Positions 1 to 64,000 of a DNA stretch of 64,000 nt are shown in pieces; positions within the stretch are counted from its first letter, which is position 1, and each line of letters starts with the position of its first letter. The position numbers were made by a program, and so were the translations under genes. The notes beneath the pieces were generated by a model, which saw only the letters and a list, made by a program, of their open reading frames with translations, ran no database searches and was not told where the DNA came from. Source of the stretch: Candidatus Poribacteria bacterium (GTDB taxonomy: Bacteria; Poribacteria; WGA-4E; WGA-3G); contig CBDBFU010000002.1 of assembly GCA_965205025.1 (NCBI GenBank), forward strand, positions 96,001-160,000, in the 5' to 3' direction.

Positions 1-360
1 TCTAACTTTAGAGCGATAAAAAATATGTCTTGGAAAAATTGTGTTGTGAAAATAGAATTCAGGAAATCCTAAGTGTCATGTCAAAATGTGTGTATCCGAT
101 ATTTCACCTTAAACAAATCCAAATTTCGTTTTCTACTCAATTTGCGTAAGTCCTGAGGAATATAATTCCTATTTTCAGAGTATTCAGAGTAAATCAGAAA
201 AATTTAAAATGTAGAAAACCACCAGGAAACCATACTATAACTAACTTTATAGATATTATTAAACTTCACCTATGAGCATTTACTCTGAAAATTTACTGTT
301 ACTTGAAAACAACTAAAATCTGAAATCTGAAAACAAAATTATTTGATGGAGGAACGACAG

Positions 361-768
361 ATGGCAAACCAAAAACATGATATGGTTGTATATCCTATCC
401 AAGACGATGTACGATTAGAAGTATATTGGCGGGACGATGCAGGTGGTCGAGGTCCTGCAGCATCACTCTATGTCTATGATGATGAGATCATGCGATTTGA
501 TTGTTTTGGCGGAGATAATGGACATTGTCATTTTAATTTGCGGCAAACACGCGGCAGGAGATGGATGTATCCACAAGGATCTTTCCAAGATCACATTAAA
601 CAGAGTTTATTTGATCTACGAACCAATCTTCCTTTTTGCCTACAAACACATCAGGATCAACGTATACAGGAAACTCAGATAAACCGAGAAAGTCTGGATA
701 GGGCAGCGGAGAAAATGGAAACACAGTTGTTGGATTTTGCAGTCAAACTACAAGGCAATCCTGCATGA
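361..768 (+). CDS. hypothetical protein
   Basis: The ORF track gives 343..768. The ATG at 361 has a GGAGG SD upstream. The stop overlaps the nnr start (ATGA), suggesting translational coupling. Contains RFDCFG..GHCH; no family recognised. Confidence 0.7.
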   Translation: MANQKHDMVVYPIQDDVRLEVYWRDDAGGRGPAASLYVYDDEIMRFDCFGGDNGHCHFNLRQTRGRRWMYPQGSFQDHIKQSLFDLRTNLPFCLQTHQDQRIQETQINRESLDRAAEKMETQLLDFAVKLQGNPA

Positions 769-2363
769 AAGTTGTAACAGCAGCTGAAATGCGAAATATC
801 GACCAGAATACCATTGAAAACATTGGTATTCCCGGCATAGTCCTGATGGAAACTGCGGGGAGTGAGATCGTCCAAAGTATTGTAAATTATTATCCGAATG
901 CACATCAGATAGGTATCTTTGTAGGCAAAGGGAACAATGGTGGGGATGGGTTAGTAATTGCTCGCCAACTTGCCCACTCTGGACGGGATGTATCTATTTT
1001 TCTCGTCTCCCCACAGGACAGTTTCACAGAAGAAGCTCAAATCAATCTGGAAATATCCAAGAATCTGGGATTGCATATTGACGAAATCCTTACTGATACT
1101 GCGTTCTCCGATGCACTTGGCTATAATTTTTCAACAAAAAGATTTCTACACAACAATATAACAAGTTGTGATTTAATTGTAGATGCCATTCTCGGCACTG
1201 GGTTACGAGGTGATGTACGTCCTCATATCTCTAATGTAATCAATGCGATAAATAACCTCTCTATCCCTATCCTTGCTGTGGATCTACCATCCGGACTGGA
1301 TGCTGATACTGGAAATCCTTTGGGAACATGTATTCAGGCAGATAGAACAGTAACAATCGGATTACCTAAACGGGGATTATTAGTCCACCCCGGTGCGGAA
1401 CTTTCAGGAAAATTGGATGTTGTAGATATAGGTTTTCCACATCAAGTTATTGAAGCACAGGACATCAAGGTAACTTGGGTAACTGAGAAGCAAGCGATCA
1501 AATGGCTACCACAACGTCCACCTGCTTCTTATAAAGGTAGTTATGGTCGTGTTCTTGTTGTAGCAGGTTCAACAGGTATGACTGGGGCAGCTGCATTAAC
1601 AAGTGAAGCAGCTTTGCGTACTGGGGCAGGTTTAGTGACACTTGCAATTCCTGAAAGTCTTAATCCAATTCTGGAGGAAAAATTATCTGAGGTAATGACT
1701 TTACCCTTGCCTGAAACAGAGGAAGGCAGTTTTACGGTATCTTCAGTATCACCTATCCTTGAATATGCAGAAAAGAACAAATCTGTTCTTGCCATAGGAC
1801 CTGGTGTATCACAACATCCTGAAACGGTAGCATTCATACATCAACTGATACAAGAAAACCGTCGCCAGGAACTCGACCTTCGTATAGTTATTGATGCGGA
1901 TGGGTTAAATGCTTTAGCACAGAAAAAGGAGTTTTTACAATTACTAAATGAAAAGGCAGTACTAACGCCACACCCAGGAGAAATGTCTCGGTTGATAGAC
2001 ATTCCTGTTTCAAAATTAGAGGCAGATAGGATTCGTACATCAGAAGAATTTGCAAAGGAATATGGTGTAACACTTGTACTAAAAGGTGCACCCACCATAA
2101 CTTCAGATTCAAATAGTAACACATGGATAAACTCGACAGGTAATGCTGGCATGGCAACAGCAGGAATGGGAGATGTATTGACAGGTGTAATTGCTGGTTT
2201 GATTGCACAAAATATACACAGCGAAATGGCAGCACCACTTGGAGTTTATTTACACGGTTTAGCAGGGGATATTGTCGCAGAGCAGAAAGGCATGCACGGA
2301 CTCATTGCAAGTGATGTGCTTAATGCATTACCACAAACAATCTCATCATTGGTATCAAACTAA
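765..2363 (+). CDS. nnr: bifunctional NAD(P)H-hydrate epimerase/dehydratase (YjeF/Nnr)
   Basis: YjeF_N motifs GKGNNGGDG, DAILGTG and DLPSG. Carbohydrate-kinase-like motifs KGSYGRVLVVAGS, IDADGLN, LTPHPGE and GMGDVLTG. Confidence 0.97.
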   Translation: MKVVTAAEMRNIDQNTIENIGIPGIVLMETAGSEIVQSIVNYYPNAHQIGIFVGKGNNGGDGLVIARQLAHSGRDVSIFLVSPQDSFTEEAQINLEISKNLGLHIDEILTDTAFSDALGYNFSTKRFLHNNITSCDLIVDAILGTGLRGDVRPHISNVINAINNLSIPILAVDLPSGLDADTGNPLGTCIQADRTVTIGLPKRGLLVHPGAELSGKLDVVDIGFPHQVIEAQDIKVTWVTEKQAIKWLPQRPPASYKGSYGRVLVVAGSTGMTGAAALTSEAALRTGAGLVTLAIPESLNPILEEKLSEVMTLPLPETEEGSFTVSSVSPILEYAEKNKSVLAIGPGVSQHPETVAFIHQLIQENRRQELDLRIVIDADGLNALAQKKEFLQLLNEKAVLTPHPGEMSRLIDIPVSKLEADRIRTSEEFAKEYGVTLVLKGAPTITSDSNSNTWINSTGNAGMATAGMGDVLTGVIAGLIAQNIHSEMAAPLGVYLHGLAGDIVAEQKGMHGLIASDVLNALPQTISSLVSN

Positions 2364-2590
2364 CACCATTTCTAATAATAAAAGTCTCTTTAATGTGGCA
2401 TAAACTTCATGAAGATTAAAATAATAATTCGGTAATGTGTTAGAAATTCGGTTCGGTTAGGAAACCGAACCTACCAAGTTTGGGAAAATGGGAATTGCCG
2501 AATTTAAAACTTAATCTTCATCCAGTTTGTGCGGTATTTCAAGACATGCTTTACAATTGTTCATGGGATAAACATCTATAGAAATGGTAT
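2363..2590. mobile_element. MITE-like element (ATACCATTTCT terminal inverted repeats) with nested insertion at 2409-2521
   Basis: Its reverse complement matches 46227-46340 once the 113 bp insert bounded by ATGAAGATTAA/TTAATCTTCAT is removed. Confidence 0.75.
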
Positions 2591-2595
2591 AATAT

Positions 2596-2717
2596 AACGT
2601 GAGTTTGATAAGACACATTGTAACCGAACTTTTAGTTAACACCAGAGTGCACAAACTGGAAAGTTTGTGCTACAAAGACTATCTTCAGGACAAAATTCTG
2701 TTTATCGAACTAACATT
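2596..2717. mobile_element. MITE-like element (AACGTGAGTTYGATAA inverted ends) carrying a GTAG-type hairpin
   Basis: Imperfect inverted ends AACGTGAGTTTGATAA ... TTATCGAACTAACATT around GCACAAACTGGAAAGTTTGTGCTAC. The same left end occurs at 19398. Confidence 0.55.
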
Positions 2718-2755
2718 TTTTATTATCAAACTGACGTTAATATAATAAAGAGGAA

Positions 2756-3166
2756 ATGAAAACATACAAAATCTACCCAGTAGCAGCAGCAGATGCATCG
2801 ACAGCTTTTCAGATCGAATTAGACCCACGCGCAATTGCTGCAGCTGAAGAACTTGAGAATAGTAATGTGCAAGGTGCTGAAAGAGAAGGAATCTTACAAA
2901 AGCATTTCGACCAAGACTATGAAAAAGGTTACCGTGGTACGGCGTGGGGCTTGCACGGTATTTCCGTTGGAATGACACCTGCTCGTTTGGCTGAATTATT
3001 GGCTGAACATGGTGAATCTTTTGATCCTTGTGCCGAACGTGAGACATTTGATCATAGTCTGATGGTGAATGTTGAAGAGGAGTTAGCATCTCAGTTAGAA
3101 TATATTCCAAAAACTGTTTTGAATCAAATTGTTGAAACATATAAGAATGCCCTGTTAGGTGTGTAA
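2756..3166 (+). CDS. hypothetical protein
   Basis: 136 aa ORF with AGAGG SD, lying 15 bp upstream of the first permease. Confidence 0.75.
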   Translation: MKTYKIYPVAAADASTAFQIELDPRAIAAAEELENSNVQGAEREGILQKHFDQDYEKGYRGTAWGLHGISVGMTPARLAELLAEHGESFDPCAERETFDHSLMVNVEEELASQLEYIPKTVLNQIVETYKNALLGV

Positions 3167-3181
3167 GATGGAGATGACTAA

Positions 3182-4600
3182 ATGCTACTAACCTTAATAC
3201 GAAAAGAGATGATGCATCATCTCCTGAGTGTACGATTTATCGTACTGCTTCTGATGTGCTTGTTCTTGGTACCACTCACCCTTTCAATAAATTATCAACA
3301 ATACCGTCAAAACCTTGTTGACTACCAAGAAGCAGTGAAACTTGCGAAAATTGAAGAAACCACAGTTAATCCAAGCATGGAACTCAAACCAAAGATGGAA
3401 ATATCTAAACTTTTCCTGAAACCAACACCACTGAGTACATTTGCTAACGGATTAGCGGATGCTCTGCCGAGTTATCTTGGAATGACACGAAATGGTGTAA
3501 CTCATGGACCTCCTGCACTGGTTTCTGCTTCTCTCTCTTATCTATTGGGACATCTTGACTTCCTTTTCCTTGTCGGAACAGTTTTCAGTCTACTTGCGTT
3601 GTTGTTCACTTTCGATGCCGTTGCAGGAGAAAAGGAAGCAGGAACACTACGAATTACATTATCAAATGCACTACCCCGAGATCTATTTTTATGGAGTAAA
3701 TTGATCGGAGGTTATATTGTCTTTGTTGTCCCATTCTTAGTGTCGTTTTTATTTAGTTTACTGTTATTAGTTACACAAGGATTCCCATTTAGTGAACCAG
3801 AGGTATTATCACGTATCTTCAGTCTGTTACTTGTTTCATTACTTTATATAGGTGTCTTTTTTGCAATAGGAACACTTATTTCCACCTACTTAGACAATAC
3901 CAAAACCGCACTCATAATCGCCTTTACTGTTTGGGTATTTACAGTCCTAATTACGCCACGGGTTGGATTTATTGCGGCTAAATTTATTGTTCCAACACAG
4001 ACTTCTCAGAGTGTCTATCTTGAAAAAACCACAGTCCGTGAAAATTATATAGAGGAATTAGAAGAAAAGAAAAAGGATGCCTATAATGCCTTCTGGCGTG
4101 ACAGACCTCAACCGACTACATCTGAAGAACGGTTTTCAATCTATGGTGAATTTGATAAACATATAAAACCGCTTGAGGAGGAATTACGCCAGAAGTACAA
4201 CGACAGTGCAAATGAGATCAATAAGCGATATAAACGTGATCAGTCAAGGCAAGAAGCCGTAGCTGAAACACTCTCCAGAATCACACCAACGTCTTCTCTT
4301 ATCTATGTCGTTACAAACATAACACGGACAGGAAAAGTAAAGAGAACGAACTACTTTCAAGCAGGAGAACGGTATTACGAGGCACTTGATGTAGATCTGT
4401 TCAGTAACCTCAGAGATTACATACCGGTAAGAGTGTTTATACCAACAGATTCTGTCCAAATTACACAACCACCTCCTATAAAAACACTTTCATTGAGTGA
4501 GACAATTCGCTTTTCCTTGATGGATTTACTTTTGTTATGCTTTTTTGCAATCTTACTAACGACAATAGCGTTCTTAAAGTTCTTTCGCTCAGATATCTGA
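3182..4600 (+). CDS. ABC-2 type transporter permease, subfamily A
   Basis: MLLTLIRKE start, FDAVAGEKEAGTLRITLSN motif, several TM helices, C-terminal FFRSDI. Confidence 0.92.
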   Translation: MLLTLIRKEMMHHLLSVRFIVLLLMCLFLVPLTLSINYQQYRQNLVDYQEAVKLAKIEETTVNPSMELKPKMEISKLFLKPTPLSTFANGLADALPSYLGMTRNGVTHGPPALVSASLSYLLGHLDFLFLVGTVFSLLALLFTFDAVAGEKEAGTLRITLSNALPRDLFLWSKLIGGYIVFVVPFLVSFLFSLLLLVTQGFPFSEPEVLSRIFSLLLVSLLYIGVFFAIGTLISTYLDNTKTALIIAFTVWVFTVLITPRVGFIAAKFIVPTQTSQSVYLEKTTVRENYIEELEEKKKDAYNAFWRDRPQPTTSEERFSIYGEFDKHIKPLEEELRQKYNDSANEINKRYKRDQSRQEAVAETLSRITPTSSLIYVVTNITRTGKVKRTNYFQAGERYYEALDVDLFSNLRDYIPVRVFIPTDSVQITQPPPIKTLSLSETIRFSLMDLLLLCFFAILLTTIAFLKFFRSDI

Positions 4601-4604
4601 GAGG

Positions 4605-4862
4605 CAGGAATTGTGCCAAATCGCACCTCCATCTTATCACATCAGATTTGGGTTTTCTATCAATTGATACGCAGGTTGTACTTCATGGAAATCCCAATTT
4701 CTCTGGTGTATGCTTACCTATCCGCATGGAACCGGATGTATCTAAGATTGATCTGCCAGACCTCAAGAAACTTTCTATTTCTTCAATTAAGTTTGGTGGA
4801 GATTTCATAGAAGAGTAACTCACCCTCTTTTCCTTTTTCTGCTCAATATGCGTAAGTCCTGA
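4605..4862. repeat. degenerate CAGGACTTACGCA-family element
   Basis: Exact right end TGCGTAAGTCCTG at about 4848-4861. Degenerate left end CAGGAATTGTGC at 4605. Confidence 0.4.
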
Positions 4863-4947
4863 CAAATAATCCGCTAAAGTGCATCCGAAAATTGTATAAG
4901 TATAGCCTACGCGGAAATCATCTTGAAGAAACTGGCAAGAATAAACC

Positions 4948-6450
4948 ATGCTCCTAACACTTATCCGTAGAGAGATTCTTGACAATCTAATGACATTTCG
5001 ATTTGCGGCAGCAAGCTTTATTATGCTACTCCTTGTTGTTGCAACGACCGGTGTACTTATTAGAGACTACGAACGTAGGTTAGAAAGTTTTGACACTGCT
5101 GTCAAAAAACATCGCCAAGAAATGATGGATACAACTACCTATTCAGCAGTAGACTTAACGATTGATCGTCCTCCAAATCCTTTGAGCATTTTTAATGTTG
5201 GTTTAGACAAACGATTAGGAAACACACTCGGTATTAGTCACTTTTTCGTACCATCACTTTGGGATGCAGGAAAGCATGGGGCAGATAACCCTTATCTGAA
5301 TCTATTCGCATCTATAGATCTTGTTTTTATTTTTCAGGGAATTCTCAGTCTTTTAGCACTCATCTTTGCCTACGATACACTTGCTGGTGAGCGTGAACGT
5401 GGCACGTTGCGACTTGTACTTACACACCCTGTTCGACATGGTCAAATCATATTTGCCAAATACATGAGTGGTATGATATGTCTATTAATACCTTTACTGA
5501 TGTGTATTCTCCTTGTGTTAATAATGCTAACCACATCTTCATCTGTTTTTCTGAGTGTAGATGATTTTCTACGCATCGGTGGAGTTGTTTTTACATCCTT
5601 CGTTTATCTGTCTCTGTTTTTCCTTATCGGCATGTTAATCTCAGCCCTAACTCGTCGAACGAGTACTGCACTTATGGTTGCTATGTTTGTATGGGGATTT
5701 TTGGTGCTGGTGTATCCAAATCTTATACTTACGGCAGTTGACACTGATCCACACCCAGATACCGAACCTTCTGCTTACAACCAAATCAAGCAGATTTGGG
5801 AAGAATTTGACAAGGATCGACTACAATACCTCAGAAATGATCCTGTAGAAGGTGAAGATTATGATTTTGACCTGTCAGGTGATGGTTACACTTTTCGGGG
5901 TCCTACGGATAATTCATCAAGATTGCTATATTACTACGTTACTGGATTCCACCATAAAAAACTTAAAGAGGAGTCTGAACCTAATGTACCACACGCTCAA
6001 GACTATCATCGCTTTTTCGGGACGCAGGTCACCCACACTGCAGAGCGTATGTGGCTTGTTCGAGAACCCGCTTTGGAGGCATTATATACACAACCCGCAA
6101 AATTGGAACAGATGCTATTAAAGTTTTCTCCTGTTGGTTTGTATGATGCAGCAACCGAAGCTTGGACAGGAACAGACTTGAATGGGTTACAAGATTTTTT
6201 CACAGCAAGTCAAAGGCATCATCAGTCAGTAATGGATTATTATCATGACAATAAGGTATTTGAGTCTCGACTATGGATCGTTGGTGCAGAAGGTGAAATT
6301 GACTGGAATCAAATGCCGCAGTTTTCCTTTCAAAGAAGTGAAATTGGTGTCAATGCCAAACGTGCAGCTCCAGAATTAAGTCTGTTGGTCATGCTTAACC
6401 TGGTCCTGTTCACTATAATCTTTCTGATTTTCGTTCGTAGTGAGGTATAA
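4948..6450 (+). CDS. ABC-2 type transporter permease, subfamily B
   Basis: RPPNPLSIF and YDTLAGERERGTLRLVLTHPV motifs, C-terminal FVRSEV. Confidence 0.92.
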   Translation: MLLTLIRREILDNLMTFRFAAASFIMLLLVVATTGVLIRDYERRLESFDTAVKKHRQEMMDTTTYSAVDLTIDRPPNPLSIFNVGLDKRLGNTLGISHFFVPSLWDAGKHGADNPYLNLFASIDLVFIFQGILSLLALIFAYDTLAGERERGTLRLVLTHPVRHGQIIFAKYMSGMICLLIPLLMCILLVLIMLTTSSSVFLSVDDFLRIGGVVFTSFVYLSLFFLIGMLISALTRRTSTALMVAMFVWGFLVLVYPNLILTAVDTDPHPDTEPSAYNQIKQIWEEFDKDRLQYLRNDPVEGEDYDFDLSGDGYTFRGPTDNSSRLLYYYVTGFHHKKLKEESEPNVPHAQDYHRFFGTQVTHTAERMWLVREPALEALYTQPAKLEQMLLKFSPVGLYDAATEAWTGTDLNGLQDFFTASQRHHQSVMDYYHDNKVFESRLWIVGAEGEIDWNQMPQFSFQRSEIGVNAKRAAPELSLLVMLNLVLFTIIFLIFVRSEV

Positions 6451-6536
6451 GATGGTTATCAATTATCAGCAGTCAGCATATAGCATGGGATTCATAGAGG
6501 TTAAAAACCAACAACAAGAATAGTGATAACAAGAAT

Positions 6537-7946
6537 ATGATATTACATATAACAAAACGCGAACTCTACGACAATCTAAATAGTCTTCGTTTTGCCCTTG
6601 CAACTATTCTGTTGTTAGCATTGATGATAACCAACGCAATTGGATTCCTCCGTGAACATCCAAAACGGATGCAGCAATATAACGAGTCTGTAAACAAATC
6701 TCTAACGCTAATGAATTCCCATGCAGAAGACAGTTTGTATAAACTGGCACAACAGGGACCTGGAAAACTCTATAAAAAACCATCACCCCTTAGTTTTTGT
6801 GCGGAAGGTGGAGAGCACCTGCTGCCTAACATTATTGAAGGGAGTAGTCCTTTTGTATACTCATCAAACTTGACAGGTGTTTGGAAACTGAAATACCCAA
6901 ATGCTAACGTAAACCTGAAGGATGTCGGACCAGATGTTCCGAAAGTGGATTGGACATTCATTATCGCGTTTGTCATGAGTTTAATTGCACTCTTATTTAC
7001 TTTTGATAGTATCTCTGGTGAACGTGAATACGGTACACTTAGGTTAATGTTGGCAAACTCAGTGCCTCGTCACACCATATTGATCGGGAAGTTCTTAGGA
7101 TCGTTGATAAGTGTCAGTATCCCTTTCACGCTTGCGGTATTAACGAACCTTTTGATGGTTTCAACTGCCCGTAATGTTCACCTGAACATAGAAGCATGGG
7201 AACGATTAGGTATGATCTTCTTTATTGGTCTCCTATACACGTGTTTCTTTCTTGCGTTAGGATTGTTAGTATCTGCGCGTGTTCAACGGAGTTCTGTGAG
7301 TCTGGTGATACTCCTATTGATTTGGGTAACTTTTGTTATTTTTATGCCGAGTACACTTGCATCAATTGCAGGAGAATTCGCACCGGCACTACCCACTGAA
7401 GCAAAATGGATACGACATAACGAAATGCAAGACGAACTCTGGGACAAATACGGTTATATACTCTGGTCAGATGAAGTCGACAGAAAAACGTTAGAAGCGA
7501 AAAGTGGGTTCTTTAAAGAAGATTCCGAAGCCGATGAACAACTAAACCAAGAATACCTAACGAGTAAGTTGGCACAGGTACAACATGCCCGTTCCATTAC
7601 TCGTACCTCCCCTGCTACTCTCCTTCAACATCTTCTTGAATCCTTTGCTGGAACAGGATTTGAACGGCATCTACAATTTGTTGATAATGTGGAAGATTAC
7701 GCACGACAATATCGTGAATTTGTAATTGATATTGATAAATCTGACTCTGAAAGTCTCCATCTTATCGGTGTCCGTGAAGGCATGACGAAGAAAAAGATCT
7801 TGCCATCGGCAGTTCCCAAATTTGATGATACACTGAATCTCAGCAAGGATTTTGACAGTTCGGTGATGGATATACTATTGTTAAGCATGTTTGTTGTAGT
7901 ACTACTGTCTGGTGCTTATCTCGCTTTTGTACGCGTTGAGGTATAA
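6537..7946 (+). CDS. ABC-2 type transporter permease, subfamily C
   Basis: FDSISGEREYGTLRLMLANS and ESFAGTGFERH motifs, C-terminal FVRVEV. Confidence 0.92.
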   Translation: MILHITKRELYDNLNSLRFALATILLLALMITNAIGFLREHPKRMQQYNESVNKSLTLMNSHAEDSLYKLAQQGPGKLYKKPSPLSFCAEGGEHLLPNIIEGSSPFVYSSNLTGVWKLKYPNANVNLKDVGPDVPKVDWTFIIAFVMSLIALLFTFDSISGEREYGTLRLMLANSVPRHTILIGKFLGSLISVSIPFTLAVLTNLLMVSTARNVHLNIEAWERLGMIFFIGLLYTCFFLALGLLVSARVQRSSVSLVILLLIWVTFVIFMPSTLASIAGEFAPALPTEAKWIRHNEMQDELWDKYGYILWSDEVDRKTLEAKSGFFKEDSEADEQLNQEYLTSKLAQVQHARSITRTSPATLLQHLLESFAGTGFERHLQFVDNVEDYARQYREFVIDIDKSDSESLHLIGVREGMTKKKILPSAVPKFDDTLNLSKDFDSSVMDILLLSMFVVVLLSGAYLAFVRVEV

Positions 7947-7952
7947 AATAAC

Positions 7953-9458
7953 ATGTTAGCTTCACTTATCAGCAGAGAACTACTTAACAATCTCATGACA
8001 TTCCGATTCGCTGCGGCAATCTTCATCATACTATTACTTGTAGTTGCTAATACAATTGTACTCATCAATGATTATGAGGGACGATTAGATAGCCATAACG
8101 ATTCGGTCAATATGCATAAGCGACAACTACAAGAAATTAAGACATATTCAGCAGGTAATGTACGTATTGATCGTCCTCCAAATCCTTTGAGCATTTTTAA
8201 CGTAGGATTTGATAAACAACTTGGCAATGAGGTACGAATCGCACCTGTATTTGTTCCGTCATTGTGGGATGCTCAGAATCACGGATCTTCTAACCCATTA
8301 ATGGATATGTTTGCTTCAATGGATATTGCATTCATCTTTGAAGTTATACTAAGTCTTCTTGCACTAATTTTTGCTTATGATGCATTTGCAGGAGAATACG
8401 AAACCGGTACATTACGCTTAGTCTTAACGCATCCAGTAAGACGGGGGATTATATTAGTTGCAAAATATATCAGTGCCATGATCTGTCTAATTGTTCCTTT
8501 AATATTGAGTCTACTCCTATCGCTTATTTTACTGACGGTATCCAACCATATCAACTTAAATAGCCAAGATTTTCTTCGTGTTGGCGGAATTATACTAACA
8601 TCTATAATCTATCTTTCCATATTTTACTTAATAGGATTATTGATTTCTGCGGTAACTCGAAGGACAAGTACTGCACTCATGTTGTCAATTTTTGTTTGGG
8701 GTTTCTTAGTGTTAGTTTATCCAAATATGATTCTTGCTATGATCGGTCCTAATCAACCATCGCAGGAACGTCAGACATCTGCTTACAACACTATTGAACA
8801 AATGTGGCTGGAATTCGACAAAGAACGTAAGCAATACTTAGCAACTGACGATTTTCCGGGAGAAGATTGGGGATATGAACTAAGAGGGTGGGGATCCCGT
8901 TCTGCTTATTTAACCGGTTCTCCTCACAACCTGTTTTATAAATACCGTTGCGTCATGAATTTTAGCGGATTTGGCGAGGAAGATGAACCTAAGATCCCAC
9001 ATGCACGGAAGCATTTCCGGTACCTCGTTCCAAAAATTATTGATACTGCAGATAAAACTTGGATAATTCGAAAACCTGCTCTTGAAGATATTTACATTCA
9101 TCCAGCAAAAATGGAAAGAATCTGGTTCAAATTATCTCCTGTTGGTTTGTATGATGCGGCAACAGAAGCTTGGGCAGGTACTGATGTAAATGGCATTAGA
9201 GATTTTTTCAATACTGCCAGACAATATCGAAAACAAGTAATTGATTTTTTCTACGATAAAGATGTGTTTGGATCTCGAGAATGGTTTTCATCTGATAAAG
9301 AGGCAGCGGATTGGAGCGACCTACCACATTTTAACTATCAAAGAGTCGATAGTCACATAAATGCAATGCGCGCATTACCAGATGTATGCTTACTATTCAT
9401 AATAAATATCTTACTTTTTGTTGTAATATTTATGATTTTCGTCAAAAGTGAGGTATAG
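7953..9458 (+). CDS. ABC-2 type transporter permease, subfamily B
   Basis: Paralogue of 4948..6450 (RPPNPLSIF, GEYETGTLRLVLTHPV). Confidence 0.92.
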   Translation: MLASLISRELLNNLMTFRFAAAIFIILLLVVANTIVLINDYEGRLDSHNDSVNMHKRQLQEIKTYSAGNVRIDRPPNPLSIFNVGFDKQLGNEVRIAPVFVPSLWDAQNHGSSNPLMDMFASMDIAFIFEVILSLLALIFAYDAFAGEYETGTLRLVLTHPVRRGIILVAKYISAMICLIVPLILSLLLSLILLTVSNHINLNSQDFLRVGGIILTSIIYLSIFYLIGLLISAVTRRTSTALMLSIFVWGFLVLVYPNMILAMIGPNQPSQERQTSAYNTIEQMWLEFDKERKQYLATDDFPGEDWGYELRGWGSRSAYLTGSPHNLFYKYRCVMNFSGFGEEDEPKIPHARKHFRYLVPKIIDTADKTWIIRKPALEDIYIHPAKMERIWFKLSPVGLYDAATEAWAGTDVNGIRDFFNTARQYRKQVIDFFYDKDVFGSREWFSSDKEAADWSDLPHFNYQRVDSHINAMRALPDVCLLFIINILLFVVIFMIFVKSEV

Positions 9459-9459
9459 A

Positions 9460-10887
9460 ATGGTTTGGCATATTGCACTTTTCAATATAATTTGGCGTGA
9501 ACTCTACGACAACCTGAATAGTCTCCGATTTGCGCTTGCAACTGTGTTGCTGCTGGGATTGATGTTGACAAATGCGGTTGTCCATCTTCGGGAACATCCA
9601 GATCGGGTGAAGCAGTATCAAAAAAGTGTCACCGAATACCAGAATCAATTAACATCTCATGCTGAGAACAGTTTATATGACCTTGCGCAAGAGGGGCCTG
9701 GTAATCTATACAAAAAACTATCCGATCTCCGTTTTTGTGCTGAGGGTGGAGAAGCGTTTTTGTCAGAATACGCTGATGGAGGATACAACCGATGGAGTAC
9801 CGACACGTTAAAAAGTTTTTGGATCTTAGCGTATCCAGTAGCAACACCTAATCGGCATAATGTCCGTGTAGTTGTCACCAAAGTTGATTGGAACTTTATA
9901 ATTGGCTATGTCTTAAGTCTTATTGCTCTACTATTCACCTTCGATTCGATCTCAGGAGAACGCGAGCGTGGTACGCTTCGTCTGACGTTAGCAAATTCAA
10001 TTCCGCGGCACTTGTTACTAATTGGCAAGTTTTTGGGGGCACTGATAAGTATTAGCATTCCATTCATACTTTCGATATTGATGAACCTATTGATAATTTC
10101 CACCGCAAGTGGTATTCATCTTCGTCCAGAGATATGGGAACGTATAGGAATTATCTTCTTTATATCTATCCTTTATACTTGTCTTTTTCTGGGGTTGGGT
10201 TTACTCGTATCTGCGAAGGTAAAACGTAGTGCAGTAAGTCTTGTGATACTTCTATTAGTTTGGGTTGTATTTGTGGTATTCATGCCGATTACCCTCGCAT
10301 CAATTGCGGGTAAATATTCATCTTCAGGTCCTACGCATGACTTATGGGAAGTTTCATCAAAAATTTATAAAGAGCAGCGTTCCGAATACTACTCTCGGCT
10401 ACATAATGAAATTGAGGGTTCAATCAAGAGAATAGAATTGGATGGTGAGCATGTCATCAAAGACGCTGAACAGCAGGAACGATTACGTACAGAACAGTTA
10501 TCAGAACGGATTGCTGAAGTGAAACAGGCACGTATTATCACGCGCTTTTCACCTGTCACGATTTTTCAACATCTACTTGAGTCTTTCGCTGGAACAGGTT
10601 TTGAACGACATTTACAGTTCTTAGAGAATGTACAATCTCATGCCCGTGAATTTCGGGAGTTTATCATGGACACAGATAGAGCAGATCCAGATAGTCTCCA
10701 TATCTTAGGGGTTCGCGAGGGGATGTCAAAAAAACCTGTTATTCCTGAATCGGTACCACTGTTTGAAGATACAATCAATCTCAGTAATGATTTTAACCGT
10801 TCATTGATGGATATACTATTGTTAACTCTATTTGTTGTGGTGCTACTGTCTGGTGCTTATCTCGCTTTTGTACGCGTTGAGGTGTGA
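9460..10887 (+). CDS. ABC-2 type transporter permease, subfamily C
   Basis: Paralogue of 6537..7946. ATG at 9460 follows GAGG; the ORF track starts at 9448. Confidence 0.9.
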   Translation: MVWHIALFNIIWRELYDNLNSLRFALATVLLLGLMLTNAVVHLREHPDRVKQYQKSVTEYQNQLTSHAENSLYDLAQEGPGNLYKKLSDLRFCAEGGEAFLSEYADGGYNRWSTDTLKSFWILAYPVATPNRHNVRVVVTKVDWNFIIGYVLSLIALLFTFDSISGERERGTLRLTLANSIPRHLLLIGKFLGALISISIPFILSILMNLLIISTASGIHLRPEIWERIGIIFFISILYTCLFLGLGLLVSAKVKRSAVSLVILLLVWVVFVVFMPITLASIAGKYSSSGPTHDLWEVSSKIYKEQRSEYYSRLHNEIEGSIKRIELDGEHVIKDAEQQERLRTEQLSERIAEVKQARIITRFSPVTIFQHLLESFAGTGFERHLQFLENVQSHAREFREFIMDTDRADPDSLHILGVREGMSKKPVIPESVPLFEDTINLSNDFNRSLMDILLLTLFVVVLLSGAYLAFVRVEV

Positions 10888-11081
10888 CTGCTATATGTTT
10901 TCAATTACCAATACCCTTTGATTCCGTATTTTTTTGAACTTTTAAGCAAAGAGTGTGTGTAACCCAATAAGTTGTATTGAAATCCAATGCATATCTAAGC
11001 ACTACAGATCGGAATTCGTAGTCACACAATATATTTGGATTGTCTTATACCTCAAAATTCTAACGCTTAAGGGGATTAAAA

Positions 11082-12683
11082 ATGCTGCAATCAATCTTAC
11101 AATTGAGAACTTTTTATCACAGACCGTTTCTGTCTTCGAAATTGATAACATTTCTACTCGTTACTACACTATTTGTTGGGTTTCAACTTGCTACACACGC
11201 AAACGCTGGTGAACTGCTACTACAGTTAGAAGATTTCAAAGACCCAGGCAGTTTAACTGTGAAACTTCAAGATGAGCGCGCTGCCGTATCAAAATTCATA
11301 GTCGAACAATTGTCTGACAAAACACAACGACTTTTAAACGAATATGATGGTGTAAACACCCCAACTGTCCCCCTTCAAAAAGCACTACTTTCCGATTTAA
11401 ATCGACTACTCCAAACGTCTCAGTTCTACGACACCCAAAGTTTTGCTAAAATCAAACTTAGTAAGCAGACCCAGCAACTACTTGCGCAAAACCCGCAACG
11501 TGGAGAAACGTTAGTTCGTCTGAATCGTCTTCTTTTAGCAGACACATACCCTTATGAATTAACTGCACCATCCGAACAGCACACCCATGAAGATTCCAAA
11601 GAGATTGAGAAATGTAGAGAGAATTTAAGACAGATAAAACTTGCACTTGAGAAATATCGTGCCAAAGAAAATAATAATCCAAAATGGCTTTCTGAACTGT
11701 CTCCACAATATTTAGACAAAAAAGTACTGCTTTGTCCTGCGGATGCGACAAAGGGTAATCCTGGCGTTTTAACAGTAGACGCCGAGGATCCGACGTTACC
11801 GTGTAGTTATCTCTACGAATTTCGTTCTTCTCAGAAAGTAGGTCAGGATATCTTATTGGAACATCAGGGTGATATGCTACCTATTGTCCGATGTCAGCAT
11901 CACCAGCTCAATTTGAGTGTCAGCGGCAAACTTTATCGTAATGGTCCTCAAAGAATTATTTACAATAACAGCACAGTGAAAATTACGCAAACCTCCTCCG
12001 TGTCAAACCCTTCCTCAGCAAATCTGCCTCCAGAAGTTAAAAAGCAAATGCAGGAAGAACACCTAAAAAAAGGTCATGGAACAACACATACCACTACCAT
12101 TCAACTTGACGGATCTAAGGACTTTCGAGCGCAACTCAAAGCGCAATTCGGTGAGGCGTACCTTGAATCACCGGAGGGAAAAGCACTACTAAAGCAGTTG
12201 GGATCGGCACAACCCACGTCATCAAATCAGGAAATACTGGCAAACCTTAAAGACAAACCGATGCCAGACATTGATTTGACTGATCTATCGGGAAAACCTA
12301 TTAAGTTAGAGGAATTGCGCAGCAAATTCGTTCTTATGAATTTCTTTTCGTTAGACTCTGACACCAGTGGGAAAAAGTTACAACATCTGGAGAAACTGCT
12401 TAAAAACCATAAAACCTCCCAATTGAAGACAATCGGTATTAGCTACAACGATTCTACAAAGGTGATTGATACGTTCAAGAAAAAACATAAACTTTCAATG
12501 CCTATCTGGCGCGCTAAAAACGACCAGATACAAGACCACCTTAATATAGATATGTCTAAATCACAAACGGAACTTATAACGATTCTTTTAAATCAGGAAC
12601 TACTTGTAATAGATGTATTTATAGATTTGAATCCAGAAAACCTTTCAGAAAAGGTTAAACAGCTAATTGAGTCGAAAGAGTAA
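11082..12683 (+). CDS. secreted multidomain protein with pilin/pseudopilin-like middle region and C-terminal redoxin-like fold lacking CxxC
   Basis: Hydrophobic N-terminal signal. CRENLRQIKLALEKY..LLCPAD..CSYLY region. C-terminal PDIDLTDLSGKPIKLEELRSKFVLMNFF, which is TlpA/AhpC-TSA-like. Confidence 0.7.
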   Translation: MLQSILQLRTFYHRPFLSSKLITFLLVTTLFVGFQLATHANAGELLLQLEDFKDPGSLTVKLQDERAAVSKFIVEQLSDKTQRLLNEYDGVNTPTVPLQKALLSDLNRLLQTSQFYDTQSFAKIKLSKQTQQLLAQNPQRGETLVRLNRLLLADTYPYELTAPSEQHTHEDSKEIEKCRENLRQIKLALEKYRAKENNNPKWLSELSPQYLDKKVLLCPADATKGNPGVLTVDAEDPTLPCSYLYEFRSSQKVGQDILLEHQGDMLPIVRCQHHQLNLSVSGKLYRNGPQRIIYNNSTVKITQTSSVSNPSSANLPPEVKKQMQEEHLKKGHGTTHTTTIQLDGSKDFRAQLKAQFGEAYLESPEGKALLKQLGSAQPTSSNQEILANLKDKPMPDIDLTDLSGKPIKLEELRSKFVLMNFFSLDSDTSGKKLQHLEKLLKNHKTSQLKTIGISYNDSTKVIDTFKKKHKLSMPIWRAKNDQIQDHLNIDMSKSQTELITILLNQELLVIDVFIDLNPENLSEKVKQLIESKE

Positions 12684-12786
12684 CAGATGCGTAAGTCAGC
12701 GCCTATTCTACGTATCAATGTTATAAGTACTTCAAAACTGAGAAAAAACATGCTAACAAAACTTAGTAAAGAGGTTCCACAAGAAC

Positions 12787-14238
12787 ATGTTATTATCGCT
12801 AATTCAAAAAGAGATTATGCATCATATTCTGAGTGTTCGGTTTGTAGCACTTCTCTTAATGTGTGTTTTACTTGTCCCGCTTACGCTCTCTATCAATTAT
12901 CAAAATTATCGCCAAAATCAGATAGACTATCAAGAAGCAGTCAAACGTGCTAACGCTGAAGCAAAAGAAAATCCACCAAATGCATTAGATCCTGACAAGG
13001 AAGTTTCCAAACTTTACCTCAAACCCACGCCATTAAGCGTATTCGCTAACGGGTTAGAAGAGGCACTGCCTACCTATCTTGGAATGACCCGTAATGGTGT
13101 AAAGCAAAGTTCAACAGAACTTACCCAGGCGAGACTTTCTTTTGCGCTGGGTAATCTTGATTTTCTATTTGTTGTTAGCACGGTGTTTAGTCTGCTCGCT
13201 TTGTTATTTACGTTTGATGCTGTTGCGGGGGAAAGGGAAACAGGAACGATACGAATTACCCTCGCAAATTCCCTCCCTCGCGACCGCTTCCTGTTAGGAA
13301 AGCTGATTGGCGGATATCTTGTGTTCGTTGTTCCATTTTTTGTATCGTTTTTATTTGGTTTGTTGTTGCTTGTTTGGCAAGGGTTTCCCTTGGGTGAACC
13401 TGATATCTTCCCCCGAGTAATGACTTTGACCCTTGCCGCATTGCTCTATATTGGGGTGTTTTTTGGGATAGGCACGGTTATTTCCACTTACTTAGACAGT
13501 GCCAAAACTGCGCTCATTGTCGCATTTACCGTCTGGGTGTTCACTGTACTGATCGCACCACGTGTTGGATTTCTTGGAGCGAAAATCATCGCACCCACCC
13601 GAACAGAGCAGAGTGTCTATATGGAAAAAGCATTACTACGACAGGACCTCTTGAAAGAAAAACAACAAAAATTAAATAATAAATTTTTTGAAACCCTTGG
13701 CGATGGTAGATTCAGTTTAACAGAGGATCTTAAAGAAAAAATGGATGAACTTAGGGTACCTCTTGAAGAGGAATACCGACAGAAATTTCAGGACCAGGTG
13801 AGCAAAATTGATCGGGAGTACCAACGCCAGCAGGACCGACAAGAACGGATGGGAGAGATGTTTTCCCGAATCACGCCAACATCTTCTTTAATCTATCTGG
13901 CAATGAACTTATCACAGACAGGAAAACTGAAAAGAAACACCTATTTTGATACAGGAAACCTTTATTACGATCAACTTGATGAAGAATATTTTAAGGATGT
14001 TTCAGATGACGCCCTCGCCATGGCGACAAATCTGTCAGATCGTATGACAGCTCGTATGAATCCTTTTGCAGTATCTTCTAATCAAGAAACAGAAAAAATT
14101 TCACCTGCCCCTGACCTAATAGAATCTTCATTATTTGACACATTGAGACATTCTATGTTAGATACATTTCTTCTCTGTGTTTTTGCTGTCGCACTCACAA
14201 CGGTAGCGTTTTTGAAATTCTTCAGGTTAGATATTTGA
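12787..14238 (+). CDS. ABC-2 type transporter permease, subfamily A
   Basis: Paralogue of 3182..4600, ending FFRLDI. Confidence 0.92.
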   Translation: MLLSLIQKEIMHHILSVRFVALLLMCVLLVPLTLSINYQNYRQNQIDYQEAVKRANAEAKENPPNALDPDKEVSKLYLKPTPLSVFANGLEEALPTYLGMTRNGVKQSSTELTQARLSFALGNLDFLFVVSTVFSLLALLFTFDAVAGERETGTIRITLANSLPRDRFLLGKLIGGYLVFVVPFFVSFLFGLLLLVWQGFPLGEPDIFPRVMTLTLAALLYIGVFFGIGTVISTYLDSAKTALIVAFTVWVFTVLIAPRVGFLGAKIIAPTRTEQSVYMEKALLRQDLLKEKQQKLNNKFFETLGDGRFSLTEDLKEKMDELRVPLEEEYRQKFQDQVSKIDREYQRQQDRQERMGEMFSRITPTSSLIYLAMNLSQTGKLKRNTYFDTGNLYYDQLDEEYFKDVSDDALAMATNLSDRMTARMNPFAVSSNQETEKISPAPDLIESSLFDTLRHSMLDTFLLCVFAVALTTVAFLKFFRLDI

Positions 14239-14315
14239 TACTGATAGACAAAATGAAGAATTTTACCCAGAATTGTGCTTGCGTCTCATGAAATCCTTGT
14301 TGTACTATTCTTTTC

Positions 14316-14341
14316 TGCAACTTTTCTGGTCAGAGTGTGTT
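14316..14341 (+). promoter_or_regulatory. putative ECF sigma promoter TGCAAC-N16-TGTT
   Basis: The same motif and spacing recur at 19617, 21331, 24978 and 27728. Confidence 0.55.
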
Positions 14342-14430
14342 AAAAACAATTAACAAAGGTTTGATGACACAAAAGTGTGCTTATAAACAGTGGTAGCACC
14401 TCAATAATTTACACTAACAAAGGAGACATT

Positions 14431-15225
14431 ATGAAACGGAAAATTGTTATGTCAATGTTCACATTTTTGATAATTATGGGATGTGTATTCTTTTTTGGGT
14501 CTCAAGCAAATTCTTTCACTTTCACATTCGGCGAAACGATGGAATTCAAGCAAATACCATCTGACCTCCCAGAAGAATATTCAGGACCGCAAACCGTGCA
14601 AGCATTGATGGATGTCTTTGATGCCGAGTACAATCGGGTCCATTTAAAGACCACGATACGTATATCTGCCGATGAACATAGCCAATCCAGCCAATTTACA
14701 AATAATGAGATAGAGGCACGATATCCGCGGGGCGAGTGGCTTAAAATCTTGTTGGACAAAGGTTTCACCATACAGAATTTCCGAAAATATGCATCCTGTC
14801 TAACGAAAAGGCATATTTTGGCGTTTCTGGAAGATAATCCAGATTTTTGGAAAACCGGGTTCCATGGTATGCCCCTATTTTCTGGTATGCCCGTGACGAA
14901 TGATTGGGAAACTTATAAAGCCGCTTATATTGATAAGTTGGTAAACAAACATCTCAAGAAGATTCGTGAAGCAGAACAGGTTGAACAAGCCAAAACACAA
15001 ACTGAACAAGCTAAAGCACAGGTTGAACGCGCCAAGGTGCTGGCTGAACAAGCAAAGAATAAGTTCAATTCACAACAACTTGAGAACGTTAGGAAGCAGA
15101 TTGAACACGCCAAGGAACAGATTGAGCGTTTACGCGAGACTTTAGAACGTCTTAATGAATCAATGCCTCCTCCCCAAAATCCAAAACAAAAGATGAAAAA
15201 GAAACCTCGCACTATTCAAATATAG
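14431..15225 (+). CDS. secreted protein with ECF-associated domain and C-terminal coiled coil
   Basis: AAGGAG SD then MKRKIV plus signal peptide. YSGPQTVQALM..YPRGEWL..LAFLEDNP domain shared with 21395 and 25090. Heptad-rich tail. Confidence 0.8.
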   Translation: MKRKIVMSMFTFLIIMGCVFFFGSQANSFTFTFGETMEFKQIPSDLPEEYSGPQTVQALMDVFDAEYNRVHLKTTIRISADEHSQSSQFTNNEIEARYPRGEWLKILLDKGFTIQNFRKYASCLTKRHILAFLEDNPDFWKTGFHGMPLFSGMPVTNDWETYKAAYIDKLVNKHLKKIREAEQVEQAKTQTEQAKAQVERAKVLAEQAKNKFNSQQLENVRKQIEHAKEQIERLRETLERLNESMPPPQNPKQKMKKKPRTIQI

Positions 15226-15387
15226 CATAACGTTATAGACGTTGTGTCTATTTTGTATTCATTAATATAAATAAAACTTGCACATCTAACGTATTTGCTG
15301 GCATAGTTGTTATAACCGCCCTGCAAAAAAGAGGTTTTGTGTGAGTCATGAGGGGTTGTTTTTGCCATCATATATAGAGAATGCTAA

Positions 15388-15543
15388 ATATTACTAACGC
15401 TAATTCGTAAAGAGATGATGCATCATATTCTGAGCGTCCGCTTCGTCGCGCTCCTTGTGATGTGTCTCCTTCTCGTCCCGCTCACACTTTCTACAAATTA
15501 CCGAAATTATCGACAGAACTTAGTAGATTACTAAGAAACCGTC
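15388..15543 (+). pseudogene. 5' remnant of subfamily A permease
   Basis: Homologous to the 26174 start, but ATG is changed to ATA, CAA is changed to TAA at 15532, and the copy is truncated. Confidence 0.85.
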
Positions 15544-15563
15544 CTATACTTTAAGGAGTCGTT

Positions 15564-17039
15564 ATGCTACGAACAATTATTAGACAAGAACTTTTGGCAT
15601 ACCTGATGAGCGCAAGGTTTTTTGCTGCTGTCATCATTACGCTCCTGCTTGTTGTTGCGAATGCTGTCGTTCTTCTTGAAGATTATGAACGCCGATTGGA
15701 GAGATATAGTCATCAAGAAAATGTGCATCGCGAGAAAGCACAAGAAGCAAAAACTTATTCATTTCTAAAACTTTATGTTGAACGTCCTCCTAATCCCTTA
15801 GGTCTCTTTAGTGCTGGATTGGACAAACGACTTGGGGGAACCCTTGAAATTTATCACGGTTCCGTCCCGATGATTTCAAATGCTTCAGCGCGTAGCCTTG
15901 ATAATCCATTTCTAAACCTCTTTTCAAAGATTGATCTCGTCTTTATTTTCCAAGTAGTGCTAAGTTTAATAGCACTGCTTTTTGCTTACGATGCCATAGC
16001 AGGTGATCGGGAAACAGGCACCTTGCGTTTGGTTATATCACATCCAGTGAGGCGTGGAAACATTTTGTTTGCAAAATATATTAGTGCCATGGTTTGCCTA
16101 CTACTCCCCGTGCTTATGAGTCTGTTGATGGTTATGTTTCTGTTATCTATTACCGGTTCAATTCAACTGGACGGGCAGGATTATGTTCGGATAGGTGGAA
16201 TAGTGTTGACAACAAGTATTTATCTTTCTGTATTTTACCTAATTGGACTGCTGATTTCTACGACGACGCGCCGCACAGCCACCTCCCTGATGCTCTGTAT
16301 GTTTGTATGGGTCGTTTTGGTTCTCGTTTATCCGAACTGGAGTCGGTTTACTATCAATCCAGTGGGTGATATGCAAGCAGTAAGAACATCTACTGAAGAA
16401 CATGTGAATCAGATTTGGGAAGAGGTTGACAGAGAAGAACAGCGATTTGTTGCAAATAGCCCACTTGAGGAAGACCCTCCGTGGTTTAATTTGAGTTACC
16501 ATGAACAGGGGCGCAACTACGGAGATCGTCGACAAATGCTTACATCCAAAGTAAAAGAGAAATCTGAGCATTTAGTTCCTCACGTTCAAAGATACCATGA
16601 AACGATGGAAACTTTACGTATCCGTTTGGCAGAACAAACCGCTTTAATACAAAAACAGTCTTTAGATAAAACGACCTTGCGAGAGGCGAAATGGCATGAA
16701 CACCTGATGAAACTCAGTCCGGCAGGTTTATATACGTTTGCAGCTTCCGCGTGGGCGGGTACCGATTTGGATGGAATGTTTGATTATGTTGACACTGCGC
16801 AGCAGTATCGACGTTCCCTCATAGACTATTTACATGAAAAAAACGCATTCGGCAGCCGGCAATGGTTCGACACGAGCAAAGGTGAAGTAGATTGGTGGGA
16901 TTTACCGCAGTTCCGCTATGAGCAGGCAGACGTTTGGGAGAACGCAACGCGAGCATTCCCCGAGTTGTTTTTGTTGCTACTCATCAATACGGTTTTGTTC
17001 ACAGTGGCATTTCTGCTTTTTGTCAAAATTGAAGTTTAG
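15564..17039 (+). CDS. ABC-2 type transporter permease, subfamily B
   Basis: RPPNPLGLF and GDRETGTLRLVISHPV motifs, ends FVKIEV. Confidence 0.92.
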   Translation: MLRTIIRQELLAYLMSARFFAAVIITLLLVVANAVVLLEDYERRLERYSHQENVHREKAQEAKTYSFLKLYVERPPNPLGLFSAGLDKRLGGTLEIYHGSVPMISNASARSLDNPFLNLFSKIDLVFIFQVVLSLIALLFAYDAIAGDRETGTLRLVISHPVRRGNILFAKYISAMVCLLLPVLMSLLMVMFLLSITGSIQLDGQDYVRIGGIVLTTSIYLSVFYLIGLLISTTTRRTATSLMLCMFVWVVLVLVYPNWSRFTINPVGDMQAVRTSTEEHVNQIWEEVDREEQRFVANSPLEEDPPWFNLSYHEQGRNYGDRRQMLTSKVKEKSEHLVPHVQRYHETMETLRIRLAEQTALIQKQSLDKTTLREAKWHEHLMKLSPAGLYTFAASAWAGTDLDGMFDYVDTAQQYRRSLIDYLHEKNAFGSRQWFDTSKGEVDWWDLPQFRYEQADVWENATRAFPELFLLLLINTVLFTVAFLLFVKIEV

Positions 17040-17157
17040 CTGAATACGTAGTTTGCGTAGGTTGAATAGAACGTAGTGAATCCTATAAATGTTAATTTAG
17101 TACCTGAATTACATACTCACCTTAACTAAACAATCAGCATTCTAAGGGAGAAGATGA

Positions 17158-18693
17158 ATGATATTACATATTATCAAACGAGAACTCTTCGACCACATCA
17201 ATAGCCTACGATTTGTCTTAACGACGGCAATACTTATAATCTTAATGTTTACCAACGCCTGGGTACATATAAACACACACCCCGATAAGGTGCGTAAATA
17301 TTCCAATAATATTACCAAATCTCTTGATGACTTGAAATCCCGAACAGAGTTGTACACGCTGATACGAAAGGGACCAGGCAATCTCTACAAAAGTCCGTCT
17401 TCGCTTTCTTTCATCGCCGATGGAGATGATGCTTATTTACCGAGTAACATATACAGTCCTGGGTCTTGGTCGAAATCCGGTATTGGTGGTAGAGTAAGAA
17501 GCAATTGGTGGTTAAGTTATGTCAGCGTGAATCCTGATGCGAAAGACCTCCGTCCACAAGCAACAAAGATAGATTGGGTATTTGTTATCACCTACCTACT
17601 CTCTCTTATCCCGCTCTTGTTTACATTTGACTCGTTTTCCGGTGAACGCGAACGAGGCACTCTACGCTTGTGTCTGGCAAACCCAATTTCGCGTCCTACT
17701 TTATTAGTCGGTAAATTCTTAGGAAGCTTGATAGCCATTCTCATTCCTTTTGTTTTTGCTGTGTTGCTGAATCTTGCAGTGATTTCCGCAGATAGTTGGA
17801 CACAACTGAATGCTATGGACTGGGGACGTTTGGGAATAATCCTGCTCATTGCAGTAAGTTACGCTGGAATCTTCATTGGATTGGGTTTAATGATTTCAGC
17901 GGGTACACGAGAACCTCGACTCAGTTTGATCGTTGTCCTGTTGATTTGGGTAACAGTTGTGGTTTTTGTTCCCTCAACACTTGGAACACTTTCCACAAAA
18001 TGGATGCCGACTCTACAAACAAACGATCAATTTCAAGCCGAGAAAAAATTAGCAATTGACGAGAATAACGCAGACTATAATGAGAAAATAAAGAAAGTCA
18101 AGGAGCAGAAACTTTCTGGTGCGCAAAGTAAACTTCAGCAACTGGCGAAAATGCCTCGCGAAAATGTCTCCCCTGAAGATATTAAAGCCGCTCAAGAAGA
18201 ATATAATTCAATTTGGCAGAAAGATGGAAATGAAGAATTACAAATCAAGTCAGATTTTGTTAAAAAAGATGTTGAAATCCGAGAACAGTTTAACCGCTCC
18301 CATTTAGACGCACAAACCGCTCAGATTCGGAGTGCAAGAGCAGCAACCCGGTTTTCTCCTGCAGCGATTGTCCAATACGCGCTTGAATCCATGGCAGGCA
18401 CCGGTTTTAATCGGCACTTACAATTCTTAGACAACGTGTATCTTTACAAGAAACAATTTCGGCAATTTATTGCTGATACTGATAGAGCAGACAACGAAAG
18501 TCTACACCTTATCGGTATCCCTGAAGGTATGTCTAAGAAGACGGTAACGATTGAGGCAATTCCTAAATTTGAGGACAAAATCACCTTCAAGGATACGTTC
18601 AACTCCGCGACTTTGGATCTGTTATTACTCGTCCTACTTCTCGTGATATTTTTTTCAGGAGCGTTCCTCGTCTTTTTACGCACCGAGGTCTGA
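17158..18693 (+). CDS. ABC-2 type transporter permease, subfamily C
   Basis: FDSFSGERERGTLRL and ESMAGTGFNRH motifs, ends FLRTEV. Confidence 0.92.
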   Translation: MILHIIKRELFDHINSLRFVLTTAILIILMFTNAWVHINTHPDKVRKYSNNITKSLDDLKSRTELYTLIRKGPGNLYKSPSSLSFIADGDDAYLPSNIYSPGSWSKSGIGGRVRSNWWLSYVSVNPDAKDLRPQATKIDWVFVITYLLSLIPLLFTFDSFSGERERGTLRLCLANPISRPTLLVGKFLGSLIAILIPFVFAVLLNLAVISADSWTQLNAMDWGRLGIILLIAVSYAGIFIGLGLMISAGTREPRLSLIVVLLIWVTVVVFVPSTLGTLSTKWMPTLQTNDQFQAEKKLAIDENNADYNEKIKKVKEQKLSGAQSKLQQLAKMPRENVSPEDIKAAQEEYNSIWQKDGNEELQIKSDFVKKDVEIREQFNRSHLDAQTAQIRSARAATRFSPAAIVQYALESMAGTGFNRHLQFLDNVYLYKKQFRQFIADTDRADNESLHLIGIPEGMSKKTVTIEAIPKFEDKITFKDTFNSATLDLLLLVLLLVIFFSGAFLVFLRTEV

Positions 18694-18732
18694 TTTTACT
18701 GAAATTAGCCACAGGAGTCAATTGAACGGCTT

Positions 18733-18760
18733 GGTAGGTTCGATTTCCTAACCGAACCGG
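18733..18760. repeat. GTAG-type REP-like hairpin
   Basis: GTAGGTTCGATTTCCTAACCGAACC. Near-identical reverse-complement copy at about 2450-2475. Confidence 0.6.
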
Positions 18761-18922
18761 ACTTAGTTGAGTTCCTAATCATGGCACTTGTTTTTACGGA
18801 ATTATTTGTAATACGCTGAAAATCAAGGATTTTCATGAATGATCTGGAACGATTAGGAAACTGCTCCTACCGTAGTGTAAAACAATTAATAGAGATGCAC
18901 AAACTGACAAAAGGAATATATT

Positions 18923-19385
18923 ATGAAAAAACATACACTCGTTATTATTCTGATTATTGTTTTCCTGATTGTTGCATGGGTTAGCAGCACTATGATCACG
19001 ATCACCGATGAGATTAATATCGTGGATAGAATAACACATAATCACTACAAAGTTGATCCGAAAGGCCAGTTAATCGGTTAATGCGGAGATTGGCGAGGTT
19101 TCTGTTGAGGAATCAGATCATCACGTGTCTGATATTGATATTGATATCAAAAAGGAATGGAAATCAGGTATGCTGTTTCAACCGAAGTCAAAACGATGGA
19201 TTAAGGATATGCTCAAAGATTTAGAAGTCAAAATCATACGGGACCCACCCAGATGTACGGATTGACGTTAAATTCAAACGCGGAAAGCGACGTTGGAAAA
19301 GGGGATTAAAATGGTTGACGGTTAACATTCAGCTTAGAGTACCGCGTCAATATAAGGTCGTTTCAAAATGCCATGTCCAAGTGAG
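18923..19385 (+). pseudogene. frameshifted, truncated secreted beta-rich (DUF4097/adhesin-like) protein
   Basis: AAGGA SD, then MKKHTLVIILIIVF signal. Joining frames gives YKVDPKGQL..VNAEIGEVSVEE..VRIDVKF..IQLRVPRQYKV. It ends just before a MITE end at 19398. The family call is tentative. Confidence 0.55.
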
Positions 19386-19409
19386 AGTTTGTATAAATAA
19401 CGTGAGTTT

Positions 19410-19562
19410 GATAAACGATATCCACGGACAAAGTGGCTTCAACTGATTTTGGAGATAGGAGAGACATTCCGTCAATCTCTTGTAGATATACTCCTGCTCT
19501 GCTTCTTTGCGGTCGTGTTGACAACTGTGTCATTTCTGAGATTTTTCCGTTCTGATATTTGA
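19410..19562 (+). pseudogene. chimeric remnant: 46 bp of the ECF C-terminal domain fused to the 3' end of a subfamily A permease
   Basis: 19410-19455 is identical to 22199-22244. 19461-19562 encodes ETFRQSLVDILLLCFFAVVLTTVSFLRFFRSDI*. Confidence 0.85.
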
Positions 19563-19616
19563 CACAACAAATTGTGATAAACCGTAGCATATCCAAAACG
19601 CTTGGCGTGAAATAGA

Positions 19617-19642
19617 TGCAACTTTTACCAGAGTCATTTGTA
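19617..19642 (+). promoter_or_regulatory. putative ECF sigma promoter TGCAAC-N16-TGTA
   Basis: Motif lies about 70 bp upstream of the permease start at 19715. Confidence 0.5.
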
Positions 19643-19714
19643 GTAAGTGTTGAAAACAATCCTATCGCATGAGATCACACAAATTAGATAAATGCAAAAT
19701 AAAGGAAATTCAAC

Positions 19715-21132
19715 ATGTTAATGACACTGATTCGGAAAGAGATGATGCATCATATCCTGAGCGTTCGTTTTGTCGCATTGCTTTTGATGTGTCTCTTGCT
19801 TGTTCCTCTTACTCTGCACATTAATTACCGCACTTACCTACAAAACCAGATAAATTACCAGGAATCAGTCAAACTTTCTGGAGCAGAAGATGAGGAAAAG
19901 CCACCAGATACCCCCGCCCCGGGACTTGGAAGTTTCTAAACTCTTTCTTGAACCGACGCCTTTAAGCGTGTTTGCGAAAGGTTTAGAGGAATCCCTTCCG
20001 AGTTATCTTGGCATGACACGCAATGGGGTAAAACAAGGTTCAACTTCAACCGCAGATGCGCCTCTCTCCTCAGCTTTGGGAAACCTTGATTTTCTGTTTG
20101 TCGCCAGTACTGTCTTTAGTCTGCTGGCACTATTATTTACGTTTGATGCTGTCGCCGGTGAAAGAGAAGCAGGCACACTTCGGATTACCTTGGCAAACGC
20201 TCTCTCCCGCGATCTATTTTTGTGGAGCAAACTGATTGGTGGATACATTGTTTTCGTTGTTCCGTTCCTTGTATCGTTTCTCTTAGGTTTGCTCCTAATT
20301 GTCTCACAAGGATTTCCTTTGGGCGAGTCTGACATTTTTTCTACGCGTGCTCAGTTTGACTTTAGTTTCGTTGCTCTACATAGGTGTATTTTTTGCAATA
20401 GGAACAGTAATTTCTACTTTTTTAGATAATTCCAAGACAGCACTCATTGTCGCCTTTACAGTGTGGGTGCTTGCAGTATTAATTACGCCACGCGTTGGAT
20501 TTCTAACCGCTAAACTCATTGCACCGACACGCGCTGTGCAAAGCGTCTATATGGAAAAAAACTGCAATTCGGAAACAATCTCAATAAAGAAAAGGATGCA
20601 ATAGTCGTGAAAAAAATTATTGAAACTTTGGGAACTTCATTTGACTTTAATAAGAATGCCACTAAAAATCGCTGAAATCAGAAAACCGATTGATGCCGAA
20701 TATCGACAGAAATTTCAGGAACAGGTTGAAAAAGTGGAACGCGAGTATGAACGTGAAAAAAAGCGACAAGAATCGGTAGGAGAAACCATTTCACGAATCA
20801 CACCGACGTCTTCGCTCACATATCTCGTCATGAATTTAGCAGAGACCGGAAGAATCAAAAGAAACACCTATTTTCAAACAGGCACTCTTTATTATAACCA
20901 ACTTGAGGATGAGTATTTTAGTGAAATTGCAGATGACCAGTTTGCAGCAATAATGCGATTCACATCAAGTCAACCTTCCGAATCGAAAAAAATCGCTCCA
21001 CCGCCAGACATTATAGAAACCTCTTTATCAGAAACCCTTCGCCACTCCGTCACAGATCTACTCTTGCTCTGCTTCTTAGCCGTTGTGTTGACAACTGTGG
21101 CGTTTCTGAAATTCTTCCGTGTTGATATTTGA
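19715..21132 (+). pseudogene. subfamily A permease broken by about five +1 frameshifts (possible sequencing error)
   Basis: Four consecutive ORF pieces reconstruct a full permease. Every shift is an extra base in a homopolymer run (about 19920, 20340, 20560, 20573 and 20665). Confidence 0.85.
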
Positions 21133-21330
21133 AATAGTAGACTATTGTATGCCAACAAAACTAACCGCACAGGACATTTTTCTGATTTTTTATGAAAGAA
21201 TTATCTCAATAACAAGTGTCGGGACCGTGGATTGATGGATACGGTTAGAAGTCTCACTTACCAGGAAATTACGTAAGTCCTAAATATAAATTGAAGGTTT
21301 CTATCTCGATTTTACAATTTTCTCAAGTTA

Positions 21331-21357
21331 TGCAACTTTTTTACTTCAAATTGTGTC
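21331..21357 (+). promoter_or_regulatory. putative autoregulatory ECF promoter TGCAAC-N17-TGTC
   Basis: Lies directly upstream of the ECF sigma gene. Confidence 0.6.
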
Positions 21358-21394
21358 ATGTATATCGTAAGTCCATTTATTGTGGAGAACTTTG

Positions 21395-22513
21395 ATGATA
21401 AAAGACGATATTGAACTCATTAACAATACTTTGTCCGGCGACGATACAGCTTTCAATTCTTTAGTTGAAAAACACCAGAAGAATATCCACGCTCTCGCGT
21501 GGCAGAAAATAGGGGATTTTCACATTGCCGAAGAAATTACCCAAGATGTTTTCCTACTGGCATATAATAACCTGTCTACACTAAAAGACCCAAATAAGTT
21601 TGACAGATGGATATATGTAATTACGAAGCGACTTTGTACAAACTGGATCGAAAGGAAAAAACCGTCAATGCTATCCTTAGACGCCGCCGATAAAGCAACC
21701 TTGGACAAATCCGCTTTAGCACATTATGTTGCAGAACAACATGAGAAAGAGGCAACTGAGCATTACCGAGAAGTTGTGAATAATCTATTGGAAAAATTAT
21801 CTGATAAAGAACGTACGGTGATAGTACTCTATTACCTTCGTGAAATGTCATACAAAGAAATTAGCAAATTTCTGAATGTGTCTATCAGTGCGATTAAGAG
21901 TAGACTCAGCCGTGCCAGACAACGTTTGAAGGAGGAAGAACTGATGATTTGTGAAACTCTTGGCAGCATCCAGCCACCTATTGACTTAACCGATCATATA
22001 TTTTGTGATAGCATGGAATTCAAAGCGAACACACCATATTTTCAAGACGAGCATACAGAGTATACAGGGCCGCAAACTGTGAAAGCATTGATGAATGCCT
22101 TTGACACCGAGTTTGACAGTTGTATTACAAAAATCAAAGTGGGTATAATTGGAGGCAAATCAAGCAGTCTCACAATTAATGAGATAATTAATGAGATAGA
22201 TAAACGATATCCACGGACAAAGTGGCTTCAACTGATTTTGGAGAATGGACTTACCATAGAAAACTTTATGCATTATGCATCTTGTTTGTCTAAACGGCAT
22301 ATTTTGGCTTTTTTAGAAGACAACCCAGACTTTCAAAAAGTAAACTTTTTCGGTATACCCCCCATTCAAGATGACTGGGAAAAGTATAAAATAGCTTTTG
22401 TCAGAGATGTTATTGCCAGTGAGAAAATGGTTAGAGAACAAGATGGACAAAAGCATAAAGACGAGGTTGCAGACTCCGCATTAAAAAGGGCATTGGAACA
22501 TTGGAACGTTTAA
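21395..22513 (+). CDS. ECF sigma-70 factor with C-terminal extension domain
   Basis: Region 2 (GDDTAFNSLV..AEEITQDVFL..FDRWIY) and region 4 (LSDKERTVIVLYY..SYKEIS..IKSRLSRARQRL). C-terminal YTGPQTVKALM domain. GGAG SD before ATG 21395. Confidence 0.93.
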   Translation: MIKDDIELINNTLSGDDTAFNSLVEKHQKNIHALAWQKIGDFHIAEEITQDVFLLAYNNLSTLKDPNKFDRWIYVITKRLCTNWIERKKPSMLSLDAADKATLDKSALAHYVAEQHEKEATEHYREVVNNLLEKLSDKERTVIVLYYLREMSYKEISKFLNVSISAIKSRLSRARQRLKEEELMICETLGSIQPPIDLTDHIFCDSMEFKANTPYFQDEHTEYTGPQTVKALMNAFDTEFDSCITKIKVGIIGGKSSSLTINEIINEIDKRYPRTKWLQLILENGLTIENFMHYASCLSKRHILAFLEDNPDFQKVNFFGIPPIQDDWEKYKIAFVRDVIASEKMVREQDGQKHKDEVADSALKRALEHWNV

Positions 22514-22670
22514 AATCTTGTCCGTAGCAGCTTGAGTTATTTCAATAGCACCCGCAAGTACAAGTTTTGTAAATCATGAGGGTAGTTATACCAAATTAAC
22601 ACGATTCGTCTCGGTAGGTGCGGTTTCCTGGGGATGGTCGAGTATTTATTATATGAAAATAAAATCTCAA

Positions 22671-22793
22671 TTATGCACGTTTTTTATCTTTAAATTGTGT
22701 CATGTATTATCGTAAACATTTCGATTGTGGAGTAGACTCATGAATAAAACAGATGTTGAACTTATTAACAGTATCCTATCAGGGGATAATTAG
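22671..22793 (+). pseudogene. remnant duplicate of the ECF promoter and first codons
   Basis: Resembles 21328-21445 (AAATTGTGTCATGTA..ATCGTAA..ATTGTGGAG). Encodes MNKTDVELINSILSGDN* from 22740. Confidence 0.75.
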
Positions 22794-22848
22794 GCTTAAG
22801 ATAAATCCAGTTAATTTGGTACTATACCTGATATTTGGAGAATGCAAA

Positions 22849-23322
22849 ATGCTACTAACGCTAATTCGAAAAGAGATAATGCATCATATTCTGAGCATTC
22901 GATTTATTGTACTGCTTTTGATGTGTCTTTCACTTGTCCTACTCACCTTTTCCATTAATTATCAAAATTACCGTCAGAACCTCGTTGACTATCAAGAAGC
23001 TGTCAAACTTGCCAACACCGAAAAAGCTAAAGTTAACACGAACATGGAACTGAAACCGGAGTTGGAAAATCCACAACTCTTTCTGAAACCAACACCGCTG
23101 AGCGTGTTCGCTAACGATTTAGGAGATGCACTACCGAGCTATCTTGGTATGACACGCAACGGCATCACACAAGGACCACTTGCACTGGTTTCCGCTTCAC
23201 TTTCCTATCTTTTGGGACATCTTGACTTTCTTTTTCTTATCGGCACTGTTTTCAGTTTGCTCGCGATCTTGTTTACTTTTGATGCCGTAAGTAAATTTTT
23301 TCGGTATACCCGTTCAAGATGA
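22849..23322 (+). pseudogene. truncated subfamily A permease joined to an ECF C-terminal tail remnant
   Basis: 22849-23288 is nearly identical to 26174-26613. After FDAV the DNA switches to a homologue of 22338-22480, continuing to about 23431. Confidence 0.85.
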
Positions 23323-23486
23323 CTGGAACAAATACCAAACGAATTTTCTCAATAGGATTATTGCCAATGAGAAAATGGTTAGAGAACAAGAGAAACAGAG
23401 GCATAAAGATAAGGGAACTGCAGACTCCGCAACATAATGACTGAGAAAATAAAATTATGGTAATCCTGATATATGGAGAATGCTAA

Positions 23487-24905
23487 ATGTTGCTACCACT
23501 AATTCGAAAAGAGATGATGCATCATATCCTGAGCGTTCGATTTATTGTACTGCTTCTGATGTGTCTTTTGCTTGTTCCACTAACCCTTTCTATCAATTAT
23601 CAAAATTACCTCCAAAATCTTGTTGACTATCAAGAAGCGGTTAAACTGGCAAATATTGAAGAGAAGACAGTAAACCCCAAGATGCCGCTGGAACCGGATA
23701 TTGAGGTTTCTAAACTCTTTCTCAAACCGACACCTTTGAGTGTATTTGCAAAAGGATTAGGAGACGCGCTGCCAAGTTACCTTGGCATGTCCCGTAATGG
23801 GATTATTCAAGGAGTTTCAACTTTGGTTTCGGATTCGCTTCCCTATCTTTTCGGACATCTCGACTTTCTTTTTCTTGTAGGCACTGTTTTCAGTTTGCTC
23901 GCGCTGCTATTTACCTTTGATGTAGTTGCCGGAGAACGAGAAGCGGGTACCCTTCGGATCACCTTGGCAAATTCTCTGCCGCGTGACCTTTTTCTGTGGA
24001 GTAAATTAATTGGCGGATATATAGTGTTTGTAGTGCCGTTTTTGGTATCCTTTCTATTCGGCTTATTGGTACTTGTTTGGCAAGGTTTTCCCCTCGGTGA
24101 ACCCGAAATTTTTCCACTAGTGATCAGTCTAACCCTTGTCTCGCTGCTCTATATTGCTGTCTTCTTTGCGATAGGTACAGTCATTTCAACCTACTTAGAT
24201 AATTCCAAGACTGCCCTCATCATAGCCTTTACGGTTTGGGTATTTGCTGTACTAATTACACCACGTGTTGGGTTTATCGCGGCAAAAATCATCGCCCCGA
24301 CACAAACTTTACAGAGTGTCTATCTGAATAAAACGGCTCTCCGTGAGAATTTCAACGCAGAACTTGAAGAGAAAAAAAGGGAAATATACAAAGAACTCTG
24401 GCAGAATCGTCGGCAACCTTCCTATGAAGAACAGGGGGAAATCGGAGAACAGGTGGATGAACAGATGAAACCTCTCGAAGAGAAATTTCGGCAGAAATTC
24501 AAAGAGCACGCTGATGAAATAGATCGAAACTATCAGCGTGAAAAGAAGCACCAAGAACAGGTAGGTGAAACGCTTTCACGAATCACACCGATATCCTCCC
24601 TAACCTATCTCGCTACAAATTTAACACAGACTGGAAAACGAAAGAGAAACGATTACTTTCAAGCAGGTGAGCATTACTATGATGCGCTTGATACGGATGT
24701 GTTCAGTAAAATTATAGATCATGCTGAGATAAGAATGTTCCATCCAAAGACCGACATCGTCAAAATCAGGCAGCCATCATTTTTGGAAACCCCAACCTTA
24801 AGAGAGACATTCCGTCAATCGGTGGTGGATGTCCTGCTGCTCTGCTTTTTTGCGGTCATATTGACAACTGTGGCGTTTCTGAAATTCTTCCGTTCGGATA
24901 TTTGA
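23487..24905 (+). CDS. ABC-2 type transporter permease, subfamily A
   Basis: Paralogue of 3182..4600, ending FFRSDI. Confidence 0.92.
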   Translation: MLLPLIRKEMMHHILSVRFIVLLLMCLLLVPLTLSINYQNYLQNLVDYQEAVKLANIEEKTVNPKMPLEPDIEVSKLFLKPTPLSVFAKGLGDALPSYLGMSRNGIIQGVSTLVSDSLPYLFGHLDFLFLVGTVFSLLALLFTFDVVAGEREAGTLRITLANSLPRDLFLWSKLIGGYIVFVVPFLVSFLFGLLVLVWQGFPLGEPEIFPLVISLTLVSLLYIAVFFAIGTVISTYLDNSKTALIIAFTVWVFAVLITPRVGFIAAKIIAPTQTLQSVYLNKTALRENFNAELEEKKREIYKELWQNRRQPSYEEQGEIGEQVDEQMKPLEEKFRQKFKEHADEIDRNYQREKKHQEQVGETLSRITPISSLTYLATNLTQTGKRKRNDYFQAGEHYYDALDTDVFSKIIDHAEIRMFHPKTDIVKIRQPSFLETPTLRETFRQSVVDVLLLCFFAVILTTVAFLKFFRSDI

Positions 24906-24977
24906 TACTGATAGACAAATTGAAGAATTTTCCCAGAATTGAGCTTGCTTCTCATGATACCTTTGTTGTACTTTTTC

Positions 24978-25003
24978 TGCAACTTTTCTGGAAAGATTGT
25001 GTA
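24978..25003 (+). promoter_or_regulatory. putative ECF sigma promoter TGCAAC-N16-TGTA
   Basis: Within the intergenic region duplicated from 14230-14430. Confidence 0.55.
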
Positions 25004-25089
25004 AAACAATTAACAAAGGTTTGATGGCACAAAAGTGTGCTTATAAGCGGAGATAGCACTCAATAATTTACACTAACAAAGGAGACATT

Positions 25090-26013
25090 ATGAACGGTAA
25101 AATCACTATGCGGATACTTTCACTTTTGACAGTTCTGGGTATAACTATCTTTTTTGGATCGGAAGCGAACTCAGAAACACCAGAGAATACAGAAGGGTAC
25201 GGTTTGATTGAAAAGACAGAAATAACGAACAATTCTGGAAAGTTCAGTTTAAGTGAAATGACAAAATTAACGAAAGGCACACTAAGTACCATTAAAGACT
25301 ATACTGGGCCGCAAACCGCGCAAGCATTGATAGAAACGTTTGATAATATTTACAATCACAACCATTTAAAAACCACAGTGGCAGTGATTGTATACCGTAA
25401 AACCGACAGTGGAACTATTCTAAAAAACGGAAAAAGACATGTCAGCCAGTTTACAAACGAAGAAATTGACACACGATATCCGAAAGCAGCATGGCTTCAG
25501 CTTCTTTTAGACAACGGTATAACCATAGAAAATTTCGGAGATTATACATCTTATCTGTCAAAGCGATACACTTTGGCTTTTCTGAAAGACAATCCTAGTC
25601 TTCGCAACCCTGGGATGATCCACATTCCACCAACAGATAATTGGGAAGCTTATAAAGCCGCTTTTCATAATTGGGAAGCTTATAAAGCCGCTTTTATCTA
25701 TAAGTTGGTAAACAGACATATTAAGAAGATACAGGAAGCAGCAGAACGGGCTGAACGGAGAAAAGAACAGGGTGAACAGGGTAAGGAACAAGTTAAACAA
25801 GTAATGGCAGAGATTGAACGTGCTAAAGCGCAATTTGAACGAGCCAAGGAACAAATTGAACGGGCAAAGAATAAGTTCAATTCACAACAACTTGAAAACG
25901 TTAGGAAACAGATTGAACACTTACGAGAGACCTTAGAACGTCTTAAAGAATCAATGCCTTCTCAGAATCCAAAACAAAAGATGAAAAAGAAACCTCGCAC
26001 TATCCAGATATAG
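25090..26013 (+). CDS. secreted protein with ECF-associated domain and C-terminal coiled coil
   Basis: Paralogue of 14431..15225, with the same QNPKQKMKKKPRTIQI end and a signal peptide. Confidence 0.82.
   Translation: MNGKITMRILSLLTVLGITIFFGSEANSETPENTEGYGLIEKTEITNNSGKFSLSEMTKLTKGTLSTIKDYTGPQTAQALIETFDNIYNHNHLKTTVAVIVYRKTDSGTILKNGKRHVSQFTNEEIDTRYPKAAWLQLLLDNGITIENFGDYTSYLSKRYTLAFLKDNPSLRNPGMIHIPPTDNWEAYKAAFHNWEAYKAAFIYKLVNRHIKKIQEAAERAERRKEQGEQGKEQVKQVMAEIERAKAQFERAKEQIERAKNKFNSQQLENVRKQIEHLRETLERLKESMPSQNPKQKMKKKPRTIQI
25637..25695 (+). repeat. in-frame 30 bp tandem duplication
   Basis: ATAATTGGGAAGCTTATAAAGCCGCTTTT occurs twice, giving NWEAYKAAF x2. Confidence 0.9.
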
Positions 26014-26173
26014 TATAATGCCATAGACCTTTACGGACGACTCTGTATTCATTAATATTAATAAAACTTGCACACCTAACGTATTTGCTTGTTTAGTTGT
26101 TATAACCGCCCTGCAATACAGGTTTTGTGAGTCAGGAAGGGTTGTTTTTGCCATCATATATGGAGAATGCTAA

Positions 26174-27595
26174 ATGTTACTAACGCTAATTCGTAAAGAG
26201 ATGATGCATCATATCCTGAGCATTCGGTTTATCGTCCTACTTTTGATGTGTCTGTTACTTGTCCCACTCACCCTTTCCATTAATTATCAAAATTACCGTC
26301 AGAACCTTGTTGACTATCAAGAAACTGTCAAACTTGCCAACACCGAAGAAAACAAAGTTAACACAAACATGGAACTGAAACCGGAGTTGGAAGTTTCAAA
26401 ACTTTTTCTGAAACCAACACCGCTGAGCGTGTTTGCTAACGGATTAGGCGATGCGCTGCCGAGTTATCTTGGTATGACACGCAACGGCATAACACAAGGA
26501 CCCCCTGCGTTGGTTTCCGCTTCACTCTCCTATCTTTTGGGACATCTTGACTTTCTTTTTCTTATCGGCACTGTTTTCAGTTTGCTCGCGCTCCTGTTTA
26601 CTTTTGATGCCGTTGCAGGTGAAAGGGAAGCTGGAACACTCCGGATAACTTTGGCAAATTCCTTGCCACGCGACCTGTTTTTGTGGAGCAAATTGATCGG
26701 TGGATACATTGTGTTCGTTATCCCATTTTTAGTGTCACTCCTATTCGGTTTGCTGTTATTAGTTGCGCAAGGATTCCCGTTGGGTGAGTCGGAGATTTTC
26801 CCTCGAGTCCTCAGTCTTACACTTGTCTCTTTAATCTACATTGCAGTCTTTTTTGCGATAGGCACGGTGATTTCAACCTACATAGACAATTCTAAGACAG
26901 CACTCATCGTCGCGTTTGCCGTATGGGTATTTGCTGTACTAATTACACCACGTGTTGGATTTATCGTGGCAAAAATCATCGTACCGACACAAACTTTACA
27001 GAGTATCTATCTGGAAAAGACAGTCGCCCGCGAGAATATCAATGCAGAAAAGAAAGGAAAGAGGGATAAGATACATGAAGAGGTTTGGAAGGGACACTCT
27101 CACTCTCAAAGTTCTTTTGAAGAACAGATCGCATTGGGACAAGAGATTGATAAACAAATGGAACCGATTCATGAGGAATTTCGACAGAAATTCAATGACA
27201 GTGTTGACGAGATAGACCGACGATATGAACGTGAACAAGCAAGACAAGAAGGCGTAACTGAAACACTATCCCGCATTTCACCGACATCCTCTCTCATTTA
27301 TCTCACTACAAACTTGACACAGACCGGAAAAACGAAAAGGAAAAACTACTTTCAAGCTGGGGAACGCTACTATGTTGCGCTTGATGAAGATTGGTTTAGT
27401 AAAGTCGTAGACAATCTCTCCTTTAGAACGATGGATCCAAAGAAAAACATCCAAATTACGCAGCCACCTCCTTTGGAAACTCCAACCTTAGTTGACACAT
27501 TTCGTCAATCCTTAGTAGATGTACTGATGCTCTGTTTCTTTTCGGTTGTGTTGACAACTGTGGCGTTTCTGAAATTCTTCCGTGTTGATATTTGA
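26174..27595 (+). CDS. ABC-2 type transporter permease, subfamily A
   Basis: Paralogue of 3182..4600, ending FFRVDI. Confidence 0.92.
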   Translation: MLLTLIRKEMMHHILSIRFIVLLLMCLLLVPLTLSINYQNYRQNLVDYQETVKLANTEENKVNTNMELKPELEVSKLFLKPTPLSVFANGLGDALPSYLGMTRNGITQGPPALVSASLSYLLGHLDFLFLIGTVFSLLALLFTFDAVAGEREAGTLRITLANSLPRDLFLWSKLIGGYIVFVIPFLVSLLFGLLLLVAQGFPLGESEIFPRVLSLTLVSLIYIAVFFAIGTVISTYIDNSKTALIVAFAVWVFAVLITPRVGFIVAKIIVPTQTLQSIYLEKTVARENINAEKKGKRDKIHEEVWKGHSHSQSSFEEQIALGQEIDKQMEPIHEEFRQKFNDSVDEIDRRYEREQARQEGVTETLSRISPTSSLIYLTTNLTQTGKTKRKNYFQAGERYYVALDEDWFSKVVDNLSFRTMDPKKNIQITQPPPLETPTLVDTFRQSLVDVLMLCFFSVVLTTVAFLKFFRVDI

Positions 27596-27727
27596 AATAG
27601 AAGACTATTGTATGCCAACAAAACTAACCGTACAGGACATTTTTCTGATTTTTTTTGAAAGAATTATCTCAATAACAAGTGTCGGTATCGTGGATTGTTT
27701 AAGGACAGACCACATCATTAAAATTAA

Positions 27728-27757
27728 TGCAACCTTTATACCATAAAACGCGTCTAA
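27728..27757 (+). promoter_or_regulatory. putative ECF sigma promoter TGCAAC-N17-CGTCTAA
   Basis: Upstream of the ATPase-NEW3-TolC genes. Confidence 0.55.
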
Positions 27758-27819
27758 GCAACATAAGTTCATGTTGCTTGAATATCCAGAATAGAACACA
27801 AGATTACAAGGAGTACCAG

Positions 27820-28554
27820 ATGTTAGAAACGCGCGAACTAACTAAAGTCTATAACGAGGAAGTTTTAGCTGTCAATAAACTAAACCTAAAAGTCGAAGAT
27901 GGGGAAATCTATGTTGTTCTGGGAGCAAACGGGGCAGGCAAAAGCACAACTATATCCATGTTATTGAATTTCATTGAACCCACAAGCGGTACTGCACTGG
28001 TGGGTGACATTGAAATCCCTAAGTTCCCATTGGAAGCAAAAAAACATCTCGCTTATGTTTCTGAAAACGTTGAACTCTACAGGAATTTTACTGCGCGTCA
28101 GAACTTATCCTTTTTCGCTAAATTAGGCGGTAAAAAGAAGGTCTCAAACGATGAGTTGGATGCTACACTCGAAAGAGTTGGATTACCTAAAGAAGCATTT
28201 ACGAGACGAGTAAAGACATTTTCAAAGGGAATGCGTCAACGTCTTGGAATCGCAATTGCCATTATGAAAGACGCACAAGCTGTATTGCTTGATGAGCCAA
28301 CTTCCGGACTTGATCCTAAAGGTGGCGCGGATTTCCTGAATCTATTGCGTGAATTAAAAGAGGAAGGGAAAGCTATCTTTATGTCTACCCACGATATTTT
28401 CCGTGCGAAAGAAATTGCGGATAGAATTGGAATTCTTGTACAGGGAAATCTTGAACAAGAATTATCCAGAGATGAAATCCAAGATGCTGATCTGGAAGCA
28501 CTATATCTGCATTATGTGGCTGGATATGAACCATCAGAAGACCCCAGTCCGTAA
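27820..28554 (+). CDS. ABC transporter ATP-binding protein
   Basis: Walker A GANGAGKST, signature FSKGMRQR, Walker B LLDEPT, H-loop STHD. AAGGAG SD before ATG 27820. Confidence 0.97.
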   Translation: MLETRELTKVYNEEVLAVNKLNLKVEDGEIYVVLGANGAGKSTTISMLLNFIEPTSGTALVGDIEIPKFPLEAKKHLAYVSENVELYRNFTARQNLSFFAKLGGKKKVSNDELDATLERVGLPKEAFTRRVKTFSKGMRQRLGIAIAIMKDAQAVLLDEPTSGLDPKGGADFLNLLRELKEEGKAIFMSTHDIFRAKEIADRIGILVQGNLEQELSRDEIQDADLEALYLHYVAGYEPSEDPSP

Positions 28555-30862
28555 ATCCCAAATATCACTTACTTATCACCAAACCGTAAATTACAATAAT
28601 TGGGGAAAAGCCTTGCGAATTATATTTTTTATACTGGTTTGCGTCGTCTTAGTGGGGATAGCACATCACGTTGTGTTGGCAGTAGAATCTGAAGAACCAG
28701 CAAGCGATGTAAATGCTACAAAAACCAGAGATGAACAAAGCCGTCAAATCCTTATTGAAACTGCACGTTTAGAGATGGAATTGGCGGAAAACCTTATGAA
28801 TAAGAAAAAGGTTGAACTTGATAACTTACGAAAGATGGTTGAAGAGGAAAACAATATCATCACTGTAGCTGAAGTAAACAATGCTGAGGAGGCTTATGAA
28901 AGTGCTGTTTCCGAACATGAAAAAGCTAAACTAAATCTACAGAAAGTAGAATTGGATTCACTCAAGAATGCTTGGCACATTACTGTTGAGAGCACACGGC
29001 TTTATGAATCTCGTGAGGGTCGTGAGATGTTTTCAATTACACTTCAAAACAGTTCATTACCTGTAAAATTAGTTGAGAGTTCCAAAGTTATGGGACGAGA
29101 TATCGTGATTAGTGCACAAATTGATGATATCTTCGTATCAATAAAAGAAAAAGAGGAATTTGGTTCAGGTGGAGCGATTATTGCTGAACCCTACGAACGG
29201 CGTATCAAAACACTCAAAGAGGATGAATCTACTACTTTGGAATTTGAACTTATCAAAGAAGATGTGCGGGATGTTGTTGTCCATTTAAAATACCTTGATA
29301 CAACGGATGAACGGAACATACATCTAAAACAGGAAGATCCATATATCTCTGTAGTTTCAACAAGGCGATATAAAGAAGGTGATCGTAGACGTATTGAAAT
29401 TGTTCTGACTTATGGTGCGGTGAAGGATGAAACCGAAGAGACTAACGTTAACACTGCCCAAGAAATTAACAATGTCTATGTTTCTATCAAAGATGAGAAT
29501 GCAGCCATTATCGGTTTCCCTTATGAATTCCGTATTCCGACACTAAAAGATGGACAAAAAAAGACACTTGATTTTGAATTACGACGCAACGTGGATAGTC
29601 TCACGGTTAATCTAAGATACTTAGATAGGGAATATCCGTATAAAATCCACCTTGAAGAAGACACCCGTCACATTTCAATTCTCAGCGCCAAGAAATTCCG
29701 AATTGAGAACCAAATGATGGTAACTATTCAACTGAAGAATACATCAACAACAGAGGCAATGCCAAGTAATGCTACACCTGAAGAAATTGCTGCAGCAAAT
29801 GAAATTCGCTCTATATATGTCTCTTTACTTGATGCAGTAGACAGCACAAATATCGTTAAACCGTATGAAGAGAAAATACCGGTACTCGGTTACAATGAAA
29901 CAGTAGATTTGACATTCCAACTTCAGAAAGACGTTGATAGTCTTAAGGTTTCAATGAAGTATCCTGAACTTGCTGAACCTGATATGCGTCTGATCTATCT
30001 TCAGAAAGAATCTGCATTGGATGTTGTAAATGTCAGTTCGTTAAGGTTTTCTCAGGAAGGGAATTTGGGTAGCAGTGTAACCTATGATTTAACCTTGGAT
30101 AGGTTGGCAGAAACAGAAAATACCTTCCAGTTGCGTGTCATCAACCTATTGAATCGTCTCTCGTTTGAATTCCAAGACCCGGAAACAAAATCTCGACAAT
30201 CTCAAGTAAAATTTACACAAGAACAATCTAAGCGAAACCTATCATTAATTGTGTATCTACCGGAAGAACTGGATGCGACCTACCTTGACAATACCCTGGA
30301 GTTCTATGTTGCTGTGGTTGATGAAACAGAGGCGAATGAACTTGGAGGAGTTAATAATCGGTTAGATTTACCAGATGAAAAGATTGCCAGTATACAAGGT
30401 GGCGTTGAGCGTTTTGAATTAATTCCAAAAGGAGTACCGGAGATTGAGGTGTCTGTTCAAAATGCGTTTCAGACGATAAAGATCGATGAGCAAGTTAACA
30501 TGACTGCCAAGTTGAAGAACATCGGCACACGCGATCTTATTGATCTTCGTATGATTGTGGATGTTAATCCAGATTGGAAATACACAGTCACACCAGAAGT
30601 CATCAGTTCACTTCAACGGAACGAGGAAAAAGAAATACAACTAACACTAAATCCTCCAGGGGATATTAGTGTGGGTGAATATCAAGCAAAGTTAACTGCT
30701 GAGGTGACCGTTGATAATCGAGAATTTGAAGCACGCGACCGTTCCATCACAATACTGATTGAATCAAAATCACAATTATCAATCACAACAATGTTGGTTG
30801 GTGCATTGATACTTATAATGATTGGTATTGTTATTGTCACAGTCCGAATTAGTCGACGATAA
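28526..30862 (+). CDS. membrane protein with coiled coil, repeated Ig-like domains and NEW3 (NPCBM-associated)-like domain
   Basis: N-terminal TM or signal, coiled coil, and three repeats of I..I(Y/F)VS...II..PYE..I..L...L.F.L. Then KNIGTRDL..PDWKYTVTP..L..GEY (NEW3-like) and a C-terminal TM with basic tail. Start uncertain. Confidence 0.75.
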   Translation: MNHQKTPVRKSQISLTYHQTVNYNNWGKALRIIFFILVCVVLVGIAHHVVLAVESEEPASDVNATKTRDEQSRQILIETARLEMELAENLMNKKKVELDNLRKMVEEENNIITVAEVNNAEEAYESAVSEHEKAKLNLQKVELDSLKNAWHITVESTRLYESREGREMFSITLQNSSLPVKLVESSKVMGRDIVISAQIDDIFVSIKEKEEFGSGGAIIAEPYERRIKTLKEDESTTLEFELIKEDVRDVVVHLKYLDTTDERNIHLKQEDPYISVVSTRRYKEGDRRRIEIVLTYGAVKDETEETNVNTAQEINNVYVSIKDENAAIIGFPYEFRIPTLKDGQKKTLDFELRRNVDSLTVNLRYLDREYPYKIHLEEDTRHISILSAKKFRIENQMMVTIQLKNTSTTEAMPSNATPEEIAAANEIRSIYVSLLDAVDSTNIVKPYEEKIPVLGYNETVDLTFQLQKDVDSLKVSMKYPELAEPDMRLIYLQKESALDVVNVSSLRFSQEGNLGSSVTYDLTLDRLAETENTFQLRVINLLNRLSFEFQDPETKSRQSQVKFTQEQSKRNLSLIVYLPEELDATYLDNTLEFYVAVVDETEANELGGVNNRLDLPDEKIASIQGGVERFELIPKGVPEIEVSVQNAFQTIKIDEQVNMTAKLKNIGTRDLIDLRMIVDVNPDWKYTVTPEVISSLQRNEEKEIQLTLNPPGDISVGEYQAKLTAEVTVDNREFEARDRSITILIESKSQLSITTMLVGALILIMIGIVIVTVRISRR

Positions 30863-30892
30863 AGTCTGAGCGTTGACAACTATTCCCAAAAA

Positions 30893-32314
30893 ATGGAGAT
30901 AGAAATGACCCAAAGGATTACACATCTGTGTGATTATCATAATTTATTTTTTATTTTGCTTGTAAACGCTATGTTCATGTTTAGTGGAATTGGTGATGTA
31001 CCTGGTCAAGAAATGGTATCACTTCAGGCAACGCGTGCCATAGAACTCGCCTTACAAAACAACGAAGCAGTAAAAAAAGCAGAAAAAGTAGTGCAACGAG
31101 CAAAGGCAAACCTCGGCGTATCCAAAGCAGTATACTTACCTCAGGTTGGTATTACCAGTGAATATAAACGGCAAAAAGATGGTGATTTTGAAGATAGAGA
31201 TTATCTCACTCGCGCACAAATGAGTTTTCTCTTTGCACAATTCGGTGAAATACCAGACGGACTTGATAATGCACATGAACAGGTACGTAAGGCAGAAATT
31301 GAGTACGAAAGAGTAAAGAAGGAAACTGTTCATGCTGTGCGAAATCTCTGGCATGACATTACACTTACACAAGAGGAAATTACACAACGACAAGCAATTG
31401 AGGTAGAACTACAAAAGAAGCTAAAGGGAACTCAAATCAAACATAAAGAAAAACGTATTCCTTTTCTTAGTCGACTCAATACGGAACTTGAACTATCTGA
31501 ACAACAACTTTCACTAAACAGACTACAACGTCGACTTGATGTTGACACTGCAGAACTCATCCGTCTTACTGGATTGGATCCACTTGCACAGGTGTCTTTA
31601 TCTCAACCACTCACTGACGACGAAGTGACATTGGAAGAAGCAGTTGAACTTGCACTTACAAATCGACTTGATCTGCAAGACTTACAAGGTGATATTACTC
31701 GGCAAGAACGATTGGTTGCAGAGACAATATGGAACAGATTTCCTGAACTCTCCGCTGAAGCACGTTATAGAGACCTACACCTACTATTGGAACAACACCA
31801 ACAGAATAATACCTGGGATGCAAAGGCATTGTATGATCCTGCGATTCTTAATCGGGAAGGCAATCTACCGAGTCCTTTTGAAATAAACCCTCGAACACAA
31901 GATGGTTGGGAACTTCGTTTCAATATCAATATTCCGTTATATGATGGCAAAAAGACTGAAAACCTTCGTTCAGCAGAACTGGCTGAATTGGAACGTCTCC
32001 AATTAGAATATATAGAAATAGCCAAGTTAATCAAGGTGGCAGTCCGGCGTGATTACCGTGAAGTAGCAAATGCGAAAGAACGGATGGAAATAGAACAGAA
32101 ACGTGTTAAGATCTTTGAACAACAATTACGCACTATAGAGCGAGTCTTGGACGAAGTCACTGTTGAAATACCTGGATACCGAGGATTAACATTTAACGAT
32201 GCTTTTCAGGCACAAGCACAATTCACTGAAGCGCAACGAGTATCTTATCAAGCCAGACGAGACTATGCCAAAGCAAAGGAAAGATTACGTGAAACAATGG
32301 CATGGATTGAGTAA
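30893..32314 (+). CDS. TolC family outer membrane efflux protein
   Basis: Signal peptide, AIELALQNN, YLPQVG, LEEAVELALTNRLDL and NIPLYDG, consistent with two OEP repeats. Confidence 0.88.
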   Translation: MEIEMTQRITHLCDYHNLFFILLVNAMFMFSGIGDVPGQEMVSLQATRAIELALQNNEAVKKAEKVVQRAKANLGVSKAVYLPQVGITSEYKRQKDGDFEDRDYLTRAQMSFLFAQFGEIPDGLDNAHEQVRKAEIEYERVKKETVHAVRNLWHDITLTQEEITQRQAIEVELQKKLKGTQIKHKEKRIPFLSRLNTELELSEQQLSLNRLQRRLDVDTAELIRLTGLDPLAQVSLSQPLTDDEVTLEEAVELALTNRLDLQDLQGDITRQERLVAETIWNRFPELSAEARYRDLHLLLEQHQQNNTWDAKALYDPAILNREGNLPSPFEINPRTQDGWELRFNINIPLYDGKKTENLRSAELAELERLQLEYIEIAKLIKVAVRRDYREVANAKERMEIEQKRVKIFEQQLRTIERVLDEVTVEIPGYRGLTFNDAFQAQAQFTEAQRVSYQARRDYAKAKERLRETMAWIE

Positions 32315-32551
32315 ACACAATTGAACAGATTAAGTTTTTCCCACTCCCTTTTAAGACCTTGACTTTCTCTAAAATTCACCTCAATTTATTTTGCATAATC
32401 TGAACAATTTCCATATCATTTTGCATTTTTCTTGTATCATTTTTTAGGTATTTTCTGTTATAATTATATATCATAATTTAGAGAATATTGATAAAAATCT
32501 AACCTTTTTTAGCCTTAAAACACACATAATCACATATAAGCAGGGGGTTCC

Positions 32552-35500
32552 ATGTCATCGGATTTTGTCCATTTACACAACCATAGCGAATACAGTATGC
32601 TTGACGGTGCATGTCGCATTTCCGATATGATCCAGTGGGCAGTTGAAAATAGTACTCCCGCCGTTGCACTCACCGATCACGGTAATATGTTTGGTGCGTG
32701 GGAGTTTTACAAAACTGCGGAAGAAGCGGGTGTAAACCCGATTGTTGGATGTGAGGTATATGTCGCACCTGGCTCTCGGTTAGAACGTGGCAAAGAACAA
32801 GGTAACCCTTACCATTTAACTCTACTTGTAGAGAATGCTGCTGGCTACCAAAACCTCCTTGAATTGGTATCGCTTGGTTACACCGAAGGTTTCTACAGTA
32901 AACCGCGTATTGACATGGAGAAATTGCGTGAACACCGTGAAGGGATAATTGCACTGACAGGTTGCATTCAAGGACAAGTTCCGCAACTCCTTTCCTCCAA
33001 CAAACGTGAAGAAGGAATCCAAAATTTCAAAACTCTGATTGACATAATGGGAGAACGGAACCTCTATGTTGAAGTGCAAAACCATTATATTGACAAGGAA
33101 CTTGAAGCTTACCCGATCATGGTTGATTTAGCGCGAGAATTCAACCTTCCTCTTGTTGGCACCAACGATTGTCATTACCTTAGAAAATCCGATCATAGAA
33201 TGCACGATGTTCTTCTCTGTATCCAGACAAAGAAAACTGTAAATGACGCCGATCGAATGCAGTTTGACAATCATTTTTATTTTAAGAATGTGGATGAGAT
33301 GCGGGAAGTCCTCAAAGATTTTCCACCTGAAGTTATCAGTAACACTGTTGAAATAGCAAATCGATGTAATCTTAAACTTGATTACGGTCAGAGTATAATG
33401 CCGAAATATGAGGTTCCAGAAGGACATACAAATGAGAGTTACCTAAAGGAACTCTGTGTCCAAGGTTTACGAGAGAAAATGGGTGGAGAACTCTCCTCGG
33501 AGGTCCAGCAACGATTGGATCATGAACTTGACATAATTAACAAAACAGGTTACCCCGGTTATTTCCTGATTGTATGGGACTATGTCAAATTCGCCAACCA
33601 GCAAGGATATCCACTTACTGCTCGGGGTTCTGCTGCTGGTAGTCTTGTGCTTTATGCGCTTGATGTAATTACTTTCAATCCAATGGATTATGACTGTCTT
33701 TTTGAAAGGTTTCTGAATCTTGAACGTATAAGTCCACCTGATATTGACATAGACTTTTCAGATCGCACGCGTGCCTTTGTTATAGAATATCTTGTGGAAA
33801 AGTATGGCCCCGATTCTGTTGGCAAAGTTGCAACATTTTCAACTCTGGGGGCAAAGGGATCTATCAAAGATGTTGGTCGAGCACTCGATGTTCCTTTGGA
33901 GAATGTCAATAAGTTAACTCAATTGATTCCAAGTAATCCACCAGGTATTACACTTGACGAGGCGTTGGATCAAGTACCCGAATTTAAGACACTTTCCGAA
34001 CAGCCTGAAAATAAAGAACTGATGGATCTCAGTTTGGCAGTTGAAGGCATGAAACGACATGTCTCCTGCCATGCCTCTGCAATCGTCGTCTCAAACGGCC
34101 CCATGACAGATTTTGCTCCGTTATTCAAGGATAAACATGATCAGGTCGCTACACAATTTGAAGGGAAAACAGTTGAAAATGTTGGTATTGTTAAATTCGA
34201 TTTTCTTGGTGTTCGCAGTCTGACTGAGATTCAGGATTGCATTGAAATGATTAAATCAAATCATGGTAAAGATATAAAGTTAGAAGATATACCATTTGAT
34301 GATGATAAGACCTATTCAGTAATTAATAAAGGTTTGATTCAAGGATTATTCCAATTGGAATCCTCTCCTGGTATGCTTCGAGTTGTAACACAACTCAAAC
34401 CAGATAATTTTGAGGATTTCTCAGCGATTCCTGCCCTTTATCGTCCAGGTCCGTTGGAAAGTGGAATGACACAGCAATTCATTGATCGAAAAAACGGCTT
34501 GGAAAATGTTGAATACATACACTCTTCGCTTGAAAATGCACTCCAAAAAACTTACGGTGTCTGTGTTTATCAGGAACAGGTAATGCAAATTGCACGTGAC
34601 ATGGCAGGTTTTACACTTGGTGAGGCGGATATCCTACGGGATGCGATGGGTAAAAAGAAGATGGACCTTCTCAAAGAACAACGTCCGAAATTCATTGAAG
34701 GGGCAGTTAATAACGGTATTTTAGAAAAAGATGCAGAAAAAATGTATGACCTGTTAGTTCCGTTTGGTGGATATGCCTTCAACAAATCGCATACGGTTGC
34801 ATATTCTATGTTAGCATACCGTATGGCGTATCTGAAAACACACTATCCTCATGAATTTATGGCATCAATGATGACAGGTGAAGCAGGAATTTCAGAAAAG
34901 CTTATACGGTACAGAGCCGAATGTGGGAAACTTTCTGACTTTCTTGATGTAGAAATTAATACGCTTCGCCCCGATGTCAACAGCAGTAATAAAGATTTTG
35001 CTGTAGATGGGAACGATATCTGTTTCGGTTTTGTAGCAGTAAAAAACGTAGGTGATAATGCAATAGACGCAATTATTGAAGCAAGAGAAGAGGGTGGATC
35101 ATTTACATCCCTACAAGATTTCTGTGAACGAGTGGATACAAGAGTGGTCAACAAACGTGCTATTGAAAGCCTTATTCTTTGTGGTGCTTTTGATTCACTT
35201 GATGGAAATCGAGCTGAACTCCTTGATAACTTAGAAAATATATTGAAAGTTGCTCAGAACGCTCAAGCGGAACGTGACCGTGGTCAAATGAATCTTTTTG
35301 AAGAAACTAAAGAAGCACCACCGTCAAATGTGGCACTCACAGAAACCCCCGATTTTGATTTTTTAGAACGGTTAAAGTTGGAAAAGGATCAACTTGGGTT
35401 TTATGTGTCAGGACATCCACTTCAAGAATATAAAGATATCATCGAATACTATACAACAGCAAGCACACAAACTCTTAGTGTGCATCCGATTGAATCCGAC

Positions 35501-36094
35501 GTTAGTGTAGCGGGGATGATCACTGATGTTAAAAGTCTTACTACAAAAAAAGGCGAACCGATGGCGGTCCTAATGTTTGAGGATTTAGAGGGTTCAATAG
35601 AGGTTGTTGTTTTTCCTGATGCTTATAAAGAAGCAGGTGAGCTTTTTGAAGGTAGGATAGTATGGATTGAAGGTAAAGTTAAGATTAATCAGAACGGAAG
35701 AAATCGAAATTCAGACGGTGAAACTGAGGAAGAAGAAGAGGAACGACAAATACAAGCTGACAAAATTACCGATATAGAAACTGTTGCAGAAGAACAGACT
35801 TGTGCAGTTGAAGTATTAATATCGGAAGCCGATATTGAGAACCTTGACAAAATGAAAGCATTCAGAGAGATCGTGTCTGCTAACAGAGGTAAGCTTGATG
35901 TTGTTTTACGTTTGATGAGTCCACAATTCGGTGAAGTAATTGCTCGTTGTGGGTCTAAGTATAAGATAGAGAAGACAGATTCTGTTTTTGAACAGGTAGA
36001 AAATCTGTTCGGGGAAGATTCTATCAAATGTAGTAATAGGACAAAGCAAAAAAAGAAAAATGGGAACCGGTTTGCAAGAATGGATTATGTTTAA
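32552..36094 (+). CDS. dnaE: DNA polymerase III alpha subunit
   Basis: PHP motifs HLHNHSEYSMLDG and TDHGNMFG. Also RGSAAGSLV, PDIDIDF, KFDFLG, YAFNKSH and an OB fold. Confidence 0.99.
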   Translation: MSSDFVHLHNHSEYSMLDGACRISDMIQWAVENSTPAVALTDHGNMFGAWEFYKTAEEAGVNPIVGCEVYVAPGSRLERGKEQGNPYHLTLLVENAAGYQNLLELVSLGYTEGFYSKPRIDMEKLREHREGIIALTGCIQGQVPQLLSSNKREEGIQNFKTLIDIMGERNLYVEVQNHYIDKELEAYPIMVDLAREFNLPLVGTNDCHYLRKSDHRMHDVLLCIQTKKTVNDADRMQFDNHFYFKNVDEMREVLKDFPPEVISNTVEIANRCNLKLDYGQSIMPKYEVPEGHTNESYLKELCVQGLREKMGGELSSEVQQRLDHELDIINKTGYPGYFLIVWDYVKFANQQGYPLTARGSAAGSLVLYALDVITFNPMDYDCLFERFLNLERISPPDIDIDFSDRTRAFVIEYLVEKYGPDSVGKVATFSTLGAKGSIKDVGRALDVPLENVNKLTQLIPSNPPGITLDEALDQVPEFKTLSEQPENKELMDLSLAVEGMKRHVSCHASAIVVSNGPMTDFAPLFKDKHDQVATQFEGKTVENVGIVKFDFLGVRSLTEIQDCIEMIKSNHGKDIKLEDIPFDDDKTYSVINKGLIQGLFQLESSPGMLRVVTQLKPDNFEDFSAIPALYRPGPLESGMTQQFIDRKNGLENVEYIHSSLENALQKTYGVCVYQEQVMQIARDMAGFTLGEADILRDAMGKKKMDLLKEQRPKFIEGAVNNGILEKDAEKMYDLLVPFGGYAFNKSHTVAYSMLAYRMAYLKTHYPHEFMASMMTGEAGISEKLIRYRAECGKLSDFLDVEINTLRPDVNSSNKDFAVDGNDICFGFVAVKNVGDNAIDAIIEAREEGGSFTSLQDFCERVDTRVVNKRAIESLILCGAFDSLDGNRAELLDNLENILKVAQNAQAERDRGQMNLFEETKEAPPSNVALTETPDFDFLERLKLEKDQLGFYVSGHPLQEYKDIIEYYTTASTQTLSVHPIESDVSVAGMITDVKSLTTKKGEPMAVLMFEDLEGSIEVVVFPDAYKEAGELFEGRIVWIEGKVKINQNGRNRNSDGETEEEEEERQIQADKITDIETVAEEQTCAVEVLISEADIENLDKMKAFREIVSANRGKLDVVLRLMSPQFGEVIARCGSKYKIEKTDSVFEQVENLFGEDSIKCSNRTKQKKKNGNRFARMDYV

Positions 36095-36156
36095 GACCAG
36101 ACTTATTTATAGAATAAGCAACTACCATCTAAATTTTATAAGGGAATTAAGCAATT

Positions 36157-36978
36157 ATGCAATATCGTACACTCGGTAAAACAGGACTTCGTGTTTCAGA
36201 AATTGGCTATGGTGGTGGTAGAGTTCGTCCAGAGCATGATGAAAACGCTTTGGTTAACATGCTTCACTATGCCATCGGTAATGGCGTAAATTATTTTGAC
36301 ACAGCATCTTCATACGGTGGTGGGTATAGTGAAACAGTACTCGGTAAAGCGATTGCAGGACGACGAAATGCTTGTATTGTAGCCACCAAAACAAAGGCGA
36401 TTGACCCCAATGGTATTACTGATGAAGTTGAAGGGAGTTTACAACGTCTTGGAACAGATTTTATTGATATTCTTCAATTTCACGGTGGTTGGTTTCATAC
36501 TGATGAAGCTAACCAGATCTTGAATAATGGTGGATTAGAAACCTATCTTAAGCTGAAAGAAGAAGGTAAGGTTCGGTATATAGGTTTTTCTGCTGATGGT
36601 CCTTCAGGTGGAATTGAGCTGCTAATTGCTACAGGTGAATTCGATATGATACAAACTCATTATAACCTTATGTATCAGAGCACTTACGATGCATTCAGTG
36701 GACAAGGTATTATTCCTGATGCTGTTAAGCAAGATATGGGTATTGTGCTAATGCGTTCTACCACAAGTAATGCCTTCCAAAATCTTATTAAACAGTGTTT
36801 TGCGGATGAGATGGCAGATGTTGATATAGATAGTTTTCTGTTGAATTATACGCTTTCGAACCCAATGGTAAATGTTGCTTTGATGAGTCTGCAAAGTATA
36901 AAGGATGTAGATTGGACAAAGGCTGTGTCTGACGATGTTAATGGACGATTAGATCTGAAAGCGATTCATGGGAGGTAA
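36157..36978 (+). CDS. aldo/keto reductase
   Basis: YRTLGKTGLRVSEIG, FDTASSYG, SLQRLGTDFID and GKVRYIGFS. Confidence 0.93.
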   Translation: MQYRTLGKTGLRVSEIGYGGGRVRPEHDENALVNMLHYAIGNGVNYFDTASSYGGGYSETVLGKAIAGRRNACIVATKTKAIDPNGITDEVEGSLQRLGTDFIDILQFHGGWFHTDEANQILNNGGLETYLKLKEEGKVRYIGFSADGPSGGIELLIATGEFDMIQTHYNLMYQSTYDAFSGQGIIPDAVKQDMGIVLMRSTTSNAFQNLIKQCFADEMADVDIDSFLLNYTLSNPMVNVALMSLQSIKDVDWTKAVSDDVNGRLDLKAIHGR

Positions 36979-37045
36979 TTGATAAGATATTTGATACAAC
37001 TTCGCATTTTCAGTTGTCAATCTGGAATATAGTCCTGCGTTTATT

Positions 37046-37465
37046 TTATTGATACTGACTTGGCTTCCGAGGTGGTTTCACATCAATCGGTGCCTCTTCC
37101 TTATTCAACACCTCAATCAAACGATAATCGTATATACCTACATCTTGGATTTCATAGGCGTATTCATATACACTAACCTTTAGTGTATAGATATATCCTG
37201 GTTCATAATCAAATCCGTCTATACCATCATAGAAGAAATGCCAACGTTGTGCTTCCTCGTTGTATTCGAGATAACACTCTTGTTCAAAAGCTCCGGTACA
37301 AGTTGTCCTGTAGGGACCGATTATAAGGATTTTTGTATTCGCGTCACATCGCGTAATCCACGAACCTTTACATGGACTCTTGAATTCGGAGTCGGGTCCG
37401 CATCCAATGGTTAGGGGTAGAAGGATTAGTGTAGTTACGAGTATTATTCTTGTCGAGGAATACAT
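37046..37465 (-). CDS. DUF4377-like lipoprotein
   Basis: Lipobox LTIGC, and C.G....CY...W.FFYDGIDGFDYEPGYIYTLKV...Y.LIEVL.K. Confidence 0.75.
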   Translation of the reverse strand: MYSSTRIILVTTLILLPLTIGCGPDSEFKSPCKGSWITRCDANTKILIIGPYRTTCTGAFEQECYLEYNEEAQRWHFFYDGIDGFDYEPGYIYTLKVSVYEYAYEIQDVGIYDYRLIEVLNKEEAPIDVKPPRKPSQYQ

Positions 37466-37677
37466 CTATACCCCTTTGGTACCAAGAATTGTCTTATATC
37501 CATCCAATGCATTGCCAACCTTAAACTTTCAACCGAAGAAAACGTTAATATCAATATGTTAGAACATGTCTATATTTCTCGTAGGTGAACTGTAAAAACT
37601 GTCAAACTGGTTGGTACATCCAATTTCAATTTTCTAAAATTCAAATTAATCTAATTATTAACTTCAAAGACAACCAA

Positions 37678-38421
37678 ATGACACTTGAATCTGCTTACCA
37701 AATTGCTACAATTGTAATAGCACTAACAGCATTTGTGAAATATGTGATTCCTCGCATAAAAAAGATAGTAGTGAATTGGTGGAACAAAATACGCGATCGA
37801 ACTGAATTCATTTTGGGCTATAAAACTAAATCAAGACAAGAAGAAACACACTCTGCAGAATACACAATTGGTTATCTTTTTATATGTTACAAAACAAGCA
37901 ATAGAAAGGCATTTATTCATTGGAAGTATATATTTCTAGACTCCTTCTATAGATGGATTGCTAAAATATACAAATTCGAGAATTTAGCGATTACAAAAAG
38001 CATGAATAACTTCATTAAATTCGTTAAGGAAAGATCTAAAACAACAGACGGTAGTAGTGCCTCATATATTTACAAAGAGGAAAGAACGCTGGCATTTTAC
38101 CCTATAAAAGAGTTCAATCATTCTCCTAGTTGGACCAGACTTCCTTATGTAGAAAGAGAAATATATACATATTTCAAATGTTACGAAACTAAAAAACAAA
38201 ATCAATACGATCTCCGGAACGGGGAAAGATGGATGAAATCAGAAGAATTAGATAGTTGGGAATGGCTTGGAATTGCACGTGTGAATGTAAATCATAACCA
38301 AGACCCACTAATGCCTGAATCAAAAAAGATAATAAAGTTGCTCAAAAAAGGGTTCAAAAAACAATTCGTAGTTGATAAAATAGGACACATTGTCTGTATA
38401 AAAAGACGTACTGTGCGTTAA
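37678..38421 (+). CDS. hypothetical protein with N-terminal TM
   Basis: AT-rich ORF (track 37585..38421). Likely start MTLESAYQIATIVIAL. Confidence 0.55.
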   Translation: MTLESAYQIATIVIALTAFVKYVIPRIKKIVVNWWNKIRDRTEFILGYKTKSRQEETHSAEYTIGYLFICYKTSNRKAFIHWKYIFLDSFYRWIAKIYKFENLAITKSMNNFIKFVKERSKTTDGSSASYIYKEERTLAFYPIKEFNHSPSWTRLPYVEREIYTYFKCYETKKQNQYDLRNGERWMKSEELDSWEWLGIARVNVNHNQDPLMPESKKIIKLLKKGFKKQFVVDKIGHIVCIKRRTVR

Positions 38422-38773
38422 AAATATTTGGAGTTACATTCCTTATATACTATACTCTTAGGCACTTTGATTACGATCTATGAAGGTTAGTTTATATCGT
38501 ATATCGGGTGTTGTTTCGCACTACCCATAGGTACCATTTAGCGTGTTTTTATTATGTTGTAGGAATTTAACTCCGATTTGAGAGAAAATCCTTAAATCGG
38601 GATGGTCTCATCAACAAGAGATGATATTCTCAAATATACGTCTATAGGTGAGTATTTCTTTACCTTTTCCAGATAGATTGGCTATAATCACCTAAACAAC
38701 TCCATGTGTTTCTATGTCTAAATAGTAATGTATTTTGTATACGGTTATCTACAATCATGGTTGAAATTTTCTT

Positions 38774-38901
38774 ATACCATTTCTATAAATGATTCTCCCA
38801 TGATTAGATGATATTTATGTCTTAAAATACAACACAAACTGGAAGTTTGTGCTACATTAAAGAGATTCTATTAATGAGACTTTAATTACCAGAAATGGTA
38901 T
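38774..38901. mobile_element. MITE-like element (ATACCATTTCT inverted ends)
   Basis: ATACCATTTCT...CACAAACTGGAAGTTTGTGCTACATTAAAGAGA...AGAAATGGTAT. Confidence 0.75.
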
Positions 38902-39038
38902 TACTTAGCTTTTCCCTTTCGTTTAATTGTTTCAACTATCGCAGTGCTTTTGCGTCGCTTTGCTTCCTTTACTGGTATAAACCGACCTGTTTTTGCATCG
39001 CGTCCGACTTTGGTAATTGTAGCTCTTTTGCGTGCCAT
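38901..39038 (-). CDS. small basic protein (45 aa), missed by the ORF track
   Basis: Strong SD AGGAGGT. Translation MARKRATITKVGRDAKTGRFIPVKEAKRRKSTAIVETIKRKGKAK. Confidence 0.75.
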   Translation of the reverse strand: MARKRATITKVGRDAKTGRFIPVKEAKRRKSTAIVETIKRKGKAK

Positions 39039-39207
39039 TAAACCCACCTCCTTTTTCTATAGGAAGTTACGCTAAATTGCTAAAAGTAATTGCTTTTAAC
39101 TGGAGAATAACACATTCTACAAGCAGATATCAAGTATATTTTGAAAATTCTAAATACGAATAGTTTATCAACCTAATTACTCTATCCTATAAAGGTAACA
39201 CCTTTAT

Positions 39208-41880
39208 CTACTCAGATAAGAAGTTGCGTATTACATAATCCAGAATTCCGCCGTGTTTGTAGTATTCTACCTCTACAGGAGAATCAATTCGGATGCGTGC
39301 TTCAGTTGTCTGTGTATCTCCATTTTCTCTTATGATTTTTAAAGTTGCCATTTGTCCGGGTTGGAGATTATTCTCAAAACCAGTAATGCTTATGATCTCA
39401 CTCCCATCAAGTTTAAGTGATTGAACATTTTCACCATCCTTAAACTGCAATGGTAGAATCCCCATACCGATAAGATTACTACGGTGTATCCGTTCGTAAC
39501 TTTCTACAACGACAGCCTTGACACCGAGGAGTTTTGGACCTTTTGCAGCCCAATCTCGTGAGCTTCCCATACCATAATCCTGTCCTGCGAAAATAACAGT
39601 AGGCACATTGATCTCACGGTAGTGTAGTGCCGCGTCATATATTGTCGTCTGTGTAGCATCCGGATACTGAAGGGTATATCCCCCTTCTACCTCAGGCGTC
39701 ATTAAATTACGGACACGTCTGTTAGCAAATGTGCCACGACTCATGACACGGTCATTACCGCGTCTTGCGCCATAGGTATTGAAATCTCGTGTTTCAACAC
39801 CGCGTTCCTGCAGATAGCTCCCTGCAGGACTGGCTGATGCGATTGCACCTGCGGGTGAAATATGGTCTGTTGTAACAGAATCACCAAAGATGCCGAGAAT
39901 GCGTGCATCGGTAATATCAGATATAGGCGCGGGTTCACGTGAAAACCCTTCAAAGAAGGGTGGGTGCTGTATGTATGTGCTTCTTTCGTTCCACGGATAA
40001 AGTACACCTGTAGCACCTTCGAGTTCTTCCCATTCTGGTGCTTGATTTCCAATTGACTCATACATTTCTTTGAATGTTCTACGGTTAACAGCATTGGCAA
40101 TCATTTCAGCGATTTCTTGGCGTGTTGGCCAAATATCCCGTAGATAAACAGCTTCACCGTTATCATTATGTCCGAGTGGTTCAGTAGCAAGGTCAATATC
40201 AATCCTCCCCGCAAGTCCATAAGCTACGACAAGTGGTGGGGACATGAGGAAATTTGCTTTAATCTCTGGATGTACCCGTGCCTCAAAGTTTCGATTACCA
40301 CTCAAGACACTTGCAGTCACAAGGTTGTTAGCATCAATAGCGTCTTGAACAACTTCGTTGAGTGGACCGCTATTACCAATACAAGTGGTGCAGCCATAAC
40401 CTACTACGTTATACCCAATCTTTTCTAAATATGGTAACAAACCTGTGTTCCGTAGATACTCCGTTACAACGCGCGATCCTGGAGCTAAACTTGTTTTAAC
40501 ATAATCCGGAACACGCAATCCTTTCTCCACTGCTTTTTTAGCGAGTAATCCTGCTCCTATCATCACAGACGGGTTGCTTGTATTTGTACAACTTGTAATG
40601 GCTGAAATTACAACGGAACCGTGTGTTATGTCCTCTTCCGTCTGATTATCAACAGTTACACCAAACCCATCCTCTGACACTGGCAATGCAAGGAGTTCAT
40701 TGAATTTGTCTTTTACATCTGATAATGCAATACGGTCCTGTGGCCGTTTTGGTCCGGCAATACTTGGCTCAATATCACCTAAATCGACTTCTAATACATC
40801 TGAATAGTCAACTTCTCCGGAACGTGGGATTCCAAACAATCCTTGTGCTTTGAGATATGTTTCTACAAAATCAACATGTGCATCATCTCTCCCTGTAAGA
40901 CGTAGGTAGTTTATGGTCTCATCGTCAGGTGGGAAGAAACCAATTGTTGCGCCATATTCAGGACACATGTTAGAGAGTGTTGCTCGGTCAGGCAGTGATA
41001 GTGCATCCACGCCTTCTCCGAAAAACTCAACAAATTTTCCAACCACAGCAGCTTCTCTAAGACGTTGTGTAATGGTCAATACGAGGTCGGTAGCGGTAAC
41101 ACCTTCTTGGAGTTCACCTTTCATATAAACACCGAGTACTTCGGGAGTTAGTATATATACTGGTTGTCCTAACATAGCTGCTTCAGCCTCAATTCCACCG
41201 ACACCCCAACCGACAATCCCTAATCCGTTTATCATTGTAGTATGTGAATCTGTACCAACGACAGTATCTGGATATGCCACTGAATCTTCTGCCATAACCA
41301 CCTGTGCAAGGTATTCGAGATTCACCTGATGAACAATACCGATAGACGGAGGAATAATCTTGAACTTATCAAAAGCTTGTTGTCCCCATTTCAAAAATTC
41401 ATATCTTTCTTTATTTCGCTCAAACTCTCTTTGTGTGTTAAACTGAAATGCATTTTCTGTACCGTATGCGTCAACTTGAATAGAGTGATCAATCACCAGG
41501 TCAACAGGAACAAGGGGTTCAATCATGCTTGCATCACCACCGAGTTCAGCAACAGCAGTACGCATTGCGGCAATATCAACGACAAGAGGTACACCTGTAA
41601 AATCTTGTGCGACCACACGTGCAGGTTTAAATGGGATCTCAGCTGCTTGTGGTGAACTGGCATCCCAACTGGCTAAATTAAGAACATCTTGCTCGGTAAT
41701 TTGGTGTCCGTCGTAATTCCGTAATAATGATTCAAGTAAAATTCGTATACTAACAGGTAAGTTCTCAATTGTTCCTTTACCTGCTTCAGCTAATGCTGGT
41801 AGCGAATAATATGTGCATTCAGAATCCCCGCTTTTAAGCGTTTTTCGGGTATTAAATAAATTATGAGAGAGGTTTGGCAT
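39208..41880 (-). CDS. acnA: aconitate hydratase A
   Basis: [41 protein letters not shown] and [10 protein letters not shown]. Confidence 0.99.
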
Positions 41881-42013
41881 CAATAACTCCTTTATATAAA
41901 TGATGTGTCTTATGTTATTTTATCATAGCAGGTATCCGATTTCAATTCTATTGGATGTTAAGTGCATAAAGTTTTTGGCATGAATTCCCTTATCTTGTGT
42001 TTGGATTACAATG

Positions 42014-42061
42014 AAAAAACCTGATTCAGTTATTCGCGGTGCGTTTTAACTGAATCAGGTT
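42014..42061 (-). terminator. intrinsic terminator after the NPCBM gene pair
   Basis: AACCTGATTCAGTTA stem followed by a T run on the minus strand. Confidence 0.75.
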
Positions 42062-42095
42062 ACGAATTATGATACTACTCATAAATAGGTAAGGT

Positions 42096-42872
42096 CTAAT
42101 AACTTGCTTTGATAGCCCCCCAAGAAGTAGAAACTTTGTTTGCGGGATCTACGGCAGTAACTGAGGATGTGAGTAGTTTTGCATCGCCTAATGAAGAATG
42201 ATCACACCCTAATCCATCGCCCCCATCTCCCATAACGATTGTGAGTTCTTTTGCATTTGCGGGAATATCAAATTCAACCTTGAGTGGTTCAACATTTTCA
42301 CCATCTGCAGACCCCGTCAGGGTATCGGTTTTAACAACTTCATCTCCATCAAGAGAAAAGACGAAATGGCTACTACCACCGTGTCCACATCCACCTGGAT
42401 CTTTTTCGTCGGACATTCCGGCATATCCTACAAATTTGACGTAATCTCCCCCGGTTAAATCGTAAACAAACGTACCGACAGAATGAGCACCAATGCCGCG
42501 TTCAAAATAAGTTCCACCGATTACGATATGGTTCCGTGTTGTTGCCCCTTCACCGATAGTGACATTATCAAAGTTTAGAGGACCACCCCATCCTGTCCAT
42601 TCCCCTGCAGGATTTTTTGGTATGAGACCACAAGCGTTTGGTTTCGGTTGACTTCCGCCAATTAATGCGAGATAAACAACGCCATCACGCGTATCTTCTT
42701 CAACGGTTTCATCATAATCATTTGCAACCCCAACATCTTCTGATCCGACCTTTGTGATAGGTACAGCACCGTCACCGTCAAGGTTAGTACAATCACTCTT
42801 GGCTGCATATAAGTTGAATGCAAGACCGATGATTAGAAGAGTAGACAGAATAAAGATATTAGTAATTTTCAT
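42096..42872 (-). CDS. secreted NPCBM/NEW2 carbohydrate-binding domain protein
   Basis: Signal peptide, GTYFERGIGAHS..YDLTGG.Y.KF..YAGMSD, and C-terminal AVDPANKVSTSWGAIKASY. Confidence 0.82.
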   Translation of the reverse strand: MKITNIFILSTLLIIGLAFNLYAAKSDCTNLDGDGAVPITKVGSEDVGVANDYDETVEEDTRDGVVYLALIGGSQPKPNACGLIPKNPAGEWTGWGGPLNFDNVTIGEGATTRNHIVIGGTYFERGIGAHSVGTFVYDLTGGDYVKFVGYAGMSDEKDPGGCGHGGSSHFVFSLDGDEVVKTDTLTGSADGENVEPLKVEFDIPANAKELTIVMGDGGDGLGCDHSSLGDAKLLTSSVTAVDPANKVSTSWGAIKASY

Positions 42873-43010
42873 TGTAAAAACCTCCAAAGATTAGTTTTAT
42901 GTATATACGAAATAAAGTGTAGATTAACTTCTATCTTGAGGAGACGAATCATTAGGATTCACCCCCTCAATCAGTTAAATTTATAAACAACAATAGTATG
43001 TTATCTTAGT

Positions 43011-43826
43011 TTAATAACTTGCTTTTAGTGAACCCCACGTTGTAGAAACTTTGTTTGCTGGATCCACGGCAAGTGCTTGTGAGGTTAGTAATTTGGCATC
43101 GCCCACAGTGGAATGGTCACATCCAATTCCGTCTCCACCATCTCCCATGACGATGGTAAGTTCCTTAGCATTATTGGGTATGTCAAATTCCACTTTGACT
43201 GCTTCGATATTTTCTCCACCTTCAGAACCCTTAAGAGTTTCGGATTTGAAGGCTTGTTTTCCATCAATAGAGAAGGTGAAATCGCTACTACCGCCGTGTC
43301 CACACCCACCTGGGTCTTTTTCATCAGACATTCCAACATACGCTTCAAATTTGACGTATTTCCCTCCAGATAAATCATAAACGAGCGTACCAATAGCATG
43401 ATTACCAAATCCACGGACAAAGAGTGTACCACCTATAACGATATGGTTTCTTGTGCCACCACCTTCACCGATAGTGACATTGTCAAAGTTTAGAGGTCCT
43501 CCCCATCCTGTCCATTCCCCTGCGGGATTCTTTGGAATGAGACCGCAAGCGTTTGGTTTGGGTGTATCTCCACCAATCAATGCAAGATAGACAACACCTT
43601 TCCGTTCATCTTCTTCAACGACTTCATCATAATCGTTGGTAACACCTACATCTTCTTTCCCTACCTCTTTAATTGGTACTGCTCCATCACCATCTATATT
43701 TGTGCAATCATCTTTTGCAGCATATACTGTGAAAGAGAACCCTATAATTAGAGCCATCATAATGAGTGTGAGAGATAACATACTACCTCTATCATTAATT
43801 GCCCTATACGTATTAACAATGTTCAT
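43011..43826 (-). CDS. secreted NPCBM/NEW2 carbohydrate-binding domain protein (tandem paralogue)
   Basis: Close paralogue of 42096..42872, with C-terminal AVDPANKVSTTWGSLKASY. Confidence 0.82.
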   Translation of the reverse strand: MNIVNTYRAINDRGSMLSLTLIMMALIIGFSFTVYAAKDDCTNIDGDGAVPIKEVGKEDVGVTNDYDEVVEEDERKGVVYLALIGGDTPKPNACGLIPKNPAGEWTGWGGPLNFDNVTIGEGGGTRNHIVIGGTLFVRGFGNHAIGTLVYDLSGGKYVKFEAYVGMSDEKDPGGCGHGGSSDFTFSIDGKQAFKSETLKGSEGGENIEAVKVEFDIPNNAKELTIVMGDGGDGIGCDHSTVGDAKLLTSQALAVDPANKVSTTWGSLKASY

Positions 43827-44108
43827 ATAAACCTCCATATTGAGAGAAAGTTAATTGTTTACAGGATCACAATGTTTACGACTGGCGCCAATTAACTACT
43901 TGTAAAATAATTAATGCTATTATGATTTTATTATCGGAAATATACCCTTTGTCTCCGATGGTAACTGTATAAGTTACCACACTCACATAAGATTGGAAGC
44001 ACCTGTCGAATTTACTTTGTATTATTAAGGTCTTACTTGCTATAAGTTGAGTGATAAACGATTTGACACAACCAAATTGACAAGCATTGAAAAACTCTCC
44101 AATGCAAC

Positions 44109-44158
44109 AAAAAAAGCCCGCGACGTAACACTCCGTGCGAGACGAAGTACGTGCGAGC
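44109..44158 (-). terminator. intrinsic terminator/attenuator upstream of the NPCBM genes
   Basis: Minus strand reads GCTCGCACGTACTTCGT..ACGGAGTGTTACGTCGCGGGC followed by T7. Confidence 0.6.
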
Positions 44159-44451
44159 GTGAAAGCAGGATAACCGCTAAAATTCTTAACGTTACTCTGT
44201 TGTAAATCGAAATAATAAATAACAGAAGTAAAGTTATATTTAACGAGGTGACGTGGGGGGGGTGAAAAACCTTGGGTTAAAGCAAAGCCTGCGACTATTT
44301 TACGTAGGCAGTTCCCGCTTGGACGATAACCTTTTAGCATATCTATTTTATATGGCAATTTTGCTTGTTGGTTTTTCATATTCAAATCCCAAATATCTGA
44401 AAACAAAACGAAATGTAAAGTCGTTTCTTACCCCATTCTATCCTTAGGTAT

Positions 44452-44486
44452 AATATACATTATATTTTGACAGATGTCAAAATATA
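44452..44486 (-). promoter_or_regulatory. sigma70 promoter (TTGACA-N17-TATATT) overlapped by a 26 bp palindromic operator
   Basis: TATATTTTGACA-GA-TGTCAAAATATA at 44461-44486. Confidence 0.55.
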
Positions 44487-44490
44487 TCTA

Positions 44491-44613
44491 ACAGGACTTA
44501 CGCAACTTAAGCAAAAAAGGTAAAATTTGACTTAAAAATCCGTCATTTCGGTGTTTTAACCCCCTAAATCCCCCTTATCAAGGGGACTTTAAGATGAAAT
44601 GCGTAAGTCCTGT
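44491..44613. mobile_element. MITE-like element with ACAGGACTTACGCA terminal inverted repeats
   Basis: 14 bp perfect inverted ends. Internal AACCCCCTAAATCCCCCTTATCAAGGGGAC. Homologous to 49458-49621. Confidence 0.8.
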
Positions 44614-44681
44614 CTAATTAATTCGCAAGAGTTCTTTAGAATTTACATTATCCTTTAATAACTCGTAAATTGGTAATAACA

Positions 44682-45101
44682 TTAACAGAGTTCTTGTGGG
44701 GAAAACACTATAGATAATTCGCGTTTTGCGTTTTCCAAACAATCGGATGCGTGTACAAGATTCTCAGTGATGTCAGTTGAGTAGTCTCCGCGGATACTTC
44801 CCGGTACCGATTCAAGTGGATCAGTTGCCCCATTAATAAGCCGTGCTAATTGAATCGCATTTTTACCTTCAACCCCGATCGCAACAATAGGTGTCGTGAT
44901 CATGAAATTGATGAGTTTATCATAAAAGGGTTGTCCTAAATGTACTTCGTAAAGTTCTTCTGCTTTGCTCCGTGACAATTGCAACAATTTCAACCCTATA
45001 AGTTTGAGTCCCTTTCGTTCATAACGGGAAATTATCTCTCCGACAAGTCCGCGTTGAACACCATCTGGTTTCACCAGAATCAGTGTCTTTTCTATTTCCA
45101 T
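44682..45101 (-). CDS. ndk: nucleoside diphosphate kinase
   Basis: KPDGVQRGLVGEII, PGSIRGD and NLVHASD. Confidence 0.98.
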   Translation of the reverse strand: MEIEKTLILVKPDGVQRGLVGEIISRYERKGLKLIGLKLLQLSRSKAEELYEVHLGQPFYDKLINFMITTPIVAIGVEGKNAIQLARLINGATDPLESVPGSIRGDYSTDITENLVHASDCLENAKRELSIVFSPQELC

Positions 45102-45233
45102 CTCAACTCCGTTTCAATGTTAAACTTGTTCCTATAATACTAATATAGTGTCTATTCTTGACACTTAACCTATTGAGAGTATATTATATTTACTAATTAT
45201 TGTCAAATCATTAAAAATGGATGCGTAGTAGAT

Positions 45234-46211
45234 ATGTACGAAAAATTAGGTGAGTCCGAACTGAAATCAGGAGAATGCATGGAGGTAGGCGTAATTCACG
45301 CGCCTGATGAACCGCATGCAGACGAAATAAAGGAATTCCTTGGACATAAACCGGGGAATTATAAATGGCATATTGAAAGATGTGTTGATGAACGGCTTGA
45401 TGATTTATCAACACTTTTCTATGTTGGGAAAGTGGATGGCAATGTAATTACCAATATCATGACTGTTGAACACGAAGGGATTGGAATTTTAGGGCATGTA
45501 TTTACACTGCCTGACCAACGTAGAAAAGGGGCATGTAAAGGCACCATGGTTCACCAGATGGAGCACTTTCGAGGACGGAATGGTCGTGCACTCTACTTAG
45601 GAACAGGATACGATAGTCATCCGTATCATATCTATCACGGTTTTGGATTTGATAGCGTTTTTCCTGAATCTGGTTTTATGGAATATCATGTGGAGCAGGA
45701 TTTTCTTGATGATTATTTCGCTGCATCTACAGCGTCTCCTAAATCGGTTGAATGGCATGATTGGCCGAAGTTGACCGCATTGTCTGGAATTGTTGGTGTA
45801 GATATTTTACGGAGTCTTGCTTGGAACATCTACGGTCCATCTAATCTTGAAGGTCCATTTCTATCCTTTAAACATATTCTTGAAACTGAAGATGTGTATG
45901 ATGATGCGAAACTACTCATCTCTGAGAATGGAGCGATCGTTGGTTGGGCAACGGTGTGTAGAGATAGAAAATGGCGTGATAATATTGCTCTTATGGATCT
46001 GTTTTTCCATCCTAATTTTACTGATTCTGTTCCTGATCTACTTTCTGCGGTGGAGTTTCCTGATTTAAAGGTTCAATGTTATGTTGATAGTACGTCTGTA
46101 AAGAAGACGGAGGTATTGGAAGCGGAGGATTTTTCTTGTGAGGGTGAGTTCAAAAATCAGTTTTCGTATGGTGGTGAGGAATATGATGTGTTGGTGTTTG
46201 GACGTGGATGA
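45234..46211 (+). CDS. GNAT family acetyltransferase (tandem GNAT folds)
   Basis: GHVFTLPDQRRKGAC acetyl-CoA motif and YHGFGF. Confidence 0.8.
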   Translation: MYEKLGESELKSGECMEVGVIHAPDEPHADEIKEFLGHKPGNYKWHIERCVDERLDDLSTLFYVGKVDGNVITNIMTVEHEGIGILGHVFTLPDQRRKGACKGTMVHQMEHFRGRNGRALYLGTGYDSHPYHIYHGFGFDSVFPESGFMEYHVEQDFLDDYFAASTASPKSVEWHDWPKLTALSGIVGVDILRSLAWNIYGPSNLEGPFLSFKHILETEDVYDDAKLLISENGAIVGWATVCRDRKWRDNIALMDLFFHPNFTDSVPDLLSAVEFPDLKVQCYVDSTSVKKTEVLEAEDFSCEGEFKNQFSYGGEEYDVLVFGRG

Positions 46212-46226
46212 TTTGCGATCTAAATA

Positions 46227-46340
46227 ATACTATTTCTATAGATGTTTATCCCATGCATAGATGTTAAGCATGTCTTGAAAAACCACACAAACTGGAAGTT
46301 TATGCTACATTAAAGAAACCCTAAATATCAGAAATGGTAT
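46227..46340. mobile_element. MITE-like element (ATACCATTTCT family)
   Basis: Uninterrupted homologue of 2363-2590 and 38774-38901, lying between convergent genes. Confidence 0.75.
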
Positions 46341-46352
46341 AACTACCTCTTT

Positions 46353-47342
46353 TCACTTTTTGCTTTTATTGAGCGTTGATTCAATCATAGCATGGGTATC
46401 AGGTTCACTACATAGACTGAGAAAAATTTCATGTTCCAAGTCCAACAAGTACTGTTCTGTGACGAACTGTGGTTCTGAAAGTCTACCCCCACAGATAACA
46501 TACGCCAACTTTTCAGCAAGAGACTGCTCATAATCGTTTATGGCGTCTTCCTCTCTCAATTTCTGAACATGTAGATTTATATAGTTTATCCCTTCCTCAC
46601 CTAATACAAATATATTTCGTGGTTGATGTGGCTGATAATTATTGTTACGGAGTGATATGACAAGTTGTTTTGCATCATGTAGTAGGTTTGTTCTATCGGC
46701 AGTGATTAGATCAGATTCACGAAGGAAACCGAGTTTTTTTGCTTCAGCACTGTTTTCTGAAACTTTGGCTTCACGGATGGTGTCAAATGCCTCCAATAAA
46801 TTCGGCATTATCTGCTGAATCGGTGTTGATGTGTTTTTACCATCTAAACAACGGAATGCCATTTCTGTAGTACCACCACCACCGGGGATCAGTCCAACAC
46901 GAAGTTCAACGAGTCCAAGTTTGCTGTTCGTATGTGCTTGTATAGCGTCTGCTCCGATGGCAAGTTCACATCCACCCCCGAGTGCCATACCTGCTGTAGC
47001 TGCTACGACAGGTATTGATGAAAGACGTAGACGCGTACAAACCTTCTGCAGGTTTCTTAGTGTATTTGAAATTGCCTGCCAGTTTTGACTTTGTGCGCGT
47101 TCCAGTAATAGTTTAAGGTTGAGACCTACAGAAAAATGGTATGCTTCTGTACCGAGGATCAAACCTGAATAATTCGTTTCTACTTCGTCCAGGGCAGAAT
47201 TAAGCATTGATAGCATGCTATCTTCTATAATGTTCAACTTACCATGCAATTCAAGATAGGCGATACCATCACCTATGTGAAAAAGGCTTGCTTCTGCACT
47301 GGTTTTAATGGGTTTAGTATCTGATGTTTTGATTGTTGACAT
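46353..47342 (-). CDS. enoyl-CoA hydratase/isomerase family protein (like the C-terminal half of FadN-type proteins)
   Basis: FSVGLNL, ALGGGCE, GLVELRVGLIPGGGG and EQYLLDLEHEIFLSLC. Confidence 0.88.
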   Translation of the reverse strand: MSTIKTSDTKPIKTSAEASLFHIGDGIAYLELHGKLNIIEDSMLSMLNSALDEVETNYSGLILGTEAYHFSVGLNLKLLLERAQSQNWQAISNTLRNLQKVCTRLRLSSIPVVAATAGMALGGGCELAIGADAIQAHTNSKLGLVELRVGLIPGGGGTTEMAFRCLDGKNTSTPIQQIMPNLLEAFDTIREAKVSENSAEAKKLGFLRESDLITADRTNLLHDAKQLVISLRNNNYQPHQPRNIFVLGEEGINYINLHVQKLREEDAINDYEQSLAEKLAYVICGGRLSEPQFVTEQYLLDLEHEIFLSLCSEPDTHAMIESTLNKSKK

Positions 47343-47390
47343 TCCAATGATTCCTTTAATAGTTAAAACTCGCTATAGGTGTATGATGGG

Positions 47391-47789
47391 TTACGCATCA
47401 AAAATGTATGTGATTTCGTCAAAAGAATCTCGAGCAAATGTGAATATGAAAACCAGGGGTTCTTTTCCCGTGCAACGGACGGAATGTTTAGCATTGGGTG
47501 GTATGTAGATTGTTGATCCTGCGCAGACTTCTGCTTGAGAATCGTCAATTTGCATGAGTCCATTCCCACTGATGATGTAATAGGTTTCTTCTGGTTCGTG
47601 GTGATGTAGTAATAGTGATTCGCCGGGTGGTATTTCAGCTATTCCCGTTACTATTCCGCTACTTGGCATGCGTTCACTTGTGATTAGAAGCTTCCAGCGT
47701 ATAGGACTTTTTGCAGCAATTTCTGGGTCATCCCAACCTTCCCACTCAAGTTCGGACTGATTGAGGATGATAGGTTTCACAGATGTCAT
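47391..47789 (-). CDS. cupin domain protein, DddK/DddW-type DMSP lyase-like
   Basis: RWKLLI..SSG...GIAEIPPG..LHHHEPEETY...YIPPNAKH...F.FA.DSF.EI.Y.F. Confidence 0.7.
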   Translation of the reverse strand: MTSVKPIILNQSELEWEGWDDPEIAAKSPIRWKLLITSERMPSSGIVTGIAEIPPGESLLLHHHEPEETYYIISGNGLMQIDDSQAEVCAGSTIYIPPNAKHSVRCTGKEPLVFIFTFARDSFDEITYIFDA

Positions 47790-48239
47790 AATACTTCCTA
47801 TTCTTTGGATTATACAGATACGGATTAGTTATTATACAGCAATAGGTGTATGGTGACAATTCAATTATGATCTGAGGGTGTGTAAAGTTTTTGTCACTAA
47901 ACCTTATGCTGCTATTGGTCTGGATACCAATATTTATCTCAAGTATCATCTTTAGTTTTCATCTCAACTGTAATTATGTTAGATGTATGGATACTGTATA
48001 TTGTAAAAAACTGTTAATATTTGTCGTTTTGAGATGGTCTCACATTCACGGAAACCTTCACGGAGCATTTTTGCGAGCCCTTATTCTATAAGGGTTTATA
48101 ATTTTAACTATACCCATTCTCCGTGAATCACATACGTTAACTGTTATATAACTTAAATGCGTATGAACTGTATTTCTGGTTTTCAAATGAATACAACATT
48201 TCTATTTGTTCAACTTCCGTTTGCGTCCCATTCCTCTTC

Positions 48240-48283
48240 TGTAGGAGCGACCTCCTGGTCGCGACCGGGAGGTCGCTCCTACA
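48240..48283. repeat. GTAG-type REP doublet palindrome
   Basis: TGTAGGAGCGACCTCC-TGGTCGCGACCG-GGAGGTCGCTCCTACA. Confidence 0.8.
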
Positions 48284-49147
48284 AGTAAAGTGTCTAAATT
48301 ATATCTAAAGTTTACTATATTTACACACCCTTTAGCGTTCTTTATATTCATCCAATGGGTTATTATACTGTAAATTCCTCGTTTCAACTTATTAACAATA
48401 GTAATATTTATGTTATTTTAATGTTGAAAATAGTTACACTTTTTGTCACACGGTGTGACATTGATAAAACCTCTCTCCCGTCAGTACTATACTGGGTTTA
48501 GAGCCACTTTTTTAATGTCACAAGAATTTGTCACTGTGACGATTTTTGTGTCTTTTTCTTTACTTTTGATCCATTGATTTGGAATCGTTTGAATGTGAAA
48601 CATCTTATCCATCCATTTTGACATGGTATTAGAACATATCCCATAAATCATAGATTTGGAGGATTCTTTGTACGTGCAATTTGCTATATTTTGAACCAAC
48701 GGACGGGGAAACACTAATTCTATGAAGAGAATTATATCTGTATGGACGATTCGTAGTAATGAGATACACTGTAGTTTACTGTTGTGCATGATAGTCTGTT
48801 TTGTTTGAAGTCGGTCTAATTTTTAGTTTTTCAAGTTTTTTTAGTTGCTTTTTAAGAAATGCTTTTTTAATGAGCCGTAAACCCTGTTGGGGGTTGGGAT
48901 AACAAAGGATTTGATTAATAGGTGTAAAATTTTAAAATTAGAAAAACTAAAAAAATATTCGGTTGAATTCGTATTGATTTTCCTCCGTATCTGCTTTTTT
49001 AGCCTCTTACTATATATGTTTTGAGAACGATTCTCAAAAGTTTGCAATTCTGAATATTTTTGTTGTAGTTCTAACATGGATAATCCTATACTCCAGATAG
49101 TGAATTTAGTTAAATGTAGCAGGAAGTTAGAAGTAGCAATAATGAAA

Positions 49148-49256
49148 GTACCATAAATGTTTATCTCATGAACAGATGTTATACATGGCTTGAAATGCTG
49201 CACAAACTGGAAGTTTATGCTACATTAAAGAGATTTTCAATGATGGGAAACGGTAT
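49148..49256. mobile_element. degenerate MITE-like element (ATACCATTTCT family)
   Basis: Contains CACAAACTGGAAGTTTATGCTACATTAAAGAGA with eroded ends. Confidence 0.6.
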
Positions 49257-49457
49257 TCTATAGAATTATGTATTCTGATCCAGTTTCGAATATAATCAAT
49301 CCCGTGAAATCCTAAGTACTGTGTTAGTTTTAGTTTAATATAATTGAACGATATAGTATTGTACAATTTTATTTTCATTTTGACAAATATTTTTATGTTA
49401 TTGTGATATATGTATATTAGTTGTTAGATATTCATGTTTTCTTCATTTTATTTTTAT

Positions 49458-49621
49458 CAGGACTTACGCAGTTTGTGAAGAAAATAGGAGATTTTAGTCA
49501 AAAAATCCGACAATTAAGTACTTTTTGTTTTTTAACCCCCTAAAGAATCAACGGTATGAATGCCTTAGGGCATTCCCCGCCCCTTATCAGGGGAACTTTA
49601 AGAGGAAATGCGTAAGTCCTG
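49458..49621. mobile_element. MITE-like element (CAGGACTTACGCA ends) carrying a ~35 bp insertion
   Basis: Homologue of 44491-44613 with extra GAATCAACGGTATGAATGCCTTAGGGCATTCCCCG. Confidence 0.8.
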
Positions 49622-50023
49622 TTTCTTCAATAAATATACTTTAGGTAAATCCGAAAGGGTCATTAGTGTAGTGAGAATAAACTGTAAATCGGTAAATTCT
49701 GATTGGATTTATTTGTAATTGAGATTTCATTGGTGTTTATTATAGTGGCAAAGAGTTTACGCACCTATGATCTGATTTCAAGGGTATTGAAACAACGATA
49801 ACCAACTTACAAGTCAATGCAATACTGCTCGGATACGCGATCGTGACATTGGGATTTATTACACGATTGAGCAATGAGTTTTCTGGTTTTACATTAGGTG
49901 TATTCCTGAATCAATGTTAGGTCGTCCATTGATGTCGTTCAAATATATGATCATAGCATAAGACAAAATAGAAATATCAAACTTATTACAAAAAGTTAGA
50001 TAGGACAAGTCTTGAGTTTAATA

Positions 50024-50052
50024 TTGACATAATATTACCATCATGTTATGAT
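50024..50052 (+). promoter_or_regulatory. sigma70 promoter of the defence-like operon
   Basis: TTGACA-N17-TATGAT with a TG extended -10, about 80 bp upstream of 50131. Confidence 0.7.
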
Positions 50053-50130
50053 TATCCAAAATTGAATTAGTCTAAGAATATCTATTGCGCGCATCTCACC
50101 TTAAGATTTCTTAAATTCTGAATTAATATT

Positions 50131-52086
50131 ATGATTACTTACAAAGAATGGAATAAAGCACTTATTTCCTATTTTTTTGAAAAACGAGAACCTGGGGAAA
50201 TAGTCTTTCTACACACGACTTCTGAAACATTACCTGATATTGTGAAGCATGCAGGTTTTGATGTTGCGGATGCTGAAGAAAGTTTGAAGGAAACAGTAAG
50301 AAAACAGGTTATATTAAACAGAATCATTCCTACCGATGAGATTTGGCTTCGCAGGATCTCTCCTGCAGAAAAAGAACCTCCGCACATGGCTTTCCTTGCC
50401 CTTTGTGTACTCGCTGCAAGTAATATGGAAAAATCTGAAGAAGCCTCTCATACCAATTATTATGTGCAATTAAACAAACTACTGTTTGACAAATCGAATG
50501 GAGGAAAACCAAAAGGACTCAAATATCAAGATTGGGAAGAAAACTGGATATATCTCCAAGATTGGGTGAAAGATAAGCATGACGTAGAACTATATCTGAC
50601 AGAAGGTCATCCAAAGTATGTTTGGTATCCGATTTCGCAATGTCTGATTAGTAAATATGACGAACATAAACTTCATACTATTTTTAAGGAAGCTAAACTG
50701 AAACCTGGAGCATACCTTGCCGAGAAACAACTTTTTGACATACTTCGTATAAGCAAATATTTTCAAAATCTTTCAGTGAAAATAAAACGACCTTTAGAAC
50801 AAAAAACTGCTGAAATCCGATTGATTTTAGGTCAAGTCCAATTGCTTTTAGAAAACTGGGATGGTATAGTACAGGAGAGAAAGAAAATCGGATGGGCAGA
50901 AGAACGTAAGACTTACATAATTGATGTCCAACTAAAATTCAATCCATTCAGATCCGAACAAATTGATCAGCTTCGCTACTGGTTTAGATGTAGACGAAAC
51001 CCTCAAATTACTTTCAAAGCCAATTCACTAAACGTAAAAACTCTACAGTCAGATGATGGCAAGTGGTTTGAACCATTCGTTGTGGATGCTGATATTTCAA
51101 CACTCCAAGTACTGCAAAAAGGTATTGATATCAGATCTGAAGAAGCAAAATCGTTAACTTATCAGTTAAAACCTAACAATATTTGGGTTTTCCGGAACGA
51201 ATCAGAACCAGATGAAGGTTGGTTTAGCAAAGGGAACCTTTTGCTACACGAAGACCACCGTATAGTATTTCGCAAAGAACGTCGTAATCGAGTCACATCA
51301 ATATTGGAAATTGTATGCGAACCATTTAATCCGCCACAATCAATTTACATTGACCGTGAAGAAACAAATTGGCAATTTGTTGATGTTAAGCCAACAGTTT
51401 TAGCCAAATCAGATATTTTAGGATATCGTATAACGACATCAGAGCAAATTAGTTTTGTTGGTGGATTGCCTTTAGACAGACGAAAAAACCAATATTTTGA
51501 CTTTTGCCTTCCTACGATTGTTGTTCCTGACTACTATACAGTATCCGATGAACCTCTTTATTTCAATGGTAAAGCAATGAATGTACCAAGTAACCGAAAA
51601 ATTGTGCTTACTAAGAAACTTGATCCGGGTGAATATGAACTCTCCTATCTAATAAATTCTCGACCAAAATTGCGCGTTGTTTCTCTCAAACGCTCATGTG
51701 ATTTTGAAACTCAAACCTTTGTAATCAATATTGATCTTAATTCTAAGGATCCTCCTTTTTTCAAGGAATGTAATCTTGCCGAGATTTCAGATGATTCAAA
51801 ATTATGGCTTTCAGGAGCGAAGTTTTTTGGAGAAGACAAAATCCCGCGCTTGCCAAATGGTGGCAAAGGAGTATCTGCTTTGTCTGCTGCTGAACTTGTC
51901 TCGTCAATTGTGAAAGTCGCAATGGAACTAAAGCAGGATAATATTGATCTTCCAGAGTGGTTAAACAACGCAATGAATATTCTAAATCAAGACATAGCAT
52001 TACAAGCACTCGTAAAAAAGAAACTATATGATTACCGAGAAATTGCCCTGTCATATCAAGAACTCTCCGCTTTGGGAGGTGATTGA
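50131..52086 (+). CDS. hypothetical protein, first gene of Druantia-like operon
   Basis: 651 aa ORF whose end overlaps the next start. No catalytic motif recognised. Confidence 0.8.
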   Translation: MITYKEWNKALISYFFEKREPGEIVFLHTTSETLPDIVKHAGFDVADAEESLKETVRKQVILNRIIPTDEIWLRRISPAEKEPPHMAFLALCVLAASNMEKSEEASHTNYYVQLNKLLFDKSNGGKPKGLKYQDWEENWIYLQDWVKDKHDVELYLTEGHPKYVWYPISQCLISKYDEHKLHTIFKEAKLKPGAYLAEKQLFDILRISKYFQNLSVKIKRPLEQKTAEIRLILGQVQLLLENWDGIVQERKKIGWAEERKTYIIDVQLKFNPFRSEQIDQLRYWFRCRRNPQITFKANSLNVKTLQSDDGKWFEPFVVDADISTLQVLQKGIDIRSEEAKSLTYQLKPNNIWVFRNESEPDEGWFSKGNLLLHEDHRIVFRKERRNRVTSILEIVCEPFNPPQSIYIDREETNWQFVDVKPTVLAKSDILGYRITTSEQISFVGGLPLDRRKNQYFDFCLPTIVVPDYYTVSDEPLYFNGKAMNVPSNRKIVLTKKLDPGEYELSYLINSRPKLRVVSLKRSCDFETQTFVINIDLNSKDPPFFKECNLAEISDDSKLWLSGAKFFGEDKIPRLPNGGKGVSALSAAELVSSIVKVAMELKQDNIDLPEWLNNAMNILNQDIALQALVKKKLYDYREIALSYQELSALGGD

Positions 52087-53915
52087 CTGTGTATATAAAA
52101 CAATATCCTGAAGAAAAGCGAAAGATATTAGCTGAACATAGCACTAAGAATATTGATGATTTCGTAAAATTTTTGGAAGAAATTAAAGGTATAGAGGCAT
52201 CATATCTACAAAAGATGCTTACTCCTCCAAAAGGTTTTCCCAAAAATAAAAAACTAAAAACAGAAACAAGACACTATCTATTTAAGCAATTCATTTCCAA
52301 ATTGGTAGGAGAAAAAGATTTCTCTAATCCTGACTCTGACGTTTGGAATAAGTTTGGGCAGATTTTCAGATGGTGGGTCAAATCACAATCCGAACTTTTC
52401 AAAATACTTGAGGATTTTAAAAATGATGAGGATTTTGAGGAAAATGATAAGTCAGTTGAACCTAATAGTGTCCTTGATATCAAGTGTTTTGAAATCCTAC
52501 TCAAAGCAAATCGCAAACTCCAAATAAATCAGGAAATAATCCGGCGTTTTTACCAGTTCGGATATTTCCTCAAAGATGAACAAATTGAAGATCTTATTGA
52601 TAATGCTTTAACTCAAGAAGACATTGATCACAAGTGGAGAATAAAGGAACTTCCTGACAAGGTTGATGAATTATCTGAAACGATCTCGGATATTAAATCT
52701 CGTGTCTCTGCCGTGGAGTCTGCTAATGAATTGAAGCAGGAACTGAATGAACAAATTACAGGGTTAAGCAAATCCTTTGAGGATAATATCCAGAAACTCA
52801 ACGAACAAATTACAGAAGTCAGTGAAGCACTTAATGAAAAAATATCTAAAATAGAATTGAGTCAAACCAGTGATTTATCTAACCAGATTAATTCATTTAA
52901 ATCTCAGTTCACCGAGCTTAAAAAATCGGTTAGTAAGCTTGAAGATAAACGCCAAACAACTGAAGTGCCGCGAATTGCTAATCAAGCCGTAGAGATTGGA
53001 GAAAAAGCTGCTTCATTAATTAAAAATCGAAAAAAAACTAAAAATGAAAAAGATTACTTGAAAGCATTTAGTATCCCCCTCTGGCTTCTTGGAATTACTA
53101 ATCCTGAAGATTCTATTAAGACTGAAGCTATTCATATTGCGTTAAAGGCTTTTTCTGTTATAGAAATTCCTGACACACGAATTATTAACGCATGGAAAGC
53201 TGCTTGTGGTAACAACTTACACATCACAACACTTGATGTAGGAATGGGTTGGCTTGATTCACAAGATTGGTTTCCCAAACTTTTTTCTGAAATATGTTTT
53301 GGAGAACAATTAAGGCAAATGGATCTTGATGTTTCTGTAGAGGAAATGATAAACAAGGGTAATTTTTTATGGGCAATTCACTTAAATAATTACGACCGTT
53401 CATTTCCAGAAAGTTATCTACCCAGATTTCTAAAATGGTTGGGAGAACGCAAAGCCTTTGCTAAAGTCTTCGTAACGCGATGTCACAGTGAGAATCGTTG
53501 TAAAACCAGTTTTGAGGTATATAATGAAGTGGGTCAACTACCTAAACCCACAAAAACGCTGTCTATTAATCCGACAACACTACCGGATACTGATGCTATT
53601 ATTGATAAATCAGTTTGGGGAAAGTGGTGTCAGCCATCTGAGGAGACATTGTATAAAACAGAGGTTCAATTCTTGGACAAATTACAATCAGAAATAGAGA
53701 ATATCCCTTTATCACTTTTTCAGGACATCCAATCTTACCTTCTATTATCACATCAGATTATTGATCCTGATAAAGCCCTTGACTGGGCGTTATACTTACG
53801 CCTATGTCCTTGGATTGATGGTAGAACCAAAATTGAGGATGGTTTGTTTAGCTTAATCAACCAAGTCGATCTGGATCTACCGAAAACCAGGGCAGTTCTA
53901 CAGGAAAATTTTTAA
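52083..53915 (+). CDS. hypothetical protein with central coiled coil, Druantia-like operon
   Basis: 610 aa ORF with GGAGG SD and TTG start overlapping the upstream stop. Confidence 0.8.
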   Translation: MTVYIKQYPEEKRKILAEHSTKNIDDFVKFLEEIKGIEASYLQKMLTPPKGFPKNKKLKTETRHYLFKQFISKLVGEKDFSNPDSDVWNKFGQIFRWWVKSQSELFKILEDFKNDEDFEENDKSVEPNSVLDIKCFEILLKANRKLQINQEIIRRFYQFGYFLKDEQIEDLIDNALTQEDIDHKWRIKELPDKVDELSETISDIKSRVSAVESANELKQELNEQITGLSKSFEDNIQKLNEQITEVSEALNEKISKIELSQTSDLSNQINSFKSQFTELKKSVSKLEDKRQTTEVPRIANQAVEIGEKAASLIKNRKKTKNEKDYLKAFSIPLWLLGITNPEDSIKTEAIHIALKAFSVIEIPDTRIINAWKAACGNNLHITTLDVGMGWLDSQDWFPKLFSEICFGEQLRQMDLDVSVEEMINKGNFLWAIHLNNYDRSFPESYLPRFLKWLGERKAFAKVFVTRCHSENRCKTSFEVYNEVGQLPKPTKTLSINPTTLPDTDAIIDKSVWGKWCQPSEETLYKTEVQFLDKLQSEIENIPLSLFQDIQSYLLLSHQIIDPDKALDWALYLRLCPWIDGRTKIEDGLFSLINQVDLDLPKTRAVLQENF

Positions 53916-53925
53916 GAGGTGGTCA

Positions 53926-54819
53926 ATGCGTCAGAATCGTACACGTTTTTTAGATGAATTACTTTACTACCTTTCACATCTCGGTAAGATGCCTTGGGTA
54001 AAGTTTAAACAAGGAATTGAATGCCTAAATAGAGATAACAAGAATCCCCAAAGTGACTCCTTTTACCTTAAATCTCTTGCCTCTGTCGGACACTTGGAAT
54101 ACGATCCTGCGATATTAGATTGGGTTTATGTTGCTCCTCCGGTCCTTGTAGAAACTGCCACTCCAAACCAGTATGTTCTTGCCGGTAGTAGAACACCGGA
54201 CTTCATTTCTAAAATAGAGAAAACTGCATTATCAAATGGCGGGAAGTTACATCGTATTCAAGAAGTTGTTCCTGTTACCACAATTGTTTTGCGTGATTTG
54301 AACGAAGCGTCTATAAAGGAGATTGAAGGATGTGGTGTTCATATTAGCATTAAATTCTCCAAGAAATTGTCTTGTATCCTCCCCAATTTACGTTTAAATA
54401 GTTTTGCGCCAGATGAGTCTATGCTAAGTACACCAATTGAGAAATTTAACATTGAGACGTTGAAGTATGAAAATAATTCTTCAAATATATCTGAAGGTCT
54501 CTTTCGCATAATGAATCATGGACGTTATACACACTTCTTAAAATTGAACAATATTCAACGAATAGTACCACCAGAATGGGGGGCATGGTTAATACTTCGT
54601 GCCTTTCGCAAATCCAAATTAATATATTACAAAAAAGAACAGAACATCTTGCAGGTGAAGTTTCCACTGACTTTACCATTATTGGCAAACCGATGTGCGG
54701 TGCTCTGCTCTGGACACATACCTACATTGAAAAATGGGTTTTATTGTTACCGCAATGTCCCGATTGAGATAGCAGACAACATAGCCAAATCACTTAACCA
54801 ACAACTTGAGGAACAATAA
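53926..54819 (+). CDS. hypothetical protein, Druantia-like accessory
   Basis: 297 aa ORF with GAGGTG SD. Its stop overlaps the helicase ATG (TAATG). Confidence 0.8.
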   Translation: MRQNRTRFLDELLYYLSHLGKMPWVKFKQGIECLNRDNKNPQSDSFYLKSLASVGHLEYDPAILDWVYVAPPVLVETATPNQYVLAGSRTPDFISKIEKTALSNGGKLHRIQEVVPVTTIVLRDLNEASIKEIEGCGVHISIKFSKKLSCILPNLRLNSFAPDESMLSTPIEKFNIETLKYENNSSNISEGLFRIMNHGRYTHFLKLNNIQRIVPPEWGAWLILRAFRKSKLIYYKKEQNILQVKFPLTLPLLANRCAVLCSGHIPTLKNGFYCYRNVPIEIADNIAKSLNQQLEEQ

Positions 54820-57800
54820 TGACAGATCCTTTTGATATTTCTAATAAACTACGTGAATCCTATATTCGATATATTGAAACGGCTTTTAAGTTCAACAGTC
54901 CATCTTTAGAACAGAAGCCTGTTTTAGAACAGGAACGTCGAGCACTACTACAAAAAGAAGGCATGATTTATCAAGAACCACTCTTTGAACCGATTCTCCC
55001 TCCTAATTCGTCAGAGAAAACGCTATTCCAAGTTTGTTCTAATCTTGGAATCTCAAAAGATATTGCAGAATTCTTGGCTGCAGGTGGTGAAGAAGGACTT
55101 GCCCCGAGAACACGGAAACTTTACAAAAACCAATTTAAAGCAATAAAGGCTTCGTTAATTGACAAGCGAGATGTTGTTGTTACTACAGGAACGGGTTCTG
55201 GTAAAACAGAGTGTTTTCTTTTACCTATATTTAGTCAATTGGTCATGGAATCAAAAAATTGGCAACCATATGGAGACCGAAAACCTAAACCTTGGACGGA
55301 AAAAGGAAAAAGACAACGGGATGGTGAACACAAAGATAGACAGGCGGCGATTCGTGCACTAATTTTGTATCCGTTGAATGCACTGGTTGAGGATCAGTTA
55401 ATGCGGCTTCGCGGGGCGTGTGATAGTCCTAATGCTCATAAGTGGCTTGATGAGAACCGTGATGGGAATCGTTTTTATTTTGGACGTTACATTGGTTCAA
55501 CCCCTGTCGCAGGATCTGAGGAAAGAGATTACAAACGCATATTATTACGTGAAGAATTAAATAAATTATATGAACAAGCAAGACAAATTAAAGCCCAGGT
55601 TCAAAAGACAGATGATCAAAACATTCGTTACTATTTTCCACTAATGGAACCAGATACGGCAGAAATGTGGTCGCGTTGGGATATGCAGGATTATCCACCG
55701 GACATATTAATTACAAATTATGCGATGTTAAACATCATGTTAATACGAGATTTAGAGGAATCAATCTTTGAGAAAACGCGCGAATGGTTAGAAAAAGACG
55801 ATAGCGTTTTCTATCTTGTTGTAGATGAATTACATTCTTATCGTGGAACATCTGGGACGGAAGTTGCCTATCTGTTAAGAACACTGTTTTCTCGTCTTGG
55901 TCTTGAACCTGATTCGCCAAAATTGCGAATAATAGCGAGTAGTGCATCTTTAGAAGGAGAATATGGAGATAAATATCTCAAACAATTTTTTGGAAGAAGT
56001 AGCAGTTTTGAGCGAATTACTTCAGATCCAATTTGTGCTTCAGACGAACCGCTTCGCGAGTGTTTGAAACATGCAGATGCATTTAAGACGTATGATGAGG
56101 GATACAAGGATACAGAATTACCCGTCAAACCTGAAATGCTTAAAGAAGCGGTAATTAGACTCTGCAATCAAAATGAAAAATTACTTGCGTCAAAGATAGA
56201 TCAAATGGTTACTGTTGCAAAGGATGTCGTAGGAGAGGAAATTTCAGAACAAACTATTCGCGGTATGATTCGTTATCTAATTCGTCAGAAGAACCCTCAG
56301 GAACCTGAACAAGCACTTCTGCCGTTGCGTACACATTACTTATTCAAGAATTTTGAGGGGATATGGGTATGTAGTAATCAAGCATGTAGTGGGGTCGAAC
56401 ACGCTGAACAACGTCCTCCAATAGGTAAGTTGTTCTCAGCTCCGAAAACTCTCTGTGATGATTGTGGGTCGCGCGTGTTGGAGTTGTGGGCATGTCAAAC
56501 ATGTGGTGATCTGTTTTTAGGTGGCTATAAAAGACCAGTTTCTAAAGATCCACTAGACGGTTGGTGGCTTAGTGGTGACTTCCAACAGTTGGAAGGTTTG
56601 CCAGAACGTAATATCAAAGATCGGAGATATAGCAACTATGCCATTTTTTGGTTGGGGACAGAAAAGCCGAAACAACCCCAACCCTGGTGGAGGAAAAACG
56701 GAATTAAAAGAAAATGGACAAAGGGACAATTTGACTCATTTCGTGGTGTTCTTAAACCCAAACCATCTGAAAATAACTGCTACTTTTATAAAATTTTCGA
56801 AAACGAATTGAATAAGAATGACACAGATAAATGTTCAGAAGTCCCAAAATACTGTCCAAAATGTGGAGACTTTTGGGATTTTTTGTCGGAACGGTTTATT
56901 GGTGGTAAGGAAGAGGCTGTCTCACCAATCCGTAAAATGGGAACAGGATTGCAAAGGGTACTTCAAGTTCTCGTTCAGACCTTGCAAAATTCAATTGATG
57001 ATGAAAATAAACGCAAAACGATTGTTTTTTCTGACAGCCGAGGTGACGCTGCTAAATTGTCAGTAGGTATAGAGTATTCACATTACTTAGACATGATACG
57101 TTCCATTACGGTCAAGTCTTTAGACGAAGTGGAAGAAAGCCCTGATTTGATGACGATTCTTGATGCTATTCAAGGTAAAGAAATAGATCATGTCAAGTTT
57201 TATGAGGCACTCGGTCGAATTGCCGGAATGCCGGGATGTGAAGGTACCTTAATTCATTCCATTAACGAGGCATCTACGAAAAATGAAAGTTTAACTGAAG
57301 AACAAGAAACCCAACTTCGCTCCTTGTTCTCCGATTACTCTTTTATAAAACTTGAAAACAGCGTTTTTGATCGTTTTATTAATCTTGGAATGAATCCTGG
57401 AGGTTATGGTATAAAAGTTGATGGTTACTCACAACAAGTAAAAGATGGTGAAGAAGTGCGCAGATGGGTGGAACTATTTGATTGGTCTGAAAATACAGTA
57501 TCAAGAAAAGAATTCGAAGGTTTGAGTGATCCTCAAAAGGACCTCTTACGCAGAATTCAACAACAACTTCGTCAAACAATTACAGAACGTATTTTGTTTG
57601 CTCGTAGGGGAACAGGTTTAGAAGGACTCGGATTGGGGTGGTGTGAACCGAAAATTGATCCTAAACTATGGACAATTGATGAACTTGATGTAGCAGAAAT
57701 GATGTCAGCAGTCGTACGGATTCTTGGTGAGCGGAATCGGACAACACTCACTCATAAACCATATCCGGATATACCGGATTTCCTTAAGAAATACCTAAAT

Positions 57801-60308
57801 AAATCAGCTAAGCAAATTGATTGTGAACCAACCGAACTGGAATCAGTAATTAAGGATCAAATTGGCTTAAATGACGGAAGTTTCGACCAAAACCGCGTTA
57901 ATATGGAGAGACTGGTAATTCGAAAGCGCAAGAATAATCTGGTTTTTATATGCTCAGTTTGCCAACGCATACACCTCTATAAAGCAAGCGGACTCTGTAC
58001 AAACACCTTGTGTTTAGGTGATTTAAAACCTATTGAGATTGTTGATATATCTGAAAAATTTGGAGGTTATCATTCCTATCAGGCAAAGTTAGGTATTGAA
58101 CCTTACCGTCTCCACTGTGAAGAATTATCAGGGCAAACAGATTCAGAGGATAGACCCAAGCGACAACGCTGGTTCCAAAATGCAACTCTCAACAGCGAAA
58201 ATAAACGTTCTGATCCTGTAGATTTGCTTTCTGTAACAACAACAATGGAGGCAGGTGTTGACATTGGAGGACTCTCTATTGTTTTAATGGGTAATGTTCC
58301 TCCCCAACGTTTCAATTATCAGCAACGGGTAGGCCGTGCAGGAAGACGTGGAGATGCGGTTTCTTACGCATTAACGCTGTGTCGATCGCGGACTCATGAT
58401 GAACACTACTTTACAAATCCAGAAGAAATTACCAGTGCACCAACTCCACCGCCGTATCTTGATCTGCGACGCGATGATATAATAAAACGTATCATTGCAA
58501 AAGAGGTACTGTACCAAGCATTCAAAGATGTTTCTAAAGCAAATGAGTTTTCAGACACCGATAATGTACATGGTGAGTTTGGAAAAGTATCGGATTGGAA
58601 GACGAATCGAAAACAACTTATAAAATGGACATCGTCAAATAGAAGTAGAATAAAACAGATCGTCCAGTTGCTTAGTGTCCAGACTGAGCCGGAAATAGCC
58701 AACAATGTCTATGAACTAATAGACTGGGTTGTCAAGGAACTTGTAAATGAGATTGATAAGTATGCCGAAAACCATCCATTTGAGATGGACGACCTGAGTC
58801 AAGCCCTTGCAGAGTCGGGACTTTTACCAATGTTTGGTTTCCCAACGCGAACCCGTTTGTTGTATCATGAAAAGCCAAAAGGTAAGCCATGGCCACCAAA
58901 GTCTGGCAAAGTTGACCGAGACATTGAGGTAGCGATTAGCGAGTTTGCTCCAGGTTCAGAAACGATCAAAGACAAAAGAATCCATACTTCAATAGGAATA
59001 GTCTCTTACCGTCCTTCCTGGAATAACTATGCAATTCCTGAAGATGGTATAGCACACCCCTTGACAATCGGTTTTTGTCCTGAATGTAAATCCATTTTTG
59101 CCAACGAAGAATCCGTGGAAGCTGCTTCTTGCCAAACCTGTAATGCTGAAAGTGGATTTCAGCAAATAGAAAGTTTTGAACCAAAAGGTTTTCTGACAGA
59201 TTTTCAACCTACAGATGCTGCCGAATATTTTGAATGGAAACCTCGCGCAACCTACTCTCGTCTTCCTTCGGATATTAATATTAAATTCAATACGAATACT
59301 AATTTCCATTACGGAACGAATCGTGATGAAAAAGTCCATTTGTTATCAATTAATAATAATGATGGATCGGGTTTTAATCTTGGAAGATTTAAAAGAGGAA
59401 AAGAGTTGGTGTCACCTCAAGTTTTAAAAGAATTGGTAGAACGAAAAAATGGTAAATTTGACCAAGACCAAGTTTTTGAAGGCAAACTCAAAAAAACCGC
59501 TATTCACGCAAGTAAAGTAACCGACGTATTATTGATAGAAATCAACTCAATTCCGGATGGAATTAAGTTAGATTATACTGAAGTTTACGCTCGATCAGCC
59601 TTATATTCTTTTGGTTATCTTCTACGCAAATATGCTGCAATTCAAGAATTGGACATTAGCACAGATGAATTACAGGTAGAAATTCGCCCTTTCCGACGCG
59701 ATGAAAATGTCTATGGGCAAATATTTCTCGCTGATAAGTTGGCGAACGGTGCTGGATATTGTCGTCATCTTGCTGATTTCAATGATAAGGGTGAACTTCG
59801 TCTTAGGAACATACTACAAAAGATGGTAAAAGAAGATTCTAATTTTTACCGTGAACTTGTAGATCATGGACATCAATGTGATTCATCTTGTTACAAATGT
59901 ATGCGGGATTACTCAAATATGGCATATCACCCGCTTATGGATTGGCGATTGGGTATGGATTTAGTCAATCTCTGTCTTAATGAAGAATTTGCTATCAATC
60001 TTGAGAAACCATATTGGTCGCCGCTTGTGAAGAGTGTAAAAAAGAACCTATTAGAACTAGTTGGCAATGAGAATGAAATGAAATGGGAGAATCGCTATGG
60101 AATACATATTCTTTTAGGTCAAATAAAAAACGAGAAAAAAGCGTTTATTTTGCATCATCCACTCGCTGTTTACGATAAATCAGACCCCAGACCGGAGAAT
60201 TTCGCTCGTGTTTTTGTTGAATTAAAGAAAGAAGGATTCCTTATAGAAACTATCAACATTTTTGAAGCAATTAGAAGGATAAGCGAATTTATCGAACTAT
60301 TCTATTAA
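54819..60308 (+). CDS. SF2 DEAD/DEAH-box helicase with Zn-binding motifs and C-terminal DUF1998 (Druantia DruE-like)
   Basis: TGTGSGKTE, YPLNALVEDQ, DELH, SAS, TTTMEAGVDIG and QRVGRAGRR. Several CxxC. C-terminal C..SCYKCMRDYSN...H..DWR. 1829 aa. Confidence 0.9.
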   Translation: MTDPFDISNKLRESYIRYIETAFKFNSPSLEQKPVLEQERRALLQKEGMIYQEPLFEPILPPNSSEKTLFQVCSNLGISKDIAEFLAAGGEEGLAPRTRKLYKNQFKAIKASLIDKRDVVVTTGTGSGKTECFLLPIFSQLVMESKNWQPYGDRKPKPWTEKGKRQRDGEHKDRQAAIRALILYPLNALVEDQLMRLRGACDSPNAHKWLDENRDGNRFYFGRYIGSTPVAGSEERDYKRILLREELNKLYEQARQIKAQVQKTDDQNIRYYFPLMEPDTAEMWSRWDMQDYPPDILITNYAMLNIMLIRDLEESIFEKTREWLEKDDSVFYLVVDELHSYRGTSGTEVAYLLRTLFSRLGLEPDSPKLRIIASSASLEGEYGDKYLKQFFGRSSSFERITSDPICASDEPLRECLKHADAFKTYDEGYKDTELPVKPEMLKEAVIRLCNQNEKLLASKIDQMVTVAKDVVGEEISEQTIRGMIRYLIRQKNPQEPEQALLPLRTHYLFKNFEGIWVCSNQACSGVEHAEQRPPIGKLFSAPKTLCDDCGSRVLELWACQTCGDLFLGGYKRPVSKDPLDGWWLSGDFQQLEGLPERNIKDRRYSNYAIFWLGTEKPKQPQPWWRKNGIKRKWTKGQFDSFRGVLKPKPSENNCYFYKIFENELNKNDTDKCSEVPKYCPKCGDFWDFLSERFIGGKEEAVSPIRKMGTGLQRVLQVLVQTLQNSIDDENKRKTIVFSDSRGDAAKLSVGIEYSHYLDMIRSITVKSLDEVEESPDLMTILDAIQGKEIDHVKFYEALGRIAGMPGCEGTLIHSINEASTKNESLTEEQETQLRSLFSDYSFIKLENSVFDRFINLGMNPGGYGIKVDGYSQQVKDGEEVRRWVELFDWSENTVSRKEFEGLSDPQKDLLRRIQQQLRQTITERILFARRGTGLEGLGLGWCEPKIDPKLWTIDELDVAEMMSAVVRILGERNRTTLTHKPYPDIPDFLKKYLNKSAKQIDCEPTELESVIKDQIGLNDGSFDQNRVNMERLVIRKRKNNLVFICSVCQRIHLYKASGLCTNTLCLGDLKPIEIVDISEKFGGYHSYQAKLGIEPYRLHCEELSGQTDSEDRPKRQRWFQNATLNSENKRSDPVDLLSVTTTMEAGVDIGGLSIVLMGNVPPQRFNYQQRVGRAGRRGDAVSYALTLCRSRTHDEHYFTNPEEITSAPTPPPYLDLRRDDIIKRIIAKEVLYQAFKDVSKANEFSDTDNVHGEFGKVSDWKTNRKQLIKWTSSNRSRIKQIVQLLSVQTEPEIANNVYELIDWVVKELVNEIDKYAENHPFEMDDLSQALAESGLLPMFGFPTRTRLLYHEKPKGKPWPPKSGKVDRDIEVAISEFAPGSETIKDKRIHTSIGIVSYRPSWNNYAIPEDGIAHPLTIGFCPECKSIFANEESVEAASCQTCNAESGFQQIESFEPKGFLTDFQPTDAAEYFEWKPRATYSRLPSDINIKFNTNTNFHYGTNRDEKVHLLSINNNDGSGFNLGRFKRGKELVSPQVLKELVERKNGKFDQDQVFEGKLKKTAIHASKVTDVLLIEINSIPDGIKLDYTEVYARSALYSFGYLLRKYAAIQELDISTDELQVEIRPFRRDENVYGQIFLADKLANGAGYCRHLADFNDKGELRLRNILQKMVKEDSNFYRELVDHGHQCDSSCYKCMRDYSNMAYHPLMDWRLGMDLVNLCLNEEFAINLEKPYWSPLVKSVKKNLLELVGNENEMKWENRYGIHILLGQIKNEKKAFILHHPLAVYDKSDPRPENFARVFVELKKEGFLIETINIFEAIRRISEFIELFY

Positions 60309-60320
60309 GGATATATTTTT

Positions 60321-61421
60321 ATGCAAGTTCAACCACTACCAAAACTCAATCCAATCACGAAGCTTTCCCCTACACTTTTTGCCACCTTAAGACAGTGTCA
60401 ATTACGTGCAGGATTAAGTCACGCCAGAGCTCAACGGACAACCAAAATTTCAACAGCCGCACTGTTAGGAACGATTGCCCATCGCGTATTAGAAGATGCA
60501 AGAACATTGAAACGTGATGAGGATTTACGAAAACAGGCAAAGACACTGTGGGATAAAACTGTGGAACAAGTAGAGAAGACACTACAGAATTCACCACTTG
60601 ACAAGAGCTTATTGCCAATTAGTAGATGGAAAAAATACTACCTTTTAAGAGAATATACGATTTGTAGATGTGAAGAGATTGCGCTGGGTCACGGAATATC
60701 TGAAAGGCAGGTCATCGCAAGTGAGCGAAAATTCGATAATCTTGAATATGGATTCACTGGCAAACCTGATTTAATCATTCGTCGAGAAAATGGTCTGGTA
60801 ATAATAGACTACAAAAGTACCGAGTTATCTGATGATCCAGAAGAGCGAGATGAAAAGGTTGAATCTTGGCGACGACAAGTCAAGTTCTACGCTTCAATTG
60901 TAAAATCTGAATTTGGAGAGTATCCAGTAGAAGGAGAAATCAGATTACTAAACGGAGGTGTAATCCCAATTCCTATCAATCCTGAGGAAGTGGAACAACT
61001 CATGGCAGAAGCAAGAATATTAAAAGAAAAGTACAATGCTAATATTGCTGCGGGTGTTCCAGAATCGAAATTGGCACAATATTCCGAAGAGAATTGTGGT
61101 TTTTGTGATTACAAAGGGTCATGTAACACATTCTGGAAAATGAATCCAATTCCAGGTGCGGACGAATTCGGTTCCTTGAGTGGGAAAATCGTTAGATTAT
61201 CAAATACAGAAAAAGGAGTAGGTAGTATTGTCATTGCTTCTGATATGAAAAACGAAGCAACGAAGGAATGGAAGATTACGAATCTATCAATAGATAAATT
61301 CGAAGGACTTAGGGAATTGAAAAAAGGAGATTTTGTTAGGTTAATTGACTTTAAAATAGATTCTCAAAATGAATTTCATGCAAAACCCACTCGAAATTCA
61401 GTCATTTGGAAGGTTCCCTAA
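60321..61421 (+). CDS. PD-(D/E)XK nuclease, Cas4/AddB/RecB-like with probable Fe-S cluster
   Basis: LSPT..C, GTIAH..LE, E..GKPDLI, IIDYKS, Q..FY and CGFCDYKGSC. Confidence 0.88.
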   Translation: MQVQPLPKLNPITKLSPTLFATLRQCQLRAGLSHARAQRTTKISTAALLGTIAHRVLEDARTLKRDEDLRKQAKTLWDKTVEQVEKTLQNSPLDKSLLPISRWKKYYLLREYTICRCEEIALGHGISERQVIASERKFDNLEYGFTGKPDLIIRRENGLVIIDYKSTELSDDPEERDEKVESWRRQVKFYASIVKSEFGEYPVEGEIRLLNGGVIPIPINPEEVEQLMAEARILKEKYNANIAAGVPESKLAQYSEENCGFCDYKGSCNTFWKMNPIPGADEFGSLSGKIVRLSNTEKGVGSIVIASDMKNEATKEWKITNLSIDKFEGLRELKKGDFVRLIDFKIDSQNEFHAKPTRNSVIWKVP

Positions 61422-61510
61422 TTCTATTCAAACAATACTATCTAATGGGAGTTCGGTTTAAGCAATAGTATCCATTAGTGCGGTTAGATACCGTACCATA
61501 GGCGTCAATT

Positions 61511-61775
61511 AGATACACCTTTCGCCCCGCTGGGGCTTATTATTTAGGGTTTGTACGTTTGCTACATACCTTTCGCCCCGCTGGGGCTTGGTATATTGGT
61601 GATAACGACTTCTATAAACATTCCGTCCCTACCAAATCAACGGTATGAATGCCATTTAGGCATTCCCCGGGACTCATTTAATGGGTTAATCCTTTTTCTA
61701 TAGACATTCCGTCCCTACGGGACTCAAGTATAGGATATTCCCGTTTTTCTATAGACATTTCGTCCCTACGGGACT
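61511..61775. repeat. five-unit repeat-spacer array, period 50-51 bp
   Basis: Two copies of ACCTTTCGCCCCGCTGGGGCTT and three of TTCTATARACATTYCGTCCCTACGGGACT (one interrupted), with unique 20-22 bp spacers. Confidence 0.85.
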
Positions 61776-61810
61776 ACATAAATTATAAGAATAGAGAAGA
61801 AATGTAAGGA

Positions 61811-61836
61811 TCGGGGATCGGAGTTCCCTCCTACAG
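61811..61836. repeat. GTAG-type REP-like sequence
   Basis: Reverse complement CTGTAGGAGGGAACTCCGATCCCCGA. Confidence 0.45.
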
Positions 61837-61849
61837 AAGAGGTTATACG

Positions 61850-64000
61850 TTATTTAAGTATTAGTATTTTACCAACCTTTTGTACGCTTTTATCATTTTT
61901 GGTGGCGGTGAATTTGTATATATAGACACCGTTGGCAAGAGGGTCTCCGTCTTCGTCCAATCCATCAAAATGGTATTCGTTGTAAGATGTGTCCGCATCC
62001 AATGTATCCACATTTCTGATGAGTCTACCCGTAAGTGTATAGATCTTAAGGCTGACTGTGTCTGCGTTTTCCGTAAGATAGTATGCGAAGTCTGTGCCTT
62101 TGCCAGGACGGAACGGATTTGGGAAGTTCGCAATGTTTTTTATCTCTAATCCGCCTGCAACTTTTCCGTTGAGTTCTGTTTCCGCTGTGTTCCCGTTTGC
62201 ATCCTGTGCCTGTAAACGAATACGATACTCCCCTGGTTGCAATGCATGATCTGGTGAATGGGTTAGCAGGAGAACATTACTATTTGTGGGTGAGGTAGAT
62301 ATTATATACTCGTACTGGGGAACACGATTTCCGTTTCTGGTAAGGATGATATTGTCTGGTCGCGGATCTATCCCATTTGCATCCACAATCCTTGCGGAGA
62401 TAGTAGGCAAATCAGAAATATAATCACCATCAACAAACCCTTGATCTTCCACAGTTAATTCCAGTAATGGTGGACGATTATCTGAGTGAGATAGTAGTGC
62501 GAAGGTTCCGGGTAGTTTAACCTTGGCAGAAATAGTTTCACCATCCTCAGTTTGGTTGCCAACACGTATCCAATTCCCTGTTTCATCATCACGCATGTAG
62601 ATATGTGATTTTACTTCAGTCTTACTAACAAAAGTAGCTGTCCCTGTTAATTCAGTTTGTTGTTTCAAGTTAATCTGATATGCCATAGGAGCTGTCTGTT
62701 CAATCCCAGATGGTTTTATAATATCTGGTTGATTTTTGATGATTAACTCCTGTGTTTCAAAGATCAGTGTTGATGTCTCTTGCAGACTGTCCTTAGGTAT
62801 TGTGATACGAAAAGCACCATCTATACTTTGTATCGGTTGGTTGATGTTCTCTGAAGTGAGAAAGACAGTGTTGTTAACGAATTCTTTGGATGAACTGTTG
62901 TTGGATTCTCGTACCTCCTTAATTAGACCACTTGGTTGTTCGTCTGTTGGCATATCTACAAAGACAGTAACAGTGTATTCACCAGGTTTCGGTTTCCATG
63001 GCACACTTGCTATAACATATTCATCAGGAGGTATTTCAGGAATAATCTGCACAACGCCGATTTGTGTTGCATTTTTTAGGTCTTCAAGCGTAATTTCTTG
63101 TTCCACAGGAGATCTATTTGCTGGTAATTGTAAGAAATGTACAGGAACATTCTTGCCAGAAATATCACCATTGTTTTTAATCTGTGCGGAGAGATTGAAA
63201 GAAGCATCCGTACTCCAATTGATTGTGTGTCCTAAAACAGAGAAATCTGGCTCACCTACCCCGTAGGTGACCACCTGTGTTTGTAGTATCCGTCCATCCT
63301 TAGGTATAACGAGTAGATAATAATCAATCAGATCCCCTCTATCAGCAGCTGGAATAGGGTATTCTGTTCTATAAATTCCTGCCTTTTGATGCACCAAAGG
63401 AATTTTTTCTACATCCAATACTTGACGTCGATCTTCAATTACCTGATAACTCCAGTAGAGAGTTATTGTATCGATTTCTTTTCTATTTAACACCTCCACA
63501 TAGACATGGACAGGTTCATTAGGTGGGATAGGATCAGGTTCCAGACGAATATTTTTGACAAATCGTTCAAGTGGAGTATATGATGTATACCCTATCGCAT
63601 CTTCTTGTGTATTCCAGGCGTATGCTCTCACCTGTAATGCATCGAAAGCACTATTATAAGGGATTGGCATTTGTGTTTGGAACTTCCCATCAACTACCGA
63701 GACAGTTTCGATTCGAGGCACGTCATCCACAGAACGTACAAGTGGTGCGGTTATATTTCTGGGTCCAATAGGTCTTTTCTTTTGTATTCTTTCTGGTGGG
63801 TTAGGTATAACCGTAATCTCAGCATCACCGGTAAAGTCTGGATTCGGCAGACTCCCAGCAACAGTTAATAGTGTATCTTTTCCCTCGTTATCCCTTTCAT
63901 TGGGATCGTCCAGATTTATATTTAGTTTCATTTCGGTGCGTGGCAATCTTAACCGAGTTGCTGGATCACCGAAAAGCGTAAAGACCTCCGTAAGATCAAT
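61850..64000 (-). CDS. C-terminal part of gingipain C25/PorU-like protein with CARDB-like and FlgD-Ig/T9SS-A-like tail (5' end outside window)
   Basis: The frame is open to the window edge: IDLTEVFTLFGDPATRL (C25 end motif), IKEVRESNN (CARDB-like), and NFPNPF...IYTLTGRLIR...DG.DEDGDPLANGVYIY. Confidence 0.8.
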   Translation of the reverse strand: MDLTEVFTLFGDPATRLRLPRTEMKLNINLDDPNERDNEGKDTLLTVAGSLPNPDFTGDAEITVIPNPPERIQKKRPIGPRNITAPLVRSVDDVPRIETVSVVDGKFQTQMPIPYNSAFDALQVRAYAWNTQEDAIGYTSYTPLERFVKNIRLEPDPIPPNEPVHVYVEVLNRKEIDTITLYWSYQVIEDRRQVLDVEKIPLVHQKAGIYRTEYPIPAADRGDLIDYYLLVIPKDGRILQTQVVTYGVGEPDFSVLGHTINWSTDASFNLSAQIKNNGDISGKNVPVHFLQLPANRSPVEQEITLEDLKNATQIGVVQIIPEIPPDEYVIASVPWKPKPGEYTVTVFVDMPTDEQPSGLIKEVRESNNSSSKEFVNNTVFLTSENINQPIQSIDGAFRITIPKDSLQETSTLIFETQELIIKNQPDIIKPSGIEQTAPMAYQINLKQQTELTGTATFVSKTEVKSHIYMRDDETGNWIRVGNQTEDGETISAKVKLPGTFALLSHSDNRPPLLELTVEDQGFVDGDYISDLPTISARIVDANGIDPRPDNIILTRNGNRVPQYEYIISTSPTNSNVLLLTHSPDHALQPGEYRIRLQAQDANGNTAETELNGKVAGGLEIKNIANFPNPFRPGKGTDFAYYLTENADTVSLKIYTLTGRLIRNVDTLDADTSYNEYHFDGLDEDGDPLANGVYIYKFTATKNDKSVQKVGKILILK

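Follow-up and report, generated by a model that had tools for sequence, protein, structure and literature searches.

A Poribacteria array of ABC permeases beside one ATPase, one adaptor and one TolC suggests an undescribed plug-in export machine

The window, i.e. the whole 64,000 nucleotide stretch analysed from the genome of a Candidatus Poribacteria bacterium, encodes ten intact ABC permeases together with a single cognate ATPase, a single putative periplasmic adaptor and a single TolC-family protein. This ratio of ten permeases to one motor, which reaches about 50:1 in relatives, suggests an undescribed plug-in export machine. New are the many-to-one count of permeases to core genes, the co-inheritance of the permease types B and C, and the range across phyla. 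No description of this system was found in the literature searched, a search for which subscription journals were mostly out of scope and which does not establish absence from print.

Permease types, fold and history

The earlier note had listed ten intact permeases on the + strand, the strand of all features given here, and all ten matched the Pfam family ABC2_membrane_2 (PF12679; E 6e-28 to 4e-34). Its three subfamilies were recovered as well. Type A comprises A1 (3182..4600, 472 aa), A2 (12787..14238, 483 aa), A4 (23487..24905, 472 aa) and A5 (26174..27595, 473 aa), type B comprises B1 (4948..6450, 500 aa), B2 (7953..9458, 501 aa) and B3 (15564..17039, 491 aa), and type C comprises C1 (6537..7946, 469 aa), C2 (9460..10887, 475 aa from the ATG at 9460) and C3 (17158..18693, 511 aa), whose partner genes are B1, B2 and B3, respectively. 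The orthologues of A1, B3 and C3 in G004, G008 and G002 are 91%, 95% and 93% identical. The frameshifted copy and the three remnants reported by the note are likewise present, all of them A-type: A3 (19715..21132), whose orthologue is intact in the closest relative, an N-terminal stretch of 52 aa (15388..15543; 85% to A5 by tblastn), a C-terminal stretch of 37 aa (19449..19559) and an N-terminal stretch of 148 aa (22849..23292), behind which lies part of the C-terminus of an ECF-Y gene. A profile built from the ten permeases detected 15 ORFs in the 5.66 Mb genome, all within the array locus, while PF12679 gave three further weak matches outside it. The seven weak genome-wide matches to DUF3526, six of them above the cut-off, all fall in the array.

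The array permeases are type V (ABC-2) ABC transporter membrane subunits. Their best matches are NosY (E 9e-13 by sequence), ABCG/ABCA, KpsM and PmtD, and the top 17 structural matches of the permease model (pLDDT 61) are membrane domains of ABC transporters with Z-scores of 18.0 to 10.8, NosY and ABCG ranking first; the fold nearest to A1 is NosY (7o0y, Z 18.0). FtsX/MacB domains (type VII, MacAB/ADOP) were not detected by Pfam in the ten proteins.

Transmembrane segments and the GE.E.GT motif are kept across the copies, as the note had observed. It had further described a large, strongly variable loop before the last helices; the variability is real, but the region is not a plain loop. In the structure model TM5 is followed by two helices (275-305 and 314-365) that make up a long helical hairpin in the periplasm, and the variable part is its tip. 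Divergence along the genes is thus not uniform, since column entropy peaks at the hairpin tip (2.15, 2.89 and 2.73 bits in A, B and C; 0.1-1.7 in the TM2-5 core). The variable domains lie in the periplasm and not on the cell surface. Region-level dN/dS of the hairpin is 0.16-0.29, indicating purifying selection, and no region-level value above 1, i.e. no sign of positive selection, was found in the permeases. The diversified repertoire postulated by the note is thus supported if it means a set of old and stable paralogues, but not if it means fast antigenic-type variation.

B and C form an inherited pair and A is a lone unit, which the genetic data bear out: B-C pairs number 79 among 86 B and 85 C genes, and the B and C trees mirror each other (r=0.97), a correlation that reflects co-duplication of linked genes and not contact. 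Intact copies share at most 46-76% identity with their nearest array neighbour compared to 68-96% with a copy in another genome, and the paralogue lineages persist across species as orthologues. The types A, B and C predate the phylum. Trees were calculated with FastTree, and G011 was excluded from the orthologue and pairing tree.

Core genes and their distribution

The ATPase (27820..28554, 244 aa, PF00005) has intact Walker A, signature, Walker B and H-loop motifs, as read from its sequence. It is the only one of its kind, as previously proposed: no paralogue above 36% identity and hence no set of matching ATPases was found elsewhere in the genome. Its sequence is 82-100% identical across Poribacteria and 48-61% identical in other phyla, and it matches the lantibiotic-protection model with E 1e-47, a score far below the cut-off of that model. 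The TolC-family outer-membrane factor (30893..32314) contains two PF02321 stretches and matches TIGR01844 below the cut-off (E 2e-14). According to BLASTP the array TolC and the NEW3 protein are single-copy, and the three other OEP/TolC genes of the genome are all distant.

The protein encoded between ATPase and TolC (28526..30862), which the note had taken for a generic accessory of the COG1470 type, looks like an inverted periplasmic adaptor anchored at its C-terminus. Its AlphaFold2 model (pLDDT 88) shows an N-terminal hydrophobic helix (28613..28666), an α-hairpin of the MexA/MacA type (28727..28972), about five Ig-like β-sandwich domains, the last being NEW3, and a C-terminal membrane helix as anchor (30776..30856); the domain count was derived from this model, together with three motifs of the PYE/PFE type spotted by visual inspection. 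In a comparison of the family profile against the PDB, 11 of the 16 matches (E up to 1, best E 2e-4) were periplasmic adaptor proteins, among them MacA/MexA, ZneB and EmrA, all matching the hairpin and confined to adaptor positions 30-125. The hairpin superimposes on AcrA over 75 residues (Z 10.5, rmsd 1.3 Å) and also aligns with HlyD; helical hairpins are a common shape, and a Z-score around 10 is indecisive by itself. At the hairpin tip, 46, 90 and 97 of 118 adaptor sequences carry R, L and S/T, respectively, in agreement with R-L-S, the tip motif of periplasmic adaptor (PAP) hairpins. The tip of the Poribacteria adaptors diverges from this type, N and M replacing R and L next to a two-residue insertion.

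No HlyD-family domain was detected by Pfam in the adaptor, only NEW3/CARDB, and the PAP features flanking such hairpins (lipoyl and β-barrel domains, N-terminal anchor) are absent from its model and its profile matches. A BLAST comparison of the adaptor with itself revealed no internal repeat. Foldseek with the full adaptor returned generic multi-Ig proteins (TM-score up to 0.2), and the ESM Atlas only NEW3-domain clusters (0.89-0.90). Since the hairpin is of the TolC-docking type, export by a tripartite pump is favoured over the surface-sensing machine that the note had offered as an alternative. A complex prediction for permease A5 with adaptor residues 350-750 scored 0.00 and was uninformative either way.

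The sharing of one ATPase and one TolC by many permeases is supported by counts across genomes. Among 21 relatives including this genome, 11 have exactly one full adaptor, ATPase (at least 84%) and TolC (at least 59%), and these are the 11 with five or more permease matches. In 22 Poribacteria genomes, chosen as single-contig and adaptor-positive and therefore giving no estimate of frequency, 2-54 permeases occur with 1-2 ATPases, 1-2 TolC and 1-2 adaptors; TolC co-occurs with the adaptor, one per core in all 22. The extreme is G162 with a ratio of 54:1:1:1; at about 1.45 kb each, its 54 permease genes would take up as much as roughly 80 kb. Phylum-wide (176 genomes) the adaptor was detected in 116 genomes and the permeases in 120, including all 116 adaptor-positive ones; this permease search, which scored up to nine candidates per genome, recorded presence only, counts being taken from separate searches per genome. 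Members of the family carry between 0 and 54 permease copies, and within this genus 13 of 39 genomes gave no permease match. In G083 (92% complete, four contigs) seven permeases were found, and ATPase and adaptor were not.

Several phyla besides Poribacteria have the same system. Each genome there gave 1-29 permease matches, based on 20 genomes drawn from 80 adaptor loci, a sample that yields no frequency. At 18 of the 80 loci outside Poribacteria the adaptor gene has an OEP-family gene as its direct neighbour (five of the 18 were scanned, all five being OEP), and no TolC of that cluster adjoins the adaptor at the other 62. The most expanded of these genomes, G177 and G178, gave weak matches to the profile of that TolC group (best E 1e-15). 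Some systems in other phyla are minimal, having just one or two permeases, which makes them convenient for expression and structural work.

Accessory genes and ECF sigma links

Several genes among the permeases had been overlooked by the earlier note: two signal-peptide Y proteins, an ECF-Y fusion, a redoxin-domain protein and a decayed Y-like gene. The redoxin-domain protein X (11082..12683) has an N-terminal hydrophobic segment and, according to Pfam, a C-terminal AhpC/redoxin domain; it recurs beside A permeases, a homologue lying immediately upstream of four of 50 permease blocks in G149 and G162. Y1 (14431..15225), with a C-terminal coiled coil, and Y2 (25090..26013, 307 aa) are signal-peptide proteins, the former being accessory to A modules. 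The decayed Y-like gene (18924..19559) contains single extra bases compared to related strains and runs into the A-type C-terminal remnant, the junction of a Y-domain stretch with an A C-terminus representing a deletion scar. The ECF sigma factor with a fused C-terminal Y domain (21395..22513), in which no membrane helix was detected, has orthologues of 74-80% identity at the arrays of seven other genomes.

All 13 strong Y matches (E<1e-60) are located at permease loci, in five genomes having the system, and the Y domain gave no match in the ESM Atlas. Y is not an obligatory partner, given that G016 possesses the system without any Y and that weaker Y-domain genes occur in all four searched genomes lacking the system. 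Most B-C pairs have no accompanying partner gene.

An ECF-type promoter-like motif, TGCAAC(T/C)TTT, precedes Y1 (14316..14345) and recurs at 19617, 21331 and 24978; it is found five times on the + strand of the locus and 60 times in the genome. It is not a general marker: only four of the 60 strict genomic matches precede ECF genes, and a related motif lies within 150 bases of only five of about 90 full-length permease genes in G149 and G162. Upstream of the ATPase a similar site, TGCAAC-N16-CGTCTA (27728..27757), was identified, and sites of this type occur at -89 to -95 in six of the ten ATPase genes examined, this one included. In G149 and G162, 22 of 50 permease blocks have an ECF gene next to them on the same strand compared to 13 of 172 control genes, counts that are not independent because the two genomes are kin. 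The genome encodes about 70 ECF paralogues.

Predicted machine and competing explanations

The permeases, the adaptor and TolC are probably parts of a tripartite ATP-driven exporter with exchangeable permease heads on one constant core; its assembly, cargo and direction are predicted. The core would work with any of many permease dimers, either A-A homodimers or B-C heterodimers, the ATPase docking on the invariant GE.E.GT segment kept by every permease. The C-terminal helix of the adaptor would sit in the inner membrane, its Ig-like domains would span the periplasm and its N-terminal hairpin would meet TolC. With its variable hairpin each dimer may select its own cargo, either in the periplasm or in the outer leaflet, which would then be moved into the adaptor-TolC duct by ATP hydrolysis. 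ECF sigma factors may activate few modules at once, in which case one motor gene would be enough.

The likeliest single cargo, though at less than even odds, would be peptides or amphipathic compounds cleared from the envelope. The neighbours of the core outside Poribacteria give a hint to the cargo: tandem-PDZ proteins (at 19 loci), serine hydrolases, peptidases of the families S41, S9, S15 and M19, and a two-component pair that is divergent. PmtCD and LanFEG, type V ABC transporters that remove amphipathic peptides, resemble the array permeases (PmtD: weak sequence match, E 0.14; fold match, Z 12.5) but are Gram-positive systems with short permeases and without adaptor or TolC.

Counterpoints to the exporter are the lack of an adjoining TolC at most loci outside Poribacteria, the G083 permeases, for which neither ATPase nor adaptor was found, and the divergent hairpin tip in Poribacteria. 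NosY, the closest solved relative of the permeases, is moreover not known to be an exporter.

With MacAB-TolC and HlyBD-TolC the predicted machine shares an ABC transporter, a hairpin-bearing adaptor and TolC, but those transporters are of type VII or IV. YbhFSR has a two-permease layout with a canonical YbhG adaptor, i.e. one permease pair and no known repertoire. It resembles the array in that a separate ATPase serves a tripartite pump and differs by the lack of a permease repertoire. KpsMT works with a periplasmic conduit that is a polysaccharide co-polymerase and not a PAP, its outer channel is not TolC and it handles one substrate. KpsMT-KpsE(-KpsD) is nevertheless a type V ABC system (8tsh, Z 12.6 to the permease model). 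A review (PMC8277102) describes the E. coli YbhFSR-TolC pump as a hetero-oligomeric ABC with separate ATPase, and canonical adaptors as having an N-terminal anchor with lipoyl and β-barrel domains, whereas the array adaptor is anchored C-terminally and carries Ig-like domains in their place. In the pumps covered there, many adaptor-transporter pairs share one TolC and specificity resides in the dedicated pair, whereas in the array the adaptor and the ATPase are also common to many permeases. Motor, adaptor and channel thus all appear shared, and specificity would shift to dozens of permeases.

We tentatively propose an undescribed class of trans-envelope machine with a type V ABC motor, an upside-down Ig-stalk adaptor and TolC. 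It might act as a plug-in platform for up to about 50 genetically separate permease dimers with their own recognition hairpins and ECF-type switches, a selectable library of export specificities for sponge-associated Poribacteria in defence against host or competitor peptides, or in secretion. The adaptor would then span the periplasm in a novel manner, and the system would bear on how Poribacteria cope with host chemistry. It also makes a large family of orphan permeases from uncultured phyla (PF12679 with DUF3526) accessible to testing.

A NosY-like mechanical device seems unlikely. In such a device adaptor and TolC would form a fixed strut, and the permease dimers would move or release a periplasmic partner, which could be Y, X or a sensor domain linked to ECF. 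NosFY moves NosD and is not known to export, and NosY, a single-gene permease of 276 aa with NosD as partner, has no long periplasmic hairpin and is not known to work with an adaptor or TolC. As a type V system with separate ATPase, NosDFY is closest to the array by sequence and fold, which speaks for such a device, as do the restriction of strong Y matches to permease loci and the all-Ig stalk without an obvious sealed channel. The array differs from it by the long hairpin, the adaptor and TolC; Y is dispensable, most B-C pairs lack a partner gene, and the dedicated TolC, kept 1:1 with the core, suggests flux. No nosD, nosZ or nosL was identified among the 45 window proteins scanned, and one NosD-like β-helix gene was present among 57 core neighbours in other phyla.

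Uptake, in which the variable hairpins would themselves bind nutrients such as peptides, fragments of glycans or metal complexes for import into the cell, appears a little less likely still. Many specificities would fit a degrader of the host matrix, and among the control genomes only Caulobacter matched DUF3526, to which the array permeases also show their weak matches. In Caulobacter crescentus the Zur-repressed znuGHI, encoding an ATPase and two ABC-2 permeases, is called a putative uptake system in its description (PMC4176598). The DUF3526 match is presumably znuH/znuI. ZnuGHI, however, is a single pair beside a TonB-dependent receptor, and scans of neighbouring genes (57 and 60 proteins) revealed neither such a receptor nor a solute-binding protein; the 45 window proteins scanned likewise include no TonB-dependent receptor. 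TolC and a PAP-type hairpin are export hardware in the review cited above (PMC8277102).

It is improbable that the array consists of largely redundant genes amplified by birth and death, in a lineage that multiplies many envelope families, and that the hairpin tips simply tolerate change. The spread in copy number, the permease-free genomes of the genus, the remnants and deletion scars, the many ECF paralogues and the lack of dN/dS above 1 would agree with it, but the paralogue lineages are kept as orthologues under purifying selection of the hairpin, and the three types are older than the phylum.

The concatenation of strain alleles into an artificial array, the weakest explanation, has hardly any probability left and is refuted for the array as a whole by the low identity of nearest array copies, by single-contig genomes carrying the same expansions and by contigs of the runs X1 and X2 (possibly the source sample), which show zero differences to the window across gene junctions (e.g. 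10854-14433). The sequence may contain local errors, as A3 differs from its G004 counterpart by five single-base extensions, all in homopolymer runs, besides 32 mismatches, so that its frameshifts represent either assembly error or recent decay. Related strains vary in array layout, the run X3 joining 21185 to 27650.

Gene content of the array and its modules

The array fills the plus strand between positions 3182 and 32314 of the window and is flanked by a carbohydrate-kinase/YjeF gene and by dnaE. Judged by its named homologues, the genome belongs to Candidatus Poribacteria. ORF calling and Pfam searches identified ten intact PF12679 permeases of 469-511 aa belonging to three types (A, B and C; 25% identity between types), one frameshifted A copy and three A remnants, bearing out the inventory and strand given in the earlier note. 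The core comprises one ATPase, one 778-aa NEW3-domain protein (the adaptor) and one TolC-family gene. Interspersed among the permeases are two genes for signal-peptide proteins with a domain termed Y, one fusion of an ECF sigma factor to Y (ECF-Y), one redoxin-domain gene and one decayed Y-like gene. The A remnants are deletion scars joining Y or ECF-Y fragments to A fragments, and the unit that repeats among the A modules is thus (Y or ECF-Y)-A. Neither Pfam nor the Atlas gave a match for the Y domain (14431-15225, 25090-26013 and 21395-22513), which is carried both by signal-peptide proteins and by a fusion to a cytoplasmic ECF sigma factor and has four more copies elsewhere in the genome. 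In several relatives a single-copy 136-aa gene without family match (2756-3166 in the window) follows the YjeF gene and stands at the head of the array.

The module analysis drew on the fetched loci, whose 223 full-length permeases divide into 52 A, 86 B and 85 C. The adjacency of B and C noted earlier recurred here, 79 B genes having a C gene directly downstream, and the 13 unpaired B/C genes include insertion-split pairs, broken partners and locus-edge cases. The B and C trees mirrored each other with r 0.971, compared to at most 0.289 in within-genome shuffles, and 50 of 55 well-supported B splits reappeared in the C tree. At the level of gene order and phylogeny this shows that B-C pairs duplicate and persist as units; considering the dimeric build of ABC transporters they presumably form heterodimers.

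An ECF gene was the immediate same-strand neighbour in 22 of 50 permease blocks of G149 and G162, two related genomes whose counts are not independent, compared to 13 of 172 control genes taken from these loci. An ECF-type site was detected upstream of the ATPase in six of ten orthologues. In-frame fusions of poribacterial ECF sigma factors to unrelated proteins, with no membrane helix, were also found (L147:10810-12003, L176:4974-6200, L174:9257-10624, L176:12783-14510, L145:2107-4914, L149:3819-6014, L159:1412-4393), the partners being FtsZ/tubulin, DNA polymerase beta clamp, S9 peptidase, redoxin and M61 peptidase. At the junction the sequence often resembles a ribosome-binding site that has become translated, with an internal Met after it, as though a formerly separate gene had been joined to an ECF cassette.

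Permease and adaptor architecture

The closest solved relative of the permease by profile is NosY (E 9e-13), which the permease model (pLDDT 61) matches with Z 18.0 and an rmsd of 3.9 Å over 225 residues. Compared to NosY, the permease is predicted to carry an extra long periplasmic helical hairpin after TM5. Column entropy is highest at the hairpin tip in all three types, and divergence along the genes, noticed earlier as strong before the last helices, is not uniform. Pairwise dN/dS ranged over 0.03-0.09 for the TM2-5 core and over 0.16-0.29 for the hairpin, by which measure selection on the hairpin is relaxed but purifying. The GE.E.GT segment, already described as conserved, is nearly invariant over 68 sequences from several phyla, as would be expected of a common ATPase docking site. 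Close A-type pairs had a dS of 0.5-0.6 at the gene ends, about twice the 0.25 of the hairpin, which hints at an exchange of conserved ends between paralogues; their region-wise best matches are suggestive only.

The adaptor model (pLDDT 88, 118 sequences) begins with a hydrophobic helix and a hairpin of two helices (residues 40-121, numbered from 28610), followed by about five beta-sandwich domains, NEW3 being the last, and by a membrane helix at the C-terminus. When 15 distant homologues were made into a profile, it matched the hairpins of MacA/MexA, ZneB, MexJ, EmrA and further adaptors; of 16 matches up to E 1, 11 were adaptors (best E 2e-4), all within positions 30-125. Structure matches of the hairpin included AcrA (Z 10.5), HlyD (10.2) and EmrA (9.5) among many generic ones. 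According to PMC8277102, canonical adaptors contain lipoyl and beta-barrel domains and those of ABC systems are anchored at the N-terminus; the adaptor of the window lacks all three features. Judged from its model, the most fitting description is a protein that would function as a PAP does but stands outside the PAP family. Many homologues outside Poribacteria have 480-550 aa and match the C-terminal part, thus having fewer Ig units.

The system is probably an exporter, in which a constant core would serve exchangeable permease dimers selecting cargo by the hairpin tip. A NosY-like mechanical device would fit the profile and fold match but seems unlikely. An importer, for which znuGHI (PMC4176598) offers a comparison, appears slightly less probable still for a core with a PAP-like adaptor and a TolC-family gene.

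Permeases and core genes across genomes

The relation of many permeases to few core genes, claimed for the array in the earlier note, recurred in sets of 21 and 22 genomes, and adaptor and permeases went together across 176 genomes. Eleven of 21 genomes, including that of the window, had 5-25 permease matches each and exactly one full-length adaptor, one ATPase (at least 84%) and one TolC (at least 59%) apiece; the other ten had no such core, except for a distant partial system in the fragmentary G011. Among 176 genomes of the phylum the adaptor was detected in 116, all within the 120 with permeases. Three of the four permease-positive, adaptor-negative genomes are incomplete or fragmented, G124 among these having the ATPase; in G083 seven permeases but neither ATPase nor adaptor were found. 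The 22 single-contig, adaptor-positive genomes contained 2-54 permeases, 17 of them having a single ATPase and five having two, and 19 a single TolC and three two. The richest have 54 (G162), 51 (G149), 48 (G174) and 45 (G137 and G159) permeases on one core each. Permease-rich genomes carry the majority of their modules at dispersed sites distant from the core, the window being a special case with all together. Redundant amplification is a further reading of such numbers, which we regard as improbable.

With its new adaptor build, type V transporter and many-to-one repertoire reaching about fifty, the system would be a distinct form of tripartite ABC-TolC system; searches of an open-access library found no description of it.

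A GTDB scan found 197 loci, of which 80 were kept, labelled Latescibacterota, Gemmatimonadota, KSB1, Bacteroidota/Ignavibacteria, Calditrichota, Zixibacteria and Acidobacteriota/Aminicenantes. Among 46 loci of at least 17 kb, 23 had two permeases and 18 three to seven; other-phylum loci hold lone A types as well as B-C pairs and additional kinds of pair. Twenty other-phylum genomes had 1-29 permease matches, with one adaptor in 19 and one ATPase in 16. Beside the adaptor an OEP gene was located in 18 and a tandem-PDZ gene in 19 of the 80 loci, and core neighbours outside Poribacteria included histidine kinases (34), response regulators (34) and several peptidase or serine-hydrolase genes. That G177 and G178 had only weak matches to the TolC group of these OEP genes counts against a fixed TolC partner, though six of ten genomes tested had a TolC-group match at E <1e-40 elsewhere in the genome. 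In loci where no TolC adjoins the adaptor, the tandem-PDZ protein (about 250-300 aa; 19 loci, L084-L137) lies just upstream of the adaptor, and an OmpR-type two-component pair often stands opposite it. Seven loci carrying this Gram-negative-type system (L060, L073, L104, L120, L127, L131, L134), one of them with a TolC gene, are labelled archaeon, Eubacteriales or Synechococcus; these bins may be mislabelled or contaminated.

Authenticity and strain variation of the array

A profile of the ten permeases retrieved 15 ORFs from the whole genome, every one inside this locus. The ATPase was likewise without a matching copy elsewhere in the genome, its closest paralogue being 36% identical, in agreement with the single ATPase first reported. 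Intact permease copies share 46-76% identity with the nearest array copy and 68-96% with the best match in another genome, and are thus old paralogues rather than concatenated strain alleles. Sequencing runs X1 and X2, which are not independent and possibly derive from the source sample, had contigs with zero differences from the window over pieces spanning gene junctions. An assembly artefact can practically be dismissed; the array is real, and the case for it is stronger than could be seen at first reading.

Compared to the intact orthologue in G004, the frameshifted A copy has 32 substitutions and five homopolymer extensions of a single base each; two of the five extra bases are missing from contigs of all four runs examined, which represent related strains, and the frameshifts may be sequencing error or recent decay. 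Module layout varies among close strains: the G004 core is 99-100% identical with a different module order, and in run X3 positions 21185 and 27650 are joined on one contig. A 35-nt inverted repeat pair (2444-2478 and 18730-18764; 91% complementary, 16 kb apart) was also observed; in four runs the contig depth summed over the bin with the second arm was very high, which suggests a small high-copy repeat.

Downstream, a low-GC operon (50131-61421) of three unknown genes, an 1829-aa DEAD/Helicase_C/MrfA-Zn helicase and a PD-(D/E)XK nuclease looks like a putative anti-phage defence system, and two NPCBM/NEW2-domain genes lie in tandem at 42096-43838.

Follow-up and report, generated by a model that had tools for sequence, protein, structure and literature searches.

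The window analysed here, a stretch of 64,000 nucleotides from a Poribacteria-like genome, contains five plus-strand genes designated druF, gene 2 (druC-like), druL, druE and druK (Table 1). The ORF listing gave exactly the coordinates of the first-pass annotation, which had been made from the sequence alone, and the genes are closely packed: druF and gene 2 overlap by 4 nt, 10 nt separate gene 2 from druL, druL and druE overlap by 1 nt, and 12 nt lie between druE and druK. Both bear out the earlier description of five tightly coupled genes of 651, 610, 297, 1829 and 366 aa. A consensus sigma70 promoter had also been proposed, and a site with 11 of 12 consensus matches does lie ahead of druF, ranking first among the sigma-70-like sites within positions 49000-62000. 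However, the same region holds 31 promoter-like sites against 39.9 +/- 5.7 in shuffled sequences, i.e. no enrichment. Because such sites do not rise above the shuffles, the candidate promoter is rated as plausible and by itself is no evidence. The hairpin and T-rich run downstream of druK form a possible terminator, for which the evidence is weak because eight terminator-like sites were seen against 8.1 expected.

Table 1. Features of the operon, its signals and the surrounding insertion (window positions), and predicted regions of the gene 2 protein (residue numbers).
Feature	Position	Strand	Description
druF	50131..52086	+	651 aa, ATG start
druC-like gene 2	52083..53915	+	610 aa, TTG start
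druL	53926..54819	+	297 aa
druE	54819..60308	+	1829 aa
druK	60321..61421	+	366 aa
Candidate operon promoter, sigma-70-like	50024..50052	+	TTGACA-17-TATGAT with upstream TG; 79 nt 5' of the druF start
Possible terminator	61524..61536	+	GC hairpin then T-rich run; ~100 nt past the druK stop, within a dispersed repeat
Accessory insertion, 15.6 kb	46212..61849	.	Operon, enoyl-CoA hydratase-like gene, cupin gene and two small ORFs
Gene 2 N-terminal helical domain	residues ~1-180
Gene 2 coiled coil	residues ~194-289
Gene 2 C-terminal AAA+-like domain and lid	residues ~319-598		Without Walker A

The accessory insertion that carries the operon is flanked by a GNAT-domain gene (45234-46211) and a large FlgD-Ig/CARDB gene that begins at 61850. 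Five congeners, chosen as genomes without gene 2, were checked for an empty site, and in four of them (G017, G005, G001 and G022) the flanking genes lie 26-495 nt apart. The empty site and the patchy presence of gene 2, which 14 of 61 related genomes carry, form a pattern typical of defence genes. The other ORFs of the island gave no PADLOC match except a weak one to AbiEii (3e-4) for 48841-49203. The flanks are repeat-rich as described earlier, but the repeats are spread across the whole genome: their shared 18-mer core occurs in 243 copies in the 5.66-Mb genome at no more than one mismatch, compared to none for the reversed control. They are a genome-wide dispersed element and not a border of the island. 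The 243 copies also rule out these repeats as att sites; no tRNA is present within positions 30000-64000.

The product of druE matched the PADLOC model DruE4 over residues 1-1826, its full length, with 1687.8 bits, and scored 1555.6 bits on DruE2, 674 bits on DruE1 and 313-422 bits on the DruE3 models (best 421.7). The reading of the locus as a Druantia-like operon centred on DruE was thus upheld. Judging from its sequence, DruE is a giant helicase of the SF2/YprA family that carries Zn-binding modules together with an MZB/DUF1998 region. The Pfam families DEAD and Helicase_C were detected above their cut-offs, with MZB just under its own (23.3 bits, cut-off 24.2). Across 15 DruE homologues, GTGSGKT (residues 124-130), DELH (336-339) and motif VI (1168-1178) are invariant, as are several Cys pairs; the conserved Cys include residues 1687, 1691 and 1694. 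Searches against PDB returned 9wae_A (E 5.9e-168), a structure for which a literature search found no paper, and the YprA structure 6znp (5.6e-19), while the repair-type NCBIfam models were matched below threshold only. In the available text of PMC12458937, an inactivated Vsr domain is predicted for Druantia types I and II only.

The druF product matched the PADLOC models DruF4 (3e-34) and DruF2 (1e-30), and is on these matches the accessory protein that marks both type II and type IV Druantia. It matched no Pfam or NCBIfam family and had no relatives in a PDB sequence search, and a Foldseek search of its AF2 model (pLDDT 78) against PDB gave nothing at E <= 0.001. The only part with a structural match is an Ig-like beta-sandwich at residues ~436-544 (2yn3_A, Z 8.6, rmsd 2.8, 85 aligned), and the protein atlas offered only a weak YjiT_N lead (0.86-0.87). 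The druL product matched DruL4 (8.4e-31) over positions 4-307 of the 309 in the model, which identifies it as the accessory protein that defines Druantia type IV. No relatives of DruL were found in Pfam, NCBIfam or PDB, and its protein atlas scores (<= 0.78) gave no lead. Roles proposed for DruF and DruL in the system are guesses, because neither protein has a recognisable fold or family. In one related locus (L012), DruF and DruL are fused in one protein.

Druantia systems are widespread. The first-pass annotation listed types I-III only. PADLOC defined a type IV in 2021, and the DruF, DruL and DruE proteins of this operon each match the models for it. This type is described as DruE, DruF and DruL with no DruM or DruG (Payne 2021, PMC8565338), and the available text of a recent preprint treats it as one of four DruE clades, with 18% of 566 loci (10.64898/2026.05.13.724313). 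The five proteins gave no PADLOC match to DruM or DruG, and both DruG and the DruM cytosine methylase of type II were not found here. The DruG2 model PDLC00024 was without a match in the whole genome, but it had none in the control genomes either; four proteobacterial genomes and the 400 genomes scored from that class were equally without one. Pfam and PADLOC searches of the five proteins detected no methylase and no DUF4338 domain, confirming what had been noted from the motifs, and no methylase domain was detected in the near flanks of the operon. There was also no match among the five proteins to DruH, or to DruA, DruB and DruD at E <= 0.01.

We therefore consider, with a probability of about 0.8, that the five genes encode an anti-phage system belonging to the type IV family of Druantia (DruF-DruL-DruE), to which are added the optional, already catalogued nuclease DruK and, from between druF and druL, an extra protein of the DruC kind. 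The Poribacteria-like genome carries the operon in an accessory insertion. Its defence function is inferred by homology to types I-III, since neither an experimental paper on Druantia type IV nor a published phage test was found in the literature. Whether all the genes, nuclease included, match a described subtype had been raised as a point that would speak against a new system; four of the five do (DruF4, DruL4, DruE4 and DruK), and gene 2 does not. Set against the paper texts available, gene 2 is the only component that would fall outside the PADLOC type IV definition.

Gene 2, which the first-pass annotation had not picked out, is on profile evidence a divergent homologue of the type I protein DruC. 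Its direct match to the PADLOC model DruC1 is weak (9.7e-10), but an hhalign comparison of its family, which comprises 85 clusters, with DruC1-like proteins gave a probability of 100 and an E value of 4.6e-55 over 519 columns, and among 12 second-tier relatives, eight score 1e-44 to 2e-64 against DruC1. A PDB sequence search returned coiled-coil matches only, and a Foldseek search of the structural model (pLDDT 71.4, pTM 0.47) gave no PDB match at E <= 0.001. Only two chains reached Z >= 8, namely 2r44_A (Z 10.6, rmsd 4.1, 230 aligned) and RavA 3nbx_X (Z 9.8, rmsd 4.7, 224 aligned). This moderate-confidence model suggests a C-terminal domain with a MoxR/RavA-like AAA+ fold, consisting of the core and a helical lid. 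The Walker A pattern [AG]x4GK[ST] was present in none of 18 gene 2 family members and none of 17 DruC1-like proteins. Gene 2 is hence predicted to have the fold of the AAA+ family but to be inactive as an NTPase, because Walker A is absent from the family.

The druK product matched two models named DruK in PADLOC-DB 2.0.0, both described as PD-(D/E)XK nuclease, at 6.7e-30 and 2.3e-24, the PADLOC Cas4 models at 1e-10, and Pfam PDDEXK_1 at 4.4e-23 (82.9 bits, cut-off 22). A PDB sequence search found no relatives. Residues C26, C259, C262, C268, H54, D150, Q186 and Y190 are invariant in all 26 aligned homologues, and D163 and K165 are present in 25 of them. From this residue pattern, DruK is a putative Cas4/AddB-type PD-(D/E)XK nuclease whose four conserved Cys may form an Fe-S cluster site, in agreement with the Fe-S type nuclease noticed earlier behind the helicase. 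DruK shares with the Cas4/AddB nucleases the D...(D/E)xK core, the QxxxY motif and the arrangement of one N-terminal and three C-terminal Cys. It differs in scoring too low for the NCBIfam cas4 model (26.6 bits, cut-off 65), in having about 100 extra C-terminal residues and twice the size of the Cas4 models, and in lacking a CRISPR or AddA context. The nuclease does not make the operon a variant or undescribed system, as had been proposed, since the DruK models are already part of PADLOC-DB 2.0.0. Our literature search found no paper naming DruK together with Druantia, and the name is absent from the supplement of Payne 2021.

Gene order was surveyed in 80 loci, which are the best-scoring of 569 and not a random sample; 59 of these have at least 3500 nt upstream and 64 have at least 1300 nt downstream, and the counts were made with length-limited iterated HMMs. 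The order F-L-E up to DruE is typical of most related loci surveyed: of the 59, 58 have DruF and 53 have DruL ahead of DruE. Only seven of these 59 sampled loci, all from Poribacteria relatives, have gene 2 between the two. A second lineage of five loci carries a distant equivalent in the same slot: its middle protein matched the gene 2 family at 88.8% (E 2.5e-6), and the protein after it matched DruL at 97.9% (E 3.6e-13). In the DruE tree, the middle-gene operons of both lineages form one clade of 15 tips with a support of 0.996. The order F-C-L-E, as read from these sequence comparisons, is thus shown to be conserved in one DruE subclade. The genomes of the sister lineage belong to Bacteroidota, Bacillota and Spirochaetota, and current classifiers are likely to overlook or under-report some of this subclade, because PADLOC detects only DruE in the sister lineage. 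Downstream, DruK follows DruE in 29 of the 64 loci, which answers the earlier question of whether the nuclease is conserved beside DruE homologues, and is missing from 35, including three sister Poribacteria loci. DruK recurs in most DruE subclades, and on these counts it is a common optional module; it cannot be the sole effector, because so many loci are without it.

These counts also bear on the reading that the operon is a plain type IV system of DruF, DruL and DruE, in which gene 2 and druK are unrelated passengers by chance. We regard this as improbable, even though it is the best of the alternatives. The published PADLOC definition (PMC8565338, as available to us) requires only the three core proteins, gene 2 is missing from 52 of 59 loci as DruK is from 35 of 64, and quite different genes are found 3' of DruE elsewhere, a scan of 17 other loci giving five C-5 methylases, one HNH, SIR2 and others. 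A passenger gene 2 is, however, hard to reconcile with its position amid two core genes, with a 4-nt overlap with druF, with its presence in all seven Poribacteria-clade loci that have upstream sequence, and with the distant equivalent in the same slot of the sister DruE lineage. Its relatives, moreover, are the DruC proteins of type I Druantia, and DruK has dedicated Druantia models besides its recurrence across DruE subclades.

The kinship with type I (DruA-B-C-D-E) invites a second alternative, that the operon is a reduced type I system (B-C-D-E without DruA) whose DruF and DruL are very divergent forms of DruB and DruD. Both systems have a homologous DruE and place a DruC-family protein just 5' of the small protein that precedes it, and the middle gene is a true DruC homologue. 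The annotated type I genes on the P. putida plasmid pKF715A also run parallel in order and size, with proteins of 558, 625, 260 and 1841 aa against the first four here. Yet no similarity was detectable in hhalign comparisons of the DruF profile with DruB (probability 0.1) or of the DruL profile with DruD (probability 1.0), each a low-sensitivity comparison with a single type I sequence. Neither DruA nor DUF4338 was found, and DruE belongs to the DruE4/DruE2 branch, with 1688 bits on DruE4 compared to 674 on DruE1. We consider this alternative very unlikely.

A housekeeping DNA-repair or recombination module, made up of a YprA/MrfA-like helicase and an AddB-like nuclease, is equally hard to credit: the YprA family includes repair helicases (6znp, 5.6e-19), Cas4/AddB nucleases take part in end resection and the literature search found no experimental test of type IV, but DruE gave 1688 bits on DruE4 against sub-threshold matches to the repair-type models, and the observed pattern of presence and absence is not that of a core repair function, with gene 2 in just 14 of 61 related genomes and the whole block absent, its flanks adjacent, from four of five congeners.

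To our knowledge, type III is the only Druantia type with a worked-out mechanism. According to the available texts of 2026 preprints, including 10.64898/2026.05.13.724313, type III has its nuclease within DruE itself. DruH is described as an exonuclease that acts on DNA intermediates, forked or single-stranded, and brings in DruE, which translocates 3'-5'. The operon described here would share with type III (DruH-DruE) a giant DruE helicase motor paired with nuclease activity on DNA. It differs in having no DruH, in a DruE that scores at most 422 bits on the DruE3 models compared to 1688 on DruE4, and in a separate Cas4-like protein as its only clearly predicted nuclease. By analogy with type III, DruE would be the ATP-driven motor, DruF and DruL may be sensor or loader subunits, and the DruC-like protein, a dead AAA+ with a coiled coil, would be a scaffold or regulator and not an enzyme. 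DruK would cut DNA in trans, so that helicase and nuclease together may degrade invading DNA in an AddAB-like manner. DruK would nevertheless be dispensable, since sister loci are without it.

[quoted passage not shown] 2025, PMC12458937). As far as that text was available, this homologue resembles gene 2 in having a coiled coil and an inactivated NTPase domain, that of gene 2 being a dead AAA+ domain of the predicted MoxR/RavA type. McrB is absent from the structural matches listed for gene 2, although a family missing from those matches is not thereby excluded. The available text makes no mention of Druantia type IV, DruL, DruF or a Cas4-like partner.

Beyond the type IV assignment, we suggest tentatively that the F-C-L-E(-K) operons may be a fifth subtype of Druantia in their own right, a link between types I and IV, in which an inherited dead AAA+ coiled-coil protein of the DruC kind organises DruF, DruL and DruE into a complex and the Cas4-like nuclease adds AddAB-like DNA degradation. 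If true, scaffolds of the DruC type would go back to ancestral Druantia and would since have disappeared from most type IV systems. One DruE subclade retains a dead AAA+ coiled-coil protein of a type otherwise known from type I, and the type IV core accepts interchangeable modules 3' of DruE: some loci have a Cas4-like nuclease there, some a cytosine methylase and some no module at all. The module swaps and the DruC-type protein of the subclade lead to a concrete hypothesis on the kinship of the Druantia types. In a five-gene construct of the operon, the contribution of the scaffold and that of the nuclease would each be open to deletion tests. In one related locus (L003), a 49-aa remnant of DruK lies 3' of DruE (E 2e-5), which points to loss of the nuclease.

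The operon can be placed in an already described subtype, Druantia type IV, and its new element is a DruC-like second gene, together with the DruE subclade that this gene marks. The first-pass annotation had proposed a Druantia-like operon of five tightly coupled ORFs behind a consensus sigma70 promoter, and the coordinates and lengths of the ORFs were confirmed exactly. Genes 1 and 2 overlap by 4 nt and genes 3 and 4 by 1 nt; gaps of 10 nt and 12 nt separate genes 2 and 3 and genes 4 and 5, respectively. The promoter is a near-consensus candidate, but sigma-70-like sites are not enriched in the region (31 vs 39.9 ± 5.7 in shuffles).

Features of the operon and its surroundings in the window
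Feature	Position	Strand	Size	Description or best match
GNAT-domain gene	45234-46211
15.6-kb insertion	46212-61849
Other insertion cargo	46353-49203			enoyl-CoA hydratase-like gene, cupin gene, two small ORFs
Left flank repeat	49538-49580			core ATCAACGGTATGAATGCC
Candidate sigma-70 site	50024-50052			near-consensus: TTGACA, 17 nt, TATGAT, with TG; 11/12; region's best site
Gene 1, druF	50131-52086	+	651 aa	PADLOC DruF4, 3e-34
Gene 2, druC-like	52083-53915	+	610 aa, TTG start	PADLOC DruC1, 9.7e-10
Gene 3, druL	53926-54819	+	297 aa	PADLOC DruL4, 8.4e-31
Gene 4, druE	54819-60308	+	1829 aa	PADLOC DruE4, 1687.8 bits, whole length
Gene 5, druK	60321-61421	+	366 aa	PADLOC DruK, 6.7e-30
Right flank repeat	61517-61775			same element
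FlgD-Ig/CARDB gene	61850-64000	-

Dedicated models in PADLOC-DB 2.0.0 covered four of the five proteins, gene 2 lying outside the type IV definition. Further DruE models also matched gene 4 (DruE2, 1555.6 bits; DruE1, 674; DruE3, 421.7). In the Pfam scan, DEAD and Helicase_C passed in gene 4, with MZB slightly under its cut-off, and no methylase or DUF4338 domain was detected in any of the five proteins, as the first-pass annotation had stated; NCBIfam added no above-cut-off match. Type IV is defined by Payne et al. 2021 (PMC8565338) as DruE, DruF and DruL without DruM or DruG, with 168 instances across 11 phyla, and a 2026 preprint (10.64898/2026.05.13.724313) distinguishes four DruE clades, type IV making up 18% of 566 loci. 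The assignment is made because the DruE4, DruF4 and DruL4 matches fit this definition. All type IV characters that can be tested on sequence were found in the locus; those of types I, II and III were not, the shared DruC excepted. Hence the proposed Druantia-like operon holds as a Druantia operon of a subtype absent from the list considered, and the supposedly added nuclease is no novelty, since PADLOC-DB already has a model for it.

Apart from its weak DruC1 match, gene 2 returned coiled-coil noise from PADLOC. The family to which it belongs is a small one: 5.8 billion proteins yielded 85 clusters, none of them named and all sharing at least 35% identity. The family profile retrieved 676 proteins at E ≤0.001 from 1.84 billion representatives, and below the family lay a second tier of 590-700-aa proteins matched over their N-terminal half (1e-46 to 1e-23); DruC1 matches were obtained for 8 of the 12 second-tier proteins scanned (1e-44 to 2e-64). 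Profile-profile comparison aligned the gene 2 and DruC1-like families over 519 columns, including the C-terminal domain (probability 100, E 4.6e-55), and the type I DruC of the P. putida plasmid pKF715A also matched over the N-terminal 164 columns (probability 92.4, E 5.2e-7). In the AlphaFold model (pLDDT 71.4, pTM 0.47), a helical N-domain leads into ~100 residues of coiled coil, followed by an alpha/beta domain that bears a helical lid (319-598). This last domain resembles the MoxR-type AAA+ ATPase 2r44_A (Z 10.6, rmsd 4.1, 230 aligned) and RavA 3nbx_X (Z 9.8, rmsd 4.7, 224 aligned), the only chains at Z ≥8 for the model; the top Foldseek rows were AAA+ proteins, yet at E 0.017 or weaker. 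The Walker A motif was found in none of 18 gene 2 family members and none of 17 DruC1-like proteins. Because of the DruC1 profile match, the AAA+-like model and the absence of Walker A, gene 2 is predicted to encode a diverged member of the DruC family in which a coiled coil is joined to an AAA+ domain without catalytic activity. The prediction agrees with Bell et al. 2025 (PMC12458937), who describe Druantia types I and II as encoding a McrB-like (CnuB) homologue that is inactivated and carries an extended coiled coil. Sequence and structure searches found no specific link of gene 2 to McrB. In one Poribacteria relative (L009, 4997-7743), the DruC-like gene is broken in two (ORFs of 357 and 182 aa with ~1.1 kb between them), suggesting insertion or decay.

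A search of species-representative genomes with the DruE alignment gave 569 confirmed loci, of which the 80 best were retained; among these, the nearest relatives, at 51-80% identity, are MAGs of Candidatus Poribacteria, and the next tier, at ~35% identity, spans many phyla. ORFs were called mechanically and searched with length-restricted iterated HMMs. Within the same 80, DruF was present in 58, DruL in 53 and gene 2 in 7 of the 59 loci with at least 3500 nt upstream, and a DruK-like ORF directly followed DruE in 29 of the 64 with at least 1300 nt downstream. The six loci without a DruL match are L012 (a DruF-DruL fusion), L028 (permuted), L031, and L058, L063 and L076 (very divergent DruL). 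The L012 fusion is a single 1122-aa protein (3054-6422) and agrees with the long PADLOC DruF2 models (about 1010-1030 positions), whose C-terminus aligns with DruL. Both L028 and L064 have the order DruE-DruK-DruF-DruL in place of DruF-DruL-DruE-DruK.

In five further loci (L056, L058, L063, L068 and L076), from Bacteroidota, Bacillota, Spirochaetota and an unassigned bacterial genome, a DruF-like ORF is followed by one of 560-680 aa and then, ahead of DruE, by one of 276-295 aa. The match of their middle proteins to the gene 2 family is weak and spans 287 columns, the AAA+-like region among them (probability 88.8, E 2.5e-6); their small proteins are homologous to DruL (probability 97.9, E 3.6e-13). 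PADLOC, run on L058 and L063 (in full or in part) and on the upstream ORFs of L056, reported only DruE and one marginal DruF4 (7e-4); classifiers probably miss such sister-lineage systems. A FastTree phylogeny was built from 69 DruE proteins of at least 1650 aa with the pKF715A type I DruE as outgroup (1679 columns). In this tree, drawn from a quick alignment with a single outgroup and the best 80 of 569 loci, the Poribacteria clade (10 tips, support 1.0) and the five-locus lineage (5 tips, support 1.0) are sisters (15 tips, support 0.996). As both lineages with a middle gene are sisters, the order DruF, DruC-like, DruL, DruE marks one DruE subclade; DruK, unlike this order, is scattered across most subclades. 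No description of the arrangement was found in the texts searched, and the figures and supplements of Bell et al. or the PADLOC definition files may already show it.

DruK is described in PADLOC as a PD-(D/E)XK nuclease; Cas4 matches to gene 5 were weaker (1e-10), and Pfam gave PDDEXK_1 at 82.9 bits. When gene 5 was aligned with 25 DruK-like ORFs of related loci (n=26), C26, C259, C262, C268, G50, H54, E135, G147, D150, Q186 and Y190 were invariant, and D163 and K165 were conserved in 25 of 26. The Cas4/AddB likeness lies in the PD-(D/E)XK core, the QxxxY motif and one N-terminal plus three C-terminal cysteines, a residue pattern that bears out the earlier Fe-S type description. The name is absent from the literature searched, including the Payne 2021 supplement, and is known as a database model only; that name and a model number adjoining DruL4 would make DruK a type IV accessory. 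Judged from the loci sampled, the family can do without it, as it is missing from 35 of 64. Within the Poribacteria clade it is present in the window, L001, L002, L004, L005 and L009 and absent from L003, L006 and L007; a 49-residue remnant of its N-terminus (E 2e-5) right after DruE points to loss in L003. In the 35 loci without DruK, a scan of 17 ORFs downstream of DruE found five C-5 cytosine methylases and one HNH protein, the others being defence-like or housekeeping. The slot after DruE is therefore variable, with DruK its commonest occupant in the sample. A type IV core (DruF, DruL and DruE by PADLOC) precedes a C-5 cytosine methylase in L014, L017, L032, L035 and L043, and the L035 enzyme matches DruM2 at 2.8e-111; in such loci the boundary between types II and IV is indistinct.

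Among solved structures, DruE has a close relative in PDB 9wae_A ('Helicase', 1970 aa), for which no paper was found in the literature searched. The DruE profile matches it over nearly the full length (E 1.2e-293), the single sequence at E 5.9e-168, and six further PDB entries also match. Invariant in 15 homologues are GTGSGKT (124-130), DELH (336-339), motif VI and several Cys pairs. No PDB sequence relative was found for DruF, DruL, DruK or gene 2. DruF had no family in Pfam or NCBIfam; the sole structural matches of its model (pLDDT 78) were Ig-like beta-sandwiches at ~436-544 (2yn3_A, Z 8.6, 85 aligned), Foldseek returned none at E ≤0.001, and the protein atlas lead, YjiT_N (0.86-0.87), lies under the tool's reliable level. 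DruL had no Pfam family or atlas lead. A low-sensitivity comparison detected no similarity of DruF or DruL to DruB or DruD.

In type III, 2026 preprints describe DruH as sensing or processing forked or single-stranded DNA intermediates and recruiting DruE, which both translocates 3'-5' and degrades DNA. By analogy, DruE would be the motor, DruF and DruL might be sensor or loader subunits, the DruC-like protein could serve as a non-enzymatic scaffold or regulator, and DruK may act as a nuclease in trans, giving an AddAB-like helicase-nuclease.

Gene 2 occurs in 14 of 61 related genomes: the window's own, 10 of 36 other congeners and 3 of 24 from other genera of the order. Five congeners lacking it were checked for an empty site. 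The GNAT-domain and FlgD-Ig/CARDB genes lie 26-495 nt apart in four (G017, G005, G001 and G022), while G009 gave no GNAT match; the window accordingly carries a 15.6-kb insertion. Its small ORFs (100 and 120 aa) have no family, the 120-aa ORF matching AbiEii weakly (3e-4). GC is 0.34-0.42 in the operon vs 0.40-0.43 upstream. No tRNA was found in 30000-64000 and no integrase-like domain among eight flanking ORFs scanned. The repeat-rich flanks noted at first pass do contain repeats, a short dispersed intergenic element beside hairpin-forming GC motifs, yet its 18-nt core has 243 copies at ≤1 mismatch in the 5.66-Mb genome, often clustered (reversed control, 0). These genome-wide copies rule out island borders, and the element looks like a REP/MITE-like repeat of the lineage. 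In L003, the operon lies directly downstream of ndk and GNAT homologues. The right-flank gene, common to the window, L001 and L009, encodes a very large FlgD-Ig/CARDB-domain protein, with a frame of ~1750 aa in relatives and several paralogues per genome.
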